In this document: one piece after another, positions 1-25,615 of the stretch | Numbering within the stretch: the stretch's first letter is position 1 | Layout: every line of letters begins with the position of its first letter | Virus genome (UHGV): UHGV-0137099 | Strand: one strand, 5' to 3' | DNA length: 25,615 nt | Origin: a virus | The notes under the pieces: model-generated | Told to the model about the DNA's origin: nothing | Databases searched by the model: none | What the model saw: only the letters and a program-made list of their open reading frames with translations | Position numbers and translations under genes: made by a program

Positions 1-21
1 CGACTCCGGAACGCGCCTCCA
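1..21 (+). tRNA. cysT: tRNA-Cys, 3' end only (truncated by the window edge)
   Basis: Bases 1-21 CGACTCCGGAACGCGCCTCCA match, from memory, the T-arm/acceptor 3' end of enterobacterial tRNA-Cys(GCA) ending in CCA; it sits 13 nt upstream of the tRNA-Leu as in the cysT-leuZ arrangement. Confidence 0.6.
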
Positions 22-34
22 CTTTATATCCCGA

Positions 35-121
35 GCCCGGATGGTGGAATCGGTAGACACAAGGGATTTAAAATCCCTCGGCGTTCGCGCTGTGCGGGTT
101 CAAGTCCCGCTCCGGGTACCA
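35..121 (+). tRNA. leuZ: tRNA-Leu (anticodon UAA), type II tRNA with long variable arm
   Basis: 87 nt; acceptor stem GCCCGGA pairs with TCCGGGT followed by ACCA; anticodon stem AGGGA/TCCCT with loop TTTAAAA giving anticodon TAA; T-arm GGTTCAAGTCC. Likely integration target of the adjacent integrase. Confidence 0.85.
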
Positions 122-163
122 TTGGGATAAAGCTAATAAAATCAATGATAAGCAGTGTCGTGT

Positions 164-189
164 AAAACCACCTACGGGTGGTTTTTTTA
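164..189 (+). terminator. Rho-independent terminator downstream of the tRNA genes (possibly bidirectional)
   Basis: Hairpin CCACC-TACG-GGTGG flanked by AAAA upstream and TTTTTTT downstream. Confidence 0.6.
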
Positions 190-252
190 TGCCTGAAATT
201 CTCCTTTCCGAAGATGCGTCCGAAGATAATTTTTCAACGAACGCATAGCGAT

Positions 253-1269
253 TCATTTTTTCTGACCGCCGACAACCGGCACGATTTTAGTTTTCCTGTC
301 GTAAATCGCCGTTTGTCTCGAATTCTTATGTCCTGAAATCGCCTGTTTCTCCTCGAGGCTTCCTTCCAGATCAGAGACACCTTTCGCTTTCAGATCGTGG
401 AAAGTGAAATCTATCTGCAGGTGTGGGTTCTTTTCCTGCGCTGCGATTTTGGCGTCGCGCCAGCGTGAATTAAAACCATCGCGGGTATATTTGCTGCCGC
501 TGGTCTGGTGAATGACAAACAGGCTACGGATGCCCGGCTTTAACGGCAGGGAACGGGCGAGGGCGACAGCGGCGCGCAGGCGTGGAGACCATGCTTTGAT
601 TTGCTTCACGCCTGTTTTCCCCTGGCGGATAAAGATCCCGGTTTCGCGTATCTGGTCTTCAGTCAAAGCCAGCACATCGCTTTGTCTGGCGAGACACAAA
701 TAAGCGATTTCCATGGTGGCGCGAACTACGTCCGGAGCAACATCGTAAACCGCTTTGTATTCTTCGTCGGTGATGTAACGCTCTCGGGCCGTCTCTTTGA
801 ACTTCTTAACGCCCTGACAGGGATTATGATGAACGTAACCGCGCTCATAACCCCAACGGAATACCCGCGAAAGAAAACTCTTTTCCCGATTAGCCTGCGT
901 TTTACTGGCCATGCCACGCTGATCCATATAGCGCCGGATGTGTTCTGGTTTAATTTTATCCGGGTTAACCTTCCCGAATACCGGCAACACTTTGCCTGCG
1001 TATTTCGTGTAGTCTTTTCGGGTTTCTGCCGCTAAATCCTGCCAGTCAGGGGAAGACATAAATTGCTCGGCCAGCGCCTGAAACGTCTTGCGCTCGACTT
1101 CTTCTCCCATGGCTTTTTCATATGCCAGCCATACAGCTGATTGAGGCTCGGAGAGCGCACATAGCCTGATAGCCTTGTTATCTTTATTCCTGAATTCATA
1201 CGCCGCCTTGCCGCGATACACGCGGGGCGGCATCCAGTTATCTGCGGGGTTCTTACGCTTTCCGGCCAT
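253..1269 (-). CDS. int: Tyrosine-type site-specific integrase (lambda Int family)
   Basis: 338 aa; C-terminal catalytic region TFHDLKAKG ... GHKNSRQTAIYDR resembles lambda Int TFHELRS ... GHKSDTMASQYRDD (His/Arg/Tyr recombinase motifs); adjacent to a tRNA and reading toward it. Confidence 0.93.
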   Translation of the reverse strand: MAGKRKNPADNWMPPRVYRGKAAYEFRNKDNKAIRLCALSEPQSAVWLAYEKAMGEEVERKTFQALAEQFMSSPDWQDLAAETRKDYTKYAGKVLPVFGKVNPDKIKPEHIRRYMDQRGMASKTQANREKSFLSRVFRWGYERGYVHHNPCQGVKKFKETARERYITDEEYKAVYDVAPDVVRATMEIAYLCLARQSDVLALTEDQIRETGIFIRQGKTGVKQIKAWSPRLRAAVALARSLPLKPGIRSLFVIHQTSGSKYTRDGFNSRWRDAKIAAQEKNPHLQIDFTFHDLKAKGVSDLEGSLEEKQAISGHKNSRQTAIYDRKTKIVPVVGGQKK

Positions 1270-1498
1270 TAAAGATAGCTCCGAAGTCTGGTTCTTCCTC
1301 CCGCACCGTCTCTTCCTGCTGGTTGCGGTATTTAATCGGGTTCAGGAAATGGCCCCACGTCGTTTTAGGATGGCCGTCTGCCCTTTCCATGAAAAAGACT
1401 CCGGCCCGGCGTAGCGCTTCACACTGCCGCGATTTAAGCGGTGTCCCCGTCAGTTCGATCATTTCCTCTCTGGTGATGATGTCGTGATCGTGTCTCAT
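1253..1498 (-). CDS. xis: Excisionase-like small DNA-binding protein (putative Xis)
   Basis: 81-aa ORF directly upstream of int, overlapping the int start by 17 nt (classic xis-int arrangement); start preceded by GAGGAAAGACC. Product assigned by position and size only. Confidence 0.55.
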   Translation of the reverse strand: MRHDHDIITREEMIELTGTPLKSRQCEALRRAGVFFMERADGHPKTTWGHFLNPIKYRNQQEETVREEEPDFGAIFNGRKA

Positions 1499-1654
1499 GG
1501 TCTTTCCTCAGCATGCCGGCTATCGCGTTGTCTGCCGTATCGCAAGCGCGTTGGATATCGGACTGGGTCAGAGTCCTCTTTCTAACGCTGGCTGATAGCC
1601 TGCCAATTTTGATATCGAAATCTGAAAGTAAAAGTGTGCCTGGTTGCCAACGTA

Positions 1655-1691
1655 GCATTGTGATCTCCGGTTCATAGGTAGATCACAATGC
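1655..1691. repeat. Perfect 12-bp inverted repeat (GCATTGTGATCT / AGATCACAATGC) with a 13-nt spacer
   Basis: Read directly from sequence; lies in the non-coding gap upstream of xis on the minus-strand operon. Confidence 0.7.
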
Positions 1692-1707
1692 TAACGACGG
1701 TTGCGAG

Positions 1708-1893
1708 TTATTTCTGATTAGGCTTAATCAGGTTTGGTTTATTACGGAACGCGCCATTTTCGCGGGTGATTTTGGCACTGCGCGGGAAATGCATAGCCAG
1801 TTCACAACGCGCGCAGGCTTCGATTATCCCGTTAGTACCGTCCGGAAAAACGACGTGAAGCGCGTCGCCTCGTTTCAGTGTGAGTTTCAGCAT
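1708..1893 (-). CDS. Hypothetical small protein (61 aa, from the internal ATG of the 73-aa track ORF)
   Basis: ATG at 1893 lies 2 nt after the stop of the upstream gene (TGAtATG coupling); same strand as the operon. No recognisable motif. Confidence 0.4.
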   Translation of the reverse strand: MLKLTLKRGDALHVVFPDGTNGIIEACARCELAMHFPRSAKITRENGAFRNKPNLIKPNQK

Positions 1894-1894
1894 A

Positions 1895-2461
1895 TCAGCG
1901 CACCTGCAGTGAACGTTCGCCAATCTCAAGGTGAGCGCCCGGCACTGGGTTTAACAGTTCTTCCGGTATCTCTCCGCCGTCAGCGCTAATCTGGGCCGCT
2001 GCTGCCTGTGCTGATTCAATCGCTTCCTTGATGGCTTTCTTGTCCGGAGTGACTAACGTCTGAACTGTCACTAATTCATCCGGCAGTAATTCATCGTTAT
2101 CGATCACGACGTTTATAGCCCCCTTGCGTGCGGTAAAAGTATTTTTGGCGGTTTTAACCGTATCCTGACCGGCGGCCAGAAGGCACTGGAGAACATACTT
2201 CTTCAGGTTAGCGATCTTGCCTTCGAATGATTTTTTTCGGGCGGCGAGGCGTTTGGCCTCTTCATCGCAGGTTTTCGCCAGACCTTCCAGATTGCGAACG
2301 TGGACGAATACGGCATCCAGTTTATCGCCGAGTTGTAACTCGAGACCTTCCATTGTGTCGGCGATCATTTCCGGAGACAGACCAGAACCATCTTCATTTT
2401 CCAGAAGCGCCTGGAGTTTTGACATATCGGCAGCGATAGCAATAGCAGTAGTGGAAGTCAT
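1895..2461 (-). CDS. Hypothetical coiled-coil protein of the recombination module (possibly Gp157-like)
   Basis: 188 aa, acidic, helix-rich; start ATG overlaps the stop of the upstream annealase gene by 1 nt. Family assignment is by position next to an annealase only. Confidence 0.5.
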   Translation of the reverse strand: MTSTTAIAIAADMSKLQALLENEDGSGLSPEMIADTMEGLELQLGDKLDAVFVHVRNLEGLAKTCDEEAKRLAARKKSFEGKIANLKKYVLQCLLAAGQDTVKTAKNTFTARKGAINVVIDNDELLPDELVTVQTLVTPDKKAIKEAIESAQAAAAQISADGGEIPEELLNPVPGAHLEIGERSLQVR

Positions 2462-4611
2462 TATGCTTTCTCCTCGGCTTTATTCAGTTCCTTAATACGG
2501 CCATCCTTAATGGTGATGAGTCGGCGGAGTCGGCCAGACAGATAGCGTTCATGCTGCGTATCGCCGTTGGCCTGGGCGGCTTTAATGTGTACATCGATCT
2601 CACGTGCAATAGGGGAAAATACGCCATTGATTTCGTTCACCGTCACGCCATGCGCCAGGGTATTCGCAACGCGGCTTAATTTGTCGTCAAACTCCTGGCG
2701 AAGCCGTGCTGCATCTTCGGCTGATTCGCTGGCATTCTTCAGGTCAAACTCGGCCTTATTCTTCTGGCGGTACTCCAGATTGTCGTAAAGCCCCATAAAG
2801 ATATCGCCGCTGAATCCGAGGCCGGATAACGCTTTTTTGGTCGCATCAGTCAGTGATTTCTTGGCTGCTTCGCCGTCGCAGGTGATCCCATATTTACTGC
2901 CGTAGATGTAGGGTGTACAGCCGTATGCTGTTTCCTCACCTCGTACGCCGTTCAGGATGTACCAGAGCCGGACAGTCACAACATGGTGCTGTTCGTTGAC
3001 GGTATTACCATTCCCATCAAGAACCAGCTCCCACGATGCGTTGTTGTCTTTTCCTTTTACCTGGCGAGAGATCGGCGCGCCAATATCGAAACGCTCTTCA
3101 ACAATATCCACGCCCCAGCCGATACCCTTAGGGCCAAACTCACGGGTGGCGAGCATGGTCATGTAGGTACCGTTGATCGAGGTGCCACCGCCGTTCTGTG
3201 TGAAAGCCTTAGTAAACCTTTCGTCGGTTTTAAATACGCGTTTCCAGAGGTCTAAATTGTCTTCCCCGATGATTGGTTTTCCGACAGCCTGCACAACATC
3301 CTCAGCGTTAGGCAGGCTTTCAGCGTGAGCGATTTGTTTTGCTAAACGCTCGGAATCATCAGCCAGTTTTTCAGCCTTAACGCTTAACTTCTCTTCCGGC
3401 TCTGCACCTTCACCAGAGGCATATACGCCATAACCCATATCATTGAGCGTCTCACGCGCCTGTTTGGCCTGGGTGTCGGTTACAACCGGCTGCGGCGCTT
3501 CCACTTTTTCGCCCACGTTTGAGGCGGTATTTTGCGTCGCCTCTGGTTGTTTAACGGATCCTGTCTCGGTTTCCTCAAAGCGGCCGTTGGCCGCCAGCCA
3601 TGAATCGATATGGCGGCGCAGGCTGTCAGGGAAATGGTAGGTATCTTTCGCCGGTACGTTTTGTACCACGCCGAAGATGCTGGCGCGGTCGTATTTGAGT
3701 ATCTGCGGCGTGGTGTGCAGCGATGCTGACCAGCGTTTAAAATCTTCCCGGTCATCGGAAATCATCTTCTTAGCGTCCAGAAGGTTTCCGGATAGTACCG
3801 GCGCATCAGGCGCCAGCGGGAGAAGGGCGGTAGCGATCTCCTGATCCAGCGTTGCATAAGTGTGTTTATACCCGCGCTTAGAAATTACCACTGGCGTTTT
3901 ATCATCGGTGCTGGTGCTGAGAGCGGTATTTTTATATACGCCAGGGGCCAGTTCGTCGCGTTTGCCCGGATTCTCAAGCCAGCTTTTAACGAACTGAGAG
4001 ATAGCCGCTTTACCCGGCGTCTGGTTTTCAAAGTGGGAGAAAATACCCTGAATAAGATTGTTCAGACCTTCCACATGCATGCTTTGAATCGGGAAGTTAT
4101 TTTGCAGGGCGCACAGCACGTTAAAGTTGAAGCGGTCTTCTTCTTCAAATTCCCCATCGTGGTTTTTCAGGTTATCCAGATAATCCACAACCTGAGAATA
4201 AAGATGGCCATCAATCGCCGCGGTGCTAAAAAGCAGGACGGCAGCAAAGCGTTCTTCAGCGGAAACGGTCATAAGGTCGATCACTTCATCGTCGGCAGGT
4301 AAACCAGCACTACTTCCGGAAGCGCTATCCTGCACAGTAGAAATCCATTTTTCACCGTCAAAAGTATGCTGCTGGGCGAATGACTCATCGAACTGGCCAA
4401 CGGTAGGCAGCGGCTGGCCTTCAATGTGTTCCCACAGTTTCGGTTTGAAATAGTTGTCACCATTGGCCGGGTATGATTCCCAGAGTTTGCCGGTCATAAT
4501 GCTTTCGGCCACTTTTTTGTTTGGCGCATCGATTGCGATCGTCAGCTGAACGGCGCCGCAGTCTTTAATCGCCGATTTCTTTGGCTCAAATAAGCCGTTG
4601 TAGATGGTCAT
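2461..4611 (-). CDS. Rad52-family single-strand annealing protein with a ~450-aa N-terminal extension of unknown function
   Basis: C-terminal region FGPKGIGWG ... AYGCTPYIYGSKYG ... AAKKSLTDATKKALSGLGFSG resembles the Rad52 annealing core (FGYNGW ... KARKEAVTDGLKRALRSFG). Start chosen at ATG 4611 (MTIYNGLF...), which is directly preceded by GAGGAAAGACCA; the track's longer start at 4644 lacks this. Confidence 0.75.
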   Translation of the reverse strand: MTIYNGLFEPKKSAIKDCGAVQLTIAIDAPNKKVAESIMTGKLWESYPANGDNYFKPKLWEHIEGQPLPTVGQFDESFAQQHTFDGEKWISTVQDSASGSSAGLPADDEVIDLMTVSAEERFAAVLLFSTAAIDGHLYSQVVDYLDNLKNHDGEFEEEDRFNFNVLCALQNNFPIQSMHVEGLNNLIQGIFSHFENQTPGKAAISQFVKSWLENPGKRDELAPGVYKNTALSTSTDDKTPVVISKRGYKHTYATLDQEIATALLPLAPDAPVLSGNLLDAKKMISDDREDFKRWSASLHTTPQILKYDRASIFGVVQNVPAKDTYHFPDSLRRHIDSWLAANGRFEETETGSVKQPEATQNTASNVGEKVEAPQPVVTDTQAKQARETLNDMGYGVYASGEGAEPEEKLSVKAEKLADDSERLAKQIAHAESLPNAEDVVQAVGKPIIGEDNLDLWKRVFKTDERFTKAFTQNGGGTSINGTYMTMLATREFGPKGIGWGVDIVEERFDIGAPISRQVKGKDNNASWELVLDGNGNTVNEQHHVVTVRLWYILNGVRGEETAYGCTPYIYGSKYGITCDGEAAKKSLTDATKKALSGLGFSGDIFMGLYDNLEYRQKNKAEFDLKNASESAEDAARLRQEFDDKLSRVANTLAHGVTVNEINGVFSPIAREIDVHIKAAQANGDTQHERYLSGRLRRLITIKDGRIKELNKAEEKA

Positions 4612-4655
4612 TGGTCTTTCCTCTTGGTTTCTGGCGCAGGTCACGCGCCGGTTAA

Positions 4656-4979
4656 TTAAAACGGTACGTCGCTTTCTTCAATCGGAGAGTGATCGATGCA
4701 CAGCAGCTGCTGAATCTGGTCTTCAATAACACCCAGCTCCTTCTTAGCTTCGGCAGAGATTTTCTCTTTCTTCGCGCGAAGGGCATTAACCTGCATACCA
4801 ATAATGTCGATTGGTTCTAAAGCCGGGATGGCAACCTCTACCGTTTTGGTAGTAACGAGGACATACAGATCAGGGTATTGCTGTGACATGTCACAGGTGA
4901 ATGAGTGATAAGACGTTGGTAGATATGGGTTCGTTGTGGCCATAACGTAAACAGTTACGGGGATGGTAAGCGCTTCCAT
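4656..4979 (-). CDS. Hypothetical protein (107 aa)
   Basis: ORF on the operon strand with a strong SD (AAGGAG, 6-nt spacing) before ATG 4979. An alternative layout is an upstream 47-aa ORF from 5035 coupled to an internal ATG at 4889 (see findings). Confidence 0.5.
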   Translation of the reverse strand: MEALTIPVTVYVMATTNPYLPTSYHSFTCDMSQQYPDLYVLVTTKTVEVAIPALEPIDIIGMQVNALRAKKEKISAEAKKELGVIEDQIQQLLCIDHSPIEESDVPF

Positions 4980-5035
4980 AGCGACTCCTTGTTGATGTAT
5001 ACTCAGAGCCGATCAGTGTTGACTCTGTCGGCATT

Positions 5036-5427
5036 GGTCTTTCCTCATCACAAGCTTGGTCGCTTGTGATAAGTCCGAATGGTTTGGTCACCGTTCGGGG
5101 TAACTGGCCCGCCTTGTGCGGGCCTTTTGCCATCTAAAGGTTGCCGGTCTTTCCCGGCTGTCAGGGCTGGTCACGCCCGTTGGTCATTGGTCTTTCCTCC
5201 CGGTCTTTCCCGGCGCCAGAGCTGGTCAGGCTCGCTGGTCTTTCCTCACAGGCTCCCTCTTTTCGAGGGCTTCAGTTTTCACTGAACGGTCGCATAAATC
5301 TTTACTGTGTTAAAAAAATGCCCGGGGCGCCCGGGCCAAGACTACACACAGCAATTCGTATTCGTTGCGGTCTTTCCCGCATGTCATCGTACTGTCGGCG
5401 ACCCGAAGAATTCGTGCCCGTCTTTCC
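5036..5427. repeat. Array of at least 7 copies of the core GGTCTTTCC (minus-strand sense GGAAAGACC), several extended to CGGTCTTTCCCGG...CTGTCAG/GCTGGTC units
   Basis: Copies at 5036, 5146, 5189, 5202, 5237, 5369 and a degenerate one at 5419; the same core precedes start codons at 1499 and 4613. Confidence 0.8.
5312..5336 (-). terminator. Rho-independent terminator for leftward transcription
   Basis: GC hairpin GCCCGG-GGCGC-CCGGGC; on the minus strand it is followed by ATTTTTTT. Confidence 0.6.
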
Positions 5428-5581
5428 GGACTGTCAGAACTGTTTCTGAACAACTGCCGCGTGGTTAGTGCGTCGTTGATGTGATGTAATTTAGGTAAAT
5501 CTAACAAATTGGTCAATGATTAAATTAGAAAAAACGAACAATATGAGCGTAAAAAAATACATCTATCTGATTAGAAAGGGA

Positions 5582-5968
5582 TTATTTTTGTTTGCGGGCT
5601 TGCAGTAACTCTTCAAATAAACGATTGAAACCGTCTACTTTTTCGCGAAGTTCCGTTAAATGCCGCTCTTTTTCAGATTCAGGGAGTGACGAAAAGAGTT
5701 TTAAAAGCTCTGTTTCTCGTTCATCTAACGGCGGCGGGGTGTCTACCGGGGTTCCCGGAGTGGCGGCTTCATCGCCGTAAAGTATCCAGGTAGGGCTGCA
5801 TTGAAGTGCGTTACTTAAAGCGAATAGGTTTTTCCCGCCAGGCTCACTATCACCGGTCTCCCACTGGGAGATAGTGACGTGCGCGACGTTAACCAGCTTC
5901 GCTAAAGCGCGCTGAGTAAGTTTGAGATCTTTTCTACGCGCTCTGATGCGCTCACCTGGCATTGTCAT
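5582..5968 (-). CDS. Phage repressor, short XRE-family HTH protein without a LexA-like peptidase domain
   Basis: 128 aa; N-terminal HTH (LKLTQRALAKLVNVAHVTISQWETG); divergent from a Cro-like gene; no SD upstream of the ATG, so possibly leaderless like lambda cI from pRM. Confidence 0.8.
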   Translation of the reverse strand: MTMPGERIRARRKDLKLTQRALAKLVNVAHVTISQWETGDSEPGGKNLFALSNALQCSPTWILYGDEAATPGTPVDTPPPLDERETELLKLFSSLPESEKERHLTELREKVDGFNRLFEELLQARKQK

Positions 5969-5970
5969 AG

Positions 5971-6025
5971 TTAGATAATTCTAAATTTCCTTGACTTCGT
6001 TATCTCGAACACCTAATTTGTTAGG
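5971..6025. promoter_or_regulatory. Immunity-region operators and a rightward sigma70-like promoter (pR-like)
   Basis: Palindromes TTAGATAATTCTAA (5971-5984) and CCTAATTTGTTAGG (6012-6025); -35 TTGACT (5991-5996), 17-bp spacer, -10 TAATTT (6014-6019); SD CAGGAGGG before the cro-like ATG at 6049. Confidence 0.55.
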
Positions 6026-6048
6026 AAAATCTAACAGGAGGGTGTTTC

Positions 6049-6243
6049 ATGTTAACAACTGATGCGATCAAATATTTTGGTAGTAAGAGAAAACTGGCTG
6101 AGGCCGCTGGCGTTAAGGCTCCTACTGTCTATGCGTGGGGGCGTTTGGTTCCTGAAGGTAAAGCGGCTCGTTTGTCTCTGATGACTGATGGCGAACTTGT
6201 TTATGACCCAAAGGCTTACCAACTGCCAGCCAAATCAGCTTAA
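6049..6243 (+). CDS. cro: Cro-like repressor (P22 Cro family)
   Basis: 64 aa; IKYFGSKRKLAEAAGVKAPTVYAWGRLVPEGKAARLSLMTDGELVY parallels P22 Cro IDHFGTQRAVAKALGISDAAVSQWKEVIPEKDAYRLEIVTAGALKY (recalled from memory); divergent from the repressor. Confidence 0.8.
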   Translation: MLTTDAIKYFGSKRKLAEAAGVKAPTVYAWGRLVPEGKAARLSLMTDGELVYDPKAYQLPAKSA

Positions 6244-6305
6244 CAATTGGCGGCATCGAAATCTGATTACGCTTAATCAATTTTCAGCGACAGGAGACGC
6301 TCGAA

Positions 6306-6752
6306 GTGGAATACCTCGAAGAACTTAAACGAGAGATCTTTAACTGGGCAGCGGAAAGCGGGCAGGAGCTGGTTGCTATCGAGATAAGCCGCATGTGGTT
6401 TCGTCTTGGTGGTAATACCGGTTCGCTGAAGCTGCACCAGATCGAAGATGCAGATGGAAACGCCGACTGGCGGGCAATCAACAACAACCGCCAACAAATT
6501 TTTCGTTGGTTGAGAGGCGAGACCAAAGCCGCGAGAGCCAAAACTCTGGCGCTGGTCAAAGCGATGGAAGCGGCGCTGCCGGCAGAGCGTTACGCTCGCT
6601 TGGGTATGTCCACCCAGTATTTAATTTGTGTGGCCATTCGTGAGTTTGCCGCGGCGATTATCGCGTTGTTACTCGACGCCAGAGACGGGCCGCAGCAAGT
6701 CGCCAGAGCATTGCAAGCTATGCGAGAAACACAGCGCCTGACCAGCGTTTAA
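6306..6752 (+). CDS. Early regulatory protein, possibly CII-like / YdaT-family
   Basis: 148 aa with GTG start and AGGAG SD; sits where cII lies in lambdoid phages (right after cro). Family call is tentative. Confidence 0.45.
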   Translation: MEYLEELKREIFNWAAESGQELVAIEISRMWFRLGGNTGSLKLHQIEDADGNADWRAINNNRQQIFRWLRGETKAARAKTLALVKAMEAALPAERYARLGMSTQYLICVAIREFAAAIIALLLDARDGPQQVARALQAMRETQRLTSV

Positions 6753-6772
6753 CCTGTACCGAGGAAAGACCA

Positions 6773-6994
6773 ATGAGAACACAAGACCGCATCACCTGGC
6801 GGAACGGGTTTCGCCGGAACGGGGTACAAGTCCCGATAGAAGATATCGAATCGATTTTCGAGGAACGTCGCGCTACTGCGCTGACAATCTGGGAACGCTA
6901 TGAACTGCGTAAGGCAGACCTACAGGAAGCGGGACTCACCCAGAAAGAATACGAAATCGCCTGCCGCCAGCTGGCTGACTCGCTGGGGATTTGA
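6773..6994 (+). CDS. Hypothetical protein (73 aa)
   Basis: Start preceded by the conserved GAGGAAAGACCAATG module and an upstream GC hairpin. Confidence 0.5.
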   Translation: MRTQDRITWRNGFRRNGVQVPIEDIESIFEERRATALTIWERYELRKADLQEAGLTQKEYEIACRQLADSLGI

Positions 6995-6996
6995 CT

Positions 6997-7980
6997 ATGA
7001 GTATGACGCTTATGGCCAAAGCAATGGCAATCAAGACCGGAAACCCGATTCGAAAACTGGTGCTGATCAAACTGGCTGATAACGCCAATGATTACGGCGA
7101 ATGCTGGCCGTCTTACAAACATATTGCGGATCACTGCGAGTGCAGCAAAAGCGCGGTGCGTGACCATATCGATGCGTTAATTTCTATGGGCCTGCTGGTG
7201 AAAGAAAATCGCCCGGGCGTAAAAAACGGGAAGGGTAACGCGTCGAATTTGTACTGTATGAAACTTGATAACCCTATGCCGCCAAAAAGCATAGCCCCTA
7301 TGCCGTCAGAAAGCACAGGTATGCCGCCAAAAAGCATAGCCCCTATGCCGTGTGGCGGCACCAGAACCAGTCACTCTTTTGAACCAGTCATAGAACCTAA
7401 AGATCCCCCTAACCCCCAGACGGGGGAAGGCGATGAAAAAATTAATTCTGATGCTAAAAAAGCGCTGGATTTTTACAACGAGCAAACCGGTACCCGCTGC
7501 CGTGACCTGAAACCTTTTGTGATGATGCTGACGCCGACCACCACCCGGGAAGGTTACACCCTGGACGAATTGCAGTTAGTTATCCGCTGGGTGCTGGCCA
7601 CATGGCGCCGCCGTGGCGATAGCCTGCCGAAGCCAGCGAACATCTGCCGGGTAAACCGCTTTGATGGTTATCTTGCTGACGCTGAAGCATGGGCGGTGAC
7701 AGAAACCGATATTGATCCGGAAGCCGTTATGAACGGCTACAACGAAATTTTTGCTGACGTTCTGCCTGCTGCTGAACTGGACACCGACCGCCGCCGGATG
7801 ATCACCCGACTTGCCGCCCACATGAAAAACAAAACCACGGGCGCATTTCTGGGTTATTTCGAAAAATTCCGCGCTGACGCCTCCGATTTTTACTTTGGTG
7901 AAAATGGCGGATGGCGCGCCAGCTTTGACTATCTGATGAAACCAGAGACATTGCGTAAGACCAGGGAGGGCGCTTTATGA
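6997..7980 (+). CDS. Replication initiation protein (lambda O-like role), N-terminal winged-helix DNA-binding domain
   Basis: N-terminus IRKLVLIKLADNANDYGECWPSYKHIADHCECSKSAVRDHIDALISMGLLV looks like an HTH replication-initiator domain; contains internal iteron-like DNA repeats; directly followed by a DnaB-like helicase with ATGA overlap. Start could be TTG 6991, ATG 6997 or ATG 7003. Confidence 0.7.
   Translation: MSMTLMAKAMAIKTGNPIRKLVLIKLADNANDYGECWPSYKHIADHCECSKSAVRDHIDALISMGLLVKENRPGVKNGKGNASNLYCMKLDNPMPPKSIAPMPSESTGMPPKSIAPMPCGGTRTSHSFEPVIEPKDPPNPQTGEGDEKINSDAKKALDFYNEQTGTRCRDLKPFVMMLTPTTTREGYTLDELQLVIRWVLATWRRRGDSLPKPANICRVNRFDGYLADAEAWAVTETDIDPEAVMNGYNEIFADVLPAAELDTDRRRMITRLAAHMKNKTTGAFLGYFEKFRADASDFYFGENGGWRASFDYLMKPETLRKTREGAL
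7272..7350 (+). repeat. Iteron-like repeats inside the initiator gene (candidate origin of replication)
   Basis: 30-bp unit ATGCCGCCAAAAAGCATAGCCCCTATGCCG occurs twice (7276-7305, 7321-7350), built from alternating CTATGC / GCATAG half-sites; followed by an AT-rich stretch around 7430-7480. Confidence 0.55.
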
Positions 7981-9383
7981 TGCAGATGATGTATTCCACT
8001 CAGGAACTGGAATGTCTGGTTCTTGGCTGCCTGATGAACGGTGGCGCCACGCCAGACGCCTTTGATGTGATTGCCAGCACTCCGAGCGAAGCTTTCAGCG
8101 TCGCATACTACAGGCAGATTTACGGTGTGATCAAAGCGCAGGCCTTGAGCGGCGGCTTAATTGACATGATGTACATTAGCGAAGCCATTGGCGGACAGGG
8201 GACGCTGGCCAATCTCGCCGATATTTGCAAATTCCCGACATCGATCGTCAATCTCAAAGGCTACGCCAAAAAAATGGTTAAGGCCTGGCGAAGCAGAACC
8301 ATCGCGCAATTACTCCAGGATGGTGCGGATGGTATTCGTGATGCGATAAACCAGGAACAGCGCGATCAGGTTGTCGAAACTGCCGTTGCGCAGCTGCTGG
8401 ACATGACCGGCGACACTGGCGACGTGCAGCCGGTACATATCAGCGAATTATTGCCGGTGTACATGGAAACCATTCAGAAGCGCATGGACGGTGAAGAGGG
8501 TACCCGCAACCTGAAAACCGGGATCGACGAGCTGGATGAAGTCACTGGAGGTTTTAACCCACAGGATTTGATTGTTGTCGGTGCACGCCCGGGTATGGGA
8601 AAAACCGAGCTTGCGCTGAAGATTGTCGATGGTGTTACCGCTGCCGGCGGTGGAGTGTTGATATTCAGCATGGAAATGGCCGCTGCGCAAATCTTAGAAC
8701 GCTCTCTGGCGGGTTCTGGCAACATGTCAGTGTCACGCCTGCGTAATCCCCTCGATATGCAGGACGAGGACTGGGCGCGCTTTACAGCGGCCATGGAGAC
8801 CATGAACGGGCGCGATATCTGGATCGTTGATGCTACCGATCTGACGATTGAGCAAATCCGCGCCGTTGCCGAAACGCATAAGCGCCGGTATCCGCATCTG
8901 GCGATGATCGTTGTCGATTACCTTGGCCTGATTAAAAAACCGAAGGCAGAGCGTAACGACCTCGCGATCGCCCACATATCCCGAAACCTTAAAACTATGG
9001 CTATGCGCCTGCATACGCCGACTTTCGCGCTTAGCCAGCTTTCCCGCGCTGTGGATTCCCGCCCAGCGGCCCAGCGCCGCCCGGTCATGTCAGATCTGCG
9101 CGATTCAGGTTCTATTGAGCAGGACGCCGACAGCATCATGTTTCTGTATCGCGATGAGGTTTACAACCCGGAAAGCCCGGCGGCTGGCGTCGCTGAAATT
9201 ATCCTGGGTAAAAGCCGCTTCAGCGCCGCAGGCGCAATTATTTATCAGGAATTTAAAAACGGACACTTTCTGTCTATGGATCAGCATGTTGGCAAAGAGA
9301 AAACACGTATCCAACTGGAGGCCGCGAAACCCCGGAAACAACCCCGTAAATACTCTGAGAAATTCAATACCGATGCATTTTAA
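7977..9383 (+). CDS. Replicative DNA helicase, DnaB family
   Basis: 468 aa; Walker A GARPGMGKT, Walker B-like IVVDYLGL, helicase C-terminal motifs (SQLSRAVDSR, SDLRDSGSIEQDAD). Confidence 0.93.
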   Translation: MMQMMYSTQELECLVLGCLMNGGATPDAFDVIASTPSEAFSVAYYRQIYGVIKAQALSGGLIDMMYISEAIGGQGTLANLADICKFPTSIVNLKGYAKKMVKAWRSRTIAQLLQDGADGIRDAINQEQRDQVVETAVAQLLDMTGDTGDVQPVHISELLPVYMETIQKRMDGEEGTRNLKTGIDELDEVTGGFNPQDLIVVGARPGMGKTELALKIVDGVTAAGGGVLIFSMEMAAAQILERSLAGSGNMSVSRLRNPLDMQDEDWARFTAAMETMNGRDIWIVDATDLTIEQIRAVAETHKRRYPHLAMIVVDYLGLIKKPKAERNDLAIAHISRNLKTMAMRLHTPTFALSQLSRAVDSRPAAQRRPVMSDLRDSGSIEQDADSIMFLYRDEVYNPESPAAGVAEIILGKSRFSAAGAIIYQEFKNGHFLSMDQHVGKEKTRIQLEAAKPRKQPRKYSEKFNTDAF

Positions 9384-9421
9384 CCGCGCCTGACCAGCGC
9401 GATTTAACAGAGGAAAGACCA

Positions 9422-10090
9422 ATGACCACGAATTTAAATTACCCAAAACCAGTAAAACCGGATGATGGCTGCAACTGGCTCCCCGTTATTCTCTGGCGCA
9501 TGAACGCCGGCGCGCGCGCCCGTAGCCGTTCCGTGTTCGTTGCGGCGCCACGTCCGGCACCTGTACCCGGCATCACCCCGCAAAAACCGATTAAACGTGA
9601 AATTATCGCCCCTACGGTTTCCGGTCGCAGGCGAAAAACCCACATCGGCACTGTGATTTATTCCAGAGGTGAAAAAAACGTTCGCCTGAGTGAAGGTGCT
9701 ACCGTCTGGTCTGCTGGCTCTAATGAGCATTTCGATAAAAAAACGGGCCGGCGCGTTGGCAGTATTGGCCGTCACCGTCTGGTGCTTGAGAGTATTCGCC
9801 CATTGCGGGCCAGCGACGAACAGCAGGACGCCGGGAGCATCACCGCGCAGCAACTGGTATCCGTGATGAAAGGCAAAACGCTTTCTTACCAGGGCATTCT
9901 AGCATTAATCCAGAAGCACTACCCAGATTGTCAGGTGACGATTAAAGAACTTCACGATCGCGTGTTCGGCATGTTCATGTCGAATTACGTGGGTATCACC
10001 CGTCACGACGATATGCCGGTGGTTCACTTCACGCTTAACAGCGTCGATCCCCGTTATTACATCGAGTCAGCGAAGAACAAGAGGGCATAA
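9422..10090 (+). CDS. Hypothetical protein (222 aa, basic N-terminal half)
   Basis: ORF preceded by GC hairpin CGCGCCTGACCAGCGCG and AGGAAAGACCAATG; no recognisable motif. Confidence 0.55.
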   Translation: MTTNLNYPKPVKPDDGCNWLPVILWRMNAGARARSRSVFVAAPRPAPVPGITPQKPIKREIIAPTVSGRRRKTHIGTVIYSRGEKNVRLSEGATVWSAGSNEHFDKKTGRRVGSIGRHRLVLESIRPLRASDEQQDAGSITAQQLVSVMKGKTLSYQGILALIQKHYPDCQVTIKELHDRVFGMFMSNYVGITRHDDMPVVHFTLNSVDPRYYIESAKNKRA

Positions 10091-10093
10091 GGC

Positions 10094-10327
10094 ATGGCCG
10101 GGCAATCAGATTACTTGCCGCCCGGCTTACCGCTCAATCGCGCCAAATGGCCGCAGGAGTGCCAGATCAAAGAGCACTACGACATGCGCGCCTCGGCACT
10201 CATACGCCAGCTGTTCGAGAAGAAAGTTACTCGACAGGCCATCGTAGAACAGATTGCAGCGACGCCGGAAAGCTACCGGGAGTTTTTCAAAGAGAGATTG
10301 AATTTTTGGCGGGAGAAGCGGACATGA
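10094..10327 (+). CDS. Hypothetical protein (77 aa)
   Basis: Tightly packed ORF 4 nt after the previous stop. Confidence 0.45.
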   Translation: MAGQSDYLPPGLPLNRAKWPQECQIKEHYDMRASALIRQLFEKKVTRQAIVEQIAATPESYREFFKERLNFWREKRT

Positions 10328-10494
10328 AATTTTCAACACCTGATTTTATGCATTGCAGCCGCAGGACGCTGATGCTGTTCGTACTCAGTGCAAATGTTGT
10401 TGGCTGGATAGTCATTATCGCTCTTATTTGGGCTGGATGTGAGGTTGTGCAGTGGGCGCTGGAATATCTCCGCAGTAGTGGGGTGCTGGCGTGA
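10324..10494 (+). CDS. Small predicted membrane protein (56 aa)
   Basis: ATG overlaps the upstream stop (ATGA); hydrophobic core LMLFVLSANVVGWIVIIALIWAG; its stop overlaps the next start (GTGA). The track's longer start at 10147 would overlap the upstream gene. Confidence 0.4.
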   Translation: MKFSTPDFMHCSRRTLMLFVLSANVVGWIVIIALIWAGCEVVQWALEYLRSSGVLA

Positions 10495-11081
10495 ATAACA
10501 AATACACCTTGATTTATGCGGATCCGCCCTGGACGTACCGCGATAAAGCCAAAGATGGCGAGCGTGGCGCCGGGCATAAATACCAGACCATGACTGTGCT
10601 CGATATCTGCCGTCTCCCGGTCTGGGAACTGGCCGCTGAAAACTGCCTGCTGGCTATGTGGTGGGTGCCGACTCAGCCGCTGGAGGCGTTGCGAGTAGTC
10701 GAGGCGTGGGGCTTCCGTCTGATGACCATGAAAGGCTTTACGTGGAACAAATGCTACAGCCGGCAGACCGACAAACTGGCCCTCGGAATGGGCCATATGA
10801 CCAGAGCGAACAGCGAGGATTGCCTTTTCGCTGTGCAGGGGAAATTACCCGCCCGGCTGGATGCCGGGATCGTTCAGTCATTCGTGGCCCCGCGTCTGGA
10901 GCATTCGCGCAAACCGGATATCGTGCGCGAAAAGCTGGTGCAGCTGCTGGGCGATGTACCGCGTATTGAGTTATTCGCCCGCCTGTCGTCGCATGGTTTC
11001 GACGTGTGGGGTAATCAGTGTGAATCGCCAGCGGTGACGCTGCTGCCGGGCATTGCAGAATATATCGGGGAGGTAGCATAG
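10491..11081 (+). CDS. MT-A70-family N6-adenine DNA methyltransferase
   Basis: 196 aa; catalytic DPPW motif (LIYADPPWTY) and downstream conserved blocks typical of the MT-A70 family; GTG start. Confidence 0.8.
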   Translation: MNNKYTLIYADPPWTYRDKAKDGERGAGHKYQTMTVLDICRLPVWELAAENCLLAMWWVPTQPLEALRVVEAWGFRLMTMKGFTWNKCYSRQTDKLALGMGHMTRANSEDCLFAVQGKLPARLDAGIVQSFVAPRLEHSRKPDIVREKLVQLLGDVPRIELFARLSSHGFDVWGNQCESPAVTLLPGIAEYIGEVA

Positions 11082-11264
11082 ATGGCAGATTTTAGCGCAA
11101 CCAAAAGAACCGCGTCGCTCGAAGATTGGGGCGACGCGCTGGAATTAATCGTCGAATTAAATGGTAAATCATTCGATATCACAGAAATGGAGATTGAAGC
11201 CGCTTACGAGGCATATAAGCGAGTTGATGATTTTTTTTATGACGAATGGGGTGATGATCAATGA
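11082..11264 (+). CDS. Small very acidic protein (60 aa; 17 Asp/Glu against 5 Lys/Arg)
   Basis: ORF exactly filling the gap between the two methyltransferase genes; composition counted from the translation. Confidence 0.5.
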   Translation: MADFSATKRTASLEDWGDALELIVELNGKSFDITEMEIEAAYEAYKRVDDFFYDEWGDDQ

Positions 11265-12094
11265 TTGAAAAAAAAATCAGGCATCCTGTAATCAGATATC
11301 ACGGCGGGAAATTCCGACTGGCACACTGGATTATCGAGCAGATGCCGGACCACGTCTGCTATGTCGAACCGTTCGGCGGCGCTGCTGGCGTATTGCTTCA
11401 AAAATCGCGTAGCTATTCAGAGGTGTACAACGATCTCGACGGCGAGGTGGTGAACCTGTTTCGTGTGTTGCGCGACCCTGAATTAAACCAGCGCCTGCAG
11501 GATGCCTGTTGCCTGACCCCGTATTCACGCGATGAGTTCTGTCACGCTCAGCAACCAGCCACTAACCCTATCGAACGCGCCCGCCGTATGGTGGTTCGTG
11601 CCTGTATGGGGTTCGGCTCTGCCGCAGGTATCGGCGGTCAATCCGGCTTCCGCAGCGACAGCAAACGCAAATACGCTACGGCGGCGCATCTATGGGAGCG
11701 TTACCCGGCTAATCTCGCTGTTGTCTGTCAGCGCCTTCAAGGAGTCATCATCGAGAACAAAGACGCTCTGGCGGTAATGCGCGCCCACGACGCAGAAACG
11801 ACGCTGCATTACATCGATCCGCCATATATGCCGGAAACACGAGTGCAGAAAAATCGTTATTACAACCATGAAATGACCGTTGAAGGGCATGAGCAATTGC
11901 TCGCTGTGTCCAGAACGATGAAAGGCATGGTGATGATTAGCGGTTACGACACTGATGTCTACAACGACATGCTATCCGGCTGGGCGAAGACCGAGAAAGC
12001 ATCGCGCATCAGTGCCGGTCGCGGTATGAAAGTCCGTACTGAATGCCTCTGGCTTAACCCTGCAGCACAACAGAAACAGGAGCGTGCAGCATGA
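11261..12094 (+). CDS. Dam-like (D12 class) N6-adenine DNA methyltransferase
   Basis: 277 aa; SAM-binding motif EPFGGAAGV and catalytic DPPY (HYIDPPYM). Confidence 0.88.
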   Translation: MIEKKIRHPVIRYHGGKFRLAHWIIEQMPDHVCYVEPFGGAAGVLLQKSRSYSEVYNDLDGEVVNLFRVLRDPELNQRLQDACCLTPYSRDEFCHAQQPATNPIERARRMVVRACMGFGSAAGIGGQSGFRSDSKRKYATAAHLWERYPANLAVVCQRLQGVIIENKDALAVMRAHDAETTLHYIDPPYMPETRVQKNRYYNHEMTVEGHEQLLAVSRTMKGMVMISGYDTDVYNDMLSGWAKTEKASRISAGRGMKVRTECLWLNPAAQQKQERAA

Positions 12095-12127
12095 CAAAAT
12101 GCTGTAAGTGCTGCGAGAAGGTGATTT

Positions 12128-12466
12128 ATGGCTAAGTCATCCGCAGAACGTAAAGCCGCGCAGAGGGCGCGGCAATCTGCCGCCGGCAACCGGAAAATTG
12201 AGCTGGTTCTCGATGCGCAGGAAATGGACATGCTGGCGCGTAACTGCGCCGCCCGGCGCCCGGGCCGTGAACCGTACGAACTGGCCGAGTACATAGCTAT
12301 GCTGATCCGTCAGGATGATGTGCGGCTTAGTGGCCACATCAAATCGATCAGCAAACGCCTGTGTGGAAAGTGCGGTGAGTCGCTGCCGATCACCTCCTGC
12401 CCGTGTGCTGGTGATTCGCAATGCTGGGTAACGCGCGGGTGGCACGAAACTAAGCTGACAGTGTGA
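12128..12466 (+). CDS. Hypothetical protein with C-terminal Cys cluster (CGKCGESLPITSCPCAGDSQC)
   Basis: 112-aa ORF; possible small zinc-binding protein; no family recognised. Confidence 0.45.
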   Translation: MAKSSAERKAAQRARQSAAGNRKIELVLDAQEMDMLARNCAARRPGREPYELAEYIAMLIRQDDVRLSGHIKSISKRLCGKCGESLPITSCPCAGDSQCWVTRGWHETKLTV

Positions 12467-12541
12467 GGAGTAATCATTTTTTATGAAGCCTTATATGTTC
12501 TTGATAAAAGATGTGATTTATCAATTTATGCCCTTAAAAAT

Positions 12542-12570
12542 TTGCGATCACTACTCGTTGGTAGTATATA
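12542..12570 (+). promoter_or_regulatory. Sigma70-like promoter inside an AT-rich moron
   Basis: -35 TTGCGA (12542-12547), 17-bp spacer, -10 TATATA (12565-12570); followed by palindrome ACTGTGAATTTATACAGT and SD GGAGAGG. Confidence 0.45.
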
Positions 12571-12609
12571 TACTGTGAATTTATACAGTATTATTGTTGA
12601 GGAGAGGTA

Positions 12610-12801
12610 GTGGTTGATAAGAAAGACGCAGGAGACCTTCTCCCCGACAATGGTGATGTACTGATTACTTGTGAAAATGGGAAGATTAAGAAGACCAGAA
12701 TTGTCCATCCCGATGAGCACGTAGCGACACTTAACGCGTTGTTTGAATTAGCTAAATTGACTGGTTATACCATTATCAAACCAGACGGCAATATGCTATA
12801 A
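12610..12801 (+). CDS. Hypothetical small protein (63 aa) in an AT-rich moron
   Basis: GTG start after SD GGAGAGG; local GC clearly lower than its neighbours; own promoter-like sequence upstream. Confidence 0.4.
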   Translation: MVDKKDAGDLLPDNGDVLITCENGKIKKTRIVHPDEHVATLNALFELAKLTGYTIIKPDGNML

Positions 12802-12869
12802 TTACACCGTTGGCCTGAACACCCAACACCATGTAATTCTGAACAATTGCTGCGCTAAAGGGGATCCCA

Positions 12870-13466
12870 ATGGCGCAGTATTCTTTTGTAAAAGCACCCG
12901 GCGGTGTATTAATTCCGGCAACGCCTGACGCCCGCGATTTTTTAGAAAAAAAAGTCCGCCTGGGCGGTATTTTGTATGCAGATTTTAAGCAGGCAAGAAA
13001 CCCGGCATTTCACCGTAAATTTTTTGCCCTCCTGAATCTTGGATTTGATTACTGGCAACCTTCCGGCGGTGCAATATTGCCAGCTGATAAAAAACTGGTT
13101 CGTGGTTATGTGCAACTGGTAGCCCACTATGCCGGGCATGCAGACACGTTGCAGGAACTGGCGGATCAGTACCTCCGCGATGAGGCAGAAAAACGCGCAG
13201 GGAATATCAGCGCTGTTAAATCGTTTGAAGCATTCCGTTCCTGGGTAACTATCGAAGCTGGTTTTTATACCGAATACCAGATGCCTGATGGCACCACCCG
13301 CAAAGAACCCAAATCCATATCGTTCGCAAAAATGGACGATGTAGAATTCTCCCAGCTGTATAAATCCGTATTAGACGTCCTCTGGAATTTTATTCTATTC
13401 CGCACCTTCCCCAATCAGCAGGCAGCGGAAAACGCAGCCTCTCAGCTTTTCAGTTATGCGGCCTGA
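12870..13466 (+). CDS. Hypothetical phage protein (198 aa)
   Basis: Long clean ORF with SD AAAGGGGA upstream; no catalytic motif recognised. Confidence 0.6.
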   Translation: MAQYSFVKAPGGVLIPATPDARDFLEKKVRLGGILYADFKQARNPAFHRKFFALLNLGFDYWQPSGGAILPADKKLVRGYVQLVAHYAGHADTLQELADQYLRDEAEKRAGNISAVKSFEAFRSWVTIEAGFYTEYQMPDGTTRKEPKSISFAKMDDVEFSQLYKSVLDVLWNFILFRTFPNQQAAENAASQLFSYAA

Positions 13467-13476
13467 GGCGGACACT

Positions 13477-13953
13477 ATGAAATTCAATATTCGCTCTCAG
13501 ATCGTCGAAATGGATGTGGCCGACGCCCTGAATTTTGTGGGTTACCCCATCCACATTGGCTCGAATGGCTATGCAAAAGTCACCGGCTGGCATTTTGGCA
13601 AGGAAAGATACCTTCATCGCGTCATCATGAATGCGGGACCTCAGGATGTTGTTGATCACATTGATGGTAATAAGCTCAACTGCTCCCGCTCAAATTTGAG
13701 GATCTGCACACAGTCAGACAATACCAAAAACGTTGGTTTGAGGAGTGACAATAGCTCGGGAATTCCGGGAGTTTACTGGGTACCCACTCGCCTCAAATGG
13801 GCGGCGCAAATTTCAGTTGATGGCAGGACTGTTAGTTTAGGCCGCTTTGATGAAATGGCCGATGCTATCGATGCCCGCCGGAAAGCAGAAGATTTGTATT
13901 ACGGGGAGTTTGCAGCCAGCAAGGGGGTGCTTTGTGAAAAAGCGCACCAGTAA
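13477..13953 (+). CDS. HNH endonuclease with C-terminal AP2 DNA-binding domain (homing-endonuclease-like)
   Basis: HNH block HRVIMNAGPQDVVDHIDGNKLNCSRSNLRICTQSDNTKN; AP2-like block GIPGVYWVPTRLKWAAQISVDGRTVSLGRFDEMADAIDARRKAEDLYYGEFA. Start set at ATG 13477, after the upstream stop. Confidence 0.8.
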   Translation: MKFNIRSQIVEMDVADALNFVGYPIHIGSNGYAKVTGWHFGKERYLHRVIMNAGPQDVVDHIDGNKLNCSRSNLRICTQSDNTKNVGLRSDNSSGIPGVYWVPTRLKWAAQISVDGRTVSLGRFDEMADAIDARRKAEDLYYGEFAASKGVLCEKAHQ

Positions 13954-14248
13954 ATCAGACAAACAGCATTTCCAAGATCTCGTAGAGATAGGTTGTATTG
14001 TCTGCAAAGTACACCTCGGCGTGTACTCCCCCCCTGAAATTCACCACATCCGCAAAGGGCAGGGCATAGCCCAGCGCGCCGACCACAAAGAAACTCTCCC
14101 GCTTTGCCCTCCACACCACAGAACCGGCGGACACGGCGTAGCTATCCATGCAGGGCAAAAAACATGGGAAGAAAACTACGGAACGGAGACTGAATTGCTC
14201 GAACAGGTCACTAACGAGGTAAAGGAATTACGCTTATGCAGAATTTAA
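13934..14248 (+). CDS. HNH-family nuclease, Ref-like (recombination enhancement function) candidate
   Basis: Cys/His pattern CIVCKVH ... HHIRKG ... LPLCPPHH typical of zinc-finger HNH nucleases; GTG start at 13934 preceded by AAGGGGG. The track's longer start would overlap the HNH-AP2 gene. Confidence 0.5.
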   Translation: MKKRTSKSDKQHFQDLVEIGCIVCKVHLGVYSPPEIHHIRKGQGIAQRADHKETLPLCPPHHRTGGHGVAIHAGQKTWEENYGTETELLEQVTNEVKELRLCRI

Positions 14249-14400
14249 TTCCGTCTCTAAGAGCAGCAGATAACGCTAAAAAATGCGGTTGGCCAACGCG
14301 TCCGGAAAGCATGAAATTCTGTTCAGGCTCCTTTTTCATTCTGGCGGGCGGTGATTTTGCCCTTCTCTATGCTCGCGCACGCGCGCGTTTAGGGGGCTGA
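14236..14400 (+). CDS. Hypothetical small protein (54 aa)
   Basis: Uninterrupted reading frame filling the gap before the next gene; below the track's 60-aa cutoff; weak support. Confidence 0.25.
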   Translation: MQNLIPSLRAADNAKKCGWPTRPESMKFCSGSFFILAGGDFALLYARARARLGG

Positions 14401-14403
14401 TTT

Positions 14404-14700
14404 ATGCCGCTGGTCGCCACCTTCCGTACAGACTGGTTCAGAGTCATTACCGACCTGACCCGAAAAAATCTCACCACTCAGCAAATCGCCGATGAACTTG
14501 GCGTTTCAAAATCCGCCGTCCTCGGCTGGAAATCTGGATCAGAGCCTCGCCATGGTCACGGTGAAGCATTGATTGCTCTCTGGTGTCTGGCTACCAGCTC
14601 AGACCGTAAAAAACTCCCTACTGTGCTTTACCGGCAGTGGTGGACGTTCCGCCGCCCTGTTTTTGGTCGGGAAACTGACCAGAAGGGCAACACACAATGA
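14404..14700 (+). CDS. Hypothetical HTH-containing protein (98 aa), possible late regulator
   Basis: SD AGGGGG upstream; HTH-like segment LTTQQIADELGVSKSAVLGW. Confidence 0.5.
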   Translation: MPLVATFRTDWFRVITDLTRKNLTTQQIADELGVSKSAVLGWKSGSEPRHGHGEALIALWCLATSSDRKKLPTVLYRQWWTFRRPVFGRETDQKGNTQ

Positions 14701-14728
14701 CGACTCACTAATTCAGGAGTGAAAAAAA

Positions 14729-15169
14729 ATGGCTCGACCGAAAAAAATCGTTGAGACGCCGGGGCAGGAAAAATCTGCGCCGGAAGAAAAAACGCTCGTT
14801 ACTGAGGGGCAGTTAATTACTGCTGAACAGAACGGCGCGCAGCACCAGGGAAACGGCAGCGGCGAAGAGACCGTGCAGAAAAAGGTTTCAACACTGCTTG
14901 ATGGTACTCAGTTGGCAGAACGTAACGCCATTCTCGCCACGCTGAACGCGCAGGGTGCTGCCATCGTTGCCCGCTTCGAAGAGTACGCCTTCACCGACAT
15001 TGTCGGCCACCCGCTGACCAACTGCCTCGATTTCCTCGATCTGGTACGCAAAGCCACTGATTTAAGCACTGGCGGCACAGCGGAGCAGGTGACAAACGAG
15101 GAAGGCAAAAAGCAACCCGTACGCAGCGCGCCGGTATTAACCGAACATGGCTGGCACGTTCCGGGCTAA
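14729..15169 (+). CDS. Hypothetical protein (146 aa)
   Basis: ORF with SD GGAGTG upstream, in the leader of the virion module. Confidence 0.5.
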   Translation: MARPKKIVETPGQEKSAPEEKTLVTEGQLITAEQNGAQHQGNGSGEETVQKKVSTLLDGTQLAERNAILATLNAQGAAIVARFEEYAFTDIVGHPLTNCLDFLDLVRKATDLSTGGTAEQVTNEEGKKQPVRSAPVLTEHGWHVPG

Positions 15170-15179
15170 GGAGAGTTTT

Positions 15180-15401
15180 ATGTGTGGTAGCGCACCCAAA
15201 GTTGTTCAGTCAGACCCGCAGGCCGAAGCCGATGCAGCAGCTGACGCAGCGGCCAAAGCTGCGAACGCTGACGCAGCAGCGCGCAAAAAGCGCAAACAGG
15301 GATCATCCCTGCTGGCCAGTGGCGCAGAAGGCGCGACGGATACAGGTTCTTCCCTGCTGTCCACTGGCGCACAGGCCGCAAAAAATACGTTAGGGGCTTA
15401 A
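15180..15401 (+). CDS. Hypothetical Ala-rich small protein (73 aa) carrying two SSLL-S/A-G repeats
   Basis: Strong SD AAGGAGAG 5 nt before ATG 15180; near-identical 21-bp direct repeat in DNA (TCCCTGCTGGCCAGTGGCGCA / TCCCTGCTGTCCACTGGCGCA). Confidence 0.45.
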   Translation: MCGSAPKVVQSDPQAEADAAADAAAKAANADAAARKKRKQGSSLLASGAEGATDTGSSLLSTGAQAAKNTLGA

Positions 15402-15404
15402 TTC

Positions 15405-17030
15405 ATGGATCAACTCGCCAGCCGGTTAATCAGGCGCGCTGACACGCTGAAAGCAAATCGCCAGGTGCATGAAAGCGTCTGGCGAGAGTGCTACGACTAC
15501 ACCTATCCGCTGCGCGGGGCCGGGTTTTCGTCTGAGGTGCTGGACGCACAGAGCGCGAAACATAAGGTTGCAAAGCTGCTGGACGGCACAGCCACCGACA
15601 GCGCCCGCATGCTGGCGTCCGCGCTTATGTCAGGGATGACCCCGGCGAATGCTCAATGGCTGAACCTCGACAGCGAATTACTGCCTGATGACGCTAAGGC
15701 GTGGTTGTCCACCTGTGCAACGCTGGTATGGGAAAATATCCACGCCGCTAACTTTGACGCGGAAGGGTACGAGGCCAATCTCGATGTGGTCTGCGCTGGC
15801 TGGTTCGCGCTGTACGTCGATGAGGACAAGGAAGAGGGCGGATTTACCTTTCAGCAGTGGCCGCTGGCGCAATGCTTTGTGACCTCCACCCGCCGGGACG
15901 GCATCGTTGACACGATTTATCGCTGCTATCAGCTCACCGCTGAACAGGCAGTGAAAGAATTTGGCGCGGACAGGGTAAGCGAAAAAATCCGCGATGCTGC
16001 AAAAAACAAACCCGACGATAAATTTGATTTCCTGCACTGTATTTTCCCGCGCGATACCTACGCCGAAAATGCGAAGCTGGCGCGCAACATGCGTTTTGCA
16101 TCGTTCAACGTGGAAGTGAGCGGCAAGCGTATTGTGCGTGAATCCGGCTATCACGAATTCCCTGTATGTGTCCCGCGCTGGATGAAAATCCCCGGCGGCT
16201 CCTACGGCATCGGCCCGGTATACGACGCGCTGCCGGACTGCAAAGAGCTGAACGAAACCAAACGCATGGAGAAGGCCGCGCAGGATCTGGCTATCTCCGG
16301 GATGTGGATTGCTGAAGATGACGGCGTGCTTAATCCGCGCACGGTCAAAGTCGGCCCGCGCCGCATCATCGTGGCAAACAGCACCGAAAGCATGAAACCG
16401 TTGCTCACCGGCGCAGATTTCAACGTTGCGTTTACCGCTGAACAGCGTCTGCAGGCTTCCATTCGCAAAATCATGATGGCCGATCAGCTACAGCCGCAGG
16501 ATGGCCCGGCAATGACCGCTACCGAAGTGCATGTGCGTGTCGCGCTGATCCGCCAGTTGCTCGGCCCGGTCTATGGCCGTTTTCAGGCTGAATACCTGCA
16601 ACCGCTGGTGGAGCGCTGCTTTGGTATTGCGTTCCGCGCTGGCGTTTTCCCTCCCGCCCCCGAGAGCCTCCAGAGTGCCAATTTTAACGTGCGTTATATC
16701 TCCCCGCTGGCCCGCGCGCAGAAGCTGGAAGATGTGACCGCCATCGAGCGCTACGGCCAGAACATCATGCAACTGGCGCAGGCGTACCCCGATGTACTGG
16801 ACAACATGGACAGCGACGAGGCGAGCAAGGTTGTCGGCGAGGCTCTTGGCGTTCCCGCAAAAGTCATGCGCTCTGCTGATGCGGTCGAGCAACTTCGACA
16901 GCAGCGCCAGCAGATGCAACAGCAGCAGGCGCAACAGCAGATGCTGATGCAGGCCGGGACGGAAGCCGCAGGCGCAGCAGGGCAGACAGCAGGTGCAATT
17001 ATGGGACAACGACTGGCGGGCAACCAATGA
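15405..17030 (+). CDS. Head-to-tail connector (portal) protein, podovirus/T7-like type
   Basis: 541 aa, immediately upstream of scaffold-like and capsid genes; Gln-rich C-terminus (QLRQQRQQMQQQQAQQQMLMQ) as in T7-type connectors. Assigned by size, order and composition, not by alignment. Confidence 0.65.
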   Translation: MDQLASRLIRRADTLKANRQVHESVWRECYDYTYPLRGAGFSSEVLDAQSAKHKVAKLLDGTATDSARMLASALMSGMTPANAQWLNLDSELLPDDAKAWLSTCATLVWENIHAANFDAEGYEANLDVVCAGWFALYVDEDKEEGGFTFQQWPLAQCFVTSTRRDGIVDTIYRCYQLTAEQAVKEFGADRVSEKIRDAAKNKPDDKFDFLHCIFPRDTYAENAKLARNMRFASFNVEVSGKRIVRESGYHEFPVCVPRWMKIPGGSYGIGPVYDALPDCKELNETKRMEKAAQDLAISGMWIAEDDGVLNPRTVKVGPRRIIVANSTESMKPLLTGADFNVAFTAEQRLQASIRKIMMADQLQPQDGPAMTATEVHVRVALIRQLLGPVYGRFQAEYLQPLVERCFGIAFRAGVFPPAPESLQSANFNVRYISPLARAQKLEDVTAIERYGQNIMQLAQAYPDVLDNMDSDEASKVVGEALGVPAKVMRSADAVEQLRQQRQQMQQQQAQQQMLMQAGTEAAGAAGQTAGAIMGQRLAGNQ

Positions 17031-17260
17031 TCAAAAAAGACGTAACCCCTGAAGACTACCGGCGCATTTTCGAGGAAATGCCCGGCGGGCCGCAGGTGCT
17101 GGACGACATTACCCGCCGCTTCGGGCGTGAGGCATATGTCAAAGGCGGTACTGAGGGCGACCGCGAAACCTGTTACCGGGCCGGACAGCGTTCCGTTCTC
17201 GATTTTATTCTCAGTCAAATCAACAAGGCCGATGGAGTAGAAGACTATGTGGAAGATTAA
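17027..17260 (+). CDS. Hypothetical protein (77 aa)
   Basis: ATGA overlap with the portal stop. Confidence 0.5.
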   Translation: MIKKDVTPEDYRRIFEEMPGGPQVLDDITRRFGREAYVKGGTEGDRETCYRAGQRSVLDFILSQINKADGVEDYVED

Positions 17261-18095
17261 ACACTTATTGATGAACGCCGAGCAGGGCGCAGAAGCGCCA
17301 GCAGGCAGCACAGGGGGCAATGATGGTGGCAATGGCGATGGTACTCAAAATCCGGGCGGCGGTAATCCTGCTGGTACTTCGCTACTCAGCACCGGCGCGG
17401 TCGAACAAGGCGCGGATGACTGGCTACCTGAAAAATACCGCGTTATGGGCGATGACGGAAAACTCAACGTTGAAGGCTCAGCCCGCAAACTGGCGGATGC
17501 TTACTCGCACCTTGAAAAGCGCATGGGCAGCGGGGACACGCCGCCGAAAACTGCTGATGAGTATGCGCCAAAGGTAGAGGTCGAGGGCTTCAAGTGGGAC
17601 GAATTCAAAGCCGACCCACGCATGCAATCCTTCATGAAATCGGCGCATGCCAAAGGCATCACCAACGATCAGATGGGTTTCATCCTGGGCGAATATGCAC
17701 AGCTGGCCCCCGAACTGGTTAACGGTGCTGCGACGCTGGATTCGGAAGCCGCCGCCACGCAGCTGCGCGAGACGTGGAAAACTGACGCCGAGTTTAATAA
17801 AAACATCGGTCTGGCTTTCCGGGCGTTTAACTCTCTGGCGGATGACAGCGACAAAGGGCGTATGGATGAAATCGGCAATAACCCGCTGGTGATCCGCATG
17901 CTGGCGAAAATCGGCGCTGAAATGCAGGAAGATGCACCGGCGGGCGGTGATGTGAATCTCGAAGAGCAGCAATCAATCCGCGACCTGATGAAATCCCCGG
18001 CGTATATGGATCCTAAACACGCTGACCATGAGAACGTTTCCGCCCGGGTTCGCGCCTATTACCAGAAGCGTTACGGCGATCAAACTGTAGCGTGA
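17247..18095 (+). CDS. Putative capsid assembly (scaffolding) protein
   Basis: 282 aa, strongly acidic, Gly/Ala-rich N-terminus, between portal and major capsid; assignment positional. Confidence 0.5.
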   Translation: MWKIKHLLMNAEQGAEAPAGSTGGNDGGNGDGTQNPGGGNPAGTSLLSTGAVEQGADDWLPEKYRVMGDDGKLNVEGSARKLADAYSHLEKRMGSGDTPPKTADEYAPKVEVEGFKWDEFKADPRMQSFMKSAHAKGITNDQMGFILGEYAQLAPELVNGAATLDSEAAATQLRETWKTDAEFNKNIGLAFRAFNSLADDSDKGRMDEIGNNPLVIRMLAKIGAEMQEDAPAGGDVNLEEQQSIRDLMKSPAYMDPKHADHENVSARVRAYYQKRYGDQTVA

Positions 18096-18128
18096 CATGT
18101 CACGACAACTTAACCAGAGGAAAGACCA

Positions 18129-18485
18129 ATGAGCGACAAAGATATCGAACAGCAAATTCAGGCTAAAGGCTTAACCGCGCCGCGCGTCACTCCACAGCAC
18201 ATTGATAGCGTTATTGCTGAATGTCATTACTTTACGGCTGGCGAGGCTGCGCGCGCTGGGTGGCCTGACCCTAATGCCGCCGATCCGATTCACCCAAATC
18301 TAGACCTACTTACTATCTGCGTTCTGGTGCTACGTAACGGCTTCACCGTCACCGGCGAAAGCGCCTGCGCCAGCCCGGAAAACTTCGACCCTGAAATCGG
18401 GCGCAAGATTGCACGCGATAACGCGGTAAATAAAATCTGGATGCTGGAGGGGTATTTGCTCAAACAGAAATTAAGCGAACAGTAA
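18129..18485 (+). CDS. Hypothetical virion-module protein (118 aa)
   Basis: Preceded by palindrome CGTGACATGTCACG and AGGAAAGACCAATG; between scaffold and capsid genes. Confidence 0.5.
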   Translation: MSDKDIEQQIQAKGLTAPRVTPQHIDSVIAECHYFTAGEAARAGWPDPNAADPIHPNLDLLTICVLVLRNGFTVTGESACASPENFDPEIGRKIARDNAVNKIWMLEGYLLKQKLSEQ

Positions 18486-18506
18486 TACTGCTATCGATAA
18501 AACTTA

Positions 18507-18535
18507 GCCCGCCAATGTGCGGGCTTTGTTATTTG
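18507..18535 (+). terminator. Putative intrinsic terminator or attenuator upstream of the capsid gene
   Basis: Hairpin AGCCCGC-CAATGT-GCGGGCT followed by TTGTTATTT. Confidence 0.45.
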
Positions 18536-18700
18536 GTCGGGATTCCGACCGCACACCTCGATAACAATCACTCCATAACCAGCCCGGCGGGGACGCCGGA
18601 TACCTGATTTCTCCCGCAATGCGCCAGCGCCAACCGCATTGTGCAGATTTGGGCCGGGAAACCGACACCCCGCAGGCGATTTTTTACTGGAGTGATTTTT

Positions 18701-19606
18701 ATGCCATTTGATGCAAACAAGAACATGATTACCGCTGCGTTTGTTACGCAGTTTCATGATTCTTTCGAAATTGCTGCACAGCAAAAGGATTCGCGCCTGC
18801 AAGCGGCTGTCCATGACCGTGGCAGCATCACCGGTGCGTCGTTCACCATCAACGATATGGGTACCATTGAGATGACCCAGATCACCACGCGTTTCGGTGA
18901 TACCGTCTGGGATGTTCCGGAGGCCGGTACCCGTAATGCGCTGATGGCCGACTACGGCGTTTTCGTACCGGTCGAGAAACGCGACCTGCGCAAGCTGATT
19001 GCCGACCCGCAGGGGCCGTATTTGCAGCTCACCCTGTCCGCCGCCAACCGCAAAAAAGACGATGTTATTTACCGCGCGCTGCTCGATGCGGTACTGCGTA
19101 AGACTGAGAACAACGGCGCGTATGCATCCGTTACCCTCCCGGCCTCGCAGAAAATCGTTGCTGGCGGTACTGGCATGACCAAAGCCAAACTGATCGCAGC
19201 AAAAGCGATGTTCCGCCGTAACGAATGTGACGAGCAGAACGGCGAAGAGCTCTACATGACGTACAACGCCGACATGCTGACGCAGATCCTCAGCGATACC
19301 ACGCTGACCAGCGCCGACTTTATGGCGGTGAAAATGCTTCAGGAAGGTGCGGTAAACGGTAACTGGCTGGGCTTTAAATGGCTGGCTTACGAGAAACTGG
19401 ACTCTGTGACCGCCGAAAGCGTCACCACCAAAACCGCAGCAGCCTGGTGTAAATCCGCTGTGCATTTCGGTACTGGCGCCGAGTATAACGTCGATATCGG
19501 CCCGCGCCGCGATAAAAATAACACCATCCAGATTTCCGTTGATGCGTCCTATGGTGCTGGCCGTGCCAATGAGAAAAAAGTCGTTGCCATCGATTTTGTA
19601 GCATAA
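18701..19606 (+). CDS. Major capsid protein
   Basis: 301 aa from ATG 18701 (SD GGAG upstream); follows portal and scaffold and is followed by a strong terminator. The track's 321-aa version starts further upstream without an SD. Confidence 0.65.
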   Translation: MPFDANKNMITAAFVTQFHDSFEIAAQQKDSRLQAAVHDRGSITGASFTINDMGTIEMTQITTRFGDTVWDVPEAGTRNALMADYGVFVPVEKRDLRKLIADPQGPYLQLTLSAANRKKDDVIYRALLDAVLRKTENNGAYASVTLPASQKIVAGGTGMTKAKLIAAKAMFRRNECDEQNGEELYMTYNADMLTQILSDTTLTSADFMAVKMLQEGAVNGNWLGFKWLAYEKLDSVTAESVTTKTAAAWCKSAVHFGTGAEYNVDIGPRRDKNNTIQISVDASYGAGRANEKKVVAIDFVA

Positions 19607-19622
19607 AGCCGCTGGTACCTTT

Positions 19623-19650
19623 GCCGGGGGATCCCTCCCGGCCTTTTTTC
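19623..19650 (+). terminator. Rho-independent terminator immediately after the capsid gene
   Basis: Hairpin GCCGGG-GGATCCCT-CCCGGC followed by CTTTTTTC. Confidence 0.65.
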
Positions 19651-19665
19651 ATCTGAGGTAAGGCT

Positions 19666-20229
19666 ATGGCTTCCAGTATCTCTATCTGTTCTAACGCACT
19701 GCTAGCGCTCGGCGCCCATCCCATTAACAGCTTCGACGAAGCGACCGAACACGCCCGCCTGTGCTCCAATATTTACCCTACCGTACGCAATGACCTGCTG
19801 CGAAAACATCCGTGGAACTGCGCGGTAAAACGCGTTGTGCTCTCACCGTCCAGCACCGCGCCCGCATTTGGTTTCGGCTACCAGTTCCCGCTACCGGGCG
19901 ATTTAATCCGGATCCTTTCCGTTGGCCGCGAATATGAGGATATCGGGTACCGCGTCGAAGGAAACCGCCTGCTGGCGAACCAGAACGTGATTTATCTGCG
20001 CTACCTGTTCCGTAACGAGGATGAATCAACGTGGGATTCGTCGCTGGTCAATCTGGCCGAAGCATTTATGGCCGCAAAACTGGCGTATGCCGTCACCGGC
20101 TCCGCGAGTCTGCGCGACAGTCTGACGCAGGAAGCTGCATACCTTCTTCGCCAGGCTAAATCTATCGACGGGCAGGAAGAACCGCCGGAAACACTGGACG
20201 GCTTTCCAACTTATGAATCGAGGTTCTGA
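19666..20229 (+). CDS. Putative tail tubular protein A-like (adaptor/nozzle component)
   Basis: 187 aa directly after capsid and terminator; SD GAGGTAAGG; assignment by size and gene order. Confidence 0.45.
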   Translation: MASSISICSNALLALGAHPINSFDEATEHARLCSNIYPTVRNDLLRKHPWNCAVKRVVLSPSSTAPAFGFGYQFPLPGDLIRILSVGREYEDIGYRVEGNRLLANQNVIYLRYLFRNEDESTWDSSLVNLAEAFMAAKLAYAVTGSASLRDSLTQEAAYLLRQAKSIDGQEEPPETLDGFPTYESRF

Positions 20230-22220
20230 TGCGCGCGAACCTGATAAAAACCAATTTTACAGCCGGGGAAATTTCCCCGCGCCTGATGGGCCGTGTTGAT
20301 ATCGCCCGCTATGCCAACGGTGCAAAAATTATCGAAAACGCGGTGTGCGTGGTGCAGGGCGGTGTCGTTCGCCGACCGGGTACGCGCTTTGCCGCTGCCG
20401 CTAAATATGGTGACCGGACAGCACGACTGATCCCCTACGTCTTTAACCGCTCGCAGGCGTACATGCTCGAATTCGGCGACGGATACCTGCGCATTTACCA
20501 GAACGGCCGGCAGCTGGTAAACGAAGACAATACCCCGTATGAAATCGCCAGCCCGTACACCGTCGATATGTTGTCTGAGGTGAATTACGTGCAGGGTGCT
20601 GACACGATGTTTTTAGTGCACCAGAGCGTCCCGCCGCACCGCTTGCAGCGTAAGGGGCAAACTGATTGGGTACTGGAAGCCGCGCCGTTTATCGTTGAGC
20701 CATTCGACGAAATCCGCGACACGCCGGAGAAATGGTGTAAGCCATCCGTTAAAGAATTCGTTGGCTCAGAAATCACGCTGACGCTCAGTGATGCCGAACC
20801 CGCAGATGGTGACGATTCCCCCGCGTTTACTGGCACCGGCTGGGTAGCGGAGGACGTTGGTTCGTACGTTCGCATTAACAGTGGTCTGGTGCTGATTAAG
20901 AGCATCACCAGCGCGCAGGTCGCAGTCGGTACCATCCGCACCGATTTAAGCGCGACGCAGGCGGCATCCCCCGGAGCCTGGACACGTGAAGATACTGTCT
21001 GGACGGAGGAATTTGGCTACCCCGGCGCGGTGACGCTGTACCAGCAGCGACTGGTTCTGGCTGGTTCCCCACAGTACCCGCAAACAATTTGGTGGAGCGA
21101 AACCGGCGTTTACCTGTCGTTTGAGCTGGGAACGGACGACGACGACGCGATCAGCTTTACGCTGTCTTCTGACCAGTTAAACCCAATTGTGCATCTGGCG
21201 CAGATGAATACGCTTATCGCGCTGACGTACGGCGGCGAGTTTACGATCACCGCTGGCAGCGACGCGGCAATCACGCCCACCAATATTTCGGTAAAAAATC
21301 CCAGCCCGTACGGTTGCAACAGCATTCGCCCGGTTCGCGTCGGTACCGAAATTATGTTTATCCAGCGTGCCGGGAAAAAACTGTATGCCGTGGCGTATGA
21401 CCCCGACAGCTACGTTTCGTATTCCGCCAATGATTTAACGGTGCTGGCCGAACACATCACGGCCGACGGCGTTCTCGATATGGCGTATCAACAACAGCCT
21501 GATGCGTTCGTGTGGCTGATCCGCGCCGATGGCGTACTGGTTACGATGGGAATAGACCGGGCGCAGGATGTTGTCGCATGGTCACGTCAGATCACCGATG
21601 GCGTTTTTGAATCGGTGGCGAGTATTCCCTCGGAAAGCGATGACGTGATTTATGTGCTGGTGCGCCGGGAAGTTAACGGCCAGACCGTTCGTTATGTTGA
21701 AGTATTCGACAACACCCTGAATACCGATTCCGCCGTAACCGGCTCCAGTTCAGAAGGTGCCACCACATGGACAGGCCTTTCTCATCTCAATGGAAAAACG
21801 GTTGATGTGGTGGCCGATGGTTCCGTGATGCCACAGGCAACGGTAACAGACGGGCAAATCACTCTCAGCCGCAAAGCAAAAAAAATCGAAGTCGGCCTGC
21901 ATTATGAAACCACCATTCAGACACTGACGCCGGAAATCTCAACGACCGAAGGTACCACGCAGAACGCCCGCAAGCGTACCAGCGAAGTCACGCTGCGCTT
22001 TATGGAAACCACCGGCGCAGAGTGCAACGGTCAGGTGATCCCGTTTCGTACCTTCGGCCCAAAAATCCTTAACCAGCCCGCACCGCTTTTCACCGGTGAT
22101 CATTATTTCGGGAAACTTGGCTGGGAGCGTGGGGAAGACACTTTGATTATTCAGCAACGCCAGCCGCTGCCGTTTCACCTGCTGGCGATTATTTTCACGT
22201 TCTCCAGCAACGGGGGGTAA
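20229..22220 (+). CDS. Putative tail tubular protein B-like / major tail-tube component
   Basis: 663 aa, translationally coupled to the previous gene (stop/start overlap); assignment by size and order. Confidence 0.45.
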   Translation: MRANLIKTNFTAGEISPRLMGRVDIARYANGAKIIENAVCVVQGGVVRRPGTRFAAAAKYGDRTARLIPYVFNRSQAYMLEFGDGYLRIYQNGRQLVNEDNTPYEIASPYTVDMLSEVNYVQGADTMFLVHQSVPPHRLQRKGQTDWVLEAAPFIVEPFDEIRDTPEKWCKPSVKEFVGSEITLTLSDAEPADGDDSPAFTGTGWVAEDVGSYVRINSGLVLIKSITSAQVAVGTIRTDLSATQAASPGAWTREDTVWTEEFGYPGAVTLYQQRLVLAGSPQYPQTIWWSETGVYLSFELGTDDDDAISFTLSSDQLNPIVHLAQMNTLIALTYGGEFTITAGSDAAITPTNISVKNPSPYGCNSIRPVRVGTEIMFIQRAGKKLYAVAYDPDSYVSYSANDLTVLAEHITADGVLDMAYQQQPDAFVWLIRADGVLVTMGIDRAQDVVAWSRQITDGVFESVASIPSESDDVIYVLVRREVNGQTVRYVEVFDNTLNTDSAVTGSSSEGATTWTGLSHLNGKTVDVVADGSVMPQATVTDGQITLSRKAKKIEVGLHYETTIQTLTPEISTTEGTTQNARKRTSEVTLRFMETTGAECNGQVIPFRTFGPKILNQPAPLFTGDHYFGKLGWERGEDTLIIQQRQPLPFHLLAIIFTFSSNGG

Positions 22221-22672
22221 TGATGATCCGCAACGCTACCGCCGGTGACATTCCGGCGCTTATTGAACTGGGAACCCGGATGTATCTGGAATCCCGCTAT
22301 TCCGAAAACTCACCCTTTGATGCGGACAAATGCGCGGAACTGGCTGAGAGCCTGATTTATTCCACCGCCGGCTGTGTGCTGGTGGCTGAAAAGAATGGCC
22401 AGGTGATTGGCTGGCTCGGCGGCGGTATCGCGGAGCAGTTTTTTTCCCGCCAGTTGATGGCGTTTGAATATGGCCTGTTCATCGCTCCGGAGCACCGGGG
22501 CGGCAGTGCTGGCCCACGGTTGGCCCGCGCATTTATCGAATGGTCGAAAGAACACGGCGCCGCAGTGATCAACATGGGGATCACTACGGGCGTACATGCC
22601 GAACGTACTGGCCAGCTTTATTCCCGCCTCGGTCTGCAACGTACCGGGCTGCTTTATTCGATGGAGGTTTAA
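22220..22672 (+). CDS. GNAT-family N-acetyltransferase embedded in the virion module
   Basis: 150 aa; acetyl-CoA-binding-type segment IAPEHRGGSAGPRLARAFIEWSKEHGA (Q/R-x-x-G-x-G/A pattern) and overall GNAT layout; TAATG overlap with the upstream tail gene. Confidence 0.8.
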   Translation: MMIRNATAGDIPALIELGTRMYLESRYSENSPFDADKCAELAESLIYSTAGCVLVAEKNGQVIGWLGGGIAEQFFSRQLMAFEYGLFIAPEHRGGSAGPRLARAFIEWSKEHGAAVINMGITTGVHAERTGQLYSRLGLQRTGLLYSMEV

Positions 22673-22674
22673 CG

Positions 22675-23163
22675 ATGTGTACAGGTGTTGAAATCGCGCT
22701 GGTGGCTTCTTCTGTTCTCGCTGCAGGTGGTGCAGTGGCCAGCGGCCAGCAGCAAAAGAAAATGGCGAACTATCAGGCCGCGCAAGCTGAAGCCGACGCC
22801 GAAGCATCAAAAGCAGCGGCGAAAGTTGAAGCGGAGCGTATTCGTAAAGCCGGTCGCCAGCAGGCATCTGCCGCCAATGCTGCGTTGGCAGCTTCAGGCG
22901 TTGAGACGGGAGAGGGAACGGCGCTCCGTGTCACGTCAGGTATTGCCGGGGATGCGGAGCAGGACGCCTACCAGACAATCCTTAATGGCGTGAATTCTTC
23001 TAATCGCCTGCAGGCGCAGGCACAAGCCGACAGGATCAGCGGCAGTAATGCGGCGACAGCGGGGAATATCAGCGCCGGCAGTTCGCTTTTGAGCGCTGGC
23101 GGGACGGCGTACAGCGGCTGGCAAAAGGCTAAAACTGGCAAATACGGATTATATGCGGAGTAA
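22675..23163 (+). CDS. Putative internal virion/ejection protein with N-terminal hydrophobic segment
   Basis: 162 aa from ATG 22675; hydrophobic N-terminus VEIALVASSVLAAGGAVASG, Ala/Gln-rich body, SSLLSAG motif near the C-terminus. Confidence 0.5.
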   Translation: MCTGVEIALVASSVLAAGGAVASGQQQKKMANYQAAQAEADAEASKAAAKVEAERIRKAGRQQASAANAALAASGVETGEGTALRVTSGIAGDAEQDAYQTILNGVNSSNRLQAQAQADRISGSNAATAGNISAGSSLLSAGGTAYSGWQKAKTGKYGLYAE

Positions 23164-23168
23164 AAAAC

Positions 23169-25535
23169 GTGAGAATTCCAACGGGTAATTTTGGCAATGT
23201 GACACCGCAGGCACAGCAGACGCGTGTCGCTGTTAGCAACGTAGGCACGATCGGCAATGCGGTGTCTGGTTTTGGGGCCGCCACAGGACAGGTAGCAGAA
23301 CAAGTACAGCATGAGCAGGATAAAGCCGATGTGGCAGCCACACAGGCTATTTTGACCGATCTGGAAGCTAAATCTAATGACCGCTGGGAAAACCCGGAGA
23401 CTGGCGCCACGGTCACGCGTCAGGGCTTTAAATCGTCCGGTGTGGTCACCGATATGGATAAGGCCGACGCTGGCGATTACGAGGAAGCGCGGAAGCGCGT
23501 ACCGCCCAACCAGTTAAACTATTTTGATGCGCAGTGGAAAGCGGGGCAGATACGCCGGACAAGCACCTATAGCGGTTTCGAGCGTGCGCAGACGGATGAG
23601 GCCCAGCGACAGCAGCTGAATGCGACGGTGACCACTTCCGTTGAACAGGAGGCCAGCGCCTACGATAACCCAATGCAGGCAGGGCTGATACGCAGCGCCC
23701 GTAAACACTCGATCGAGATGTATGGCCAGGCGCGTGGTTGGGCCCAAGAGCGCATCGACGCGGCGGTATCAGAAGCGAATCAAAAAGCGCTGGAGCAGCG
23801 AGCGCAGAACTACGCGGTAACCAATCCCACTGGCTGGCTGAATGGCGATTTTACGTTGATTAACAGTAGCACCGGCGAACTAGATATGCGCGCCGTTGGC
23901 CTGGTGGAGTCCGGTGGTAAGCACCGCAATGCGGATGGTAGTCTTGTTACATCGCCCGCTGGCGCGCAGGGTGAATTTCAGTTGATGCCGGACACAGGGA
24001 AAGAACTGGCGGCTAAACGTGGCGTGGAATACAACCCGGACGATCCTGTGCAGCATGCGCAGCTGGCGCGTGATTATGCCGGGCAGCTCAGTAAAAAATA
24101 CCAGTCAGAACCACTGGCCGGGGCCGCGTATAACTGGGGGATGGGTAACGTCGATAAACTGATCGCCAAAGTGGGCGACCCGCGCAAAGGCGAAATCTCG
24201 ATGGCGGATTTCGTTAAGCAGCTGCCCGCAGAAACGCGCGGTTGGTTGTCCCGCTACAACAAAAATAAAACCGGTCTCGACCCGGTAGCAGTAAACAAAA
24301 TCGACAATATCGCCGAAGCGCAGATCCGGCAGCAGCGTACGGCGCTGCGCCAGCAGATTGACCCGATTCTCAATAATACAATGGCGCAGCTGTATAACGG
24401 CGAGGTGCCGGATGCTATGCCGAACGCCTCCACCATTTTGTTTGCGTACGGTGAGCAGGGGCAAACAGCGGTCAAGCAGCTGGATATCGCGATTGATAAC
24501 GCCAGAACCTTCCAGGCTATTCAGTACGCCACCCCGGCAGAACAGCAGGCCGAACTGGCGAAAGTGAAGCCGCAGGCAAACGATCCCGATTTTGCGCTAA
24601 AACTTGATGCACACGGCAAACTTAGCGCGCTGGTGCAGAAGAGCAACGCCAATATTCAGGCGCAGCGCGACTCCGCCCGCTTTAACGATGCGCTGCTCTC
24701 CGGCGAGAAACTCGACCCGAGCAATAAATCTATGCAGAGGGCGGCGGACAATACGCCATCGGCGCTTAATTTCCGCATTAACGATGCAACCACCCACGAT
24801 GCTATCGTACAGCAGGTAAACCAGACCGGCATTGTTCCGTCGCAGGTAACATCACAGCTCAATGCTATTTCCCGCTCCAGTAGCTCAGATGTAGTGAAGC
24901 AAGGCGCTGAAATATTCAATAGGCTTTACGACTCTAAATCTTCTAACGTCAGTGATATGCCAAAAGATATACAAAGTTTTTATCTGACAATTAAGCAATT
25001 GACCGAAGCTGGTATGGCTTCTGATGAGGCAGTGAAACAGGCACAGAATATAACCTATAATCAGAACGATGCATTAAAAAATCAGTTAACTTCGACGCAG
25101 AGCACTAAAGAATATAAAAGCGAGCGAGATAGTGCTATGGATTCAGCTCGAAATAGTATGGCTCAGTGGTTCAGAATTGATCCAAAGGCAAGCGATACAA
25201 CAACTGATGCAGTTAATTTTCGAAATGACTACCAGTCCCTTTACGATATCAACTATCGAAATTCTGGTGGGAATTCTGAAATTGCCAAAAAAATGACCAA
25301 CACTCAAATCTCTCGTAACTGGAGCATTAGCGAAGTGAACGGCAAGGCCCAGTTCATGAAATATGCACCAGAAGCACTATATAACTTTGGTCCGTCAGGT
25401 TGGCAGGCTGAACTGTGGAAAGAAAAAAAAGAGGAACTAATGTATGGCGAGCGTAATAAGGAGATCTCTACCAGCCCAACGCAGTTAGGGAAGGTGCGAA
25501 TAAGCAGGTCATTTCTTCCCAAGCTGACTCGCTGA
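23169..25535 (+). CDS. Internal virion protein with lytic transglycosylase (SLT) domain
   Basis: 788 aa, GTG start; SLT-type motifs GEFQLMPDTGKEL ... AYNWGMGNV; the C-terminal ~200 codons are markedly AT-rich. Confidence 0.75.
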   Translation: MRIPTGNFGNVTPQAQQTRVAVSNVGTIGNAVSGFGAATGQVAEQVQHEQDKADVAATQAILTDLEAKSNDRWENPETGATVTRQGFKSSGVVTDMDKADAGDYEEARKRVPPNQLNYFDAQWKAGQIRRTSTYSGFERAQTDEAQRQQLNATVTTSVEQEASAYDNPMQAGLIRSARKHSIEMYGQARGWAQERIDAAVSEANQKALEQRAQNYAVTNPTGWLNGDFTLINSSTGELDMRAVGLVESGGKHRNADGSLVTSPAGAQGEFQLMPDTGKELAAKRGVEYNPDDPVQHAQLARDYAGQLSKKYQSEPLAGAAYNWGMGNVDKLIAKVGDPRKGEISMADFVKQLPAETRGWLSRYNKNKTGLDPVAVNKIDNIAEAQIRQQRTALRQQIDPILNNTMAQLYNGEVPDAMPNASTILFAYGEQGQTAVKQLDIAIDNARTFQAIQYATPAEQQAELAKVKPQANDPDFALKLDAHGKLSALVQKSNANIQAQRDSARFNDALLSGEKLDPSNKSMQRAADNTPSALNFRINDATTHDAIVQQVNQTGIVPSQVTSQLNAISRSSSSDVVKQGAEIFNRLYDSKSSNVSDMPKDIQSFYLTIKQLTEAGMASDEAVKQAQNITYNQNDALKNQLTSTQSTKEYKSERDSAMDSARNSMAQWFRIDPKASDTTTDAVNFRNDYQSLYDINYRNSGGNSEIAKKMTNTQISRNWSISEVNGKAQFMKYAPEALYNFGPSGWQAELWKEKKEELMYGERNKEISTSPTQLGKVRISRSFLPKLTR

Positions 25536-25586
25536 TTAAAATTTCGCGGATCTGGGCCGATTTTTTTCCCGCAAACACATCGAATT

Positions 25587-25607
25587 AGCCTATTTAGGCT
25601 ATTTTTT
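25587..25607 (+). terminator. Rho-independent terminator after the SLT-domain gene
   Basis: Hairpin AGCCT-ATTT-AGGCT followed by ATTTTTT. Confidence 0.5.
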
Positions 25608-25615
25608 CCACCATT

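Follow-up and report, generated by a model that had tools for sequence, protein, structure and literature searches.

A start-associated 11-mer shared by unrelated genes in a family of temperate phages of enteric bacteria

The conserved unit at gene starts in the phage genome UHGV-0137099 (25,615 nucleotides, the whole of which is called the window below) was the 11-mer GAGGAAAGACC and not an SD sequence plus ATG, and this motif is common to temperate phages of enteric bacteria that form a widespread family, in which it marks where gene modules are swapped. The start-site observation made in the initial annotation is real and stronger than first described; no description of the motif was found in the searchable literature. 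We give a probability of roughly 45% to the reading that the 11-mer belongs to a lineage-specific, start-associated RNA module acting in mRNA, where it would provide open ribosome loading, carry extra information for a putative reader and serve as a joint for module exchange. Points that go beyond the initial annotation are the gene-less copies in the PL leader, a hairpin with covarying stem and fixed loop that resembles boxB of phage 21, and the coincidence of the motif with mosaic breakpoints.

The window holds eight copies of GAGGAAAGACC, every one in sense orientation, and five of these lie 0–1 nt before real genes, while the other three lie in the untranslated PL leader. The five gene-associated copies and four upstream hairpins named in the initial annotation were all found in place, and its list was incomplete in that the three full leader copies had been overlooked. 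The 13-mer GGAAAGACCAATG occurs six times exactly and seven times with up to two mismatches against 0.63 expected, a number reached in none of 100 shuffles, so the suggested comparison with shuffled sequence bears out the enrichment.

On the minus strand, the 11-mer at 1499–1509 abuts the ATG of xis (DUF4224; 1498–1496). No hairpin adjoins this copy; the closest one with TGACC, GGAC-UCUGACCCA-GUCC (1560–1576), is distal, about 50 nt upstream, within the coding sequence of an overlapping ORF (1658–1434), in which the 11-mer itself also encodes ..RKD... The minus-strand copy at 4613–4623 is followed by A and then by the ATG (4611–4609) of a gene for a 716-aa protein (2461–4611), and the hairpin GGCGC-GUGACCU-GCGCC (4633–4649) lies 9 nt upstream of it. 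The product had been labelled a Rad52 fusion; no Rad52 domain was detected, and the protein (phrog_2489) is exonuclease-like, with a weak RecE/exonuclease VIII-like segment. Its gene heads a translationally coupled block comprising the exonuclease, Gp157 and phrog_2482. On the plus strand, the copy at 6761–6771, again followed by A, precedes the ATG (6773) of p73 (phrog_2465), the head of a coupled block with an O-like gene and DnaB, and the associated hairpin AGCGC-CUGACCA-GCGUU (6733–6749) overlaps the final codons of a ydaT-like gene. Two nucleotides past the DnaB stop codon lies CGCGC-CUGACCA-GCGCG (9385–9401), which is identical and in the same place in phage ZF40, followed by the 11-mer (9410–9420), A and the ATG (9422) of p222 (phrog_4183). 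In the late region, the palindrome CGTGACATGTCACG (18091–18104) is located 12 nt upstream of the 11-mer (18117–18127), which A and an ATG (18129) follow. The gene that starts here (Pfam Phage_gp49_66) is accessory and occupies a variable slot in the head module. The same pairing of palindrome and 11-mer is found again in C-type phages. The module genes head coupled blocks after gaps of 20–44 nt, with the exception of xis, where the gap is about 209 nt and the upstream ORF overlaps.

Conservation was assessed in 80 relatives picked by protein homology (58–99% amino-acid identity), and the 11-mer was kept in them. Across 48 distinct orthologous windows, identity was 0.998 in the columns of the 11-mer, 0.55 upstream of it and 0.76 on the downstream side, in agreement with the claim that its conservation goes far beyond what an SD context requires. 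The ordinary ribosome-binding context of the host can be rejected as its source, since 115.7 kb of E. coli chromosome held no copies and the 25.5-kb prophage held six. By an automatic rule, 458 of 465 copies were in sense orientation, and the seven apparent exceptions were coordinate offsets in loci L156 and L170. In a sister lineage, that of Pectobacterium phage ZF40, Xenorhabdus and Providencia, the version in use is GAGGCAAGACC. The 137 A-type loci contained 738 A copies and no C copy, and the 52 C-type loci contained 185 C copies, the lone A copy there coming from chance loci in unrelated taxa; the two variants were never mixed within one family genome. Position 5 is A, C, G or T depending on the lineage, and its uniformity within genomes could reflect descent and recombination rather than a co-evolving reader.

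Of 681 distinct instances, 75% had a start codon at an offset of 0–7 nt (mode 1 nt) that opened an ORF of 30 codons or more; ATG accounted for 96% of these starts. The claim that the motif ends exactly on the start codon therefore fails as a rule, since the offset ranges up to 7 nt, GTG is possible and many leader copies in relatives are followed by no start codon. About 30–45 unrelated N-termini follow the 11-mer. For the five module genes, the predicted folding gave an unpaired probability of the ribosome-binding site of 0.65, against 0.46 for other genes (p = 0.0009).

In the preferred reading, that of an RNA module acting in mRNA, the 11-mer GAGG(A/C)AAGACC would provide the SD core GAGG 7–10 nt before the start codon, and the unstructured A/C-rich spacer after this core would permit open, context-independent ribosome loading. 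The module would stand at the leading gene of every block that is translated independently, as well as in accessory-gene slots, while later genes of each block would depend on translational coupling. The invariance of the seven positions outside the SD core suggests a putative reader more specific than the 16S anti-SD. No RNA complementary to the motif was found in the phage genomes, the search for an N-like or otherwise recognisable RNA-binding protein gave none, and structure predictions gave no information on the reader.

The optional hairpin upstream would display a loop of constant sequence, (C)U(G/A)ACC(A) or GACCAA, while its stem covaries freely. About half of the copies are preceded by such a hairpin, with CUGACCA or GACCAA as the fixed loop and CUAACCA as a natural variant. 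Stems of at least 4 bp occurred in 68% of loop-selected windows and in 2% of controls; pairing was seen in 75.3% of stem cells (shuffles, 53.8 ± 1.6%) and the covariation score was 0.48 (shuffles, 0.20), neither value being reached in any of 500 shuffles. Covarying stems with a conserved loop point to an RNA hairpin or single-strand structure, and the counts of G.U (30) and A.C (24) pairs do not separate the RNA from its complementary strand. Against the preferred reading we count that the hairpin is missing at about half of the copies and that in C-type phages the 11-mer often follows a stop codon directly.

The PL leader, on the minus strand, carries the remaining copies among a series of hairpins. 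The copy at 5036–5046 precedes an ATG (5034–5032) opening a 47-codon ORF, and its orthologues in relatives have no start codon; the copy at 5189–5199 precedes a 7-codon mini-ORF (ATG 5187–5185); and the copy at 5237–5247, GAGGAAAGACC-AGCG, has no start codon. Neither of the two ORFs is conserved, and they are probably not genes. Two hairpins with a GACCAA hexaloop occupy 5044–5098, CUUAUCACAAGC-GACCAA-GCUUGUGAUGAG (5044–5073) and CCGAACGGU-GACCAA-ACCAUUCGG (about 5075–5098), and in relatives their loop is invariant and their stems completely different. Further hairpins are GGGC-GUGACCA-GCCC (5164–5178) and GAGC-CUGACCA-GCUC (5219–5233). Partial copies of the motif, the 9-mer GGAAAGACC, had also been overlooked; they lie inside three GAAAGA-loop hairpins, GCCGG-GAAAGA-CCGGC (5143–5158, preceded by CUGACAG), CCGG-GAAAGA-CCGG (5200–5213) and one at 5366–5381, and a fourth hairpin with this loop (5416–5431) has no 9-mer. 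In the centroid fold, the leader copies lie among about ten hairpins (z = −5.9), two of the copies being fully unpaired and one having a 2-bp contact only. In both lineages, leader copies that no start codon follows are kept at fixed positions, and such stacked, gene-less elements in a long structured leader may form a loading, decoy or regulatory platform.

As the only sequence common to otherwise unrelated genes, the 11-mer would double as a joint for module exchange. Of the pairs with one-sided homology, 67% and 41% break within 5 nt of the 11-mer, the breakpoints gathering at both of its edges; alternative genes stand behind the same upstream sequence and 11-mer, the same gene stands behind different upstream sequences, and in relatives a cassette gene has a module on each side. 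All of this would also fit an ordinary good ribosome-binding site that had turned into a boundary sequence with no dedicated reader, its identity being kept by recombination at a short shared linker. The phage's own exonuclease/annealing system would aid such exchange, and modules gained or lost at the 11-mer would bring new genes in with the version of the resident lineage, in keeping with the uniform, unmixed variants, with the freedom of position 5 across lineages and with the RecE-like exonuclease and Gp157 that the phage encodes. Short conserved boundary sequences are, moreover, already a concept in the literature, though such sequences are rarely found in practice (PMC3029335). We nevertheless regard this explanation as rather unlikely, because 11 bp is very short for homologous exchange, gene-less leader copies are kept in place in both lineages, and a DNA linker needs neither strict sense orientation nor SD geometry. 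The adjoining spacer diverges at orthologous sites and the 11-mer does not, which speaks for purifying selection at each position and against conversion tracts.

The hairpins might instead be boxB-like and the modules nut-like, with a phage or host RNA-binding antiterminator loading on the nascent hairpin, the linear 11-mer or CUGACAG possibly being co-recognised, so that RNA polymerase reads through the leader and intercistronic terminators. The fixed loops on covarying stems are as in boxB, a strong intrinsic terminator separates PL from the early-left genes, and a U7 tract behind the hairpin in one relative makes it a terminator; in addition, the leader contains composites of CUGACAG with stem-GAAAGA-stem and the hairpin CCCUC-GAAAA-GAGGG, whose loop is that of lambda nutR. 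Antitermination is only a minority explanation, and an improbable one, because a search of all frames revealed no arginine-rich protein like N, the gene in the position of N being acidic and without a known domain. Furthermore, no boxA is conserved, the spacers vary, the hairpin is optional, and at least seven sites per genome, operon-distal and late ones included, replace one per early operon.

We consider it highly improbable that the motif acts at the DNA level, either as an asymmetric 11-bp site for a conserved phage DNA-binding protein (a stoperator-like roadblock or activator) or as a phage-specific promoter element. Its asymmetry, single orientation relative to transcription, intergenic location and clustering just downstream of PL do recall cluster A stoperators, the variants are lineage-uniform, and a true palindrome, GTGACATGTCAC, lies beside some copies; but the immunity repressors of motif-sharing phages differ, with lengths of 128 aa (window), 151 aa (E. 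coli prophage) and 247 aa (ZF40), covarying stems point to single-strand structure, and SD geometry and ATG preference have no explanation in DNA. The proposal of a promoter overlapping the ribosome-binding site found no support, since no sigma-70-like site was present at any module and no RNA-polymerase domain was detected in the 30 window ORFs scanned with Pfam; to serve as an SD, the element needs a transcript begun upstream. The least probable explanation is a processing or stability signal, in which a host or phage RNase would cut near the hairpin or 11-mer to give block-specific mRNAs, the hairpin shielding the 3' end of the upstream fragment and the new 5' end exposing the SD in the manner known from RNase III cleavage between T7 genes, for although the order of stop codon, hairpin, A/U- or A/C-rich single strand and SD and the location at translation-block borders would suit it, the 4–6-bp stems are too short for RNase III, the unconserved spacer offers no fixed cleavage context, and the 11 invariant bases and conserved loop are left unexplained.

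Translational operators of phage regulons, such as the T4 RegA sites, the coat-protein hairpins of MS2 and PP7 and the Com site of Mu, are RNA elements at or near the ribosome-binding sites of several genes that are read by one protein, the hairpin types having a sequence-specific loop. The module would resemble them as an RNA element overlapping or adjoining the ribosome-binding sites of several genes, with a cognate protein that is putative here; the AU-rich RegA sites show loose conservation, the present element strict invariance over 11 nt. With boxB of lambdoid nut sites (phage 21, CUAACC hexaloop, PDB 1NYB; P22, GACAA), the hairpins share a conserved loop, short, freely covarying and G+C-rich stems some 5 bp in length, and a location in early operons downstream of PL and within the PR operon. 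The loop CU(G/A)ACC(A) is one base off that of phage 21, and the natural variant contains CUAACC exactly. The differences are many optional sites per genome rather than two, and an invariant element that is an SD-containing 11-mer adjoining start codons.

The idea that short conserved boundary sequences bring about the exchange of modules between lambdoid phages has been put forward (cited in PMC3029335), and the 11-mer is likewise a short sequence found where unrelated modules meet, homology ending exactly at its borders. Boundary sequences can usually not be detected where mosaic segments join; in this family, one and the same 11-mer serves genome-wide and family-wide and doubles as a translation signal of fixed orientation.

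The suggested likeness to mycobacteriophage start-associated sequences holds for most behavioural features of the SAS/ESAS of cluster K (described in 2011, PMC3203893; surveyed in 188 genomes in 2025, PMC12699233), to which the motif is analogous without belonging to the same family. Each is a short asymmetric repeat with an SD core and conserved bases unable to pair with 16S rRNA. Genomes carry it in many copies that share one orientation and stand a few nucleotides before starts, with a strong ATG preference, mainly at non-structural genes that are set apart from their upstream neighbour; in both, the host genome has no copies, variants are lineage-specific, and an inverted repeat lies upstream of about half of the copies. 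The sequences are unrelated (GAGGNAAGACC versus GGGATAGGAGCCC), as are the phages and their hosts (Mycobacterium versus Enterobacterales). The ESAS arms are sequence-conserved 17-mers with no support for RNA pairing and are proposed DNA sites, whereas here the stems covary and the loop is conserved. Two further features set the present motif apart from SAS/ESAS: copies without genes are stacked in a structured PL leader, and mosaic breakpoints fall at its edges.

The 11-mer GAGGNAAGACC is present in eight full copies in the 25.6-kb window and in six to nine copies in each related early region, and the element is real, family-wide, sense-oriented, start-proximal and absent from the host DNA examined. 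Seven of the eight copies lie within the early operons and the other in the head module, and all copies, in the window as well as in relatives, are in transcript sense. The five gene starts and four hairpins described in the initial annotation were all recovered, and the enrichment over shuffled sequence was confirmed: exact copies of the 13-mer GGAAAGACCAATG number six, or seven once up to two mismatches are allowed, against 0.63 expected, a count reached in 0 of 100 shuffles, which rules out a chance origin of the copies. The form at xis is one base shorter than this 13-mer. Three full 11-mers on the minus strand of the approximately 440-nt untranslated PL leader, together with three partial GGAAAGACC copies in the same leader (5143-5381, -), had been overlooked. 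Strand bias in the window is extreme, with 11 sense and 0 antisense copies of GGAAAGACC and 23 versus 2 of GAAAGA.

The window covers the left two-thirds of a temperate prophage of lambdoid organisation, which is integrated beside the tRNA-Leu(UAA) gene (35-118, +), a neighbour of the integrase; a related E. coli prophage is found at the same leuZ-cysT-glyW / pgsA site (locus L320, 25563-25649). The leftward genes are the integrase (253-1269), the DUF4224 excisionase xis (1253-1498), phrog_2482 with Gp157 (1895-2461), a 716-aa exonuclease-like protein (2461-4611, -), phrog_2479 (4656-4979) and the HTH repressor (5582-5968). Rightward follow cro (6049-6243), a YdaT-like gene (6306-6752), the early gene p73 (6773-6994), an O-like gene and DnaB (ending at 9383), the early gene p222 (9422-10090), two methylases, DUF1367 and an HNH endonuclease. 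The head module beyond them is of podovirus type and includes portal, Bbp19, capsid and nozzle genes. The product of 2461-4611 had been taken for a Rad52 fusion; no Rad52 domain was detected in it, and it matches phrog_2489 'exonuclease' over its full length, residues 246-359 being weakly similar to RecE (exonuclease VIII). The PL promoter TTGACC-17-TAAATT (5516-5488, -) overlaps an operator, a second copy of which stands between cI and cro; the window operators are the palindrome TGTTAG-N6-CTAACA and are distinct from the 11-mer. Within phrog_2479, a 44-codon out-of-frame, arginine-rich ORF (4652-4786, -; start MPFARRKRKSLPKLRR) most probably results from the richness of the main frame in Lys and Glu codons. 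The p112 gene (12128-12466, +; phrog_536 'transcriptional regulator') encodes a basic N-terminal arm, AKSSAERKAAQRARQ, and a Cys-rich tail, and the region between them looks by eye like a ribbon-helix-helix; p112 homologues in the sister-lineage phages have the 11-mer at the gene start.

Conservation was assessed in 80 relatives fetched via the exonuclease protein (58-99% identity), a sample independent of the motif that served as the control for those analyses anchored on exact motif matches; many of the compared loci are close relatives. At the orthologous exonuclease start, GAGGAAAGACC is exact in 77 of the 80 relatives, with GACT in the other three, and ATG or GTG follows 0-2 nt downstream, while the hairpin-to-motif spacer is freely variable. 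Column identity over 48 distinct windows from these protein-selected relatives is 0.998 for the 11-mer against 0.55 for the 45 nt upstream and 0.76 for the first 40 coding nt, so the conservation in related phages called for by the initial annotation does hold, and positions 5-11, outside the GAGG core, are invariant across the 48 windows. The PL leader of every relative contains three to six GGAAAGACC copies; the exonuclease and xis have one each, and two more stand on the opposite strand, at the p73 and p222 orthologues. In one E. coli chromosome with a related prophage, the exact 11-mer was found six times in the 25.5 kb of that prophage and not once in 115.7 kb of host DNA; with one mismatch allowed the counts were seven and zero. 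The seven invariant non-SD positions, together with this absence from 115.7 kb of DNA of one host genome, exclude a plain or host-generic SD context; the other genes of the window have varied SDs. The alignments point to base-by-base purifying selection on the 11-mer.

The conserved unit had been described as an SD joined to ATG, which needs correction: the unit is the 11-mer, followed by ATG or GTG at a variable offset. In 75% of 681 distinct instances, a start codon lies 0-7 nt downstream (most often 1 nt) and opens an ORF of at least 30 codons, and in the gene-associated instances (n = 514) the offset is 0-3 nt in 96% and the codon ATG in 96%; approximately 30-45 unrelated N-termini are preceded in this way. 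The remaining instances, 12% without a start codon and 13% with only short non-conserved ORFs, are the leader copies, after which no PGAP-annotated gene is found in the E. coli prophage; the 11-mer is therefore conserved in its own right. GAGG is positioned 7-10 nt ahead of the start codon. Genes headed by a module, that is, by the 11-mer with or without an upstream hairpin of fixed loop, have upstream gaps of 20-44 nt (approximately 209 nt for xis, with an overlapping upstream ORF), whereas the other gene junctions of the window mostly overlap or are a few nt apart; the module genes head blocks, in which each later gene overlaps the one before it. For positions -15 to +4, the predicted unpaired probability was 0.65 for the five module genes against 0.46 for 26 others (Mann-Whitney p = 0.0009). 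In 36% of genes, family-wide, ACC is the second codon after the motif, giving GACCA-AU-GACCA (for example, 4609-4616 (-), 5185-5192 (-) and 9417-9428 (+)), and the core repeated after the start is that of the hairpin loops; it may be a recognition unit, or merely reflect a few dominant gene families.

As judged by covariation, the upstream hairpin is a genuine single-strand structure with a fixed loop. When TGACC occurrences were chosen by position alone (up to 45 nt upstream of an 11-mer; 111 distinct windows), 68% could form a stem of 4 bp or more closing a 7-nt loop, against 2% of 1,159 control TGACC in the same loci. Over five stem pairs in an ungapped alignment, 75.3% of cells were paired versus 53.8 ± 1.6% after shuffling (reached in 0 of 500), with 110 double-sided changes versus 41 and a covariation score of 0.48 versus 0.20 (0 of 500); slid registers gave just 24-53% pairing. 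Stem length is mostly 4-6 bp but reaches 12 bp, and at least 10 unrelated stems are in use, those of the GACCAA hairpins in the leader being wholly replaced, such as UCACAAGC/GCUUGUGA versus CCGUAGGG/CCCUACGG. The loop is asymmetric and always in transcript sense; CUGACCA (97) and GACCAA (37) dominate, with a preferred stem-to-motif distance of 8-11 nt, and a loop-blind census found RACC in 54% of the best upstream hairpins. The stems include 30 G.U and 24 A.C pairs, counts that favour neither strand as the functional one. The hairpin is optional, and in the sister lineage the 11-mer often stands straight after the upstream stop codon.

A perfect palindrome, GTGACATGTCAC, occurs twice in the window and once in 76 of 80 early-region loci, and may be a protein-binding operator. 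The copy at 4883-4894 lies inside phrog_2479 at codons C-D-M-S and is conserved in Pectobacterium phage ZF40 too; the copy at 18092-18103 lies 12 nt upstream of the late-region 11-mer, a pairing also present in the sister-lineage phages.

Downstream of its terminator (5320-5336), the PL leader (5025-5312, -), in a region 88% identical to that of the leuZ-integrated E. coli prophage, is predicted to fold into approximately 10 local hairpins (MFE -106.5 kcal/mol, z = -5.9) with GAAA, GAAAA, GAAAGA, NUGACCA and GACCAA loops and with stems that covary in relatives. The three full 11-mers stand between hairpins in the centroid fold, two unpaired and the third with a 2-bp GG.CC contact. Such an array could be a sponge, a loading platform or an antitermination device. 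The PL transcript, starting at about 5478, begins with an RprA-like segment (5310-5411, -) that Rfam matches below threshold (43.3 bits versus a gathering score of 70, E = 0.02), as it does in 12 relatives; no known Rfam family was found at the modules. The 3' half of this segment, ACGAAUUGCUGUGUGUAGUCUUGGCCC followed by a terminator and U7, is nearly identical to RprA, 76 of 80 relatives share the 17-mer UUGCUGUGUGUAGUCUU, the terminator stems covary, and one variant is nearly a copy of the E. coli RprA terminator. By sequence similarity, the start of the leader mimics the 3' domain of RprA in a phage transcript made from PL; no report of such a mimic was found.

Other leader structures recall nut sites. 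A composite of CUGACAG and a stem-GAAAGA-stem hairpin (5416-5437 and 5143-5164, both -) is kept in relatives and ZF40, its stems changing in a compensatory way (CCGG/CCGG, CCG/CGG, CUGG/CAGG). Its layout is boxA-boxB-like, and one of the two copies precedes the leader terminator. The hairpin CCCUC-GAAAA-GAGGG (5255-5269, -) has the pentaloop of lambda nutR boxB, with GAAGA (the lambda nutL loop), GAGGA or GUAGA in relatives, and is preceded by UUCAG-UGAAAA-CUGAA, whose stem covaries. In ZF40 (locus L200), 'gp08' (4919-5407) overlaps the structured leader, including the RprA-like segment, the terminator and GACCAA hairpins, and appears to be a spurious ORF; beneath it lies an unannotated phrog_2479 homologue (MKAPEITITLYIHL..TCDMSQ.., about 4921-5211, -).

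The early region of ZF40 has the synteny of the window and an identical hairpin after DnaB, yet carries GAGGCAAGACC at six gene starts and GGAAAGACC nowhere. Scanning for variants other than this A type revealed a large C-type family, the sister lineage set apart by position 5, with two to eight copies per locus. The 137 A-type loci hold 738 A and 0 C copies, and the 52 C-type loci hold 185 C copies and 1 A copy; the latter comes from two high-GC loci in unrelated taxa, which met the two-copy threshold by chance. The two types are never mixed in one family genome. Rare T variants occur in C-type genomes, and the palindromic hairpin of a small G-type lineage is peculiar to it. In a third lineage (locus L286, 1228-1260 and 1843-1875) the motif is GAGGGAAGACC, each copy standing 10 nt after a different palindromic hairpin, GUACGUCA-N-UGACGUAC, in which UGAC is found once more. 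All hosts of multi-copy loci are Enterobacterales (A type: Escherichia, Citrobacter, Enterobacter, Shimwellia and Serratia; C type: Xenorhabdus, Providencia and Pectobacterium), and matches outside this order are single copies attributable to chance. The nearest named phage, 'Stenotrophomonas' phage BUCT708 (locus L121, OM816834; 50% G+C), shares 85% identity with the window across 1495-13468; it carries the Enterobacterales-specific motif and an early region 85% identical to an enterobacterial prophage, and its recorded host, Stenotrophomonas maltophilia, looks doubtful. Host taxonomy correlates only partially with motif type and was set aside as a means of telling whether a putative factor recognising the 11-mer (a reader) would be encoded by host or phage.

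Candidates for such a reader were sought in RNA and protein. A phage antisense RNA or sRNA was ruled out: no conserved complementary 7-8-mers were found in the fetched early regions with motif copies masked, and when three near-complete genomes (the window, BUCT708 and ZF40) were scanned for pairing over their whole length, U-rich terminator tails alone came up. The seed-like segment of the RprA-like leader RNA pairs over 5-6 bp only and does not change with the A or C type, which rules it out as well. CsrA is unlikely because the C-type motif has no GGA, and just two ARN triplets in the 11-mer speak against the Hfq ARN motif. By inspection, no pairing with the 16S 3' tail extends past GAGG(A). 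The C-type motif has 8-nt complementarity to an internal 16S segment, but this segment lies in a paired helix. Among proteins, p73, p222 and phrog_2479 were set aside for want of any Pfam, NCBIfam or PDB relative or fold lead (AlphaFold pLDDT 71 for p73, with no fold match at E < 1, and 35, not folded, for phrog_2479); the first PL-operon gene is acidic, with no domain match.

The explanation that we favour, at somewhat less than even odds, is that the 11-mer acts in mRNA as a standardised, open ribosome-loading site. Its seven non-SD positions would be read by a specific factor, the leader array would be a regulatory platform, and recombination at the shared 11-mer would drive cassette exchange. 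A more far-reaching reading, with a probability of roughly one in four, is a private post-transcriptional code. Here the 11-mer would have a dedicated, lineage-matched reader, either a protein or a host RNA, and a second recognition, of the boxB-like (U)GACC(A) loops, would couple transcription readthrough to ribosome loading, so defining an early-gene regulon. The PL leader array, with its RprA-like sRNA, approximately 10 hairpins and three gene-less 11-mers, would be the sponge, timer or loading platform of this regulon, and the element would have been co-opted as a universal gene socket.

Mosaic breakpoints coincide with the 11-mer. In mapping over 588 distinct instances, where pairs are not phylogenetically independent and percentages are descriptive, homology ended 0-5 nt past the 11-mer in 67% of the 708 pairs sharing the upstream flank only; in the 1,602 pairs sharing the downstream flank only, it ended 0-5 nt before the 11-mer in 41%, and another 22% broke at the 5' edge of the hairpin. 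At slot 18129, three unrelated genes stand behind the same palindrome and 11-mer; the exonuclease module has three different upstream genes ahead of it, and many relatives, the E. coli prophage included, have an additional 94-aa gene with a module on either side. In having a short conserved sequence where homology ends, the 11-mer resembles mosaic boundary (linker) sequences; it is among the clearest cases of such breakpoints and bears on the debate over linker-mediated versus illegitimate recombination in phage mosaicism. It is possible, if doubtful, that no reader exists and that recombination within the gene pool maintains the identity of the 11-mer, which would account for both the breakpoints and the uniformity of each lineage. 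Left unexplained would be why, at orthologous sites, the 11-mer stays the same when the spacer beside it diverges freely, and why gene-less copies are conserved.

An antitermination role for the hairpins, as nut-like sites, appears unlikely. The leader contains a terminator, and the hairpins are short and boxB-like, with a conserved CU(G/A)ACC(A) loop similar to CUAACC, the phage 21 boxB loop. In nut sites, however, a conserved boxA (CGCUCUUUA-like) lies near boxB, whereas here the hairpin flanks vary between orthologous sites and resemblances, such as GCGAUUUAACA at 9397-9407, are isolated and not conserved; an arginine-rich N is encoded in the early-left operon, but a six-frame scan gave no credible N-like arginine-rich-motif ORF here; and one promoter-proximal site per operon is expected, against at least seven hairpins or modules here, including the operon-distal 9385 and the head 18091. 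Readings of the 11-mer as a DNA site or as the promoter overlapping the RBS that had been suggested are very improbable. Orientation and clustering fit them, as does the likeness to cluster A stoperators (asymmetric intergenic sites oriented with transcription), but hairpin covariation, SD geometry and the occurrence of the same 11-mer with repressors of 128, 151 and 247 aa do not. Stoperators, by contrast, are bound by the immunity repressor and co-vary with it. No sigma-70-like site was found at any module.

In practical terms, the 11-mer can correct gene starts and flag non-coding leaders, the mis-annotations exposed including ZF40 gp08 and the truncated PGAP p73 orthologue of the E. coli prophage, which was begun at an internal ATG and not at the motif-associated start; it also offers a compact, context-insulated RBS for engineering. 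No description of the motif was found in the searchable literature, including the ZF40 genome paper.

The closest known systems are the start-associated sequences (SAS) and their extended form (ESAS) of cluster K mycobacteriophages. SAS have been known in this one mycobacteriophage cluster since 2011 with their mechanism still unsolved (PMC3203893). The resemblance noted in the initial annotation stands for behaviour in nearly every respect: both are short, asymmetric, many-copy repeats with an SD core and conserved non-pairing bases, lie a few nt upstream of starts with ATG preferred (except for the 25% leader instances here), keep a single orientation, mainly serve non-structural genes separated from the upstream neighbour, and are absent from the host genome (0 exact or one-mismatch copies in 115.7 kb of E. 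coli here). It does not extend to membership. The SAS consensus is GGGATAGGAGCCC (up to two mismatches) in cluster K actinobacteriophages, against GAGGNAAGACC in Enterobacterales here, and the 17-bp inverted repeats of ESAS are conserved in sequence and do not support RNA pairing, whereas here the stems covary and the loop is conserved. With an unrelated sequence and Enterobacterales hosts, the 11-mer module is therefore an analogue and not a member of SAS/ESAS. SAS thereby gain an independent counterpart of unrelated sequence, present in phages that infect E. coli, Citrobacter, Enterobacter, Serratia, Pectobacterium, Xenorhabdus and Providencia, and since full genetic, ribosome-profiling and RNA-interactome tools exist for these hosts, the SAS question becomes directly testable.

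Follow-up and report, generated by a model that had tools for sequence, protein, structure and literature searches.

The window analysed here, a 25,615-nucleotide stretch representing the virus genome UHGV-0137099, encodes on its minus strand a 716-aa protein in which the N-terminal module of RecE/YdfE (hereafter the N-module) is joined to a Rad52/Sak-type annealing domain. We consider it probable that this fusion is the annealing recombinase of the prophage, that its non-catalytic N-module serves as an adaptor, and that it forms a nuclease-less two-gene Rec module with the adjoining Gp157 gene.

Organization of the fusion gene

The minus-strand open reading frame runs from 2461 to 4644; the strand was absent from the preliminary description, and the interval 2461-4611 contains stops throughout when read on the plus strand. 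A start at the ATG at 4611 gives 716 aa, and homologs begin at the same MT(I/V)Y..FEPKK. The full-length protein matched PHROG 2489 (E = 0). The features of the locus are as follows.

1895..2461, minus strand, Sipho_Gp157 family gene, 188 aa (Pfam PF05565, E 5e-35)
2461..4611, minus strand, open reading frame with the RecE-N-module::Rad52 annealase fusion, 716 aa, stop codon TAA at 2463-2461
2464..2751, minus strand, conserved helical C-terminal tail, residues 621-716, with a YLSGRLRRL motif; candidate partner-binding region
2752..3276, minus strand, predicted Rad52/Sak-type single-strand annealing core, residues 446-620, carrying the KKSLTDATKKALSGLGF signature
3277..3576, minus strand, hypervariable acidic linker, disordered for the most part, residues 346-445, with the conserved peptide QARETLNDMGYGVYASG at 379-395
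3577..3879, minus strand, N-module sub-domain D3, residues 245-345, helical; here the relationship to RecE is clearest
3937..4299, minus strand, N-module sub-domain D2, residues 105-225, helical
4333..4611, minus strand, N-module sub-domain D1, residues 1-93, small alpha/beta fold
4616..4625, minus strand, ribosome-binding site AAGAGGAAAG preceding the ATG at 4611, as seen in the sequence
4656..4979, minus strand, 107-aa gene of PHROG 2479 (E 1e-53), upstream in the same operon

The core (~446-620) accounts for ~24% of the protein and for 38% with the helical tail, so the Rad52-like part had correctly been placed in the C-terminal third. The premise that such annealases normally measure 200-250 aa also holds for the Rad52-part family, since standalone homologs of the C-terminal domain are ~230-310 aa long. 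The N-terminal two thirds are acidic, as described: residues 1-345 have a pI of 5.1 and the linker one of 4.45.

The C-terminal part is a divergent Rad52/Sak-type domain

No Pfam match to PF04098 was obtained on the window protein at E ≤ 0.1, a phmmer search against PDB sequences returned noise only, and the sequence-only match to RAD52 in the PDB was weak (E ~0.26). The Rad52 assignment therefore rests mainly on predicted structure. The AF2 model of residues 441-716 (pLDDT 89.8) displayed the fold of the Rad52 N-terminal domain, comprising a beta-hairpin, a three-stranded sheet and a long groove helix. In a Foldseek search against the PDB, all eight matches at E ≤ 0.001 were the human RAD52 N-terminal domain (probability 1.00, E 2e-6 to 1e-5, target-normalised TM 0.46-0.61). 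The top five PDB sequences retrieved for the domain profile were likewise RAD52, with the beta-hairpin/helix core aligned, including the K-x-x-x-TD-x-x-K-K/R-A-L motif. Among homologs, the protein of Vibrio phage D80 scored 19.3 bits for PF04098 against a cut-off of 20.3 bits, and precomputed PF04098 matches are present on several standalone proteins. On this modelled fold and these alignments, the C-terminal part is a true, sequence-divergent Rad52/Sak-type annealing domain, which bears out the family assignment first made from the sequence.

We then compared the domain with the Rad52/Sak family (human RAD52 NTD, Sak of lactococcal phage ul36, PF04098), with which it shares a common fold. The signature helix reads KKSLTDAxKKALSxLGF in the fusion and RKEAVTDGLKRALRSFG in RAD52, with the groove lysines aligned. 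In the profile alignment K584, K592 and K593 lie opposite RAD52 K144, K152 and R153, and EFGPKGIGWG lies opposite EMFGYNGW. Across 26 diverse fusion proteins K584, K585 and K593 are invariant, K592 is nearly so, and more than 40 columns of the Rad52 part are invariant. The standalone relatives, at ~240 aa, resemble typical phage SSAPs in size, whereas the fusion adds a 445-aa N-terminal part (RecE-type module and linker) and a family-specific helical tail of ~95 aa, and its partner is always Gp157 and not an exonuclease. Helices of the tail are predicted at residues 612-653, 658-681 and 685-715, with pLDDT 91-96 from residue 641 on; mean pairwise identity of the tail is 50% in the family, and its dN/dS is 0.03.

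The N-terminal part is the non-catalytic module of RecE/YdfE

Residues 1-345 were identified by homology searches as the N-module of RecE/YdfE, which is non-catalytic and corresponds to Pfam YdfE_N/YdfE_C, families related to PF06630. NCBIfam PRK09709 matched residues 246-359 (E 7e-11), a partial match that scored 40.9 bits against the 1269-bit equivalog cut-off and did not extend over the full length. BLASTP aligned residues 10-374 with Tritos (28% identity, E 6e-27) and residues 247-320 with 256-332 of Rac RecE (E 2e-4), and PHROG 2082/607 matched residues 233-381. RecE and the fusion proteins are bridged by the family member P0249: it shares 49% identity with Rac RecE over RecE residues 1-518, and 35% with the window protein over the full length, more so in the Rad52 part. 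Our Pfam scan of the window protein used a model set without YdfE_N/YdfE_C; PF27430 (YdfE_N) is precomputed on proteins 85-97% identical to it, so that its own membership is by proxy only, and YdfE_N, alone or with YdfE_C (PF27432), occurs on more distant fusion members. The N-terminal two thirds, in which no motif had been recognised, thus carry RecE/YdfE homology. A long N-terminal extension is indeed unusual for annealases, as the preliminary description held, but it is no orphan: it consists of the RecE/YdfE N-module followed by the acidic linker.

Sub-domains D1 and D2 were modelled by AF2 with pLDDT 86-96 per 10-residue block, have a dN/dS of 0.07-0.08 and align with the Tritos/YdfE-type N region. 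D3 reached pLDDT 88-97 over 251-330 and lower values at both ends. Most of the linker had pLDDT values under 60, a short helix being modelled at 379-391; across the family it is 87-214 aa long.

These data bear on the idea that the N-terminal region is a novel nuclease, which would make the protein a self-contained exonuclease-plus-annealase. PHROG 2489/2082/607, NCBI and several phage records say exonuclease, and the operon encodes no other nuclease. That label, however, arises because the homology covers a part of RecE outside its nuclease: Rac RecE consists of PF06630 (residues 2-178) and the DUF3799 nuclease (615-850). A fold search of the N-module against BFVD gave nothing significant, and no nuclease fold was found in it. 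Within residues 1-345, A35 is the sole invariant residue, and no conserved Asp, Glu, His or Lys that could serve in catalysis is present. A nuclease would also be redundant in a module that is joined elsewhere to two different genuine exonucleases. Furthermore, in Zheng et al. 2025 (PMC12315714), 'RecE-2' proteins are reported to lack a nuclease domain by AF3 and are left without a role. A nuclease in this region, one of the functions originally suggested for the extension, is therefore very unlikely, and the names 'exonuclease' and 'exodeoxyribonuclease VIII' are misleading for the fusion. Databases do list this architecture (PHROG 2489, Pfam YdfE_N, NCBI 'exonuclease family protein'), yet under a wrong name and with its function unrecognised; our literature searches, including those under Gp157+Rad52, YdfE, RecE N-terminal domain and ZF40, found no description of it.

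The N-module is joined to four kinds of effector

The N-module was found on several different C-terminal domains. Besides the PD-(D/E)XK 5'-3' nuclease of RecE, it is joined to an Rv2179c-like DEDD 3'-5' exonuclease in Tritos and P0449, to RecT in P0476 and to Rad52 in P0249, in which RecE residues 1-518 are represented. In a large protein database, a profile search with the N-module mostly retrieved incomplete RecE entries no longer than 700 aa, so the RecT and DEDD fusions are anecdotes and not a census of C-terminal partners. Judged from these sequences, the N-module is a portable unit.

Two of the known systems closest to the fusion are RecE and the Tritos/YdfE-type proteins. RecE of the Rac prophage, the partner of RecT, has a homologous N-terminal region and lies at the equivalent place in the genome, flanked by cI/kil-type genes and xis-int. 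In contrast to RecE, the fusion has a Rad52 annealase in place of the PD-(D/E)XK domain (DUF3799/PF12684), for which Pfam gave no match on the window protein, and its locus has Gp157 next to it and no RecT gene. The Tritos/YdfE-type 'exonuclease VIII' of E. coli lambdoid prophages (PHROG 2082) has the whole three-sub-domain N-module in common with the fusion, whereas its C-terminal domain is the DEDD exonuclease; proteins of this type stand alone as 'nuclease-only' Rec modules (PMC12315714, Table 1). The function of the RecE N-region has been termed 'unknown/unclear', and full-length RecE is specifically better in linear-linear recombination (PMC11611040; PMC11610958).

The fusion is conserved and under purifying selection

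At least 53 Enterobacterales species-representative genomes carried full-length orthologs of the fusion. The family comprises ~30 clusters at 50% identity, with lengths of 667-814 aa. The isolated, viable phage ZF40 encodes it as gp07. Zheng et al. 2025 (PMC12315714) scores ZF40 as having no SAP, though the phage encodes the fusion. The N-module had a dN/dS ratio of ~0.11, the linker one of 0.12-0.23 and the Rad52 core one of 0.07, which indicates that the N-module is under purifying selection at the sequence level. We found no locus in which the N-module and Rad52 were encoded by two neighbouring genes; apparent cases were an insertion-interrupted gene or divergent fusions.

Could the fusion nevertheless be a non-functional chimera, left behind in a decaying prophage after a recE gene and a Rad52/Gp157 cassette had recombined illegitimately? 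Phage rec modules are described as highly mosaic (PMC12315714), identity to different orthologs varies region by region within the gene, and some copies are disrupted, one by an insertion (L021) and another by shortening to 513 aa (L022). Against this stand intact reading frames of 667-814 aa down to ~25-30% identity in the ≥ 53 species genomes, dN/dS of ~0.1 in every folded part, the gene in viable ZF40, and an intact ribosome-binding site and translational coupling. A relic is hence extremely improbable, and this explanation is largely refuted.

The uneven divergence of the protein raises another question. Mean pairwise identity is 21-31% in the N-module and 20% in the linker, compared with 54% in the Rad52 part, and such fast divergence fits a host-interaction surface. 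The N-module and linker might accordingly have an anti-host or counter-defence function, as an inhibitor of RecBCD or another nuclease, a DNA mimic or a decoy, and not act as a recombination adaptor. The acidity of the linker (pI 4.45) and the position in the early-left operon, a site of anti-RecBCD genes according to PMC12315714, agree with this, and the linear-linear advantage of full-length RecE could reflect protection of linear DNA. However, we found no resemblance to Gam, to Abc2 or to inhibitors already known, no PADLOC matches and no fold match; the P0249 locus already has lambda Gam upstream of the fusion; and the N-module is constantly tied covalently to DNA-end effectors, which suggests that it acts in cis with them. 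We regard such a function as unlikely and favour the adaptor.

Gp157 is the constant neighbour of the annealase

The Gp157 gene overlaps the stop of the fusion gene (TAATG at 2461, GCATAATGACT), and its GAGGAG site lies inside the upstream gene. From this arrangement we take the Gp157 gene to be translationally coupled to the fusion gene. Gp157 was directly downstream of the Rad52 gene in all of the 76 loci compared and was also present in 4 of 4 metagenomic or genomic contexts. In BUCT708, too, a small gene similar to the 107-aa gene is located upstream.

Pfam and PHROG revealed no nuclease, RecT or SSB gene in the early-left operon, from cI (5582-5968) to int (253-1269), in agreement with the earlier remark that no separate exonuclease is visible there. 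In four other family loci no nuclease gene was found either, and Gp157 was the neighbour. An adjoining 5'-3' exonuclease gene, as in SynExo-type pairs with an SSAP (e.g. lambda Red, RecET), is thus absent. HNH endonuclease and NinB/Orf genes are located elsewhere in the window, at 12870-13953.

Nuclease-less Rec modules are common among lambdoid phages, and P22 Erf+Abc and HK140 'SAP-4 + MuGam' likewise pair an annealase with a small accessory protein and lack a phage nuclease (Zheng et al. 2025, PMC12315714). HK140, HK639 and mEpX1 have Gp157 homologs, apparently those termed 'MuGam' in that survey. The fusion differs from these modules in the RecE N-module on its annealase. The synteny in 76/76 loci and the translational coupling nominate Gp157 as a candidate dedicated partner of Rad52-type annealases.

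We also considered Gp157 as a relative of Mu Gam, among the Ku-like end-binding proteins, and obtained no support for this: hhalign gave a probability of 3%, and 0.65% with richer profiles, and Mu Gam belongs to PHROG 491, not PHROG 253. A PDB profile search with Gp157 returned coiled-coil noise only.

The strict pairing with Gp157, together with the NinB/Orf gene of the phage, would also suit a Rad52-fold domain that does not anneal. Such a domain might form an oligomerisation ring or bind DNA ends in a different process (e.g. replication restart), in which Gp157 would be the active component. Yet two features that characterise annealing-competent Rad52/Sak proteins, the lysines of the DNA groove and the F-G...G-W motif, are invariant in the fusion family, and annealing has been demonstrated for the related phage Rad52-like proteins Sak, Erf and Red-beta (PMC2896510). 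In addition, Gp157 homologs are found paired with annealases of the RecT type (HK639), which fits an SSAP-accessory role. A non-annealing function is thus highly unlikely, and we retain the annealing recombinase with Gp157 as its candidate partner.

Proposed role of the fusion

In the model that we favour, the Rad52/Sak-type domain would, by analogy with RAD52 and Sak, oligomerise into rings or short filaments, bind ssDNA in a basic groove (K584, K592, K593) and anneal complementary strands. The N-module would present three small folded sub-domains on a flexible acidic linker of ~100 aa, as an accessory unit that phages join to whichever DNA-end-processing effector they carry. Rather than an enzyme, it would probably be an adaptor or tether that lets the oligomeric effector dock elsewhere, be it on a partner, on a host factor or on another DNA molecule; the swapping pattern and the absent catalytic features are what point to this role. 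The fusion and the translationally coupled Gp157 would act as a two-gene, nuclease-less Rec module, with ssDNA presumably supplied by host nucleases or replication.

A broader and rather doubtful version makes the N-module a general 'recombination hub' that gives attached effectors access to DNA ends, and Gp157 an obligate, hitherto unrecognised SSAP cofactor instead of a Gam-like inhibitor. The N-module might then recruit a host factor (e.g. nuclease/helicase, SSB, replisome) or bridge two DNA ends, and in the Rad52 fusion it would replace a phage exonuclease by borrowing host resection. If true, this would explain why full-length RecE, and not its nuclease domain, promotes linear-linear recombination.

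Discussion

For annotation, these results mean that hundreds of Klebsiella/Enterobacterales prophage proteins and ZF40 gp07, now named exonuclease, are predicted annealases with no nuclease domain. They also bear on the recent lambdoid Rec survey (PMC12315714), which scores ZF40 without a strand-annealing protein and gives 'RecE-2' no role. The RecE N-terminal region (~350 residues) appears to be an independently mobile, selected module on four different DNA-end effectors. Such swapping limits the possible functions of the N-module and provides natural chimeras for testing them. A comparative handle is thereby offered on the RecE N-terminus, long unexplained since RecE was described, and on Gp157, a very common phage protein and now a candidate dedicated partner of Rad52-type annealases. 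In practice, the fusion family could serve as a native recombineering system in Klebsiella and its relatives.

The 716-aa gene lies in the early-left operon of a prophage

The interval 2461-4611 consists of a single long open reading frame on the minus strand (2461..4644 if counted from an upstream GTG), and its plus strand is full of stops. An ATG at 4611 with AAGAGGAAAG upstream (4625-4616) yields a 716-aa protein whose first residues, MTIYNGLFEPKK, agree with the starts of distant homologs. The reading frame, the ribosome-binding site and the homolog starts show that the preliminary description had the coordinates and length right, while leaving the strand unstated. The window is a prophage. 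It contains a cI/cro/cII-YdaT switch, O-like and DnaB replication genes, NinB/Orf and podovirus-like structural genes, and the 716-aa gene sits in the early-left operon with cI on one side and xis-int on the other.

Features of the window
35-121, tRNA-Leu, adjoining the integrase
1895-2461, minus, Sipho_Gp157 gene (Gp157)
2461-4611, minus, 716-aa fusion protein
5336-5320, minus, terminator-like hairpin followed by ATTTTTTT
5516-5488, minus, sigma-70-like promoter match
10491-11081 and 11261-12094, plus, two DNA adenine methyltransferases, close together (MT-A70 family; D12/Dam-like class)
12870-13466, plus, NinB/Orf-type recombination mediator (PHROG 319), nin region
13456-13953, plus, HNH endonuclease, directly after and overlapping the NinB/Orf gene
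19666-22220, T7-like tail-tube genes, upstream of the 788-aa 'endolysin' gene
23169-25535, plus, 788-aa protein, 'endolysin' by PHROG 1044

No nuclease, RecT or SSB gene was found in the operon; the Pfam and PHROG assignments thus agree with the earlier claim that it has no separate exonuclease gene. The NinB/Orf and HNH genes of the nin region indicate that the phage has additional recombination functions beyond this operon. The two methyltransferases presumably serve anti-restriction. Given its place after the tail-tube genes, the 788-aa protein is less likely the lysis endolysin than an internal virion protein or an ejection protein that has a lytic domain. Between cI and the recombination genes, downstream of the promoter match, a perfect 7-bp all-GC hairpin precedes ATTTTTTT; this could be an early-left terminator under antitermination control. 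A smaller hairpin, GGCGCgtgacctGCGCC (4649-4632), stands directly upstream of the ribosome-binding site of the 716-aa gene.

The C-terminal part adopts a predicted RAD52 fold

Pfam returned nothing for the window protein, and searching the PDB by sequence alone gave only noise. Residues ~450-640 exist as standalone ~240-aa proteins in Pseudomonas, Vibrio, Azospirillum and Sulfitobacter phages (tblastn), and the alignment of these proteins contains the motif KKSLTDAxKKxLSxLGF. When a profile from this alignment was compared with PDB sequences, the five best matches were human RAD52, weak (E ~0.26) and aligned over the whole core, with K584, K592 and K593 paired with RAD52 K144, K152 and R153. 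The homolog from Vibrio phage D80 reached 19.3 bits with PF04098, below the model's cut-off of 20.3 bits; the same model is precomputed on many standalone homologs, one of which is named Rad52/Rad22 family protein by NCBI. We then modelled residues 441-716 with AlphaFold2 from 39 sequences (pLDDT 89.8). [quoted passage not shown] The fold, the profile search and PF04098 on the homologs bear out the C-terminal Rad52-family annealase of the preliminary description, and the domain is nearer to Rad52/Sak than to Erf.

Homology assigns the N-terminal part to the RecE/YdfE N-terminal module

The N-terminal two thirds had been described as lacking any recognisable motif, which the homology searches contradicted. 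The whole protein matches PHROG 2489 ('exonuclease', E=0), and residues ~233-381 also match the RecE-like PHROG families 2082 and 607. The NCBIfam exodeoxyribonuclease VIII model matches only residues 246-359 (41 bits against a 1269-bit cut-off). In BLASTP, residues 10-374 aligned with residues 11-379 of an 823-aa phage Tritos protein called 'exonuclease VIII' (28% identity, E 6e-27), and residues 247-320 with 256-332 of RecE from the Rac prophage. Pfam PF27430 (YdfE_N) is found on proteins 85-97% identical to the window protein, and more distant fusion members additionally carry YdfE_C. In the fusion-family member P0249 (775 aa), a stretch matching residues 1-518 of Rac RecE at 49% identity runs on into the Rad52 domain. 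By homology, therefore, the N-terminal part is no orphan and can be assigned to the RecE/YdfE N-terminal module. In RecE, the PF06630 'Exonuc_VIII' model spans residues 2-178 and the true nuclease (DUF3799) residues 615-850, so the fusion family owes its 'exonuclease' label to the end of RecE that is not catalytic.

The AlphaFold2 model of residues 1-450 (pLDDT 80.6) has three confident sub-domains:

D1, residues 1-93, alpha/beta
D2, residues 105-225, helical
D3, residues 245-345, helical

The linker (residues 346-445) is mostly disordered, with a short helix at 379-391. A Foldseek search of this model against viral predicted structures gave nothing below E 1e-3. Among 26 aligned fusion proteins with identity down to 25%, residues 1-345 have one invariant column (A35) and the Rad52 part with the tail (452-698) has 44. 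Mean pairwise identity was 31%, 21% and 26% in the sub-domains, 20% in the linker, which ranges from 87 to 214 residues, 54% in the Rad52 core and 50% in the tail. Compared with three orthologs, residues 1-345 gave a dN/dS of ~0.11 (individual sub-domains 0.06-0.12), the linker 0.12-0.23 and the Rad52 core ~0.07, values that are approximate because dS is near 1. The N-module evolves fast yet is clearly maintained. With its single invariant column it shows no hallmark of an enzyme, and the earlier idea of a novel N-terminal nuclease was not upheld.

Within the linker (window 3277-3576), 14 of the 26 representatives of the fusion family have the motif [NS]LGxG[KR]FSIDGL (chance ~1.8% per sequence), and the window protein shares the peptide QARETLNDMGYGVYASG with several relatives. 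GRGEFV(D/E)GISDPNDPKW is common to Rac RecE (residues ~460-480) and RecE-like fusion members. Such conserved peptides in an otherwise hypervariable linker may be partner docking motifs.

The N-module appears on four different effectors

Sequence comparison shows that the N-module is portable, being attached to four different effectors.

Effectors joined to the N-module
PD-(D/E)XK nuclease: Rac RecE, SPN3UB RecE
Rv2179c-like DEDD 3'-5' exonuclease: Tritos, database protein P0449
Complete RecT domain: database protein P0476 (632 aa)
Rad52 domain: window protein

P0476 and the database protein P0479 have PF06630 at residues 2-178, a complete RecT domain at 416-607 and no nuclease; they would represent either an independent fusion of N-module and annealase or an in-frame deletion within a cryptic prophage. 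The P0249 locus reads lambda-Gam, fusion, Gp157, xis, int, and Rac reads recE, recT, further genes, xis, int. The Rad52 domain plus Gp157 thus occupies the place of the Rac nuclease domain plus RecT, with an intragenic junction. In Pseudomonas phage F116 (L001, 3983-8535), a standalone Rad52-like gene is followed by genes for a 338-aa protein (weak DUF1351 match), a 184-aa protein without Pfam match, a DnaQ/RNase_T-type exonuclease, SSB and RdgC. This arrangement of annealase and DEDD exonuclease in trans echoes the fusions of N-module and DEDD exonuclease.

Gp157 accompanies the Rad52 gene

Using HMMs built in this analysis, we found a Sipho_Gp157 gene directly 3' of the Rad52 gene at all 76 loci extending far enough (53 fusion, 23 standalone), and annotated phages likewise have Gp157 directly downstream. 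The window's two genes share one base (TAATG), a GAGGAG site lies within the upstream gene, and the pair is translationally coupled. PHROG labels the window's Gp157 family 'Mu Gam-like end protection'. Mu Gam is in a different PHROG, and two profile-profile comparisons of Gp157 with Mu Gam gave probabilities of 3% and 0.65%, so we regard this label as unverified. Gp157 homologs also adjoin RecT-like (HK639) and other RAD52-like annealases.

The fusion is widespread in Enterobacterales

Searching 1.84 billion representative proteins exhaustively yielded 2440 relatives. Among the 150 listed of these 2440, at least ~30 clusters (50% identity) contain the complete fusion, at 667-814 aa, and the remainder are mostly standalone Rad52-like proteins of 230-310 aa. 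Taking one genome per species, the full-length fusion occurs in more than 20 Enterobacterales genera, including Raoultella, Citrobacter, Serratia, Yersinia, Pectobacterium, Proteus, Providencia, Xenorhabdus, Photorhabdus, Pantoea, Erwinia and Rahnella, among others; Pseudomonas genomes have the standalone form. The gene is an intact, selected and widely conserved fusion of a Rad52 annealing domain and a RecE-type N-module.

'Stenotrophomonas phage vB_SmeS_BUCT708' (OM816834.1, L010) has the entire int-to-DnaB region in common with the window, with 80% identity in the fusion protein and 94% in Gp157. Stenotrophomonas genomes have ~66% GC and the window ~52%, so either the recorded host is doubtful or the phage is of enterobacterial origin. 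Comparison of window 2461-4611 with L010, L017 and L018 revealed intragenic mosaicism: the tail is 95% identical to BUCT708 versus 72% to the Raoultella locus (L017), and D3 is 92% identical to L017 versus 86% to BUCT708, which indicates recombination breakpoints within the reading frame. Some copies are damaged: that of Enterobacter sichuanensis (L021) has a ~1.3-kb insertion within the Rad52 domain, and that of Citrobacter murliniae (L022) stops at 513 aa. A full-length copy with 40% identity on a 12-kb contig of an alphaproteobacterial Martelella alba assembly (L028) looks like contamination or recent transfer.

Proposed function and significance

After induction, the fusion protein would oligomerise via its Rad52 domain, bind ssDNA from host nucleases or replication forks and anneal complementary strands, serving genome circularisation, concatemer formation and mosaic exchange. 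Nuclease-less modules of like functional type are common in lambdoid phages, at 84 of 246 (PMC12315714). The N-modules would hang on flexible acidic linkers around the oligomer and, as adaptors or tethers, would bind a host factor, a partner protein or a second DNA molecule. The main rival is an anti-host role for N-module and linker, for example as a nuclease inhibitor or DNA mimic. Because the module is promiscuously fused to four unrelated end-processing effectors, an adaptor or tether is the most economical reading. Neither nuclease action nor RecE function in genetic tests requires the homologous RecE region, which enhances linear-linear recombination and whose function is still termed unknown (PMC11611040; PMC11610958). 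An adaptor or tether would fit the linear-linear effect, the only functional clue for that region.

The literature searched yielded no paper describing a fusion of the RecE N-module to Rad52. In Zheng et al. 2025 (PMC12315714), 'RecE-2' proteins resemble RecE, lack the nuclease domain and have unknown roles, and Table 1 gives Pectobacterium phage ZF40 as the sole 'anti-RecBCD only' module, without a strand-annealing protein. Along their full lengths, gp07 of ZF40 ('putative exonuclease', 721 aa) and the window protein share 35% identity (E 1e-121), and gp07 is followed by a Gp157 64% identical to the window's. If 'RecE-2' is the fusion family, its annealase domain has escaped notice. The observation in the preliminary description is confirmed and its interpretation in part: the Rad52 annealase stands, the N-terminus without a recognisable motif does not. 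The fusion is a Rad52-type single-strand annealing protein in an architecture already catalogued, but mis-named and uncharacterised. The finding opens two old unknowns, the RecE N-terminus and Gp157, to comparative study, and its main weight lies less in the annealase itself than in the swapping of modules and the obligate partnership with Gp157.

Follow-up and report, generated by a model that had tools for sequence, protein, structure and literature searches.

Two convergent candidate small-RNA genes flank an array of start-site-like units in the early-left leader of an enterobacterial prophage family

The leader that lies between a short HTH repressor gene and a 107-aa ORF in the phage genome analysed here (25,615 nt, referred to as the window) is best explained as a convergent pair of candidate small-RNA genes with a target-site array between them. 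The reading that we prefer, with a probability of about 0.5, is that the antisense RNA of this pair would control an anti-start-site sRNA regulon, the leader array serving as cis targets or decoys. A preliminary description had noted about 600 bp without a convincing gene at this place, and the ORF-free gap was confirmed at 4980-5581, with the 107-aa ORF (4979..4656, - strand) on one side and the repressor (5968..5582, - strand) on the other.

The leader is marked by a repeated core. The sequence GGAAAGACC is present as 12 exact copies in the window, compared with 0.195 expected, and when one mismatch or less is allowed the core gives 16 matches vs 4.9 +/- 2.1 in shuffled sequences, none of the 100 shuffles reaching 16. 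Exact copies of GGTCTTTCC on the + strand of the leader start at 5036, 5146, 5189, 5202, 5237 and 5369, and a copy with one mismatch at 5419; outside the leader the core is found at 4613 and 1499 on the + strand, and at 6763, 9412 and 18119 on the - strand. All copies in the window are oriented as local transcription. The array of cores and modules described earlier is thus a confirmed observation, with two corrections: 'at least 7' copies had been counted in 5030-5440, six of which are exact while the seventh is the near copy with one mismatch, and the 'tandem array' is limited to two copies of a 55-nt unit at 5144-5257 (76% match by TRF), the remaining copies being dispersed.

Related prophages were recovered by use of an exact 18-mer from the leader; a first-pass contig search with the 107-aa protein had found no relatives. 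About 120 related prophages of Klebsiella, Escherichia, Citrobacter, Enterobacter, Raoultella, Serratia and Jejubacter were compared, and the same three parts were observed across them: a pL-proximal sense sRNA, a unit array and an antisense sRNA. The leader family is present in 454/5426 complete E. coli genomes and is common in Klebsiella, Serratia, Citrobacter and Enterobacter. In the ~120 related loci the core occurs in 2-10 sense copies and never in antisense, and the array comprises 1-3+ units.

A decoy-like mini-ORF and a second start codon in the leader had been pointed out. The 8-codon mini-ORF MTNGRDQP* (5187..5161, - strand), which follows the start-type copy at 5199..5185, and the ATG at 5033 are both present; a role as functional decoy ORFs is not supported, as their start codons are not conserved. 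In the relatives, ATG follows leader copies in 36/85 and 51/131 cases, and the ORFs opened by these copies are 2 to 54 aa long. Since the mini-ORFs are not conserved, they are not genes, and the proposal of a decayed coding sequence or of real mini-ORFs was rejected, neither start codons nor frames being conserved. In conclusion, the leader copies are not translation starts and the leader is non-coding.

On the - strand, a pL-type sigma-70 promoter (TTGACC-17 nt-TAAATT, 5488..5516, 9/12 matches) agrees with the pL-type leader position suggested before, and it is accompanied by an operator-like TCTAACAAATT that is also found near PR/PRM. In the relatives, differing promoters and operators precede the same leader, which begins at CATCAACGACGC. 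The predicted sense sRNA (~170 nt, 5312..5481, read from 5481 to 5312) folds into a multibranch structure, with the 5' CUAACCACGCGGCAG paired to an RprA-like core; the fold encloses three hairpins, hp0 (5449..5434), hp1 (5431..5416) and hp2 (5381..5366), the last two with a GAAAGA loop. Its MFE is -62.8 kcal/mol (z -3.3), and the consensus fold of 31 variants reaches -47.5 kcal/mol in sense vs -26.3 in antisense. The RprA-like core ACGAAUUGCUGUGUGUAGUCUU (5338..5359, - strand) is identical over 22 nt to E. coli K-12 RprA, and alignment with rprA (b4431) places it just 5' of the RprA terminator. The match to RprA is limited to the 3' core and the terminator, and scores 43.3 bits with the Rfam RprA family (RF00034; E 5.8e-4), below the gathering score of 70. 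The core is followed by the intrinsic terminator t1, GCCCGGGCGCCCCGGGC then AUUUUUUU (5312..5336, - strand); the GC hairpin terminator noted at this position is real, with a stem (5336..5320) of seven G-C pairs and a T7 run. t1 is kept in the relatives, even where 160-790 nt have been inserted upstream of the RprA-like core. The 5' leader, too, is conserved and structured; in Serratia and L091 variants hp1 and hp2 are replaced. The computations thus show a pL-driven candidate sense sRNA of ~170 nt that carries the RprA core and ends at the strong t1. Transcription past this terminator to the early-left genes is not accounted for, which counts against the preferred reading.

Downstream of t1, the array (5143..5248, - strand) contains two units of ~55 nt, each made of a start-type copy, a hairpin A and a hairpin B. 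The first unit consists of TGAGGAAAGACCA (5248..5236), GAGC-CUGACCA-GCUC (5233..5219) and CCGG-GAAAGA-CCGG (5213..5200), and the second of the start-type copy GAGGAAAGACCAAUG (5199..5185), GGGC-GUGACCA-GCCC (5178..5164) and GCCGG-GAAAGA-CCGGC (5158..5143). The general unit in the relatives is GAGGAAAGACCA, a hairpin with a YUGACCA loop and a hairpin with a GAAAGA loop, the stems covarying around fixed loops, and the array length classes (75-85, 126-137, 168-186 and 213-215 nt) correspond to 1-3+ units. As this variation in unit number makes RNAalifold unsuited, the strand signal of the array was scored by wobble counts per hairpin. Hairpin A stems read in sense orientation gave 46 Watson-Crick pairs, 5 G.U and 1 A.C. 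The GAAAGA-loop hairpins of the array gave no clear strand signal by these counts, which also counts against the preferred reading.

The opposite strand of the distal leader has the features of a gene of its own. A -10 element, TATACT (4998..5003, + strand), is followed by a predicted RNA of ~120 nt (5011..5131, + strand) that comprises hp1 (5011-5039), a seed region CAUUGGUCUUUCCUC (5032-5046), hp2 (5047-5070, loop UUGGUC), hp3 (5075-5098, loop UUGGUCA) and a terminator, GGCCCGCCUUGUGCGGGCC-UUUU (5106-5128), which has A-tracts on the sense side. TATA(C/A)T is invariant in 31/31 sequence contexts with variable flanks, and Serratia relatives have a perfect extended -10, TGATATAAT, at another distance from the ribosome-binding site. 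The -35 is weak (TCCATA/TTCCAT) and overlaps the ribosome-binding site and start codon of the 107-aa ORF; this poor -35, constrained by the overlap, is counted against the preferred reading.

The structure of the predicted antisense sRNA is stable (MFE -64.2 kcal/mol, z -8.6), the MFE structure making up 49% of the ensemble. Across the relatives its helices are paired in 98.9% of cells, with compensatory changes at 12 pairs, and covariation is 0.405 vs 0.222 in shuffles (0/500), controls slid along the sequence giving 0.108 or less. Read on the + strand they contain 178 G.U vs 8 A.C cells, and on the opposite strand the same helices are paired in only 78.4% of cells; the hairpins read in sense orientation show 155 Watson-Crick pairs, 28 A.C and 1 G.U. 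The -10, the three strand-specific covarying hairpins and the terminator together define the ~120-nt RNA, and from them we infer a + strand antisense sRNA gene in the distal leader. By sequence it resembles the cis-antisense RNAs of the OOP/Sar class, with an opposite-strand promoter, an intrinsic terminator and a stable structure selected on one strand. A small-RNA locus had been one of the options for this region, and it now looks like two convergent candidate sRNAs, supported by strand-specific covarying hairpins, promoters and terminators.

Complementarity is exact between CAUUGGUCUUUCCUC, at the centre of the antisense sRNA, and GAGGAAAGACCAAUG, which is the SD-to-AUG module at four genes: the exo-like gene, the post-cII-like gene, the post-dnaB gene and a moron in the head region. 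The xis start has a 13-nt match to the sRNA. Beyond the four exact 15-mers and the xis 13-mer, no match of 12 nt or more was found outside the leader in the 25.6 kb. The module has a strong ribosome-binding site, GAGGA with 7-nt spacing. In addition, the UUGGUC(A) loops of the sRNA are complementary to a (Y)UGACCA hairpin loop located 12-18 nt upstream of three of the four exact-match starts, and the order of elements in the sRNA relative to those of the targets fits antiparallel pairing. RNAduplex comparisons of the whole sRNA with 90-nt start regions were uninformative because of long spurious duplexes; exact-complement mapping and accessibility-corrected energies were used instead. Predicted pairing was -11 to -13.5 kcal/mol at the four targets, all over -13..+3, whereas the energies of eight control starts were all above +1.5.

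The exo-like module (4609..4649, - strand) combines the hairpin GGCGC-GUGACCU-GCGCC (4649..4633) with GAGGAAAGACCAAUG (4623..4609) and has the strongest predicted pairing, -13.5 kcal/mol; the true start of this 716-aa exonuclease-like gene is ATG 4611, not GTG 4644. The modules of a 73-aa gene (phrog_2465; 6734..6775, + strand; hairpin GCGC-CUGACCA-GCGU, -12.3 kcal/mol) and of a 222-aa gene (phrog_4183; 9386..9424, + strand; hairpin GCGC-CUGACCA-GCGC, -11.0 kcal/mol) have the same composition, each hairpin being followed by GAGGAAAGACCAAUG. The 73-aa gene follows a CII-like/YdaT gene, and the 222-aa gene sits after dnaB. The 118-aa moron (Pfam Phage_gp49_66), which is placed between a protease-like gene and the major head gene, has a module (18090..18131, + strand, -12.3 kcal/mol) in which a different, palindromic upstream hairpin, GCGUGACAUGUCACG, precedes GAGGAAAGACCAAUG. 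The excisionase (DUF4224) start carries UGAGGAAAGACCAUG (1496..1510, - strand) with no upstream hairpin, and its predicted pairing is weak (-2.1 kcal/mol), which is counted against the preferred reading.

These positions are shared with relatives. The complete phage BUCT708 has the module at the same four early positions, as do Serratia, E. coli and Jejubacter prophages in which the linked 107-aa protein is 39-50% identical. The position at 6734..6775 is kept in all of them, and that at 9386..9424 is kept in relatives even where the downstream protein differs. The 107-aa protein itself has no Pfam match (no ToxN) and belongs to phrog_2479, of unknown function, with an SSB-like acidic tail ending DVPF. 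The 107-aa and 73-aa proteins were considered as RNA binders and set aside, no feature supporting this role; the 73-aa protein has 2-3 conserved Arg.

The core GAGGAAAGACC is invariant in all lineages found, including the most divergent relatives (39-50% protein identity), and a covariation test between seed and targets is therefore without power. Furthermore, the sRNA and the sense copy share the same DNA, so that conservation of the seed alone cannot tell which strand is selected. The seed half CAUUGGUC is predicted to be paired in hp1, the clearly exposed part being UUUCCUC only; this half-paired seed is counted against the preferred reading, and the invariance of the core could equally reflect an invariant host partner.

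If the preferred reading is correct, the antisense sRNA would be made in the lysogen, would nucleate by loop-loop kissing and would then zip over SD and AUG, blocking translation of leaky or incoming transcripts of the target genes. Pairing in cis is also expected, with the stretch of the pL transcript that immediately precedes the 107-aa gene. The extra leader copies, which comprise the two full units after t1 and the two GAAAGA hairpins in the terminated sense sRNA, may either offer the sRNA further landing sites, thereby silencing the early-left transcript, or serve as a sponge. On the sponge option, pL firing at induction would titrate the sRNA and release the regulon; transcription from pL would, in addition, run into the sRNA promoter. 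The titration array put forward in the preliminary description, with a factor that recognises the start module, fits the data, the likely factor being the opposite-strand RNA of the same leader. Phages that differ in repressor and operators have an identical module and sRNA, so that the sRNA could also hit superinfecting heteroimmune relatives. The fullest version of this scheme, in which one sRNA would control a phage-wide translational regulon (xis, exo, two early-right genes and morons), the leader array and the RprA-mimic sense sRNA would form a sponge, induction would flip the regulon by titration and lysogens would gain RNA cross-immunity against heteroimmune relatives, is possible but doubtful.

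The main competitor, which we consider unlikely but deserving of attention, is that modules and hairpins are operators for an RNA-binding protein, either of the host, such as CsrA, or an unrecognised phage protein, which the leader array would titrate; the antisense RNA would then be separate and purely cis-acting on the early-left transcript. An invariant host partner would be expected to leave the core invariant across genera, and the hairpin stems covary around fixed loops. CsrA binds GGA in loops and at SD sequences; the sense leader contains 11 GGA vs 1 in antisense, and adjacent GGA pairs 13 nt apart (5210/5197) suit a CsrA dimer. However, the conserved stretch is the 11-15-nt GAGGAAAGACCAAUG, far beyond GGA, and the YUGACCA hairpins have no GGA. 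A CsrB/RsmX-type sponge displays many A(N)GGA motifs in hairpin loops; the leader differs from it in that the first G of GGA lies in a stem and the motif is much longer than GGA, and the Rfam rsmX match (14.3 bits vs a gathering score of 56) is on the + strand, the wrong one. No phage ORF has an RNA-binding domain or an arginine-rich motif. Finally, this explanation leaves as a coincidence the exact and geometry-consistent complementarity to a structured RNA encoded at least 1 kb away.

The strong ribosome-binding site makes it conceivable, with a small probability, that the module is a self-sufficient expression cassette without a dedicated trans factor, in which a strong SD at optimal spacing and an mRNA-stabilising or processing hairpin were spread by module exchange, the leader copies being relics of duplication and moron insertion. 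The module does precede morons, both the gp49/66-like gene and, in the relatives, a 48-aa ORF inserted into the leader. A tRNA/tmRNA scan of the leader insertions of the relatives found nothing. A generic ribosome-binding site with a hairpin nevertheless needs neither invariant loops nor an invariant GACCA between SD and AUG, and relics do not explain why leader copies lacking start codons persist in all lineages. The + strand promoter, terminator and wobble asymmetry are also left unexplained.

Antitermination, by nut- or put-like action, is improbable. It would make the GAAAGA and GACCAA/UGACCA hairpins boxB-like (GNRA-like loops) or put-like RNAs that allow RNA polymerase to read through t1 and later terminators. 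boxB loops are GAAAA/GAAGA in lambda and GACAA in P22, and the 5-bp stems with purine-rich loops recall them. The position directly downstream of pL and the conservation of the 5' leader downstream of unrelated promoters fit this proposal, and expression of the 107-aa gene, exo, gam, xis and int requires a way past t1. The put RNA of HK022 is a pair of neighbouring stem-loops immediately after the promoter, acting on RNA polymerase in cis with no need of a protein. The lambda-type nut site suggested by the preliminary description was nevertheless not borne out. Such a site would have a boxA (CGCUCUUA-like) shortly before a boxB hairpin, and the first gene of the operon would encode an N-like protein with an N-terminal arginine-rich motif; the 502-nt sense leader has no boxA, with neither CGCTCTT nor GCTCTT(A/T) present, and neither early operon encodes an N-like arginine-rich protein. 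Moreover, most copies are located after t1, modules coincide exactly with the SD/AUG of genes inside both operons and in the head region, and Serratia and L091-type leaders lack the two pre-terminator GAAAGA hairpins with all else kept.

We find it very improbable that the modules are DNA-level junction (linker) sequences or small mobile elements promoting modular recombination of mosaic phages: they do lie at mosaic boundaries, in a leader that is conserved beside variable immunity regions and is an insertion hotspot, but their orientation always follows transcription in both divergent operons, and stem covariation with wobble asymmetry points to selection at the RNA level. Mimicry of rRNA, with the hairpins as bait for an enzyme that acts on rRNA or with the antisense sRNA base-pairing to 23S rRNA, can practically be dismissed. 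The invariant GGAAAGACC does equal 23S rRNA G2056-C2064, the A2058 macrolide/Erm site (2054-2068 being ACGGAAAGACCCCGU; PMC12887398, PMC3661153), but the chance that 23S rRNA contains a given random 9-mer is ~0.01, no gene for an rRNA-modifying enzyme lies close by and the flanking bases differ from rRNA.

Compared with known systems, the predicted arrangement is a new variant of phage antisense control. As in P1/P7 immI c4 (Rfam C4 RF01695, c4-a1b1 RF03163), sRNA loops would pair with repeated mRNA boxes that include the ribosome-binding site, sRNA and targets occupy the same leader, and the RNA would provide a second control layer on lytic functions. The c4 RNA is processed from the same strand as its targets, the repeated a/b boxes upstream of icd-ant, whereas here the sRNA is antisense-encoded, with its own predicted promoter and terminator, and its putative targets are dispersed over at least four genes in both early operons. 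No match to C4 or c4-a1b1 (Rfam CL00128) was found in the window at the gathering score, nor in the leader at E <=10; in the relative L066, a genuine C4 / c4-a1b1 / isrK locus is present at another place in the genome. Like lambda OOP and P22 Sar, the candidate is a short antisense transcript with a constitutive-type promoter and an intrinsic terminator (both predicted here), inside an early operon and converging on the early promoter. The action of OOP and Sar is confined to the gene that they overlap (cII, ant), whereas here the overlap is with a non-coding leader, the complementary 15-mer is repeated at distant gene starts and the sRNA carries three copies of the recognition hexamer UUGGUC.

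The start-associated sequences (SAS/ESAS) of Cluster K mycobacteriophages are asymmetric conserved motifs that contain the SD; they all point the same way, lie a few nucleotides before the start codon in only some of the genes, and are preceded by an inverted repeat in about half of the cases (PMC3203893). The likeness is one of architecture only, GGGATAGGAGCCC differing from GAGGAAAGACC(A) and the hosts belonging to different phyla; the 13-bp GGGATAGGAGCCC 3-7 bp upstream of start codons that defines SAS/ESAS is absent here. SAS have 11-19 copies compared with 4-5 gene starts plus leader copies here, where, in contrast, the hairpin stems covary and a candidate trans-acting RNA can be identified. 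The regulon, if real, would be a candidate answer to the question of SAS function, open since 2011, and the first mechanistic explanation of phage start-associated sequences.

AgvB and AsxR are anti-sRNA sponges of EHEC prophages that titrate GcvB and FnrS (PMC4104026). The concept of a prophage RNA with mimic sites titrating a base-pairing RNA would be shared; here, in contrast, the phage would encode the sponge as well as the sRNA, with copies of its own start regions as mimic sites. The Rfam match to AgvB is at terminator level only (17.7 bits vs 56). A ToxI-like type III toxin-antitoxin array has several near-identical 34-36-nt tandem repeats, a terminator and a ToxN-type endoribonuclease gene; the leader has two 55-nt copies with 76% match (TRF) and no ToxN downstream.

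At the gathering score, Rfam recognised only the flanking tRNA in the window, and at E <=10 only sub-threshold RprA and terminator-level matches. The candidate sRNAs are missing from annotations and from Rfam, and literature searches on the motif, on prophage RprA homologues and on Klebsiella prophage sRNAs found no earlier account. What emerges appears to be a translational switch that has escaped annotation in hundreds of enterobacterial prophages. If this is correct, a large unstudied Enterobacterales prophage family adds an RNA layer above repressor control, in which a single antisense sRNA, acting at a shared start module, would decide whether excision, recombination and early-right genes are translated, with decoys in the pL leader.

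With the sense RNA, the phage would possess its own copy of the active 3' core of RprA, a stress sRNA of the host whose processed 3' form (47 nt) is active alone (PMC9262595). The 22-nt ACGAAUUGCUGUGUGUAGUCUU is identical and directly upstream of a terminator in both RNAs; the 5' two thirds are unrelated, however, and the phage core is under a repressor-controlled promoter and sequestered in a predicted long-range helix. The shared core suggests either a reprogramming of RprA targets upon induction or a common ancestry of the phage RNA and RprA. The dicBF region of Qin, with DicF in a pL-type operon, is positionally homologous to the present leader: both have an HTH repressor, a leader with a terminated sRNA, a YdfE-type exonuclease, Gp157, xis and int, and the exonuclease of the Serratia copies carries Pfam YdfE_N/C. 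In contrast to dicBF, the sRNA core here is RprA-like rather than DicF, and Qin of K-12 has neither GGAAAGACC modules nor an antisense sRNA. In some relatives, a structured RNA is inserted upstream of the sRNA core, and GTCGTTAAATTTT...GTGCGCT-CCGGTTGTGG is common to this insert and the ydfC-dicF spacer.

The leader occupies the gap separating the gene of a short HTH repressor (5968..5582, - strand) from a 107-aa ORF (4979..4656, - strand). A sigma-70 promoter (TTGACC-17-TAAATT, 5516..5488) reads leftward into this gap, which is therefore a pL leader, as the preliminary description had proposed from its position. The repeated core reported there, GGAAAGACC, was recovered as 12 exact copies in the 25.6 kb of the window, compared with 0.2 expected; six of these, together with one near copy, lie in 5030-5440. 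Every copy is sense to local transcription, on the - strand to the left of the immunity region and on the + strand to its right. The GC hairpin terminator is also present (5336..5312). The copies had been described as a tandem array, but true tandem repetition detected by TRF is limited to 2 x 55 nt at 5144-5257. Similarly, the two mini-ORFs exist but were rejected as genes, as in relatives an ATG follows fewer than half of the start-type leader copies and the resulting ORFs range from 2 to 54 aa.

Relatives were retrieved with an exact 18-mer of the 5' leader. About 120 loci were obtained (from IMG/VR and the genomes of Escherichia, Enterobacter, Citrobacter, Raoultella and Pseudescherichia), representing 99 distinct leaders of 396-1379 nt. 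The core is invariant across genera and its copy number varies, as the preliminary description had suggested checking, from 2 to 10 sense copies per locus, with no antisense copy. The 5' end of the leader, CATCAACGACGC, is preceded in relatives by widely differing promoters and operators, hence the leader is conserved independently of immunity type. It is present, as unannotated DNA, in 454 of 5426 complete E. coli genomes.

The promoter-distal part of the leader (region 3, 5131->5009) forms hairpins with sense loops GACCAA. Read in sense, these contain 155 Watson-Crick and 28 A.C pairs but a single G.U pair, indicating that the helices were selected as G.U-containing on the opposite strand. 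The + strand bears the predicted elements of an independent sRNA gene. A -10 element, TATA[C/A]T (4998-5003, + strand), is invariant in 31/31 sequence contexts with variable flanks, and the -35 is poor. In Serratia relatives the promoter is a perfect extended -10, TGATATAAT, located 6 nt nearer the RBS of the 107-aa gene, which argues against an RBS-linked sense function. An intrinsic terminator, GGCCCGCCUUGUGCGGGCC-UUUU (5106-5128, + strand), is replaced in other lineages by AGCCCACUUCGGUGGGC-U6. In 34 distinct sequences, the three helices 5' of the terminator are 98.9% paired, with compensatory changes in 12 of 25 pairs and 178 G.U versus 8 A.C cells, compared with 78.4% pairing on the sense strand; the covariation score is 0.405 versus 0.222 for shuffles (0/500 reach it) and at most 0.108 for slid registers. 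The window copy folds at -64.2 kcal/mol (z -8.6), and a single structure accounts for 49% of the ensemble; in it hp1 is followed by a short unpaired stretch, then by hp2 (loop UUGGUC), hp3 (loop UUGGUCA) and the terminator. We consider it likely that this antisense sRNA exists.

The antisense sRNA stretch CAUUGGUCUUUCCUC (5032-5046), partly sequestered in hp1 of the predicted fold, is the exact complement of GAGGAAAGACCAAUG, a 15-mer that spans the SD and the AUG at four gene starts: the exonuclease-like gene (4611), a 73-aa gene following the cII-like gene (6773), a 222-aa gene following dnaB (9422) and a moron that precedes the major head gene (18129). A 13-nt match occurs at xis (1510..1498), and no further match of at least 12 nt was found in the window outside the leader. 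In three of the four 15-mer starts, a hairpin 12-18 nt upstream exposes a loop, CUGACCA or GUGACCU, complementary to the sRNA loops UUGGUC(A); the hairpin upstream of the moron start is palindromic and differs in sequence, whereas xis lacks such a hairpin. From 5' to 3', these elements are arranged in a way compatible with antiparallel two-site binding. Accessibility-corrected predicted pairing was -11 to -13.5 kcal/mol at the four full sites, all over -13..+3, compared with -2 for xis and more than +1.5 for eight control starts. This start module is found at the same four early positions in phage BUCT708 and in prophages of Serratia, E. coli and Jejubacter, including cases in which the linked 107-aa protein is just 39-50% identical and cases in which the downstream protein family differs (Exc versus DUF4224, for example). 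The seed itself shows no variation among relatives that a covariation test could use. The moron (gp49/Sf6-gp66 family, 118 aa, 18129-18485, + strand, between the protease-like and major head genes) bears a complete early-type module, so inserted genes either bring the module with them or acquire it.

We favour, at a probability of about one half, an anti-start-site antisense sRNA whose targets would be the pL transcript in cis and a small phage regulon in trans; extra targets, or a sponge neutralising the sRNA once pL fires, would be provided by the leader copies. The poor -35, the partly hidden seed, its invariance and the need for transcripts to read through the terminator at 5336..5312 weaken this reading. 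We infer from sequence that the sRNA is expressed, which way it regulates and what its physiological role is; it could provide a fail-safe against leaky xis/exo expression, an induction threshold, or cross-immunity to heteroimmune relatives. Its closest counterparts in mode of working would be P1 c4 RNA with its repeated targets, lambda OOP and P22 Sar, and the start modules parallel in architecture the SAS/ESAS of Cluster K mycobacteriophages, themselves of unknown function. The leader RNAs, which belong to no Rfam family, may thus represent phage antisense and sponge RNA control. It is also plausible that the modules are a protein operator, for CsrA for example, as the core is absolutely invariant and the sense leader is rich in GGA; such an operator does not account for the length of the conserved core, for the hairpins that lack GGA or for the complementary structured RNA. 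Less likely are a factor-independent expression cassette, antitermination of the nut/put type, linkers for recombination and mimicry of 23S rRNA, the last being raised by the identity of GGAAAGACC to E. coli 23S rRNA G2056-C2064 (the A2058 macrolide/Erm site, also the TLR13 ligand ACGGAAAGACCCCGU), probably a coincidence (p about 0.01).

The remainder of the leader is described here in RNA sense (leftward). Region 1 (5481->5312) is a well-folded predicted RNA of about 170 nt, in which the 5' segment pairs with AAUUGCUGUGUGUAG, enclosing hp0 and two GAAAGA-loop hairpins, and the terminator t1 is at the end; 31 variants give a consensus fold of -47.5 kcal/mol in sense versus -26.3 in antisense. 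Directly upstream of t1, 22 nt (5338-5359, - strand) match the conserved 3' core of E. coli RprA without a difference, and the region 1 core corresponds to the 3' processing product of RprA, which is active (PMC9262595). With a phage copy of this active form controlled by the repressor, RprA targets could be affected at induction; alternatively, the core may reflect shared ancestry with host RprA. Region 2 (about 5305->5140) consists of one to at least three units, each comprising GAGGAAAGACCA(A/G)NG, a YUGACCA-loop hairpin (stems GAGC/GCUC, GGGC/GCCC) and a GAAAGA-loop hairpin (GCGG/CCGC, GCCGG/CCGGC, GUCCG/CGGGC, GUCUG/CAGGC, GUGG/CCAC); loops are fixed and stems vary among copies and lineages.

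In many relatives the multiloop of the sense sRNA is an insertion hotspot, between sense hairpin hp2 and the RprA-like core. The inserts (L001 4985-5250, L003 4440-4750, also L002, L027, L043 and L066) are 160-790 nt long and carry structured RNA or a 48-aa ORF (MTKKDMTDML...) that employs a start module. The RNA inserts, with no Rfam or tRNA match, combine a long-range helix, GAGCGCACU/AGUGCGCUC, with a T-arm-like GGTTCGATTCCGG; part is similar to the Qin spacer between ydfC and dicF (GTCGTTAAATTTT...GTGCGCT.CCGGTTGTGG). The dicBF leader of Qin occupies the same position as the window leader, but Qin lacks the motif. Two related viral contigs contain, outside the leader, Rfam sRNA-Xcc1 matches above the gathering score (L045 12230-12318, L048 10882-10970).

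The window is a lambdoid-type prophage integrated beside a tRNA gene (35-118, + strand; Rfam, 57.7 bits) that directly adjoins its integrase end and is likely its attachment site. It encodes integrase, a DUF4224 excisionase, a Gam-like protein, a 716-aa YdfE-type exonuclease-like protein, the 107-aa protein, the repressor, cro (6049-6243), a CII-like/YdaT protein, and replication and head/tail proteins. Among isolated phages, the leader is found only in BUCT708 and BUCT709 (OM816834.1 / OM816835.1), which are about 93% identical to the window and labelled Stenotrophomonas, a host label that looks doubtful; all other relatives are Enterobacterales prophages. Since homologues of the 107-aa protein are mainly from Klebsiella, the host is probably Klebsiella. 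The 128-aa repressor consists of the HTH domain alone, without an S24 peptidase domain, which suggests induction via an antirepressor. In relative L066, Rfam isrK, C4 and c4-a1b1 together form an antirepressor control region of the P1 type, located at about 10.57-10.77 kb of that locus.

The 107-aa protein (phrog_2479, no Pfam match) is often annotated as 77 aa, from Met31; its N-terminal 30 residues are kept at identities down to 39%. Its acidic C-terminal tail (...EESDVPF / DADEIPF, P-F invariant) recalls the SSB C-terminal tip (DDDIPF), and the protein may be an SSB-tail mimic working with the neighbouring exonuclease and Gam genes. The mechanical ORF of the exonuclease-like gene (2461-4644, - strand) begins at GTG 4644 (727 aa), but the predicted true start, judged from the conserved start module, is ATG 4611 (716 aa). 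Serratia homologues match Pfam YdfE_N/YdfE_C, which links this early-left operon to Qin ydfE.

Follow-up and report, generated by a model that had tools for sequence, protein, structure and literature searches.

The immunity switches closest to the one described here are those in which a small antirepressor acts on a phage repressor. In Qin of E. coli K-12, the repressor DicA binds the operator Oc (TTGTTAGTCATAACTAACAA), and a single A-to-C change in one half-site abolishes binding in vivo (PMC3441716). Rem is a demonstrated antirepressor of DicA, by which a DicA-controlled promoter is derepressed 165-fold, and its inducing signal in E. coli is reported as unknown (PMC10448788). Gifsy-1, -2, and -3 encode the repressors GfoR, GtgR, and GfhR and the LexA-controlled antirepressors GfoA, GftA, and GfhA; GtgR is not cleaved but released from DNA by the antirepressor (PMC3121763).

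We analyzed a 25.6-kb stretch of DNA (the window) that is part of a prophage carrying int, xis, replication genes, and terminase, with the late half lying outside. The prophage is enterobacterial and probably from Klebsiella; complete E. coli genomes gave only partial matches to its immunity region. Judged from its genes and sites, the system is a member of the known DicA/Rem and Gifsy-type SOS-antirepressor switches. In our main reading, to which we assign a probability of about 0.7, a lambdoid immunity switch of the DicA/DicC type is connected to the SOS response by a small antirepressor.

The repressor and its neighbors

Three genes make up the core of the immunity region:

5582..5968, minus strand: repressor gene, 128 aa, DicA orthologue (NCBIfam DicA model and identity to K-12 DicA)
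6049..6243, plus strand: Cro-like gene of the P22_Cro/DicC type, 64 aa (Pfam), with the SD AGGAGGG at 6036-6042
6306..6752, plus strand: YdaT-family gene, 148 aa, a CII-like activator in PHROGs (Pfam YdaT_toxin, E 3e-21; phrog_163, E 4e-39)

By sequence, the repressor is an orthologue of DicA in the described system, an identity that the original prediction had missed. K-12 DicA is 63% identical over the full length (E 1e-58), and the DicA model NF007257 scored 185.8 bits (cutoff 101), with residues 5-127 aligned to profile positions 7-131 of 135. The P22 c2-like HTH of the protein (aa 4-64) is joined by a linker (aa 65-82) to a C-terminal module of two helices (aa 83-127). Pfam reported HTH families only (HTH_3 at aa 8-62, E 1.6e-16), which likewise applies to NCBIfam, where a peptidase domain was absent. 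Residues 3-70 align with the DNA-binding domain of P22 c2 (1ADR, E 9e-22). Gifsy-2 GtgR is 36% identical over 88 aa (E 1e-11), and both proteins have the C-terminal motif LF..LPE.EK in common. An alignment-based AF2 model (pLDDT 86.6) displayed a five-helix HTH, the linker, and a pair of helices at aa 83-127 and lacked a beta-rich domain; it was used in place of a single-sequence model, which was discarded at a pLDDT of 52. Structure searches found no solved structure covering the C-terminal module.

These data bear on how the repressor could be inactivated. RecA-stimulated self-cleavage, as in lambda CI despite the small size of the protein, would follow the default paradigm for lambdoid phages, and beyond this paradigm we found nothing in its favor. 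Profile searches with Pfam and NCBIfam gave no match to an S24 peptidase down to E 0.1, direct reading of the sequence revealed neither an Ala-Gly nor a Cys-Gly dipeptide, and the C-terminal region is modeled as only two helices in about 45 aa. The lack of an S24 domain counts against self-cleavage together with the homology to the Gifsy repressors, which stay uncleaved on induction (PMC3121763), and we regard this route as very improbable. The original description of a short repressor devoid of a LexA/S24 domain is thus supported by the profile searches and the model. The 120 database homologues listed are 74-144 aa long, and all have HTH domains only.

The Cro-like protein scored 54.4 bits with P22_Cro (PF14549; cutoff 30.2), and 78.7 bits with the narrower DicC model (NF007282), which is under the cutoff of 130 for that model. 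The anti-SD energy of its gene is -10.8.

Operators, promoters, and the start of the repressor mRNA

The 80-bp region between the repressor and cro genes, together with a control region to the left of the repressor gene, holds the following sites:

5971..5984, strand-neutral: OR3 TTAGATAATTCTAA, equivalent to Qin Oa (motif count; same position and half-sites in Qin and in two relatives, L057 and L066)
5996..6009, strand-neutral: OR2 TTCGTTATCTCGAA, degenerate middle site equivalent to Qin Om (spacing and conservation)
6018..6037, strand-neutral: OR1 TTGTTAGGAAAATCTAACAG, core 6021-6034, equivalent to Qin Oc (half-site match to Qin Oc)
5991..6019, plus strand: rightward promoter PR, -35 TTGACT (5991-5996), 17-nt spacer, -10 TAATTT (6014-6019) (sequence reading; position of the Qin dicC promoter)
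5975..6003, minus strand: putative leaderless repressor promoter, -10 AATTAT (5980..5975), weak -35 ATAACG (6003..5998) (spacing, no SD, Qin homology)
5488..5541, minus strand: left control region with OL1 TTAGGTAAATCTAA (5491-5504), OL2 TTAGAAAAAACGAA (5525-5538), and a leftward promoter (scan, motif count)

The window contains exactly three copies of the motif TTAG-N6-CTAA (5491-5504, 5971-5984, and 6021-6034), all of which flank the repressor gene. Only 0.14 copies would be expected, and none of 100 shuffles reached three. Two 14-bp palindromes had been proposed for the divergent region; the TTAG/CTAA sites are real and enriched, but only their outer 4-5 bp are symmetric, and a third, degenerate site at 5996-6009 had been overlooked. 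OR3, OR2, and OR1 start at 5971, 5996, and 6021, i.e., in steps of exactly 25 bp, which is similar to the operator spacing of 23-24 bp in lambda. OR3 lies 2 bp from the repressor start codon, OR2 sits within the PR spacer and is kept in every locus that has this immunity type, and OR1 overlaps the PR start site as well as the final bases of the -10. Compared with the half-sites of Qin Oc (TTGTTAG-N6-CTAACAA), those of OR1 are identical except for the last base, which is G for A.

Comparison between related loci revealed that the half-sites are kept while the central 6 bp of the operators vary. Furthermore, the operator type follows the recognition helix of the repressor. Helices of the SQWE type go with TTAG-N6-CTAA, and the SQWE-helix relatives L057 and L066 have an operator at the same position and with the same half-sites as OR3; in the main FKWE class (9 loci), the operator beside the start codon reads TTAA-N6-TTAA. 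This supports the predicted binding of the repressor to the TTAG-N6-CTAA operators. Occupancy of OR2 and OR3 is uncertain. Because Om of Qin alone did not bind DicA (PMC3441716), we only infer a function for OR2.

Half-sites left of the repressor gene had been noticed before, and OL1 was identified as a full TTAG-N6-CTAA, accompanied by a second site, OL2. The leftward TTGACC/TAAATT pair proposed there was recovered by the promoter scan, with the -35 at 5516..5511, the -10 at 5493..5488, and a spacing of 17 nt. An operator-GGTCAA arrangement like that of this left region is present at Qin dicBp.

The rightward promoter had been described as near-consensus, which was not borne out. Its -35 matches in 5/6 positions and the best -10 at 17-nt spacing in only 3/6, and the total of 8/12 was under the threshold of the promoter scan, which made no call. 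Its position is the same as that of the Qin dicC promoter, TTGACT-17-TATCTT (PMC3441716). As to the suggested overlap between its -10 and the second palindrome, the -10 lies directly next to the 14-bp core, and its overlap is confined to the extended operator of 20 bp (6018-6037).

The repressor gene differs from its neighbors in translation signals. Over the 21 nt preceding the ATG at 5968 or 5962, the energy of the anti-SD duplex is +0.2 kcal/mol, compared to -5.5 to -11.6 kcal/mol for 13 other genes in the window; the absence of an SD noted originally is therefore confirmed. The -10-like hexamer AATTAT, which coincides with the AT-rich center of OR3, lies 7 nt upstream of the repressor start, and a transcript is predicted to begin with the A of the ATG at 5968. 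The junction of start codon and operator, CAT-AG-TTAG, is conserved in Qin and relatives, and dRNA-seq mapped five leaderless mRNAs in E. coli, that of Qin dicA among them (PMC4681348). Homology to Qin dicA, the conserved junction, and the missing SD support the view, also held in the original prediction, that the repressor mRNA is probably leaderless.

Alternatively, the repressor mRNA could start farther upstream, at a leftward promoter TTAACA/16 nt/TAGATT (6055..6028), with translation either behind a leader of about 50 nt devoid of an SD or from the second ATG. The promoter scan called this site (9/12, with an extended TG), the hexamers of the proposed leaderless promoter are weak (AATTAT 4/6, ATAACG 3/6), and some database entries list a 126-aa product from the second ATG. 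However, the TTAACA hexamer lies inside the cro coding sequence and is missing in Qin, the dicA mRNA of which is leaderless. In addition, all P22 c2-like classes have the first operator directly next to the start codon, and internal initiation without any SD would be inefficient. A leadered mRNA therefore appears distinctly improbable, and a leaderless one is assumed below.

A Rem-family gene behind a LexA box

The short repressor had led to the expectation that induction needs an antirepressor or another route. The need for an antirepressor is supported by a gene of the Rem family that follows a conserved LexA box (12571-12801):

12542..12590, plus strand: SOS promoter, -35 TTGCGA (12542-12547), -10 TATATA (12565-12570), LexA box TACTGTGAATTTATACAGTA (12571-12590) (pattern and conservation)
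12610..12801, plus strand: ORF63, 63-aa Rem-family candidate antirepressor, GTG start, SD GAGGAGAGG at 12599-12607 (phrog_340)
12870..13466, plus strand: DUF1367 gene downstream of ORF63 (Pfam DUF1367, E 2e-83)

Both ORF63 and K-12 Rem match phrog_340 (E 8.6e-23 and 4.4e-21, respectively), and hhalign aligned ORF63 with the Rem alignment end to end (94.3% probability, E 9.6e-8). An ORF63 homolog, P0015, carries PF27490 (Rem), and in a tblastn comparison of the window with Qin, ORF63 and Rem were mutual best matches. ORF63 is about 23% identical to Rem and does not have the 28-aa insertion of the latter. The kinship was found by profile methods, plain BLASTP of ORF63 against Rem being non-significant. 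Weak matches were also obtained to the C-terminal parts of PHROGs annotated as anti-repressor. PSI-BLAST chains have been reported to connect GfoA to Rem (PMC10448788). We do not claim homology between ORF63 and GftA (hhalign probability 5%; GftA against phrog_340 only E 0.23). No solved structure covering ORF63 was found by structure searches.

The LexA box is near-consensus; 19 nt separate it from the GTG downstream, and 6.6 kb from the repressor gene. No other site in the window matches TACTGT-N8-ACAGTA, for which 0.02 matches would be expected. A second perfect CTGT-N8-ACAG (4881-4896) has a G+C-rich center and is intragenic, and was not taken as a LexA site. The box is kept in 62 of the 63 related loci with upstream sequence, 17-55 nt before the start and with a variable center, and its conservation reaches down to 44% identity of the ORF63 protein. 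The -35, -10, SD, and GTG start are conserved among related loci as well. In other Klebsiella prophages, LexA boxes precede Rem-type genes, once in the order dinI-rem as in Gifsy, and in Rac 442/2 rem is followed by a DUF1367 gene with the annotation irsA. The rem genes of E. coli have no LexA box, so SOS control is not universal in the Rem family. In the literature we found no report of LexA control of Rem; the sole paper covering antirepressor, DicA, LexA, and Rem is the one that calls the signal unknown.

The antirepressor and the repressor were further compared across loci. A short repressor with the same C-terminal module was present in 51 of the 53 loci with enough upstream sequence, and the flavor of the module co-varies with that of the antirepressor, also within Klebsiella. 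Phage records with rem largely overlap those with full-length DicA-like repressors. The N-terminal domains of the paired repressors are of several kinds: the module, with the consensus LL.LF..LPESEKERHL..L..KV.GF.RLFEELL over about 45 aa, is fused to P22 c2-like subclasses, a lambda cI-like type, and a GtgR-like type. At one locus (L063), the LexA box and ORF63 stand beside an S24-type repressor, and ORF63 is thus not always paired with the DicA-like type.

ORF63 is most likely the inducer that inactivates the repressor, presumably by direct protein-protein binding. The switch could also exist as described with ORF63 in another SOS role, such as DinI-like modulation of RecA or action on repressors of co-resident prophages, and with induction by a different antirepressor encoded outside the window, by Cro-driven bistability, or by a temperature- or stress-sensitive repressor. 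The comparison with Qin carries a caveat in this respect, as its dicB promoter switches on without RecA or Rem spontaneously in about 1% of cells, and its response to urea and heat is independent of Rem (PMC10448788). DicA moreover binds Oc better at 25 °C than at 37 °C (PMC3441716), the pairing at L063 with a cleavable repressor recalls FsoA in Fels-1 (PMC3121763), and the late half of the prophage lies outside the window. Against this stand the membership of ORF63 in the family of a proven DicA antirepressor, its co-occurrence and co-variation with the C-terminal module, and its place in the slot of the Gifsy antirepressors, i.e., LexA box, antirepressor, irsA/DUF1367. Among the scanned window ORFs, there was also no second gene resembling Ant, including KilAC and Bro types. 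Another role for ORF63 is therefore unlikely, albeit less so than the upstream promoter discussed above, and we retain it as the candidate inducer.

Proposed switch and comparison with known systems

In the lysogen, the 128-aa repressor would dimerize via its C-terminal module and place its HTH on TTAG-N6-CTAA. Bound to OR1, and probably OR2 too, it would block PR and keep cro, the ydaT-family gene, and the replication genes off, while repressor at OL1 (5491-5504) would block the leftward promoter. The repressor itself would be translated from a leaderless mRNA made at a weak promoter. As the -10 of this promoter lies inside OR3, a high repressor level is predicted to shut off its own synthesis. 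By analogy to DicA at Oc, repressor on the right-hand sites may also stimulate its own synthesis. Upon DNA damage, host LexA would be cleaved and leave 12571-12590, ORF63 would be made, and its binding to the repressor, probably at the C-terminal module, would take the repressor off DNA and start lytic development.

The distribution across loci suggests a wider, more tentative idea, which we hold at slightly less than even odds. The two-helix module may be a portable domain for dimerization and antirepressor reception, placing the specificities of immunity and induction in separable domains, so that one LexA-controlled Rem-like protein of 63 aa could fire many heteroimmune prophages of Klebsiella and relatives at once; SOS may then be the signal for much of the Rem family, with Qin-type rem as a derived exception. 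Rem-family antirepressors appear to be wired directly to LexA in many prophages of Klebsiella, Raoultella, Serratia, and related genera, and the antirepressor travels with the conserved C-terminal repressor module, not with the DNA-binding domain; both points go somewhat beyond the published papers. Such a tie to the module predicts that DNA-damaging antibiotics cross-induce heteroimmune prophages in polylysogenic clinical Enterobacterales.

Several described systems share individual traits with the switch. SinR/SinI of B. subtilis, a non-phage system, is a structural analogy only: an Xre-type HTH is joined to a C-terminal helical multimerization domain that is bound by a small antagonist. It has no sequence relationship to the repressor, and 1B0N was the seventh Foldseek match to the repressor model, with a poor superposition (rmsd 9 Å). 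Tum of phage 186 and AntC of N15 are LexA-controlled antirepressors of a non-cleavable repressor (PMC3121763), but the proteins and phage types are unrelated, and Tum, with 146 aa, is fused to a DinI-like half. Lambda cI/PRM also has a leaderless repressor mRNA and three operators about 2.4 helical turns apart between divergent promoters, with the repressor-proximal site overlapping the repressor's own promoter, as here. Unlike lambda, the switch has an intergenic region of only 80 bp and therefore interdigitating promoters, a degenerate middle site, and no cleavage-based induction. The N-terminal domain is 62% identical to that of P22 c2 and superposes on 3JXB and 2R1J at 0.4-0.7 Å, and both systems have an operator footprint of similar width with symmetric half-sites and a non-conserved center. 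The half-site is TTAAG in P22 and TTAG here, and P22 c2 is a protein of 216 aa with a self-cleaving S24 C-terminal domain in place of the two-helix module.

The Gifsy systems are closer. In both, a short, non-cleavable repressor (GtgR being homologous to the one here) is combined with a small GTG-start antirepressor gene outside the immunity region, with a LexA box before it and irsA/DUF1367 after it (PMC3121763), and a single antirepressor is expected to be active against heteroimmune repressors. Differences apply to dinI, which is not found here between LexA box and antirepressor, to the antirepressors, which lack detectable homology (ORF63 in phrog_340, GftA in phrog_4847), and to the DNA-binding domain, which is P22 c2-like and not GtgR-like. 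The closest likeness is to DicA/DicC/Rem of Qin (K-12) and of phage mEp460, with a divergent repressor and P22_Cro/DicC-type gene. Qin shares the intergenic layout, matching half-sites (TTGTTAG/CTAACA), the left operator-TTGACC arrangement, a Rem-family antirepressor, and a repressor mRNA mapped there as leaderless. Unlike in Qin, neither dicB nor dicF was detected; Rfam families in the window were tRNA only, with no dicF-like sRNA. Rem of K-12 has 83 aa, whereas ORF63 is a short form of 63 aa and, unlike E. coli rem, is preceded by a LexA box of its own. Qin is a cryptic remnant, whereas the prophage here is apparently intact. This adds an intact and probably inducible prophage of the Klebsiella type to the DicA/Rem and Gifsy class, with a full parts list of operators, promoters, antirepressor, and LexA box.

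Putative operators and promoters of the switch region

The window comprises the left-hand portion of a lambdoid prophage, which is integrated beside a tRNA gene (35-118), and runs from the integrase through replication genes up to the terminase. The 80-bp region under study separates a leftward 128-aa ORF from a rightward 64-aa ORF.

Genes of the prophage referred to in the text
253-1269: integrase
5582-5968, leftward: repressor ORF, 128 aa, matching HTH families only
6049-6243, rightward: ORF of 64 aa, P22_Cro family by family match
6306-6752: YdaT-family gene, next after the 64-aa ORF, annotated in PHROGs as CII-like activator

Exactly three copies of the motif TTAG-N6-CTAA are present in the 25.6 kb of the window (5491, 5971, and 6021; 0.14 expected), and all three flank the repressor gene. 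Together with a degenerate third site (TTCGTTATCTCGAA at 5996), the right-region sites follow an exact 25-bp period, and the left region holds a second operator-like site at 5525. The proposed leftward TTGACC/TAAATT promoter-like pair was called by a promoter scan. The rightward promoter is present (TTGACT, 17 nt, TAATTT), but it is weaker than the near-consensus element originally described and was not called by the scan. With these small corrections, the earlier observation on the switch region was confirmed. Among related loci, an SQWE-type recognition helix in the repressor goes together with retained TTAG/CTAA half-sites around a drifting six-base centre, and in the FKWE-helix main class (nine loci) TTAA-N6-TTAA adjoins the start codon. 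This co-variation of half-sites and recognition helix supports the operator assignment.

The dicA-dicC intergenic region of Qin, a cryptic prophage of E. coli K-12, shares one common plan with the window in the same orientation, i.e., CAT-AG-TTAGctaatgCTAA ... TTGACT ... TTGTTAGttatgaCTAACAA ... ATG in Qin and CAT-AG-TTAGataattCTAA ... TTGACT ... TTGTTAGgaaaatCTAACAG ... ATG in the window. The left promoter likewise resembles that of Qin dicB, with an operator followed by GGTCAA. Yun et al. reported that DicA binds the operator Oc (TTGTTAGTCATAACTAACAA) in vivo, where it represses dicC and stimulates dicA, that one A-to-C change in one half-site abolishes this binding, and that the operators Om and Oa on their own are not bound (PMC3441716).

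GGAAAGAC occurs 12 times in the window (0.91 expected), including seven copies in the 400-nt minus-strand leader of the leftward operon (5037-5427); most related loci carry five to seven copies left of the repressor, whatever its class. Four leader copies form small hairpins in which the GAAAGA loop is invariant and the stems co-vary (CCGG/CCGG, GCGG/CCGC, GUCCG/CGGGC, and GCCGG/CCGGC), and a CTGACAG-like motif precedes each of them. The four flank a strong intrinsic terminator (5336..5320 plus T7), two to its left and two to its right. They resemble a set of boxB-like sites for an antiterminator or an RNA-binding protein. A translation-initiation cassette, GAGGAAAGACC(A)ATG(A), recurs in nearly identical copies (start codons 1498, 4611, 5035, 5188, 6773, 9422, and 18129), preceding at least five real genes (xis, a large recombination ORF, and the ORFs at 6773, 9422, and 18129) as well as two small ORFs of the left leader; the 9-mer GGAAAGACC is common to cassette and leader hairpins. 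ATG 4611 is the probable start of the 727-aa ORF, which is listed from GTG 4644. A perfect 16-bp palindrome, CTGTGACATGTCACAG (4881-4896), lies inside the phrog_2479 gene, fits CTGT-N8-ACAG with a G+C-rich centre, and is kept in about 25 related loci.

The repressor and the start of its transcript

Profile searches with the repressor matched helix-turn-helix families only (HTH_3 on aa 8-62, E 1.6e-16) and revealed no S24 peptidase even at E 0.1, in agreement with the predicted lack of a LexA/S24 autocleavage domain. The protein passes the NCBIfam DicA model (185.8 bits; cutoff 101) and aligns end to end with E. coli K-12 DicA at 63% identity (E 1e-58). Its first 70 residues share 62% identity with the P22 c2 DNA-binding domain and, in an alignment-based AF2 model (pLDDT 86.6), superpose on solved c2-operator complexes at 0.4-0.7 Å. 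In the same model, a linker (aa 65-82) is followed by two helices (aa 83-93 and 97-127), and this C-terminal part has no space for a peptidase domain. The sequence contains no Ala-Gly site, and all 120 homologues listed from the database are proteins of 74-144 aa with HTH domains only. Self-cleavage of the repressor as the route to induction is effectively excluded. The Gifsy-2 repressor GtgR is also homologous (36% identity, E 1e-11), and the match takes in the C-terminal motif L..LF..LPE.EK.

No Shine-Dalgarno (SD) sequence precedes the repressor ATG, as noted originally: the 21 nt upstream show no complementarity to the anti-SD (+0.2 kcal/mol), compared to -5.5 to -11.6 for 13 other genes of the window. 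Qin and all P22 c2-like classes examined resemble the window in having an SD-less start codon 2-7 bp away from the first operator. In the window, the operator next to the repressor start contains a -10-like AATTAT (5980..5975); its final base precedes the A of the ATG by 7 nt, and only a weak -35 (ATAACG) accompanies it. In the differential RNA-seq study of Romero et al., only five E. coli mRNAs proved leaderless, three of which encode prophage repressors, i.e., dicA, racR, and ymfK (PMC4681348). Taken together, the missing SD, the start codon beside the operator, the AATTAT element, and the leaderless Qin dicA make the proposed leaderless repressor transcript likely. An upstream promoter yielding a leadered repressor mRNA is possible but unsupported.

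ORF63 and its relatives

An antirepressor had been suggested as one route to induction, and a search of the window yielded a Rem-family candidate, ORF63.

Features of the ORF63 region
12571-12590: putative LexA box TACTGTGAATTTATACAGTA, 20 bp, 17/20 LexA consensus positions
12610-12801, rightward: GTG-initiated 63-codon ORF (ORF63), preceded by the SD GAGGAGAGG

The box is the only TACTGT-N8-ACAGTA match in the window (0.02 expected) and directly follows a promoter (TTGCGA / 17 nt / TATATA). ORF63 (E 8.6e-23) and E. coli Rem (E 4.4e-21) both match phrog_340, and their families align end to end in a profile-profile comparison (94.3% probability, E 9.6e-8), with one 28-aa insertion in Rem relative to ORF63. 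Furthermore, an ORF63 homologue carries PF27490, a newer Pfam family named Rem. A comparison with GftA, the Gifsy antirepressor, did not establish homology to ORF63. Ragunathan et al. reported that Rem relieves DicA repression 165-fold (PMC10448788). Downstream of ORF63 lies a DUF1367 gene; in phage Rac 442/2 the DUF1367 gene after rem is annotated irsA, and Gifsy phages have the order antirepressor-irsA (Lemire et al., PMC3121763). At the 3' end of ORF63, a strong promoter-like site (12773-12802; TTATCA / 18 nt / TATAAT, extended TG, 10/12) could drive this DUF1367 gene independently of LexA. Further downstream of the putatively SOS-controlled gene, 13847-14248 and 13456-13953 encode a homologue of a RecA-dependent (Ref-like) nuclease and an overlapping HNH endonuclease.

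We fetched 65 loci encoding ORF63 relatives from viral contigs and from Raoultella, Serratia, and Symbiopectobacterium genomes. In 62 of the 63 loci having upstream sequence, the start is preceded by a CTGT-N8-ACAG box at a distance of 17-55 nt. The box holds down to 44% protein identity with a varying AT-rich centre; -35, -10, SD, and GTG start are also conserved. The other Klebsiella prophages examined likewise have LexA boxes ahead of their Rem-type genes, one with the dinI-rem order known from Gifsy; the rem genes of E. coli lack such a box. The E. coli-type rem loci (Qin, L002, at 3904-4125; L069, L070, and L071) share a conserved upstream element, TAGCGCGCAGGGAnAAGAGGGATGG, which follows a hok/mok cassette and a terminator and may bear on the signal for Rem in E. 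coli.

A short repressor (128-154 aa) lies 5-9 kb left of the ORF63 relative in 51 of 53 loci with enough upstream DNA. The N-terminal classes comprise P22 c2-like subclasses, a lambda cI-like type, and a GtgR-like type, and all these repressors end in a common module, LF..LPESEKERHL..L..KV.GF.RLFEELL. Antirepressors of ~95% identity occur beside at least six repressor classes, and module flavour tracks antirepressor flavour: 'SEQ...RARV.NFN' modules accompany 'EFVTSL' Rem proteins (Qin, mEp460, PPompW, Rac 442/2, and two Klebsiella prophage types), and 'SEKERH...KV.GF' modules accompany 'EHVA(T/S)LNAL' ORF63 proteins. Contact between the antirepressor and the C-terminal repressor module is suggested, though not proven, by this pattern.

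In the main rival explanation, ORF63 has another role, and induction depends on switching without Rem or on a gene located beyond the window. It draws on Qin, where derepression without RecA and Rem also occurs (PMC10448788), and on the related locus L063, where an ORF63 homolog (9995-10183) accompanies a 241-aa repressor (3248-3505) that looks S24-type and self-cleaving by length and C-terminal sequence. The L063 backbone is that of the same phage (flanking genes 85-94% identical at the protein level), and the LexA box is still there. The locus is an immunity-module swap; its antirepressor gene would remain as an 'orphan' whose product could act on co-resident prophages.

Two deposited phages, OM816834 (L001, 'Stenotrophomonas phage vB_SmeS_BUCT708') and OM816835, show 91.6% identity to this region of the window (window 53% G+C). 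All other relatives of the region come from Klebsiella, Raoultella, Citrobacter, and Serratia. The 'Stenotrophomonas maltophilia' host label of the two phages looks doubtful.

Comparison with known switches

The best-supported reading is a bistable switch of the DicA/DicC type, in which a non-cleavable repressor would be removed by a LexA-controlled Rem-family antirepressor. Two features, i.e., the SOS wiring of Rem-family antirepressors in Klebsiella-type phages and the modular pairing of one antirepressor with a common C-terminal repressor module, were not found in the literature searched and would be modest additions to described systems. Every component of the switch has a described counterpart. 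Removal of a non-cleavable repressor by a LexA-controlled antirepressor is established for Gifsy prophages (PMC3121763), and removal by a Rem-family antirepressor for DicA/Rem.

Follow-up and report, generated by a model that had tools for sequence, protein, structure and literature searches.

Where does replication begin in a Klebsiella prophage whose initiator gene contains a cluster of short repeats, and which part of this gene would be opened for helicase entry? We examined this question for the virus genome UHGV-0137099, for which the complete stretch of 25,615 nt (25.6 kb) is referred to as the window. As judged from sequence comparison, the repeat cluster is very probably the replication origin of a P22-like module comprising an initiator and its own DnaB-type helicase (probability of roughly 0.85). 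An origin within the initiator gene is the already known design of lambda and P22; new here is a previously unnoticed, near-invariant island that is common to hundreds of related phages.

The initiator gene and its replication module

The replication initiator gene (6997–7980, plus strand; 327 aa) was assigned by ORF call, Pfam, and PHROG, and the ATG at 6997 was taken as its start because an MSMxLM start is common to the family. Its product comprises an N-terminal winged-helix domain, the putatively origin-encoding linker, a middle region of ~100 aa that weakly resembles Phg_2220_C and is extra in comparison to P22 gp18, and a P22-gp18-like C-terminal part of 91 aa. The N-terminal domain matched the Pfam profile HTH_36 (PF13730) over residues 18–67 with 46.3 bits (E = 3.6e-12; gathering score 25 bits), and PF13730 was precomputed in all of the best 120 listed close homologues, which are near-identical Klebsiella proteins only. 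PHROG matches (428/391/8540) carry the name 'replication initiation (O-like)'. Residues 237–327 share 39% identity over 93 aa with the C-terminus of P22 gp18 (BLASTP, E = 4e-18), and the middle domain opens with a conserved AKKALxFYNE stretch. A PDB sequence search with the initiator gave no meaningful match, and NCBIfam holds no model for it.

The coding region of the putative origin-binding winged-helix domain (6997–7272, plus strand; residues 1–92) was delimited by family alignment, in which residues 1–48 are nearly invariant and residues 49–90, comprising recognition helix and wing, are variable. An AF2 model, based on the window protein aligned with six close homologues of 93–99% identity, gave the order H-H-H-H-strand-strand for the N-domain and no secondary-structure elements at residues 89–144, both with low confidence. 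Since the model was poor (mean pLDDT 40, pTM 0.24), it gives no more than a hint of the fold and of a disordered linker.

The stop of the initiator gene is overlapped via ATGA by the gene of a DnaB-type replicative helicase (7977–9383, plus strand). The helicase matched DnaB_C (E = 1e-72) and the DnaB N-terminal domain in Pfam, and is 46% identical to P22 gp12 over the full length (E = 6e-140). Both genes sit in a cI/cro/cII-like early-right operon. No DnaA box with ≤1 mismatch was detected between 5678 and 8595, and no IHF consensus at the origin locus; the counts of DnaA boxes and IHF consensus sites over the window were at chance level, as was the outcome of a promoter/terminator scan of 5400–8200. 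Rfam gave no match at the locus.

Dyad iterons in the linker and across the family

A repeat search revealed a direct repeat of 32 nt without mismatch (TATGCCGCCAAAAAGCATAGCCCCTATGCCGT; 7275–7306 and 7320–7351), with a spacing of 45 nt and a further copy (63% match) between the two. The original prediction had described a 30-bp unit duplicated with 45-bp periodicity and built from alternating CTATGC and GCATAG half-sites. Both features were recovered, the latter as four dyad-symmetric 21-nt units at 7274–7363, with CTATGC/GCATAG arms and a 9-nt spacer (N9). Iteron 1 (7274–7294; CTATGC-CGCCAAAAA-GCATAG) was identified by sequence reading, by repeat and pattern searches, and by Tandem Repeats Finder (7272–7350, period 24, 3.4 copies). 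Sequence reading and the repeat and pattern searches also yielded iteron 2 (7298–7318; CTATGC-CGTCAGAAA-GCACAG) and iteron 3 (7319–7339; GTATGC-CGCCAAAAA-GCATAG). Iteron 4 (7343–7363; CTATGC-CGTGTGGCG-GCACCA) adjoins the island and contains a perfect inner dyad, TGCCG-N5-CGGCA, as found by inverted-repeat search. Iteron starts are spaced by 24, 21, and 24 nt. A 20-mer iteron pattern with ≤3 mismatches matched three times in the window, always at the iteron cluster, while dinucleotide-preserving shuffles gave a mean of 0.04 matches and none of 100 reached three. Neither the pattern search nor Tandem Repeats Finder revealed a second iteron-like cluster elsewhere in the window. The iterons encode initiator residues 93–122, between the HTH_36 domain and the C-terminal regions, and the predicted repeated peptide MPPKSIAPMP is present twice in the product (residues 94–103 and 109–118). 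Iteron number varies by a 45-nt module, with six iterons and a 342-aa product in some close relatives; in lambda and the Stx phages, four and six iterons are found, respectively (PMC7466680).

For comparison, we analyzed about 200 related loci (120 viral and 80 genomic), in which the linker always carried 3–7 dyad repeats. The best self-match offset was 24 or 21 nt in 72 of 76 loci, and perfect 5-nt inverted pairs reached 5.98 per 100 nt in linkers versus 1.47 in control coding DNA. The iteron sequence varies in concert with recognition helix and wing in the N-domain, and at least seven iteron types were distinguished, each tied to one recognition-helix/wing motif. This applies to CECSKSAVR with TGCC..GGCA, CEISKRSVMNHI with GTGCAG..CTGCAC, CEIDRSTVRKHI with TGTAGGC, and CEIGRSTVKNHI with GGGGCAG..CTGCCCC; one of the types is that of SfV, with the sites GTGCAGGAGATTCAC. 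Physical linkage alone would give some association between N-domain type and adjacent repeats. The linker peptide shows no conservation at all between iteron types. Twelve C-domain clusters combine independently with the N-domain types, as in locus L056, which has SfV-type iterons and a window-type C-domain. Within the iteron type of the window, iterons (84–99% identity) and island (92–100%) are more conserved than the sequences coding for the N-domain (76–94%) and the C-domain (77–87%), and the last iteron is placed identically with respect to the island in all relatives. The layout of iterons plus GAAYCAGTCA was also found on a 28-kb circular Arsenophonus plasmid, where a family member lies next to parMR; plasmid records with this N-domain number only 28, are mostly phage-sized, and carry little weight as support.

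The island, the AT-rich patch, and competing readings

The island AGAACCAGTCACTCTTTTGAACCAGTCATAGAACCT (7363–7398, plus strand; 36 nt) adjoins iteron 4 and is invariant in the family. It contains the direct repeats GAACCAGTCA at 7364 and 7381 and a GAACC at 7393, and is dense in GAACC (3.53 vs. 0.09 per 100 nt). Its core is the 10-mer GAAYCAGTCA, which occurs in 2–4 copies with a variable spacing of 12–17 nt and is encoded in two reading-frame phases. Across Gammaproteobacteria, from Enterobacterales to Pseudomonas, Vibrio, Aeromonas, and Haemophilus, synonymous-codon identity is 89% in the island versus 42% in the conserved N-domain. Island G+C is 43%, with a family-wide dip of −0.14, the only one adjoining the iterons; the duplex itself is of moderate instability only (top 7.6% of the window for its least stable 30-mer), in which it differs from classical unwinding elements of AT-rich type. 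A megablast search matched 833 of 5426 E. coli genomes, as well as many phages, through the island alone. A literature search retrieved no description of the island sequence or peptide, nor of HTH_36 iterons.

These features make the island a candidate strand-opening or helicase-entry element. We tentatively propose that the GAAYCAGTCA repeats may be origin repeats of a second class that extends through the family, i.e., a sequence-specific element for strand opening or helicase entry that would stand in for the generic AT-rich unwinding element known from lambda and P22, and that would also act as a recombination joint for shuffling origin-specificity and helicase-recruitment modules. The recogniser would then be the invariant half of the N-domain, initiator molecules on single-stranded DNA, or a conserved host factor.

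Other explanations at the level of coding were considered for the island. A programmed −1 frameshift at TCT TTT GAA, which would lead to a UGA and thereby to a shortened DNA-binding protein, was rejected as a general explanation: not all members have the T-run, with CTCTTGAA or TCTTCTGAA in those of Pseudomonas and Aeromonas, a canonical slippery heptamer is absent, and the 10-mer repeats reach well past the T-run. Antisense ORFs over the island (7131–7361 and 7306–7485, minus strand) were rejected, as their flanks are not conserved.

Between the island and the AT-rich patch lies a G/C palindrome (7405–7427; CCCCCTAACCCCC-AGAC-GGGGGA, encoding PPNPQTGE), which is 91% conserved in relatives, compared with 76–80% identity of its flanks. 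The same element is contained in the annotated rep_origin of P22 as CCCCCTTACCCCC-TAAA-GGGGGA. On the other side of the iterons, a moderately AT-rich left flank (7233–7272), which encodes the wing strand GNASNLYCMKLDN, has a least stable 30-mer with a dG of −34.3 (top 1.4%); in the family, a dip in G+C of about −0.09 is seen between −150 and −135, counted from the island. We regard this flank as a third region that may melt easily. A terminator-like hairpin was observed on the minus strand at 7480–7463.

The original prediction had placed an AT-rich segment about 80 bp downstream of the repeats, and such a patch is present at 7432–7479, starting 80 nt after the second repeat copy. It would be the DNA unwinding element if it took the role of the 40-bp A+T-rich region of lambda, a reading that we regard as rather unlikely. 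In its favor, the patch holds the gene-wide G+C minimum (0.25 over 40 nt vs. a window mean of 0.53, within the lowest 0.44% of the window's 40-mers) and, of the DNA near the iterons, the duplex of lowest stability (30-mer dG of −32.0 kcal/mol, top 0.2% of the window), and L001 and L025, the closest relatives, keep its AT-richness. However, its distance to the last iteron is ~70 nt, a stretch that includes the island and the palindrome, and the 40-nt G+C minimum rises to 0.33–0.42 in relatives of the same architecture (L014, 0.33; L031, L034, and L124, 0.38; L056, 0.40; L125, 0.42). As the AT-richness is lost there, a role as unwinding element is doubtful. Sequence identity of the patch is no higher than that of flanking coding DNA, and no family-wide G+C dip was found downstream of the island at the patch position. 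Moreover, the patch encodes the AKKALxFYNE stretch, whose many codons for Lys, Asn, Phe, and Tyr lower G+C by themselves. Of the predicted lambda-like origin, comparison thus gives strong support to the iterons inside an O-like initiator gene, with dyads that covary with the N-domain in relatives; it gives none to the AT-rich stretch as their unwinding partner, the composition of which is lost in relatives. An equally sceptical view, or one still more so, applies to the island being kept mainly as a homologous-recombination joint, i.e., as a module 'linker' that allows exchange of N-domain and iterons and has no direct role in initiation; this is unlikely. Megablast matches do break exactly at 7397/7398, so that the island coincides with a mosaic joint: Klebsiella phages share only 6998–7397 and one E. 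coli prophage only 7398–7967. The mixing of the twelve C-terminal clusters with N-domain types and the hybrid L056 point in the same direction, and the island length of 28–37 nt would be close to the minimal homology for recombination. Recombination alone, however, leaves the high synonymous identity of the island across Gammaproteobacteria unexplained, and a 10-mer in several copies, two phases, and with variable spacers resembles a recognition motif more than generic homology. One role does not preclude the other.

Two further readings concern the repeats themselves. They might bind the initiator for copy control or autoregulation, by titration, handcuffing, or a transcriptional roadblock, with the true origin located elsewhere in the prophage. 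Plasmid iterons have such dual roles (PMC5043065), but the same arrangement is the origin in lambda and P22 (PMC8022706), the window offers no other iteron-like cluster, and the Arsenophonus plasmid keeps the layout beside partition genes, which together make this reading very unlikely. Still more improbable, to the point of being nearly negligible, is that the repeats are a slippage-made, repetitive Pro-rich peptide linker or an mRNA structure and lack any function at the DNA level. The linker is indeed of low complexity (PMPPKSIAPMP), copy number differs among close relatives, and the RNA of the iteron region folds better than shuffles (z = −3.96), although the latter is expected of any dyad array. 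Against this stand the four-fold enrichment of dyads over control coding DNA, the 21/24-nt period in nearly all loci compared, and a nucleotide conservation of the iterons above that of the flanking domains; moreover, a switch of the recognition helix is accompanied by a switch of the repeats, whereas the peptide is unconserved between types.

Proposed origin and relation to known systems

For the preferred reading, i.e., a replication origin within the initiator linker, the following course of events is conceivable. The four dyads at 7274–7363 would serve as sites for dimers of the winged-helix N-domain, which belongs to the same protein whose linker the iterons encode. Their 24/21/24-nt spacing approximates two helical turns, and the dimers would therefore lie on one face of the DNA. 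Phased in this way, they may build a complex similar to the lambda O-some, which would strain the flanking DNA so that the duplex opens beside the last iteron. The most likely opening or entry site would be the GAACCAGTCA island; the AT-rich patch, 35 nt beyond it, may help opening in this phage. The P22-gp18-like C-terminal domain would then recruit the phage helicase encoded immediately downstream, and transcription from the cro-side early promoter would cross the origin, as in lambda. The literature search retrieved no experimentally mapped origin for any member of the HTH_36 family.

The closest known counterpart is the module of P22. In both, the initiator gene is followed by the helicase gene with an ATGA overlap, and a gp18-like C-terminus is paired with a gp12-type helicase. 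The rep_origin of P22 is annotated inside gene 18, where approximately four dyad repeats in the linker are followed by a CCCCCTnACCCCC-N4-GGGGGA palindrome, as here. The N-domains differ, being Phage_rep_O (PF04492) in P22 and HTH_36 here: PF04492 matched lambda O (E = 6e-36) and P22 gp18 (E = 7e-38), whereas the window protein matched HTH_36 only, and no sequence similarity was detected between its N-domain and that of gp18. The iterons of the two are unrelated in sequence, and in P22 they are directly followed by a strongly AT-rich segment, in place of which the GAACCAGTCA island is found here.

In lambda, four 18–19-bp dyad iterons and a 40-bp A+T-rich region form ori inside O, where the iterons are annotated, and the opening mechanism has been described (PMC5043065; reviewed also in PMC7466680). 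The locus studied here likewise has four dyad sites in the interdomain linker of an initiator that is part of an early-right operon downstream of cro and cII, and origin specificity is set by the N-terminal domain in lambda as is proposed here. The iterons bound by lambda O, P22 18, and L 18 differ, and in each case they lie inside the coding region of the protein itself (PMC8022706). That the lambda and P22 arrangement is an origin provides a precedent for iterons inside the initiator gene. A conserved segment adjoining variable iterons is a further likeness: behind iterons that are unrelated, lambda and P22 have an almost identical AT-rich segment in common (ACACAAAAGACA...TACAAAAGA), at the position taken by the island here. 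However, the conserved neighbor of the iterons is not AT-rich in the present family, and lambda P hijacks the host DnaB, whereas the module here brings its own helicase. A comparison of the family N-domain alignment with lambda O by hhalign detected no similarity (probability of 3.7%). Remote homology of the N-domain to lambda O is nonetheless suggested, because lambda O was reported to match HTH_36 and Phg_2220_C by HHpred (PMC5509034).

In the iteron plasmids RK2, F, R6K, and P1, repeated 13-mers in the unwinding element are bound by Rep as single strands. These plasmids resemble our locus in that phased initiator sites adjoin an opening region with short direct repeats (PMC5043065; PMC4081077), and by analogy the GAACCAGTCA repeats could have a role like that of the plasmid 13-mers. 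Plasmid iterons, in contrast, are direct repeats that are bound by monomers, are located outside the rep gene, and act together with DnaA boxes, whereas the sites described here are dyads inside the gene, and DnaA boxes are absent. The O-like proteins of the DopC/DnaT type have an HTH_36 N-domain fused to exchangeable C-terminal modules, as is the case here (PMC5509034). In line with this type, the relative from Klebsiella phage locus L002 has a C-terminus with a weak DnaT domain and a downstream gene annotated only as 'replication protein'. The domesticated dopC lacks iterons (PMC5509034), whereas all phage members examined here have them.

As a rule for prophages with this initiator, recognition helix and iterons together would indicate the location of the origin as well as replication specificity or incompatibility group, and the repetitive, hypervariable linker peptide would be explained by the linker being the origin. 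The invariant island could be used as a 28-nt marker to find this origin family directly in DNA, and it raises the question of how one fixed island serves initiators with different iterons and helicase partners. The same initiator carries only the label 'helix-turn-helix domain-containing protein' in thousands of prophages of Klebsiella, E. coli, Salmonella, Vibrio, and Pseudomonas, including Stx2-converting phages.

Initiator gene and iteron array

The iterons lie within an ORF at 6997–7980, and the family-conserved start MSMxLM places the start of the initiator gene at ATG 6997 and not at TTG 6991. Its 327-aa product contains an HTH_36 domain (E = 3.6e-12), has PHROG matches in families with the name 'replication initiation (O-like)', and shares 39% identity with the P22 gp18 C-terminus over its last 91 residues (E = 4e-18). 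Upstream lie genes for a cI-like repressor (minus strand), a P22-Cro-like protein, and a cII/YdaT-like protein, followed by a small ORF; the downstream gene encodes a DnaB-type helicase with 46% identity to P22 gp12 over its full length. Among the matches listed, the closest initiator homologues were Klebsiella 'helix-turn-helix domain-containing proteins' (93–99% identity), which identifies the window as a Klebsiella prophage; an integrase-like match is located close to its left end.

Several further observations concern this early region. The initiator stop and the helicase start overlap as ATGA (7977–7980), exactly like P22 genes 18 and 12, which suggests translational coupling. A conserved ORF of 73 aa (6773–6994), located after the cII-like gene and before the initiator gene, matches PHROG 2465 (function unknown); the label 'adenylate cyclase' of its counterpart in OM816834 looks like an annotation error. 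Two records named Stenotrophomonas phage vB_SmeS_BUCT708 and BUCT709 (OM816834.1 and OM816835.1) are 85–90% identical to the window across the early region (1495–13468 compared); their host label looks doubtful, or else the phage host range is unusual. Upstream of the cI-like repressor gene, an ORF-poor stretch of ~0.6 kb contains an RprA-like Rfam match on the minus strand (5310–5411; 43.3 bits, under the gathering score of 70; E = 0.004) and two copies of a 55-nt tandem repeat (5144–5257).

The original prediction had described a unit duplicated at 45-nt spacing and built from CTATGC/GCATAG half-sites, and both features were recovered. The duplication is an exact 32-nt direct repeat (7275–7306 and 7320–7351). 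The array, which Tandem Repeats Finder reports as 3.4 copies with a period of 24, is composed of four 21-nt units whose starts lie at 7274, 7298, 7319, and 7343 (spacing 24/21/24 nt). Units 1–3 read (C/G)TATGC-N9-GCA(T/C)AG, while unit 4 keeps the left arm, has GCACCA as its right arm, and adds a perfect inner dyad, TGCCG-N5-CGGCA. A 20-mer iteron pattern with ≤3 mismatches occurred three times in the 25.6-kb window, every time in the array (shuffle mean 0.04). Two close Klebsiella relatives of the initiator (P0013 and P0027; 342 aa) contain one additional 45-nt module (PMPPESTGMPPKSIA) and hence six iterons instead of four, in parallel to Stx phages (six) versus lambda (four).

Iteron types and the DNA-binding domain

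Viral contigs were scanned with a 28-mer from the island, a 36-nt element at 7363–7398 that abuts iteron 4, which yielded 120 loci. Their 130 nt upstream of the island comprised 73 distinct versions with at least seven unrelated repeat types, i.e., TATGCCG..AAAGCATAG, TATGCCAyCwGATGGCA, GTGCAGGAGATTCAC, GTGAAAAATCTGCAC, GTGTAAAAATTACAC, GGGGCAGGAGCTGCCCC, and TGTAGGCCCAGAAAGCAC, each forming 3–7 dyad units with the final unit abutting the island. A second set, not selected on the island, comprised 80 genomic loci found via conserved N-domain peptides and drawn from Enterobacterales, Aeromonas, Vibrio, Pseudomonas, Haemophilus, Marinomonas, and others. The best self-match offset of the linker DNA was 24 or 21 nt in 72 of 76 genomic loci, corresponding to 7–8 codons or about two helical turns, and perfect 5-nt inverted pairs were four times as frequent in the linker as in control coding DNA from the same genes.

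Residues 1–48 of the N-domain are nearly invariant, whereas residues 49–90, predicted to form the recognition helix and wing, are variable, with a helix/wing motif specific to each repeat type. Clustering of the C-terminal domains at 50% identity gave 12 groups, which are freely combined with the N types; one relative (L056), for example, pairs a window-type C-domain with SfV-type repeats. Within the window's own type, nucleotide conservation of iterons and island exceeds that of the flanking domain-coding DNA. Dyads, covariation, and conservation are as expected for initiator-binding sites, and not for a merely repetitive peptide. We estimate a probability of about 0.85 that the origin lies at this locus, with the repeats as its initiator sites.

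A member of the initiator family was also found on the 28-kb circular Arsenophonus nasoniae plasmid paNv_CH13 (L210, 3782–4561), beside parM, parR, and a possible helicase-loader gene whose only annotation is 'ATP-binding protein'. Here, GGTGACAAAAACGACA iterons precede GAATCAGTCA, GAACCAGTCA, and GAACC, which are set in AT-rich spacers; the same origin design thus also occurs on an episome.

Conserved island and AT-rich patch

In a megablast search with the initiator gene, hundreds of phages matched only a 37-nt piece (7361–7397, 97% identity), and among 5426 complete E. coli genomes, 833 matched this piece alone. The island is also the site of a recombination joint, since megablast matches to mosaic relatives end or begin at 7397/7398. 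Its consensus is AGAACCAGTCACTCTTTTGAACCAGTCAATGAACCA, made up of GAAYCAGTCA direct repeats at offsets 0, +17, +29, and sometimes +41; the first copy is read in the Arg-Thr-Ser phase and later copies as Glu-Pro-Val. In pairwise comparisons of the genomic set, the same amino acid was encoded by the identical codon in 89% of cases in the island versus 42% in the highly conserved N-domain codons 1–48, so the constraint acts on the nucleotides, and GAACC density was 3.53 per 100 nt versus 0.09 elsewhere in the gene. Distant members retain the repeats with different spacers: in Pseudomonas phage MD8, GAACC occurs four times at 11–12 nt, and phage mEp044 and the Arsenophonus plasmid carry the 10-mers within AT-rich spacers. 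Literature searches on the island sequence/peptide and on HTH_36 iterons returned no account of the GAACCAGTCA island. This invariant element is the unexpected part of the finding and merits a bench test.

Two candidates for the site of opening or entry are the island and an AT-rich patch. The AT-rich stretch of the original prediction exists (7432–7479): its 40-nt G+C of 0.25 is the gene-wide minimum and within the lowest 0.44% of the window, and no duplex near the iterons is less stable in this phage (30-mer dG −32.0 kcal/mol, top 0.2% of the window); the left flank at 7242–7271 (top 1.4%) and the island (top 7.6%) come next. However, relatives of the same architecture do not keep its AT-richness (40-nt G+C minima of 0.33–0.42), and its sequence, coding for the beginning of the middle domain (AKKALxFYNE), is conserved no better than ordinary coding DNA. 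We therefore see the patch as a possible helper in the window phage and not as a defining origin part; it is rather unlikely to be the opening or entry element. On family average, G+C of the iterons is 0.04 to 0.12 above that of the gene, the only consistent dip adjoining them is the island (−0.14), and no consistent G+C change was seen downstream of the island. Assigning the opening or entry role to the island is somewhat more plausible, if still tentative.

Comparison with lambda and P22

Lambda carries four annotated iterons inside O, followed by an A+T-rich region that is opened by O (PMC5043065, PMC7466680), and the origin of P22 is annotated inside gene 18, where the sequence itself shows TTTACCnnATCGGTAAA repeats, an AT-rich segment, and ACCCCCTTACCCCCTAAAGGGGGA, in this order. 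The initiators lambda O, P22 gp18, and L gp18 differ in the iterons that they bind, and each finds them inside its own gene (PMC8022706). While the iterons of lambda and P22 are unrelated, the segment directly past the last one is nearly identical (ACACAAAAGACA, then TA(T)TACAAAAGA), so the pattern of variable iterons and a conserved abutting segment is already present in the PF04492 family. The island is the positional counterpart of this segment in the HTH_36 family. Unlike lambda O and P22 gp18, the window N-domain is not a PF04492 member; HHpred is reported to link lambda O to HTH_36 and Phg_2220_C (PMC5509034). The initiator C-terminus and the helicase clearly resemble their P22 counterparts. 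The original prediction had correctly recognised an ordinary lambda/P22-style origin, which belongs to a not yet characterised initiator family.

For binding, opening, and replication, we infer the following steps. N-domain dimers would occupy the four phased dyads, and the initiator complex would distort the DNA, with opening beside iteron 4, at the island, possibly aided by the AT-rich patch in the window phage. The gp18-like C-terminus would then bring in the phage helicase, with transcription of the early-right operon presumably running across the origin.

Two further observations concern P22. In its gene 18 origin (L209, 1900–1925), the last iteron terminates in GAATCAGTCA, a 10-mer identical to the island unit of the HTH_36 family and located at the same border between iterons and following segment; this may be a coincidence or an element shared by both initiator families. 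The window also carries a P22-type C5/G5 palindrome (7405–7427; CCCCCTAACCCCC-AGAC-GGGGGA), coding for PPNPQTGE. Variants (e.g., TPLTPKGE and PLPPTGE) open many different C-terminal modules and are also present within the annotated P22 origin; given the complementarity of Pro and Gly codons, a DNA hairpin looks the same at this site as a peptide motif of the form PxxG.

Follow-up and report, generated by a model that had tools for sequence, protein, structure and literature searches.

Two orphan N6-adenine methyltransferase genes of different classes in a variable cargo region of a Klebsiella temperate podophage

Why should a temperate phage carry two different N6-adenine methyltransferase genes next to each other, and do these genes serve one purpose together with the small acidic ORF lying between them? 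The question was raised by an earlier note on the 25.6-kb stretch of DNA that was analysed here as a whole (the window in the following), in which the three genes were regarded as a likely anti-defence islet. The analysis described below indicates two intact orphan enzymes from separate families, located in a stretch of exchangeable cargo and probably acting independently of each other on the phage DNA.

Genomic setting

The window, a metagenome contig (ENA ERZ1744283 NODE_208), contains the left part of an integrated Klebsiella temperate podophage. Its left end codes for an integrase, a Gam-like protein, a 727-aa exonuclease of the RecE type, a 128-aa HTH repressor and Cro- and CII-like proteins. 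The replication module consists of the genes for an O-like initiator, DnaB, a phrog_4183 protein (p4183) and a protein resembling the theta subunit of pol III, and it is succeeded by the methylase ORFs. To the right of these are found the genes of a phrog_536 protein, NinB, an HNH-AP2 protein and a homologue of a RecA-dependent nuclease, and the T7-like structural genes (portal, capsid, tail tubular proteins, internal virion proteins) occupy the right side. A close full-length relative of the region was not found by megablast against phages and E. coli genomes. The features needed below are the following.

35-121: tRNA-Leu gene, beside which the prophage is integrated
10324..12127, no strand assigned: hypervariable cargo region between the theta-like and the phrog_536 genes; its content varies among 47 backbone-matched IMG/VR loci
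10324-10494: 56-aa membrane ORF, within the cargo region, upstream of the MT-A70 ORF
10491..11081, + strand: MT-A70 family (beta-class, DPPW) N6-adenine methyltransferase, 196 aa, GTG start (PF05063, phrog_359, PADLOC MTase_II)
10521..10532, + strand: codons of the catalytic motif IV DPPW, residues 11-14; D11, P12 and W14 are invariant in alignment A1
11082..11264, + strand: 60-aa acidic ORF, net charge about -12 (phrog_519, 4e-08)
11261..12094, + strand: D12-class (alpha-class, FxGxG...DPPY) N6-adenine methyltransferase, 277 aa (PF02086, phrog_56)
11816..11827, + strand: codons of the catalytic motif IV DPPY, residues 186-189; D186, P187, P188 and Y189 are invariant in the 42-sequence alignment A4

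From the theta-like gene through the D12 gene all junctions are touching or overlapping, and they read, in order, ATGA, GTGA, TAG-ATG and ATGA. At 10491-10494 (GTGA) the GTG start of the MT-A70 gene overlaps the upstream stop codon, at 11079-11084 (TAG-ATG) its own stop codon abuts the start of the acidic ORF, and at 11261-11264 (ATGA) the acidic ORF overlaps the D12 ORF. A consensus scan of the + strand from about 6.7 kb (the cro/cII region) to about 12.7 kb gave no promoter-like site, and the terminator-like matches in the same interval were weak ones at 9223 and 11373 only. Since the genes lie end to end or overlap, and apart from these weak matches no promoter- or terminator-like site intervenes, translation from a long early-right transcript, and with it co-expression of the methylases with the early-right replication genes, is suggested.

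The two methylases were claimed in the earlier note to be without a cognate endonuclease. This proved correct, as no restriction-endonuclease-like gene is present in the window and no endonuclease partner was detected within +/-6 kb in the related contigs. The nucleases of the window are the RecE-like exonuclease, the HNH-AP2 homing-type gene and the RecA-dependent nuclease homologue only.

The MT-A70 enzyme

Two different adenine methyltransferases had been proposed here; both ORFs are present on the + strand at the stated coordinates, and both were recovered in the Pfam searches by full-length or above-cut-off matches. In case of the MT-A70 ORF the PF05063 model is covered from end to end (1-172 of 172; 82.9 bits, cut-off 23.9, E 3e-23), and the ORF matches phrog_359 at 8.6e-112 and PADLOC MTase_II at 7e-77. 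In the alignment of its relatives the protein has every family-invariant residue, including H138, S139, K141, P142, PRIELF (157-162) and R164 in the C-terminal part of A1, while A163 varies in two rows. The possibility that the DPPW and DPPY motifs are degenerate, which the earlier note had raised, did not materialize: both are intact, and the motif residues are invariant across the alignments of the relatives. In the lysogen L001 (GCA_051083925.1) a single G-to-T change turns Glu65 into a stop codon, thus the MT-A70 gene is dispensable for the prophage state.

The closest characterized relative is gp5 of the Stx2a-converting phages (phiPA8, P13374; M.EcoGV / M.EcoPA8orf6770P), to which the window enzyme is 77% identical over 192 residues (E 4e-122). 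Both belong to the MT-A70 family, have an N-terminal DPPW and about 200 residues, and are prophage-borne orphans. They differ in their surroundings, since the gp5 gene is found near the integrase at the left end, preceded by the gene of its partner PNB-2, whereas the window gene stands after the replication module. They differ also in length (208 aa against 196 aa): the sequences diverge past about residue 192, and the window enzyme is without the C-terminal tail of the Stx form, a tail that is said to accompany PNB-2 binding. No homologue of PNB-2 (gp6, phrog_1680) is encoded in the window as judged by tblastn, and the genes located where PNB-2 would adjoin are those of the theta-like protein and of the 56-aa membrane ORF. 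Short MT-A70 forms are reported to occur without PNB-2 (PMC10810198). Together with its upstream partner PNB-2, the Stx-phage gp5 is reported to prefer 16S rRNA and to methylate DNA only weakly in vitro (PMC10810198). A statement in the same paper, which cites Fang 2012, has M.EcoGV, the O104:H4 counterpart of gp5, methylating GATC in vivo when overproduced.

A second group of relatives is formed by Serratia phage BZS1 p32, HK639 gp35 and M.EfaBMDam of Tn1549, which share the family and the motif order with the window MT-A70 and the status of a temperate-phage orphan. HK639 gp35 is 48% identical to the window enzyme and carries, after the TWxK segment, a 25-residue insertion that the latter does not have. 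When p32 of BZS1, 75% identical to HK639 gp35, was cloned alone, the DNA became MboI-resistant and DpnI-sensitive, that is, the enzyme was GATC-specific (PMC7556043), and for the group as a whole a Dam-like target was obtained experimentally (PMC7556043). Here too the gene position is different, the BZS1/HK639-type methylase genes being downstream of the integrase and the window gene after the replication module. HK639 encodes a PNB-2 homologue two genes upstream of its methylase; thus, in that clade, a PNB-2-like neighbour accompanies a methylase that is able to methylate GATC alone, as BZS1 p32 does.

Because of the 77% identity to the M.EcoGV enzyme and of the related BZS1/HK639 clade, GATC in DNA is the most likely target of the window MT-A70. 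GATC is not avoided in the window, as 99 sites are present (about 1 per 259 bp). Klebsiella is dam+, and the enzyme probably only duplicates the GATC mark of the host Dam. GATC restriction systems are not known to be frequent in Klebsiella, and the enzyme may thus be selected for a reason other than protection.

The D12 enzyme

The second ORF matches PF02086 with 76 bits (cut-off 22, E 5e-21) and phrog_56 at 9e-71. EPFGGAAG is found at residues 36-43, ahead of DPPY, and in the 42-sequence alignment G40 is invariant and G39 near-invariant. This enzyme had been called Dam-like in the earlier note. The term holds at the level of the family (PF02086) and fails for the Dam subfamily, as the score against the Dam subfamily model TIGR00571 was 65 bits, below the cut-off of 114.85, and that against the Dam equivalog NF008152 was 37.2 bits, with a cut-off of 441. 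Thus, judged by these models, the protein is not a Dam orthologue and is Dam-like in fold and class only. The relatives of solved structure are E. coli Dam, T4 Dam and DpnM (profile E 4e-17 to 6e-10), which have in common with it the D12 class, the N-terminal FxGxG and the C-terminal DPPY; E. coli Dam and DpnM are the best of them, with modest E-values.

In E. coli Dam the hairpin residues L122, R124 and P134 read GATC, as seen in the EcoDam-DNA structure. The positions aligned to them are not conserved in the D12 subfamily, the alignment of this loop being of low confidence. The flanks of the region equivalent to the hairpin are conserved in the 42 sequences (MGFGS ... TGFR), and the loop itself varies both in sequence and in length. 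G129 and R131 of the TGFR consensus are near-invariant, and the Phe is conserved, yet stays under the 90% threshold. The subfamily is large (2,059 representative clusters at E<=1e-30) and occurs in phages of many phyla with 40-57% identity. A published target assignment for it was not found in the literature searched. The target of the D12 enzyme would probably be a non-GATC or a relaxed sequence.

A divergent recognition region can leave a Dam-related enzyme with practically no specificity, as was described for Hia5 and Hin1523 of Mu-like prophages, which are silent in lysogens (PMC3299994). They resemble the window D12 in being Dam-related alpha-class proteins of about 280 aa with a divergent target-recognition region, and in being prophage orphans. 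Hia5, however, finds bona fide methylases only in iterated searches, whereas the window D12 matches Dam directly; on the description of Hia5, the two therefore probably belong to different subfamilies. The membership of D12 in the non-specific family of OS31 p25 / phiP27 NP_543076 was also considered and rejected, since that enzyme is a PF01555 protein and unrelated. An A9 tract near the 5' end of the D12 coding sequence (11268-11276) was examined as a candidate for phase variation and was discarded, having the same length in the five related contigs compared (L001-L003, L005 and L006); the tract is missing from relatives.

The acidic ORF

The ORF between the two methylases contains 17 D/E residues against 5 K/R. 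Its homologues (86 clusters, 46-61 aa, most of them 57-61) are confined to Enterobacteriaceae prophages and are all annotated as hypothetical. The AF2 model is a three-helix bundle (pLDDT 81), for which the fold searches returned nothing significant (best PDB E 2.8, best BFVD E 0.58), and no match was obtained in Pfam, NCBIfam or the defence library of PADLOC. A DNA mimic of the Ocr/ArdA type would be expected to show both charge and a mimic fold or family match; the acidic protein has the charge and neither of the latter, so nothing beyond its charge speaks for an anti-defence role. Since phrog_519 has the length of PNB-2, 143, the ORF was tried as a short PNB-2 homologue as well; this was rejected, as the two do not align and PNB-2 belongs to phrog_1680.

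A methylase is lacking nearby in 16 of 17 IMG/VR loci with the acidic protein, and other small accessory genes surround it there. The acidic ORF is an independently mobile small accessory gene.

A slot with exchangeable contents

In order to see what related phages carry at this place, two sets of IMG/VR loci were sampled, and all counts given here are of database loci, not of independent evolutionary events. The first set contained the 80 closest MT-A70 loci, of which 40 have the backbone of the window; the second contained 47 backbone-matched loci that were found through the neighbouring p4183 gene. In the slot after the MT-A70 gene (40 loci) the most frequent content was a 76-aa ORF with an HNH endonuclease (17 loci), followed by large or small C5-cytosine methylases (10 loci, four with an extra 'DPPH' orphan methylase), a reverse-strand AbiL defence pair (4 loci; AbiLi 1e-70, AbiLii 2e-12), deletion remnants (3), a membrane protein (2), and one case each of the DPPH methylase alone, a MazG-like gene and other cargo. 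The acidic ORF with D12 stood there at a single locus. Altogether a second DNA methylase was present in the slot in 12 of the 40.

The p4183-sampled set gave a similar picture. MT-A70 is the commonest occupant (34/47), a further methylase (D12, C5 or DPPH) is found in 7 and AbiL in 4. Most of the 13 loci without MT-A70 have other cargo in its place, and one of them (L228) keeps a partial copy of the gene. The acidic ORF plus D12 was again seen once. The trio of MT-A70, acidic ORF and D12 is retained in six contigs that share the identical D12 protein; L004 among them is the contig of the window itself, and L001 has the Glu65 nonsense allele of MT-A70.

The D12 gene is just as loosely attached to its neighbours. 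Its relatives (66-91% identical) occur in many other contexts with no shared neighbour, where some have another MT-A70 gene and a PNB-2-like gene in their vicinity and others a PF05869 methylase. In the distant relatives L171-L175 D12 is directly 3' of the theta-like gene, and MT-A70 is absent. A conserved cassette of a small ORF and D12 was considered and dropped, the small overlapping ORFs that precede D12 in other Klebsiella prophages being unrelated.

Thus the two methylases and the acidic protein do not form a functional unit. The coherent islet of the earlier note did not survive these comparisons: acidic ORF and D12 go together at 1 of 47 loci, 16 of 17 acidic loci are methylase-free, and the acidic protein has no known anti-defence fold. 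The locus is a hot spot of accessory cargo, and since relatives carry other DNA methylases and even AbiL there, this cargo is counted as defence-related.

Several methylase genes in one phage or prophage, beside the replication module, are a described pattern (PMC5537653, PMC4659465). As in the window, the multi-methylase phages and the lambdoid nin regions have two or three methylases, often beside replication genes (PMC5537653), and with the nin-region accessory genes the window shares a variable stretch between the replication genes and NinB. What sets it apart from them is that its order, MT-A70, acidic ORF and D12, is rare (1/47 IMG/VR loci and the six contigs with identical D12).

Possible roles of the two methylases

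In the reading that we consider probable, with some reserve, the two genes are accessory cargo and code for orphan DNA N6-adenine methyltransferases that work independently of each other and methylate the phage DNA in lytic growth for its protection. The sequence comparisons show the family membership of the two enzymes, their intact motifs, their orphan status and their mosaic surroundings; the activity, the targets, the timing and the protective role we infer along the following lines. Translation of the methylases would be confined to lytic growth and would draw on the long early-right transcript, each enzyme, using AdoMet, would flip out and methylate adenines of the replicating phage DNA, and the packaged genomes would thus leave fully modified. 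MT-A70, acting at GATC, would top up the host Dam, which is too slow for phage replication. D12 would be one of several interchangeable second methylases acquired by this phage lineage, and its gain presumably allows the phage to evade restriction-modification or BREX-type systems that are specific to the strain infected next. A broad protection against several specificities, as proposed in the earlier note, is plausible.

Instead of countering restriction, the methylases might serve the DNA transactions of the phage itself, such as replication, packaging, expression or the avoidance of MutH/SeqA. Such a role, which we regard as unlikely, has a parallel in P1 Dam and pac cleavage, and it would fit the position of the genes directly after the replication module and their coupling to it, as well as the D12 gene standing alone after the theta-like gene in L171-L175. 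Phage methylases beside replication genes have been read in this way (PMC5537653), and a GATC methylase should give little extra protection in a dam+ host. However, MT-A70 is missing from 13 of the 47 backbone-matched phages and inactivated in one lysogen, so it is not essential, and what else the slot contains (C5 methylases, AbiL, HNH genes) speaks for accessory cargo related to defence. Moreover, no GATC cluster with a repeat structure was found in the O-like gene or elsewhere. Three GATC sites with a spacing of 42 bp (12304, 12346 and 12388) were evaluated as a methylation-sensing array and rejected, there being no underlying repeat. Improbable, in our estimation, is that only D12 works on DNA and that MT-A70 is mainly an RNA methyltransferase, which would modify the 16S rRNA of 30S subunits and thereby tune both translation and the induction of the prophage. 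This has been claimed for gp5 of phiPA8, to which the identity is high over 192 residues, and some sources label relatives as 'N6-adenosine-specific RNA methylase IME4'. The reported rRNA activity, however, requires PNB-2, of which the window encodes no homologue, the window enzyme is shorter by the Stx tail, and the modified rRNA base has never been identified. In addition, M.EcoGV alone methylates GATC of DNA in vivo according to the statement cited above from PMC10810198, and so does BZS1 p32 (PMC7556043), even though HK639 of the same clade has a PNB-2 homologue nearby. A combined version is equally improbable; in this version a short, PNB-2-less MT-A70 would act in lytic growth on DNA (GATC) and on host RNA or ribosomes, D12 would represent a very large, uncharacterised phage subfamily of more than 2,000 clusters that owes a relaxed or novel specificity to its variable recognition loop, and with the two the variable region would become a modular epigenetic counter-defence cassette.

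We give still less credit to the possibility that one or both genes are inactive relics and the tandem has no functional meaning. It is common for methylases of prophages to be silent in the lysogen (PMC4659465, PMC3299994), a related contig bears the nonsense MT-A70 allele, and deletion remnants of other methylase cargo were seen in the slot (L052-L054). Silence in a lysogen, however, would be expected of lytic-phase genes and is no sign of an inactive enzyme; neither ORF is truncated, none of the invariant family residues is altered, and the same proteins appear without amino-acid change in several independent assemblies. It is highly improbable that an unrecognised nuclease forms, with the methylases, a restriction-modification system or one of a similar kind. 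The models matched in PADLOC are those of a 'Type II methyltransferase' and the HNH-AP2 gene lies 1.4 kb downstream, but the latter matches homing-endonuclease models and is absent from the otherwise identical L001 and L003, which keep both methylases. All neighbours are explained as phage genes, and the relatives of D12, scattered over many contexts, have no common neighbour.

Wider context

Orphan methylases, often several per genome, have long been known in phages, therefore the present pair carries little weight for basic biology; both proteins are already annotated in the databases, and several orphan methylases in one phage are an ordinary, well-documented arrangement. The practical value is that the range of Klebsiella strains open to infection by the phage or its relatives may be influenced by these enzymes, and that the D12 subfamily is large. 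Knowing both targets would improve the annotation of Klebsiella methylomes and help the prediction of phage host range. Identical entries exist for both proteins: HBT6233341.1, labelled 'adenine methylase [Klebsiella quasipneumoniae]', for the MT-A70 enzyme, and HBT6233343.1, labelled 'DNA adenine methylase' and from the same species, for the D12 enzyme. Hundreds of close relatives of both bear the same methylase labels, and the clusters at 90% identity comprise 614 members in case of MT-A70 and 745 in case of D12, mostly from Klebsiella and Citrobacter.

Cargo genes in the slot after MT-A70

In four of the related phages (the backbone-matched IMG/VR loci L040, L041, L044 and L045) the slot after the MT-A70 gene was occupied by an AbiL abortive-infection pair on the reverse strand, which in L040 extends over 5656-7415 (AbiLi, 1e-70; AbiLii, 2e-12). 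Since the pair fills this very slot in the four relatives, the same hot spot houses host-protective defence genes as well as phage-protective methylases. In some backbone relatives without MT-A70 a region encoding a DUF2806 protein and a protein of 391 aa whose cysteine/histidine motifs are HNH-like was seen (7027-9286 in L207, another backbone-matched locus), and these two genes may represent another two-gene defence candidate.

The MT-A70 gene of the related contig L001 (5231-5821; genome GCA_051083925.1) is the same as that of the window except for one base, G193T, which creates a stop codon at Glu65; in this lysogen the gene has been inactivated recently. In L052-L054, at about 5591-5770, a deletion scar spans two cargo genes: in a 59-aa ORF the N-terminal part stems from the DPPH methylase and the C-terminal part from the large C5 methylase.

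At the junction of the acidic ORF and the D12 methylase gene two homopolymer runs could be observed, a T8 run within the acidic ORF (11233-11240) and an A9 run directly 3' of the D12 start codon (11268-11276). The A9 run at this position is peculiar to the allele of the window, and its length did not vary among the five related contigs compared (L001-L003, L005 and L006).

Positions 10000-11066 of the window showed approx. 85% nucleotide identity to OM816834 and OM816835, recorded as Stenotrophomonas phages vB_SmeS_BUCT708 and BUCT709, and the MT-A70 protein was 91% identical to those of the two records. Such likeness between a Klebsiella prophage region and Stenotrophomonas phage records is unexpected for hosts so far apart; a problem with the host assignment may lie behind it.

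Other features of the prophage

The following features lie downstream of the methylases.

12571-12590: TACTGTGAATTTATACAGTA, a perfect CTGT-N8-ACAG LexA-box pattern
12610-12801: 63-aa ORF, phrog_340
13456-13953: HNH-AP2 gene, between NinB and the RecA-dependent-nuclease homologue

The LexA-box pattern was found once in the whole window, where 0.02 matches were expected, and the 63-aa ORF begins about 20 nt downstream of it. The repressor of the prophage, encoded on the minus strand at 5582-5968, has 128 aa and consists of an HTH only; no peptidase domain was found in it. The predicted LexA box together with the 63-aa ORF resembles a small antirepressor under LexA control, of the kind known from coliphage 186 (Tum) or Gifsy.

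The HNH-AP2 gene is missing in L001 and L003, contigs otherwise near-identical to the window; in this it resembles a homing endonuclease inserted as a free-standing gene.

Over the whole window (1-25615) the prophage, which is integrated at a tRNA-Leu, pairs a lambdoid early region (CI/Cro/CII, an O-like initiator, DnaB and NinB) with a T7-like structural module comprising portal, capsid, tail tubular A/B and internal virion proteins.

Follow-up and report, generated by a model that had tools for sequence, protein, structure and literature searches.

The DNA analysed here, referred to throughout as the window, is the 25,615-nucleotide stretch of virus genome UHGV-0137099, and represents one end of a Klebsiella prophage integrated at a tRNA-Leu gene. 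Between two DNA methyltransferase genes it carries a short ORF for a highly acidic protein, which is the subject of this work. The features considered, with their positions in the window, are the following:

35-121, + strand: tRNA-Leu
253-1269, - strand: integrase
1895-2461, - strand: Mu Gam-like gene
2461-4644, - strand: large exonuclease
5582-5968, - strand: repressor
6991-7980, + strand: O-like initiator
7977-9383, + strand: DnaB helicase
10094-10327, + strand: theta/HolE-like gene
10324-10494, + strand: 56-aa membrane protein
10491-11081, + strand: MT-A70 N6-adenine DNA methyltransferase (PF05063, E 3e-23; DPPW motif; PADLOC MTase_II)
11067-11073, + strand: Shine-Dalgarno sequence GGGGAGG, read from the sequence, 8 nt before the ATG of the acidic ORF and within the 3' end of the MT-A70 gene
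11078-11277, strand not applicable: exchanged cassette, delimited by blastn homology limits and GC contrast
11079-11084, + strand: TAG/ATG junction, where the MT-A70 stop (11079-11081) abuts the ATG of the acidic ORF
11082-11264, + strand: acidic ORF (PHROG 519 family), ATG start, TGA stop, 60 aa
11261-11264, + strand: 4-nt ATGA overlap of the acidic-ORF stop with the start of the Dam-like gene (translational coupling)
11261-12094, + strand: Dam-like (D12 class) N6-adenine methyltransferase (PF02086, E 5e-21; FGGAAG and DPPY motifs)
12128-12466, + strand: phrog_536 regulator-like gene
12870-13466, + strand: DUF1367/NinB-like gene
13456-13953, + strand: HNH endonuclease
after 13953, + strand: head genes

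The protein encoded by the acidic ORF reads MADFSATKRTASLEDWGDALELIVELNGKSFDITEMEIEAAYEAYKRVDDFFYDEWGDDQ. Nine aspartates and eight glutamates add up to 17 acidic residues against five basic ones (three lysines and two arginines), figures identical to those given in the first-pass annotation of this DNA; nine residues are aromatic, the pI is 4.05 and the net charge at pH 7 is about -12.5. The ORF ranks first in acidity among the 111 ORFs of the window that begin with ATG and have at least 45 aa, its net acidic fraction being 0.20 vs a mean of -0.063 (standard deviation 0.077) for the ORFs of the window, i.e. about 3.4 standard deviations above it. The tight packing between the two methyltransferase genes, also described at that stage, is borne out by the abutting stop and start codons on one side and the overlapping ones on the other. 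On the + strand, the promoter scan detected nothing resembling a promoter between the MT-A70 gene, the acidic ORF and the Dam-like gene, and the sole terminator-like match on this strand within 10491-12094 is a weak one with three G-C pairs, located inside the Dam-like gene (11373-11388). No meaningful repeats were found in the region of the acidic ORF, and in the Rfam scan the tRNA-Leu at the end of the prophage was the sole hit, with no RNA family in the region of the ORF.

The gene order of the window places the acidic ORF in a rightward operon behind the replication genes, in a position like that of the lambda nin region. The early placement that had been claimed for it is not supported in this prophage, since ocr, unlike this gene, occupies the end that enters the cell first. 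Regarding its neighbours, no restriction endonuclease partner is evident near the two methyltransferase genes, so that both look like orphan phage methylases. The Dam-like gene matched the dam subfamily of NCBIfam below the cut-off, and it carries a run of nine adenines at codons 3-6. The exact 60-aa protein was present in 131 contigs, and it is annotated only as a hypothetical protein of the Klebsiella/Raoultella group.

The only library match of this protein was to the PHROG 519 profile (E 4.2e-8, 34.7 bits, residues 1-59), whose annotation is unknown function; searches of Pfam (E up to 0.1), NCBIfam and PADLOC gave no match. A word-indexed search retrieved 86 homologue clusters and profile seeding raised the number to 177, all of them of 57-72 aa and labelled only as hypothetical or "prophage protein". 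When the profile was searched exhaustively against 1.84 billion representatives, only 15 clusters at 50% identity were obtained, which indicates a compact family. Two branches can be distinguished in it. The window type (…FDITEMEIEAAY…) was found in 36 phage records, and a second, more divergent branch (MADFxSTK…FEEWxEQL…ELxG…W..DY.AGK…YDEWG) in 243 phage records of the tblastn family search, among them Ackermannviridae (Vi01, Det7, KpS110 and LIMEstone1) and the Stx phage ArgO145. The second branch also occurs on plasmids, with 120 records, 108 of which are typed as conjugative. Altogether, the phage carriers of the family include Lederbergvirus, Webervirus (Drexlerviridae), Stephanstirmvirinae, Ackermannviridae and Stx phages, with lambdoid, P22-like, T1-like, Vi01-like and phi92-like types represented, and the plasmid hosts are Klebsiella, Raoultella, Providencia, Proteus (Rts1) and Citrobacter.

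Across 49 diverse members the net charge ranges from -9.4 to -16.5 and the pI from 4.05 to 4.3, which indicates that strong acidity is a trait conserved across the PHROG 519-type family. In the same set, W16 and Y42 are invariant, positions E18 and E25 are acidic in every member, and at least 82% of members have an acidic residue at each of D3, E14, E15, D50 and D54; further conserved aromatics are F/Y52 and W/F56. The conserved motifs are MADF-S-T-K at the N-terminus, EEW.E and DEWG, while the C-terminus itself is not conserved.

Codon comparison of the acidic ORF with its copies in a P22-like Salmonella phage and in another Klebsiella prophage gave a dN/dS of about 0.06. In the comparison with the copy of Citrobacter phage Tr1, synonymous change has reached saturation (32.5 changes at 33.5 sites), with only 8.5 non-synonymous changes and 91% amino acid identity. 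The description of the ORF as a coding gene is upheld by this ratio, by the constant length of the homologues and by the Shine-Dalgarno sequence. The possibility raised earlier that in homologues it might prove to be a C-terminal extension of a neighbouring gene was also checked: the homologues are always free-standing ORFs, and an extension or fusion of a neighbour was rejected on these grounds. The acidic ORF is thus a gene in its own right, which strong purifying selection has conserved in numerous mobile elements that are not related to each other.

AlphaFold2 produced the same model from two different alignments (pLDDT 87.6 and 88.2), with an ordered N-terminal arm (residues 1-12) and helices at 13-26, 35-43 and 48-56, so that the protein is confidently predicted to be a three-helix mini-bundle with the N-terminal arm packed on it. 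Residues E14, E18, E21 and E25 are spaced i, i+4, i+7 and i+11 on helix 1 and, judging from helix periodicity and not from coordinates, E14, E18, E25 and possibly E21 would form one face of this helix. A Foldseek search with the model matched no solved structure in the PDB (best E 2.6), and the family profile matched PDB sequences only by chance, with haemagglutinin entries at E 0.2 or higher. Fold matches of this type in BFVD were limited to uncharacterised small phage proteins, with TM-scores of 0.72-0.84. Structure prediction had been proposed in the first-pass annotation as a way of finding a DNA-like charge pattern; it gave a confident model, which matched the fold of no known mimic.

The origin of the ORF at this locus is clarified by its DNA homology to other elements. 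Comparison by blastn with four unrelated element types (Lederbergvirus UPF_BP1, a variable-site Klebsiella prophage, the Stephanstirmvirinae phage Tr1 and Webervirus KpV522) showed that homology is restricted to 11078/11082-11263/11277, that is, to the acidic ORF. Since homology starts and stops at the borders of the ORF, the ORF travels as a single-gene cassette, whose GC content (0.40-0.43 for the ORF and cassette) contrasts with that of the flanking methylase genes (0.57-0.61). In the nearest phage genome, vB_SmeS_BUCT708, which is 85% identical across about 12 kb and has the MT-A70 gene in common with the window, an RloB-domain protein and an ATPase replace the acidic ORF, the Dam-like gene and the regulator-like gene; this replacement marks the slot as a swap site for accessory cargo. 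We propose that the acidic ORF came to lie between two methylases by chance, when the cassette was inserted into a slot prone to swaps. The MT-A70 gene, the acidic ORF and the Dam-like gene may together be useful as an anti-restriction-type island.

The genomic neighbourhoods of the family were surveyed at 85 loci (76 of 80 IMG/VR loci in which the ORF could be located, plus nine others), taking three genes on each side, which yielded 164 neighbour clusters. No neighbour was kept across contexts, the commonest one being limited to one E. coli lineage, and no regulator appeared as a conserved neighbour. DUF7167, itself a hyper-acidic 60-aa protein, is a neighbour of the family member in 46 loci; a phrog_660 protein lies near it in 45, DUF551 in 33 and an Ead/Ea22-like gene in 28, and a Mom-like DNA-modification gene is found two genes downstream in seven. 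MT-A70 and D12 neighbours were present in only two of the 85 loci, both of the prophage lineage of the window, and the 25 Pfam families listed (30 matched) for 56 neighbour-cluster representatives include no other methyltransferase family. In P22-like and Stx phages the member is placed among or beside Ead/Ea22-like genes in the early-left accessory region; in Tr1 and Webervirus, within runs of small uncharacterised ORFs; in another Klebsiella element, at the prophage edge; and in phage Vi01, directly 3' of the major capsid gene. A small conserved gene, phrog_21024 (C-terminal KTDPPF..HVAEELTYWTP), follows it in P22-like and other prophages. A conserved partner gene was considered and rejected, as DUF7167, the Ead/Ea22-like gene and phrog_21024 are all lineage-specific, and the same fate befell a methyltransferase accessory or specificity subunit or regulator, given a linkage in two of 85 loci.

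On plasmids the family member lies within long co-directional arrays of small uncharacterised genes. In Rts1, experimental mapping has placed oriT at 188.8 kb, in the interval from orf251 to mobI (PMC10838148). The family member occupies 197,135-197,311, with mobI at 188,793-189,221 and psiA at 209,193; it thus lies some 8 kb away from this oriT, on the side opposite to the tra genes, and has the same direction as higBA and psiA. From its position and orientation, this array may be a leading region. Plasmid pT-OXA-181 likewise carries the family member and psiA in one array. A plasmid-wide deletion study of Rts1 did not list the member among the genes needed for conjugation; the recipient was HB101 (hsdS20), which is restriction-deficient. 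The occurrence of the family in accessory or early phage arrays and in oriT-proximal plasmid arrays is a distribution typical of anti-defence or establishment genes.

How does this protein compare with the DNA mimics already described? Table S6 of EVADES (doi 10.1101/2025.06.06.658234) gives the sequences of 11 validated DNA mimics with anti-defence activity. Of these, only Ocr (0.239) surpasses the charge density of the acidic protein, 0.20 per residue, and in hmmsearch the family profile scored 1.7 bits or less against every one of them. Ocr (T7 gp0.3) and the acidic protein are both small, helical and extremely acidic phage proteins (0.24 vs 0.20), and the solo action of Ocr on host DNA-binding enzymes is what we propose for the acidic protein as well; however, Ocr has 117 aa, forms an elongated dimer and is encoded by the first gene entering the cell, whereas the acidic protein has 60 aa, is predicted to be compact and belongs to a delayed-early operon. 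Homology to Ocr was not detected (hhalign probability 0.3%; hmmsearch -2.5 bits), its entries were not returned by the PDB sequence search, and the PDB fold search with the AlphaFold2 model gave no Ocr-like fold. ArdA, like the PHROG 519 family, is acidic, carried by conjugative plasmids and promiscuous among mobile elements, and it lies near oriT in leading regions, as the family member of Rts1 may do, but it has 166-169 aa in three domains; no ArdA Pfam domain (E up to 0.1), hmmsearch similarity (-0.2 bits) or structural match was found. The closest in size is the T7 protein Gp5.9, a blocker of RecBCD, which is helical and acidic (0.15 per residue) and, with 52 aa vs 60, shows that DNA mimicry is within the reach of proteins of this size. 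Gp5.9 possibly works as a coiled-coil dimer, whereas the acidic protein is predicted to be a globular mini-bundle; the two share no sequence similarity, and Gp5.9 entries were absent from the results of the PDB sequence and fold searches. Arn, Ugi and the DNA-mimic Acrs were also unrelated to it in sequence and fold.

Among anti-CRISPR proteins, AcrIF15, AcrIF18*, AcrIF2 and AcrIIA4 have 69-97 aa and a pI of about 4, and DNA mimicry has been proposed or demonstrated for them; such Acrs are found in prophages and plasmids of Klebsiella, Serratia and Salmonella, where they cluster with methyltransferases and anti-RM genes (PMC7648647). The acidic protein resembles these small acidic enterobacterial Acrs in size, pI and prophage/plasmid carriage. 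Nevertheless, identity with AcrIF15, AcrIF18* or AcrIE8 was rejected, as the N-terminal motif of the family is absent from the supplementary sequence tables of that study (PMC7648647). The hmmsearch against AcrIF2 and AcrIIA4 was negative, and AcrIE10 was rejected on its architecture, being a larger RHH+Acr protein whose PDB entries the family profile did not match. An aca regulator is absent directly downstream of the acidic ORF, where the Dam-like gene is found, with phrog_536 only beyond it. The N-terminal motif did not appear in the supplements of Pinilla-Redondo 2020, Samuel 2024, Silas 2023 or EVADES, among which the presence of sequences was confirmed for EVADES (Ocr) and Pinilla-Redondo (Acrs) only. 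The true relatives matched in BFVD, W6B140 of Erwinia phage Ea9-2 and I0J310 of Dickeya phage LIMEstone1 (a phage also found in the tblastn search), are as uncharacterised as PHROG 519, and therefore provide a family name and no mechanism. The acidic protein thus resembles DNA mimics in composition, size and lifestyle while falling outside every described family searched and, by the libraries and papers covered, would represent a new and unrelated family among the small acidic proteins of mobile elements.

The explanation that we favour, with a probability of about 0.4, is that of a stand-alone establishment or anti-defence factor which decoys a nucleic-acid-binding protein of the host by its acidity. 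Made soon after the mobile element begins gene expression, it would target a host protein that is conserved across Enterobacterales and occupy the basic surface with which this host protein binds nucleic acids, by means of its own surface carboxylates (D3, E14, E15, E18, E25, D50 and D54) and aromatics (W16, Y42, F/Y52 and W/F56). It would be a nucleic-acid mimic in the broad sense, blocking the host protein to which it binds, and it would act alone, without the methylases. That it binds a host protein, that it works as a decoy and that the element gains from it are our inferences. Its presence on plasmids as well as in lytic phages makes a lethal takeover less likely and favours a non-lethal, host-directed function; the lack of a conserved neighbour argues against a subunit role; and the strong constraint points to a precise interface. 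By analogy, the charge density and a size that fits known mimics such as Gp5.9 would also support a decoy, and the DUF7167 or Mom-like neighbours found in some lineages are suggestive. On the other hand, acidity by itself is a weak predictor of mimicry, and the very high conservation is unlike that of many anti-defence proteins, which evolve fast; it could point instead to a housekeeping target in the host or to a partner that the element itself encodes. Besides, the post-capsid position in Vi01 and the post-replication position in the prophage are not classically "first expressed".

That conservation would be accommodated by an alternative that we consider unlikely, yet the strongest of the remaining ones, in which the protein modulates a housekeeping nucleic-acid-binding protein such as RecBCD, RecA/SSB, H-NS or HU, as Gp5.9, PsiB, Arn or Gam do, with host takeover or suppression of SOS or of nucleases as its role. 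A target that does not vary would fit 91% amino acid identity at saturated synonymous sites, and the members of Rts1 and pT-OXA-181 share their arrays with psiA. The acidic, aromatic-ended tails of T7 gp2.5 and SSB occupy DNA-binding clefts, and the EEW.E and DEWG motifs resemble such tails of single-strand-binding proteins. The leftward operon of the prophage, moreover, contains the Mu Gam-like gene and the exonuclease, which indicates that DNA-end biology matters to this prophage. However, no homology to Gp5.9, Gam, Arn or PsiB was found, and the C-terminus of the family is not conserved, unlike that of SSB-tail mimics.

A more specific form of host-directed action, to which we give little credence, would be a previously unrecognised pan-element establishment factor, found in virulent as well as temperate phages and near the oriT of conjugative plasmids, with a fold of its own, that jams a conserved enterobacterial sensor or nuclease of foreign DNA by means of nucleotide-mimicking carboxylate-plus-aromatic motifs. 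In the predicted structure these paired motifs would be EEW.E on helix 1 and D-E-W-G after helix 3. The foreign DNA would be sensed as it enters or replicates, possibly as single-stranded DNA, and the target would be distinct from the type I R-M and BREX complexes bound by Ocr and ArdA.

Those complexes are the targets in the reading from which this analysis started, an Ocr/ArdA-like dsDNA mimic that blocks type I R-M or BREX as one module with the flanking methyltransferases, and which we now regard as improbable. The first-pass annotation had taken a small, acidic protein next to methyltransferases as the profile of an anti-restriction factor. The acidity, extreme and comparable to that of Ocr, stands and is family-wide; the adjacency does not, because methylase linkage occurs in the lineage of the window only (two of 85 loci) and homology elsewhere stops at the borders of the ORF. 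The ORF is translationally coupled, in one operon, to two orphan N6-adenine methyltransferases, methyltransferases and anti-restriction genes do cluster in the anti-defence islands of mobile elements (PMC7648647; PMC11541004), as such a module would, and the seven loci with a Mom-like gene add a modification gene near other family members. Nonetheless, neither homology nor fold similarity to Ocr or ArdA was detected, expression behind the replication genes would be late for shielding incoming DNA from type I enzymes, and a 60-aa monomer would span at most about 8 bp equivalents unless it were oligomeric.

Equally doubtful, in our opinion, is a role internal to the element: the protein might be a small adaptor or chaperone that assists the element's replication, recombination or packaging proteins, or it might neutralise a basic partner as an antitoxin does, and the acidity would then reflect that partner and not DNA mimicry. 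The replication and recombination surroundings in the window (DnaB, theta-like and NinB-like genes), the adjoining capsid gene in Vi01 and the phrog_21024 gene that follows in P22-like and other prophages are in line with it. Nevertheless, the 164 clusters from 85 loci include no neighbour that persists across contexts, the replication and packaging systems of the carriers (lambdoid, P2-like GPA, T1-like, Vi01-like and IncT plasmids) are unrelated, and a toxin-like partner is absent beside the acidic ORF in the window. Finally, a chance open frame or non-functional remnant, which the shortness of the ORF (60 aa) and the lack of a Pfam or NCBIfam family and of a name in any source might suggest, is effectively refuted by the low dN/dS at saturated synonymous sites, the 177 homologous clusters of constant length, the good Shine-Dalgarno sequence and coupling, the confident fold and the PHROG 519 match.

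If the protein is indeed an acidic decoy, a structurally unrelated new family would be added to the nucleic-acid-mimic inhibitors, of which EVADES lists 11 validated ones with anti-defence activity. Should it have another role, the deduction of a shared function from the neighbouring methylases would still have been corrected. The family is unusually widespread in hosts of clinical importance, its carriers including prophages of Klebsiella, Salmonella and E. coli, therapeutic-type lytic phages of Webervirus and Ackermannviridae, and resistance plasmids of the conjugative kind (IncT and Klebsiella megaplasmids). A protein of 60 residues could become a tool for better phage therapy or transformation, and its target could reveal which host barrier in Enterobacterales restrains plasmid uptake as well as infection by phages.

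Cargo is swapped in the interval that separates the MT-A70 gene from the DUF1367/NinB-like gene. We compared window positions 11082-12466 with 4159-5810 of locus L004, from Stenotrophomonas phage vB_SmeS_BUCT708. In the window prophage this slot holds the acidic ORF, the Dam-like gene and the phrog_536 regulator-like gene, whereas in the sister phage BUCT708 it is occupied by genes for an RloB-domain protein and an ATP-binding protein, located on the opposite strand, a pair that is defence-like. Both BUCT708 and BUCT709 (OM816834/OM816835) share ~85% identity with the window prophage over ~12 kb (window 1495-13468). They were deposited as Stenotrophomonas phages, while the window is a Klebsiella-type prophage; this degree of identity over such a length makes the host label or the origin of the two phages doubtful.

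Features of the window lying within and around the slot
10094-10327, + strand: homologue of the theta subunit of DNA polymerase III (HolE), P1 Hot-like (phrog_1105, E 2e-29)
11270-11278: A9 homopolymer within codons 3-6 of the Dam-like gene
12420-12810: low-GC stretch (0.35-0.36) after the phrog_536 regulator-like gene
13456-13953: HNH/AP2-type endonuclease gene; insertion region 13468-14030

The theta-like gene, whose match to Pfam DNA_pol3_theta was below the cut-off, is positioned shortly 5' of the methylase block. Within this block, one of eight sister assemblies (L005, around its position 4189) carries A8 in place of A9; this shorter tract frameshifts the long reading frame and thus accounts for the later start called for its Dam-like gene (267 aa vs 277 aa). 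The difference could be due to phase variation or to an assembly error. Further downstream, the low-GC stretch may be a module boundary. Within it, closely 5' of the DUF1367 gene, lies the region's best sigma-70-like promoter match, at 12773-12802, which agrees at 10 of 12 positions and has an extended TG. The HNH/AP2-type gene constitutes an insertion of ~560 bp that stands in place of the first part (5' end) of the DUF968/RecA-dependent-nuclease gene. Sister prophages lack it and have ~95 bp at that place. This pattern is consistent with a homing endonuclease.

Genes near members of the acidic ORF family (PHROG 519) in other elements
L026 (Escherichia phage ArgO145), 3326-3508: DUF7167 (phrog_1997)
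L001, 3215-3319; L013, 4180-4404; L030, 3165-3410: small phrog_21024 gene
L027 (Salmonella phage Vi01), 3001-3195: the family member Vi01_151c itself
L080, L082, L083, L089, L098, L104 and L106 (IMG/VR loci), ~320-350 bp 3' of the family gene: Mom-like phrog_1384 gene

In E. coli lambdoid/Stx prophages, the family member is directly preceded on its 5' side by DUF7167, a second hyper-acidic protein of ~60 aa (its sequence includes MRKFKIIIETGIAGGDFEDEFEVDDDATPDEIQDEAKD...) that was found in 46 of the 85 surveyed loci. Both proteins are tiny and acidic and lack an assigned function, and they are arranged as a tandem pair. P22-like and other prophages carry, 3' of the acidic gene, the small phrog_21024 gene, absent from the window, whose products share the conserved C-terminus KTDPPF.DQ.DAN.HVAEELTYWTP. 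Among Vi01-like Ackermannviridae, Vi01_151c adjoins the major capsid protein gene on its 3' side and on the same strand, an odd site if the gene is, as presumed, an early or accessory one. Finally, the Mom-like DNA-modification protein, encoded by the second gene 3' of the family member in seven loci, gives a second and independent example of DNA modification encoded close to this family.

Follow-up and report, generated by a model that had tools for sequence, protein, structure and literature searches.

In a temperate Klebsiella phage, a small gene of 63 codons (ORF63) probably encodes an antirepressor that is repressed by LexA and ties the induction of the prophage to the SOS response, as in the Gifsy phages. 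Together with its promoter and operator, it is most likely the SOS induction trigger of a phage whose repressor cannot self-cleave. The gene lies in a window of 25,615 nucleotides, the whole stretch of DNA analysed here (UHGV virus genome UHGV-0137099), which derives from a podovirus-like Klebsiella prophage with a T7-type connector, a nozzle protein and a Phage_capsid_2 capsid. The features on which the argument depends are the following.

5582-5968, minus strand: prophage repressor, DicA-type, 128 aa, HTH only (HTH_3 and Phage_CI_repr HTH domains)
6049-6243, plus strand: Cro-like gene, divergent from the repressor (P22_Cro, E 1.1e-14)
12542-12547, plus strand: -35-like hexamer TTGCGA, read from the sequence
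12565-12570, plus strand: -10-like hexamer TATATA, read from the sequence, 17-nt spacer from TTGCGA
12571-12590, no strand: LexA box TACTGTGAATTTATACAGTA, 17/20 match to the consensus TACTGTATATATATACAGTA, both half-sites intact
12600-12604, plus strand: Shine-Dalgarno AGGAG, read from the sequence, 5 nt before the GTG at 12610
12610-12801, plus strand: ORF63, 63 aa, GTG start, predicted Rem/GfoA-type antirepressor (homology, selection)
12797-12802, plus strand: -10-like TATAAT that overlaps the ORF63 stop codon, in the promoter-like site 12773-12802
12809-12827, plus strand: hairpin 1, GTTGG / loop CCTGAACAC / CCAAC (covariation)
12850-12878, plus strand: hairpin 2, CTGCGC ... GCGCAG, enclosing the Shine-Dalgarno and ATG of the DUF1367 gene (MFE fold, z = -2.6)
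12870-13466, plus strand: DUF1367 gene, homologue of Gifsy STM1020, in the irsA slot (PF07105, E 2.3e-83)

The segment around ORF63 is poor in GC, as an earlier reading made from the sequence alone had noted for 12470-12860; we find a GC content of 0.40 over 12400-12849, compared with 0.56-0.59 just upstream and about 0.48 downstream. That reading also described a near-consensus promoter. The hexamers and their 17-nt spacing are borne out and conserved, but the match of TTGCGA-17-TATATA to the consensus is 8/12, below the threshold of the consensus promoter scan, which does not list the site. In alignments, TTGC(G/A)N-17-TATA(T/A)A is kept in diverged lineages at a fixed distance to the LexA-box palindrome, with TATATA or TATAAA at the -10 position of the relatives, and TTGC(G/A)N lies 17 nt 5' of the -10 in five lineages with unrelated upstream DNA. 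The promoter is thus credible because the hexamers and the palindrome spacing are conserved, not because of its consensus match. An alternative -10 (TATACT) was rejected, as its 21-nt spacer is too long. A 12-nt palindrome at 12563-12574 (AGTATATATACT), kept in close relatives only, arises where the -10 joins the left LexA half-site. Just 5' of the -35, at 12475-12524, there are AT-rich inverted repeats (TTGATAAA-N8-TTTATCAA, and a 14-nt pair at 12475-12513) that are conserved only where the upstream gene is the same. By analogy with the terminator-like palindromes reported before Gifsy LexA boxes, these repeats may form a weak terminator or an insulator.

The LexA box of gammaproteobacteria has the form CTGT-N8-ACAG, with the consensus TACTGTATATATATACAGTA. 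Here the inverted repeat reads ATACTGT-N8-ACAGTAT (12570-12576 and 12585-12591). The box adjoins the -10, spans the predicted start of transcription and leaves 19 nt to the start codon of ORF63; a box that abuts the -10 and covers the start is the usual layout for LexA repression. TACTGT-N8-ACAGTA occurs once in the window, where 0.02 copies are expected even allowing one mismatch, and the looser core CTGT-N8-ACAG occurs twice (0.16 expected). The other copy of this core, at 4881-4896, is a perfect 16-bp palindrome (CTGTGACATGTCACAG) with a GC-rich centre inside coding sequence, in or between the minus-strand ORFs 4656-4979 and 4891-5133, and judging from its sequence and position it is probably not a LexA site.

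A box with two half-sites precedes the start codon by 16-23 nt in 14 of the 16 loci of the family, corresponding to six distinct lineages with upstream DNA that otherwise does not align. E. coli phage vB_EcoM-705R4 keeps the box though its ORF63 homologue is only 40% identical, one half-site is degenerate in the L024 lineage, and the scan returned no LexA box for the distant homologues phi467 and L025, which sit in other genomic contexts. The -35, the -10, the LexA box, the Shine-Dalgarno and the GTG are all kept in five lineages that share no alignable DNA further upstream. The "operator-like palindrome" of the sequence-only reading is therefore real, and is a canonical LexA (SOS) box, rare by chance and retained across lineages. 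On the basis of its sequence, the identification of 12571-12590 as a LexA box is close to certain; that LexA binds there and that the promoter is SOS-inducible we infer from it. The prediction is that ORF63 stays off in a lysogen until DNA damage turns it on.

The ribosome-binding site and the GTG-started frame had been read correctly. No longer reading of ORF63 is possible because an in-frame TGA lies at 12598-12600, and the N-terminal extensions annotated on some database homologues are translated promoter region. Length (63 codons), GTG start and stop are conserved among lineages. The 5-6 differences from the nearest relatives are all synonymous, and between lineages there is a third-position bias (10/5/28 differences at codon positions 1/2/3, window versus L008). 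By these patterns of substitution, ORF63 is a protein-coding gene under purifying selection. In the assembly collection, 575 indexed blocks, most of them Klebsiella, contain this exact protein. The weak GTG codon, found in all Klebsiella-type lineages, would help to hold the basal level low. Two overlapping frames, a minus-strand 64-aa ORF at 12526-12720 and a 31-aa ORF at 12483-12578, have no PHROG hit.

ORF63 belongs to phrog_340 (E 8.6e-23), for which PHROGs give the function as unknown, and also hits the 'anti-repressor' PHROGs 4792 and 2379, with an 'anti-repressor' match graded weak. A profile search of 1.8 billion representatives yielded 52 clusters of homologues, mostly of 55-70 aa. 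In some of these clusters the ORF63 domain forms the C-terminal ~50 residues of larger KilA-N, P22_AR_N (Ant) or Rha proteins. The AF2 model (pLDDT 87.5) contains a beta-hairpin at residues 17-31 and a helix at 41-50; fold searches with this model gave no significant structural neighbours, and sequence searches of solved structures, with the single sequence and with the profile, gave nothing significant. A Pfam scan of ORF63 and close homologues found no match, DinI included (the library scanned was without PF27490), and megablast found none in E. coli genomes. No signal peptide or membrane segment is visible in the sequence.

ORF63 is also homologous to Rem of the E. coli prophage Qin. Aligned with hhalign, the ORF63 family matches Rem with 92.8% probability (E 3.9e-7), and with the ORF63-family HMM, Rem reaches 26 bits and the small ORFs in the dinI-DUF1367 slot of ST846-OXA48phi9.2, mEp237 and SPN3UB reach 25-31 bits. 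The Pfam family PF27490 ('Rem') is precomputed on a homologue that is 79% identical to ORF63, with a weak record on P0041; the membership of ORF63 in PF27490 thus rests on precomputed hits to homologues plus hhalign. Similarity to GftA of Gifsy-2 is marginal (hhalign 28% probability, family HMM 6 bits), and GftA falls into a separate PHROG (phrog_4847). Rem was found by iterated searches that started from the Gifsy antirepressors GfoA and FsoA; it relieves DicA repression of dicBp 165-fold, and the signal that induces it was reported as unknown (PMC10448788). From homology and context together we infer that ORF63 has antirepressor activity. The sequence-only reading had proposed a toxin, a superinfection-exclusion factor or a host-modulating peptide; the homology leads instead to antirepressors of the Rem/GfoA type.

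The putative target is the repressor at 5582-5968, in which a domain scan found no S24 peptidase (autocleavage) domain. Its identity to E. coli DicA is 63% (E 1e-58), and that to GtgR of Gifsy-2 is 36%. Four sibling prophages with ORF63 variants (five prophages counting the window) likewise have HTH-only repressors, of 128-151 aa. The N-terminal (HTH) halves of the sibling repressors diverge and overall identity falls to 34%, while the sibling repressors (L032-L036) and DicA all keep a C-terminal LPESEK...GF(N/D)xLFxELL region. In its LPESEK...GFNxLFEELL form, this region is a candidate docking surface for the antirepressor, or a dimerisation surface. Antirepressor and repressor variants show no one-to-one co-variation among the siblings, which is compatible with the cross-reactivity of Gifsy antirepressors on heteroimmune repressors and neither supports nor contradicts the model. 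Both the contact of ORF63 with the repressor and the part of the repressor contacted are putative.

Apart from a missing dinI, the gene order around ORF63 is that of the Gifsy induction module. Gifsy repressors are not cleaved (Lemire et al. 2011, PMC3121763), and downstream of the replication genes these phages have a LexA box followed by a dinI-antirepressor-irsA operon (PMC3121763). GfoA, GfhA and GftA are the LexA-controlled antirepressors of Salmonella Gifsy-1, -3 and -2, respectively (PMC3121763). The Gifsy antirepressor, with its GUG start, is alone sufficient for induction, and deletions of dinI and irsA are without effect (PMC3121763); as reported for gftA, a frameshift abolishes induction and leaves transcription unchanged. 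The Gifsy-2 record shows a LexA box (TACTGTGTTTATATACAGTG), dinI, a 73-aa GTG ORF and STM1020, in this order. In the window, 6.6 kb separate ORF63 from the repressor; the gene comes after DnaB and methylases and precedes by 69 nt DUF1367, whose product is 56% identical to STM1020 of Gifsy-2. By gene order, ORF63 is in the Gifsy antirepressor slot. No ORF, and thus no dinI, lies between the LexA box and ORF63. A dinI gene precedes the small slot ORF in SPN3UB and ST846phi9.2, and in mEp237 the gene at this place is annotated as hypothetical only.

In every related locus retrieved, DUF1367 follows ORF63 after 69 nt and is usually followed by a DUF968/RecA-dependent-nuclease gene, and the linkage of ORF63 to DUF1367 holds even where the late region has a YbcO-Q-holin lambdoid layout. 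A scan of the plus strand found no intrinsic terminator 3' of ORF63, and the hairpin at 12809-12827 lacks a T tract. DUF1367 is probably co-transcribed with ORF63, and the RecA-dependent nuclease gene is probably co-induced as well, because the scan found no terminator behind ORF63. PHROGs annotate DUF1367 as a NinB/Orf-like recombination mediator, and the nuclease gene nearby is Ref-like. Such neighbours invite the reading that ORF63 is SOS-regulated yet plays an accessory part in an operon for recombination or repair that damage induces, for example by modulating RecA or the downstream proteins, much as DinI stands at the head of the Gifsy operon. The invariable linkage to DUF1367, the usual linkage to the RecA-dependent nuclease and the absence of co-variation between antirepressor and repressor speak for it. 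We nevertheless consider it unlikely: ORF63 is homologous to Rem, a demonstrated antirepressor; in Gifsy phages the gene in this very slot suffices for induction, with dinI and irsA dispensable; ORF63 has no Pfam match, to DinI or otherwise; and a repressor that lacks a protease domain needs some trigger.

Between the DUF1367 gene and the RecA-dependent-nuclease gene, the window contains an ORF with HNH_3 and AP2 endonuclease domains (13456-13953, within 13468-14039), at a site where siblings have only about 100 nt. This looks like the insertion of a free-standing homing endonuclease, and here lies the real insertion of the neighbourhood. A further variable slot lies between a 282-aa gene and the capsid gene (18129-18485); the window has a Phage_gp49_66 family gene there, and siblings have Acb2/Tad1-like and Tad2-like anti-defence genes (L002 11051-11320, L004 11064-11836, L006 11231-12036).

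Variable cargo is also found immediately upstream of the ORF63 unit. The hot spot occupies the interval from the MT-A70 methylase to the LexA promoter (about 11075-12516 in the window; L001 1063-2714, L008 4688-5656, L015 2184-3943 and L016 1943-3810 in siblings). The window has a Dam methylase and a 112-aa phrog_536 protein at this place, and siblings have a C5 methylase, an HNH gene, a 322-aa minus-strand gene, a defence-like pair of RloB and AAA-ATPase, or three unknown genes. Where the 112-aa phrog_536 protein is the upstream neighbour, it is preceded by Dam, C5-methylase or HNH genes. The RloB and AAA-ATPase pair is upstream also in the phage record BUCT708. This record (L001, OM816834.1, 'Stenotrophomonas phage vB_SmeS_BUCT708') has 81% nucleotide identity and the same gene order as the Klebsiella-type module, and its assignment to a Stenotrophomonas host may be questionable.

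By BLAST, homology upstream of the unit breaks at about 12517 or about 12606. The sequence-only reading had ORF63 as a horizontally acquired moron, expressed in the lysogen and interrupting the rightward operon, and it suggested comparing the presence and absence of the islet among related prophages. That comparison finds the unit in all loci examined, with the adjacent upstream segment replaced. ORF63 and DUF1367 are constant together with the promoter and operator, and it is the upstream DNA that varies; the operon is not interrupted by the unit. Promoter, operator and ORF63 thus move as one, at the head of a conserved block, and the variable cargo site is immediately upstream. The idea of a self-contained unit holds insofar as ORF63 has its own promoter and operator and is a real small gene; it fails as a present-or-absent islet, since the unit is constant in relatives. 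A moron is what the GC content below that of the flanks, the private promoter and the small ORF without a PHROGs function would suggest. The probability that we assign to this reading is nevertheless very small, given a unit present in every relative beside variable upstream cargo, no intrinsic terminator found on the plus strand behind it, a protein with no visible signal peptide or membrane segment, and homology to antirepressors. Moreover, since the operator is a LexA box, silence in the lysogen is predicted, which is the opposite of what a lysogen-expressed moron would require.

The region downstream of ORF63 has features of its own. Nowhere in the module is the DNA more conserved than in the last 60 nt of ORF63 and the 69-nt spacer. 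The promoter scan found a site at 12773-12802 (TTATCA-18-TATAAT with an upstream TG, 10/12), and a -10-like hexamer lies 6-9 nt before hairpin 1 in most lineages. Across 12 phage lineages that include Gifsy-2, Qin, SPN3UB and mEp237, 96.6% of cells are paired in hairpin 1, compensatory changes occur at 4/5 pairs, and the observed covariation score was reached by no shuffle. The stems differ (GTTGG/CCAAC, ACTGG/CCAGT, GCGGG/CCCGC, AACGG/CCGTT and others) around a conserved loop, (C)CUGAACA(A/C). In hairpin 2, 88.7% of cells are paired and two pairs have compensatory changes. The leader element occurs elsewhere at L021 11700-11780, L026 3578-3650 (minus strand) and L020 2345-2429, and in L027-L031. 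No Rfam family matches the hairpins of the DUF1367 leader. Hairpin 1 could act as a 5' stabiliser of a second transcript or in translational control of DUF1367. An Rfam hit to isrK, a Salmonella prophage sRNA, on the minus strand within DUF1367 (12949-13027) scored 18.9 bits against a gathering threshold of 50 (E 0.27) and is probably due to chance. That ORF63 itself is incidental and the segment an SOS promoter for DUF1367 only, as the unusual conservation of its 3' end and spacer as DNA with RNA structures might suggest, is very improbable given the constant 63 codons, the conserved GTG and stop, the third-position bias, and the 52 clusters of homologous small proteins with their domain fusions.

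The antirepressor model that we favour would operate as follows (in the lysogen and then after DNA damage). In the lysogen, LexA of the host would bind TACTGTGAATTTATACAGTA and shut the promoter at 12542-12570. DNA damage would activate RecA, LexA would cleave itself, and the promoter would fire, giving the 63-residue protein and probably also DUF1367 and the RecA-dependent nuclease. The ORF63 protein would then bind the DicA-type repressor (5582-5968), probably at its conserved C-terminal region, and take it off its operators. The early operon on the Cro side would be derepressed and lytic growth would follow. Points that weigh against this switch are the 8/12 hexamers, the absence of dinI, the marginal similarity to GftA, the lack of a fold match and the lack of co-variation.

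A broader proposal, which we advance tentatively and regard as possible rather than probable, joins these observations. ORF63 would be a minimal repressor-binding module of ~50 residues, the core shared by Rem, GfoA and the C-termini of Ant, KilA-N and Rha proteins, that docks on the LPESEK...GFNxLFEELL region of DicA-type repressors. For Rem, the ancestral signal would be the SOS response, lost in Qin when hokD-relBE displaced the LexA promoter, and the hairpins of the DUF1367 leader would be an undescribed cis-regulatory RNA common to Gifsy, Qin, Klebsiella and coliphage relatives. Docking on a shared C-terminal region would explain cross-induction between heteroimmune prophages.

The analysis proposes a function for a hypothetical gene that is very common in Klebsiella prophages and for which PHROGs list none. 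It predicts that these Klebsiella prophages are induced via LexA and an antirepressor, not by cleavage of the repressor, which bears on how quinolones and other DNA-damaging antibiotics induce prophages in Klebsiella. It also offers a testable answer to the question of the inducing signal for Rem-type proteins, since in intact relatives the gene lies directly under an SOS box. The variable cargo site of these phages is assigned to the adjacent upstream segment, not to the ORF63 unit.

Among known systems, Tum of coliphage 186 and AntC of N15 follow the same logic, with a LexA-repressed antirepressor acting on a repressor that RecA does not cleave (PMC3121763). Tum is larger (146 aa) and has a DinI-like half, and the phage types and gene positions are unlike those of ORF63; the likeness is one of logic. 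The large Ant/KilA-N/Rha antirepressors (P22 Ant class) carry the ORF63 domain at their C-terminus, and ORF63 is this domain alone. Furthermore, LexA does not govern P22 ant, which is under the control of Arc/Mnt and an antisense RNA.

Rem of Qin belongs to the homologous family, and its partner DicA is 63% identical to the putative partner of ORF63. The rem gene lies just 5' of the start of a remnant DUF1367, with the same leader hairpin as in the window. Rem has 83 aa with an extra, duplicated beta-hairpin segment, whereas ORF63 is a minimal single unit of 63 aa. No LexA box precedes Qin rem (best match 8/20), which lies behind hokD-relBE, whereas ORF63 lies directly behind its box. In E. 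coli K-12 (L026 3652-4130, minus strand), rem comes right after the hokD terminator and relBE, and next come the leader hairpin and the remnant DUF1367 start (ATGGCACGC). This arrangement suggests that insertion of the toxin-antitoxin genes (hokD-relBE) displaced the ancestral SOS promoter of Qin rem.

GfoA, GfhA and GftA share several traits with ORF63: their promoter carries a LexA box, the product is small and begins at a non-canonical codon, the gene sits apart from the immunity region and immediately 5' of irsA/DUF1367, and the repressors are short, non-cleavable and related to DicA. The Gifsy operon is headed by dinI, whereas in the window dinI is absent and the LexA box directly precedes ORF63. 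Thus, small LexA-controlled antirepressors of the Gifsy/Rem type were already known, and what is new here is the size of a single unit, the absence of dinI and the setting in a podovirus-like Klebsiella prophage.
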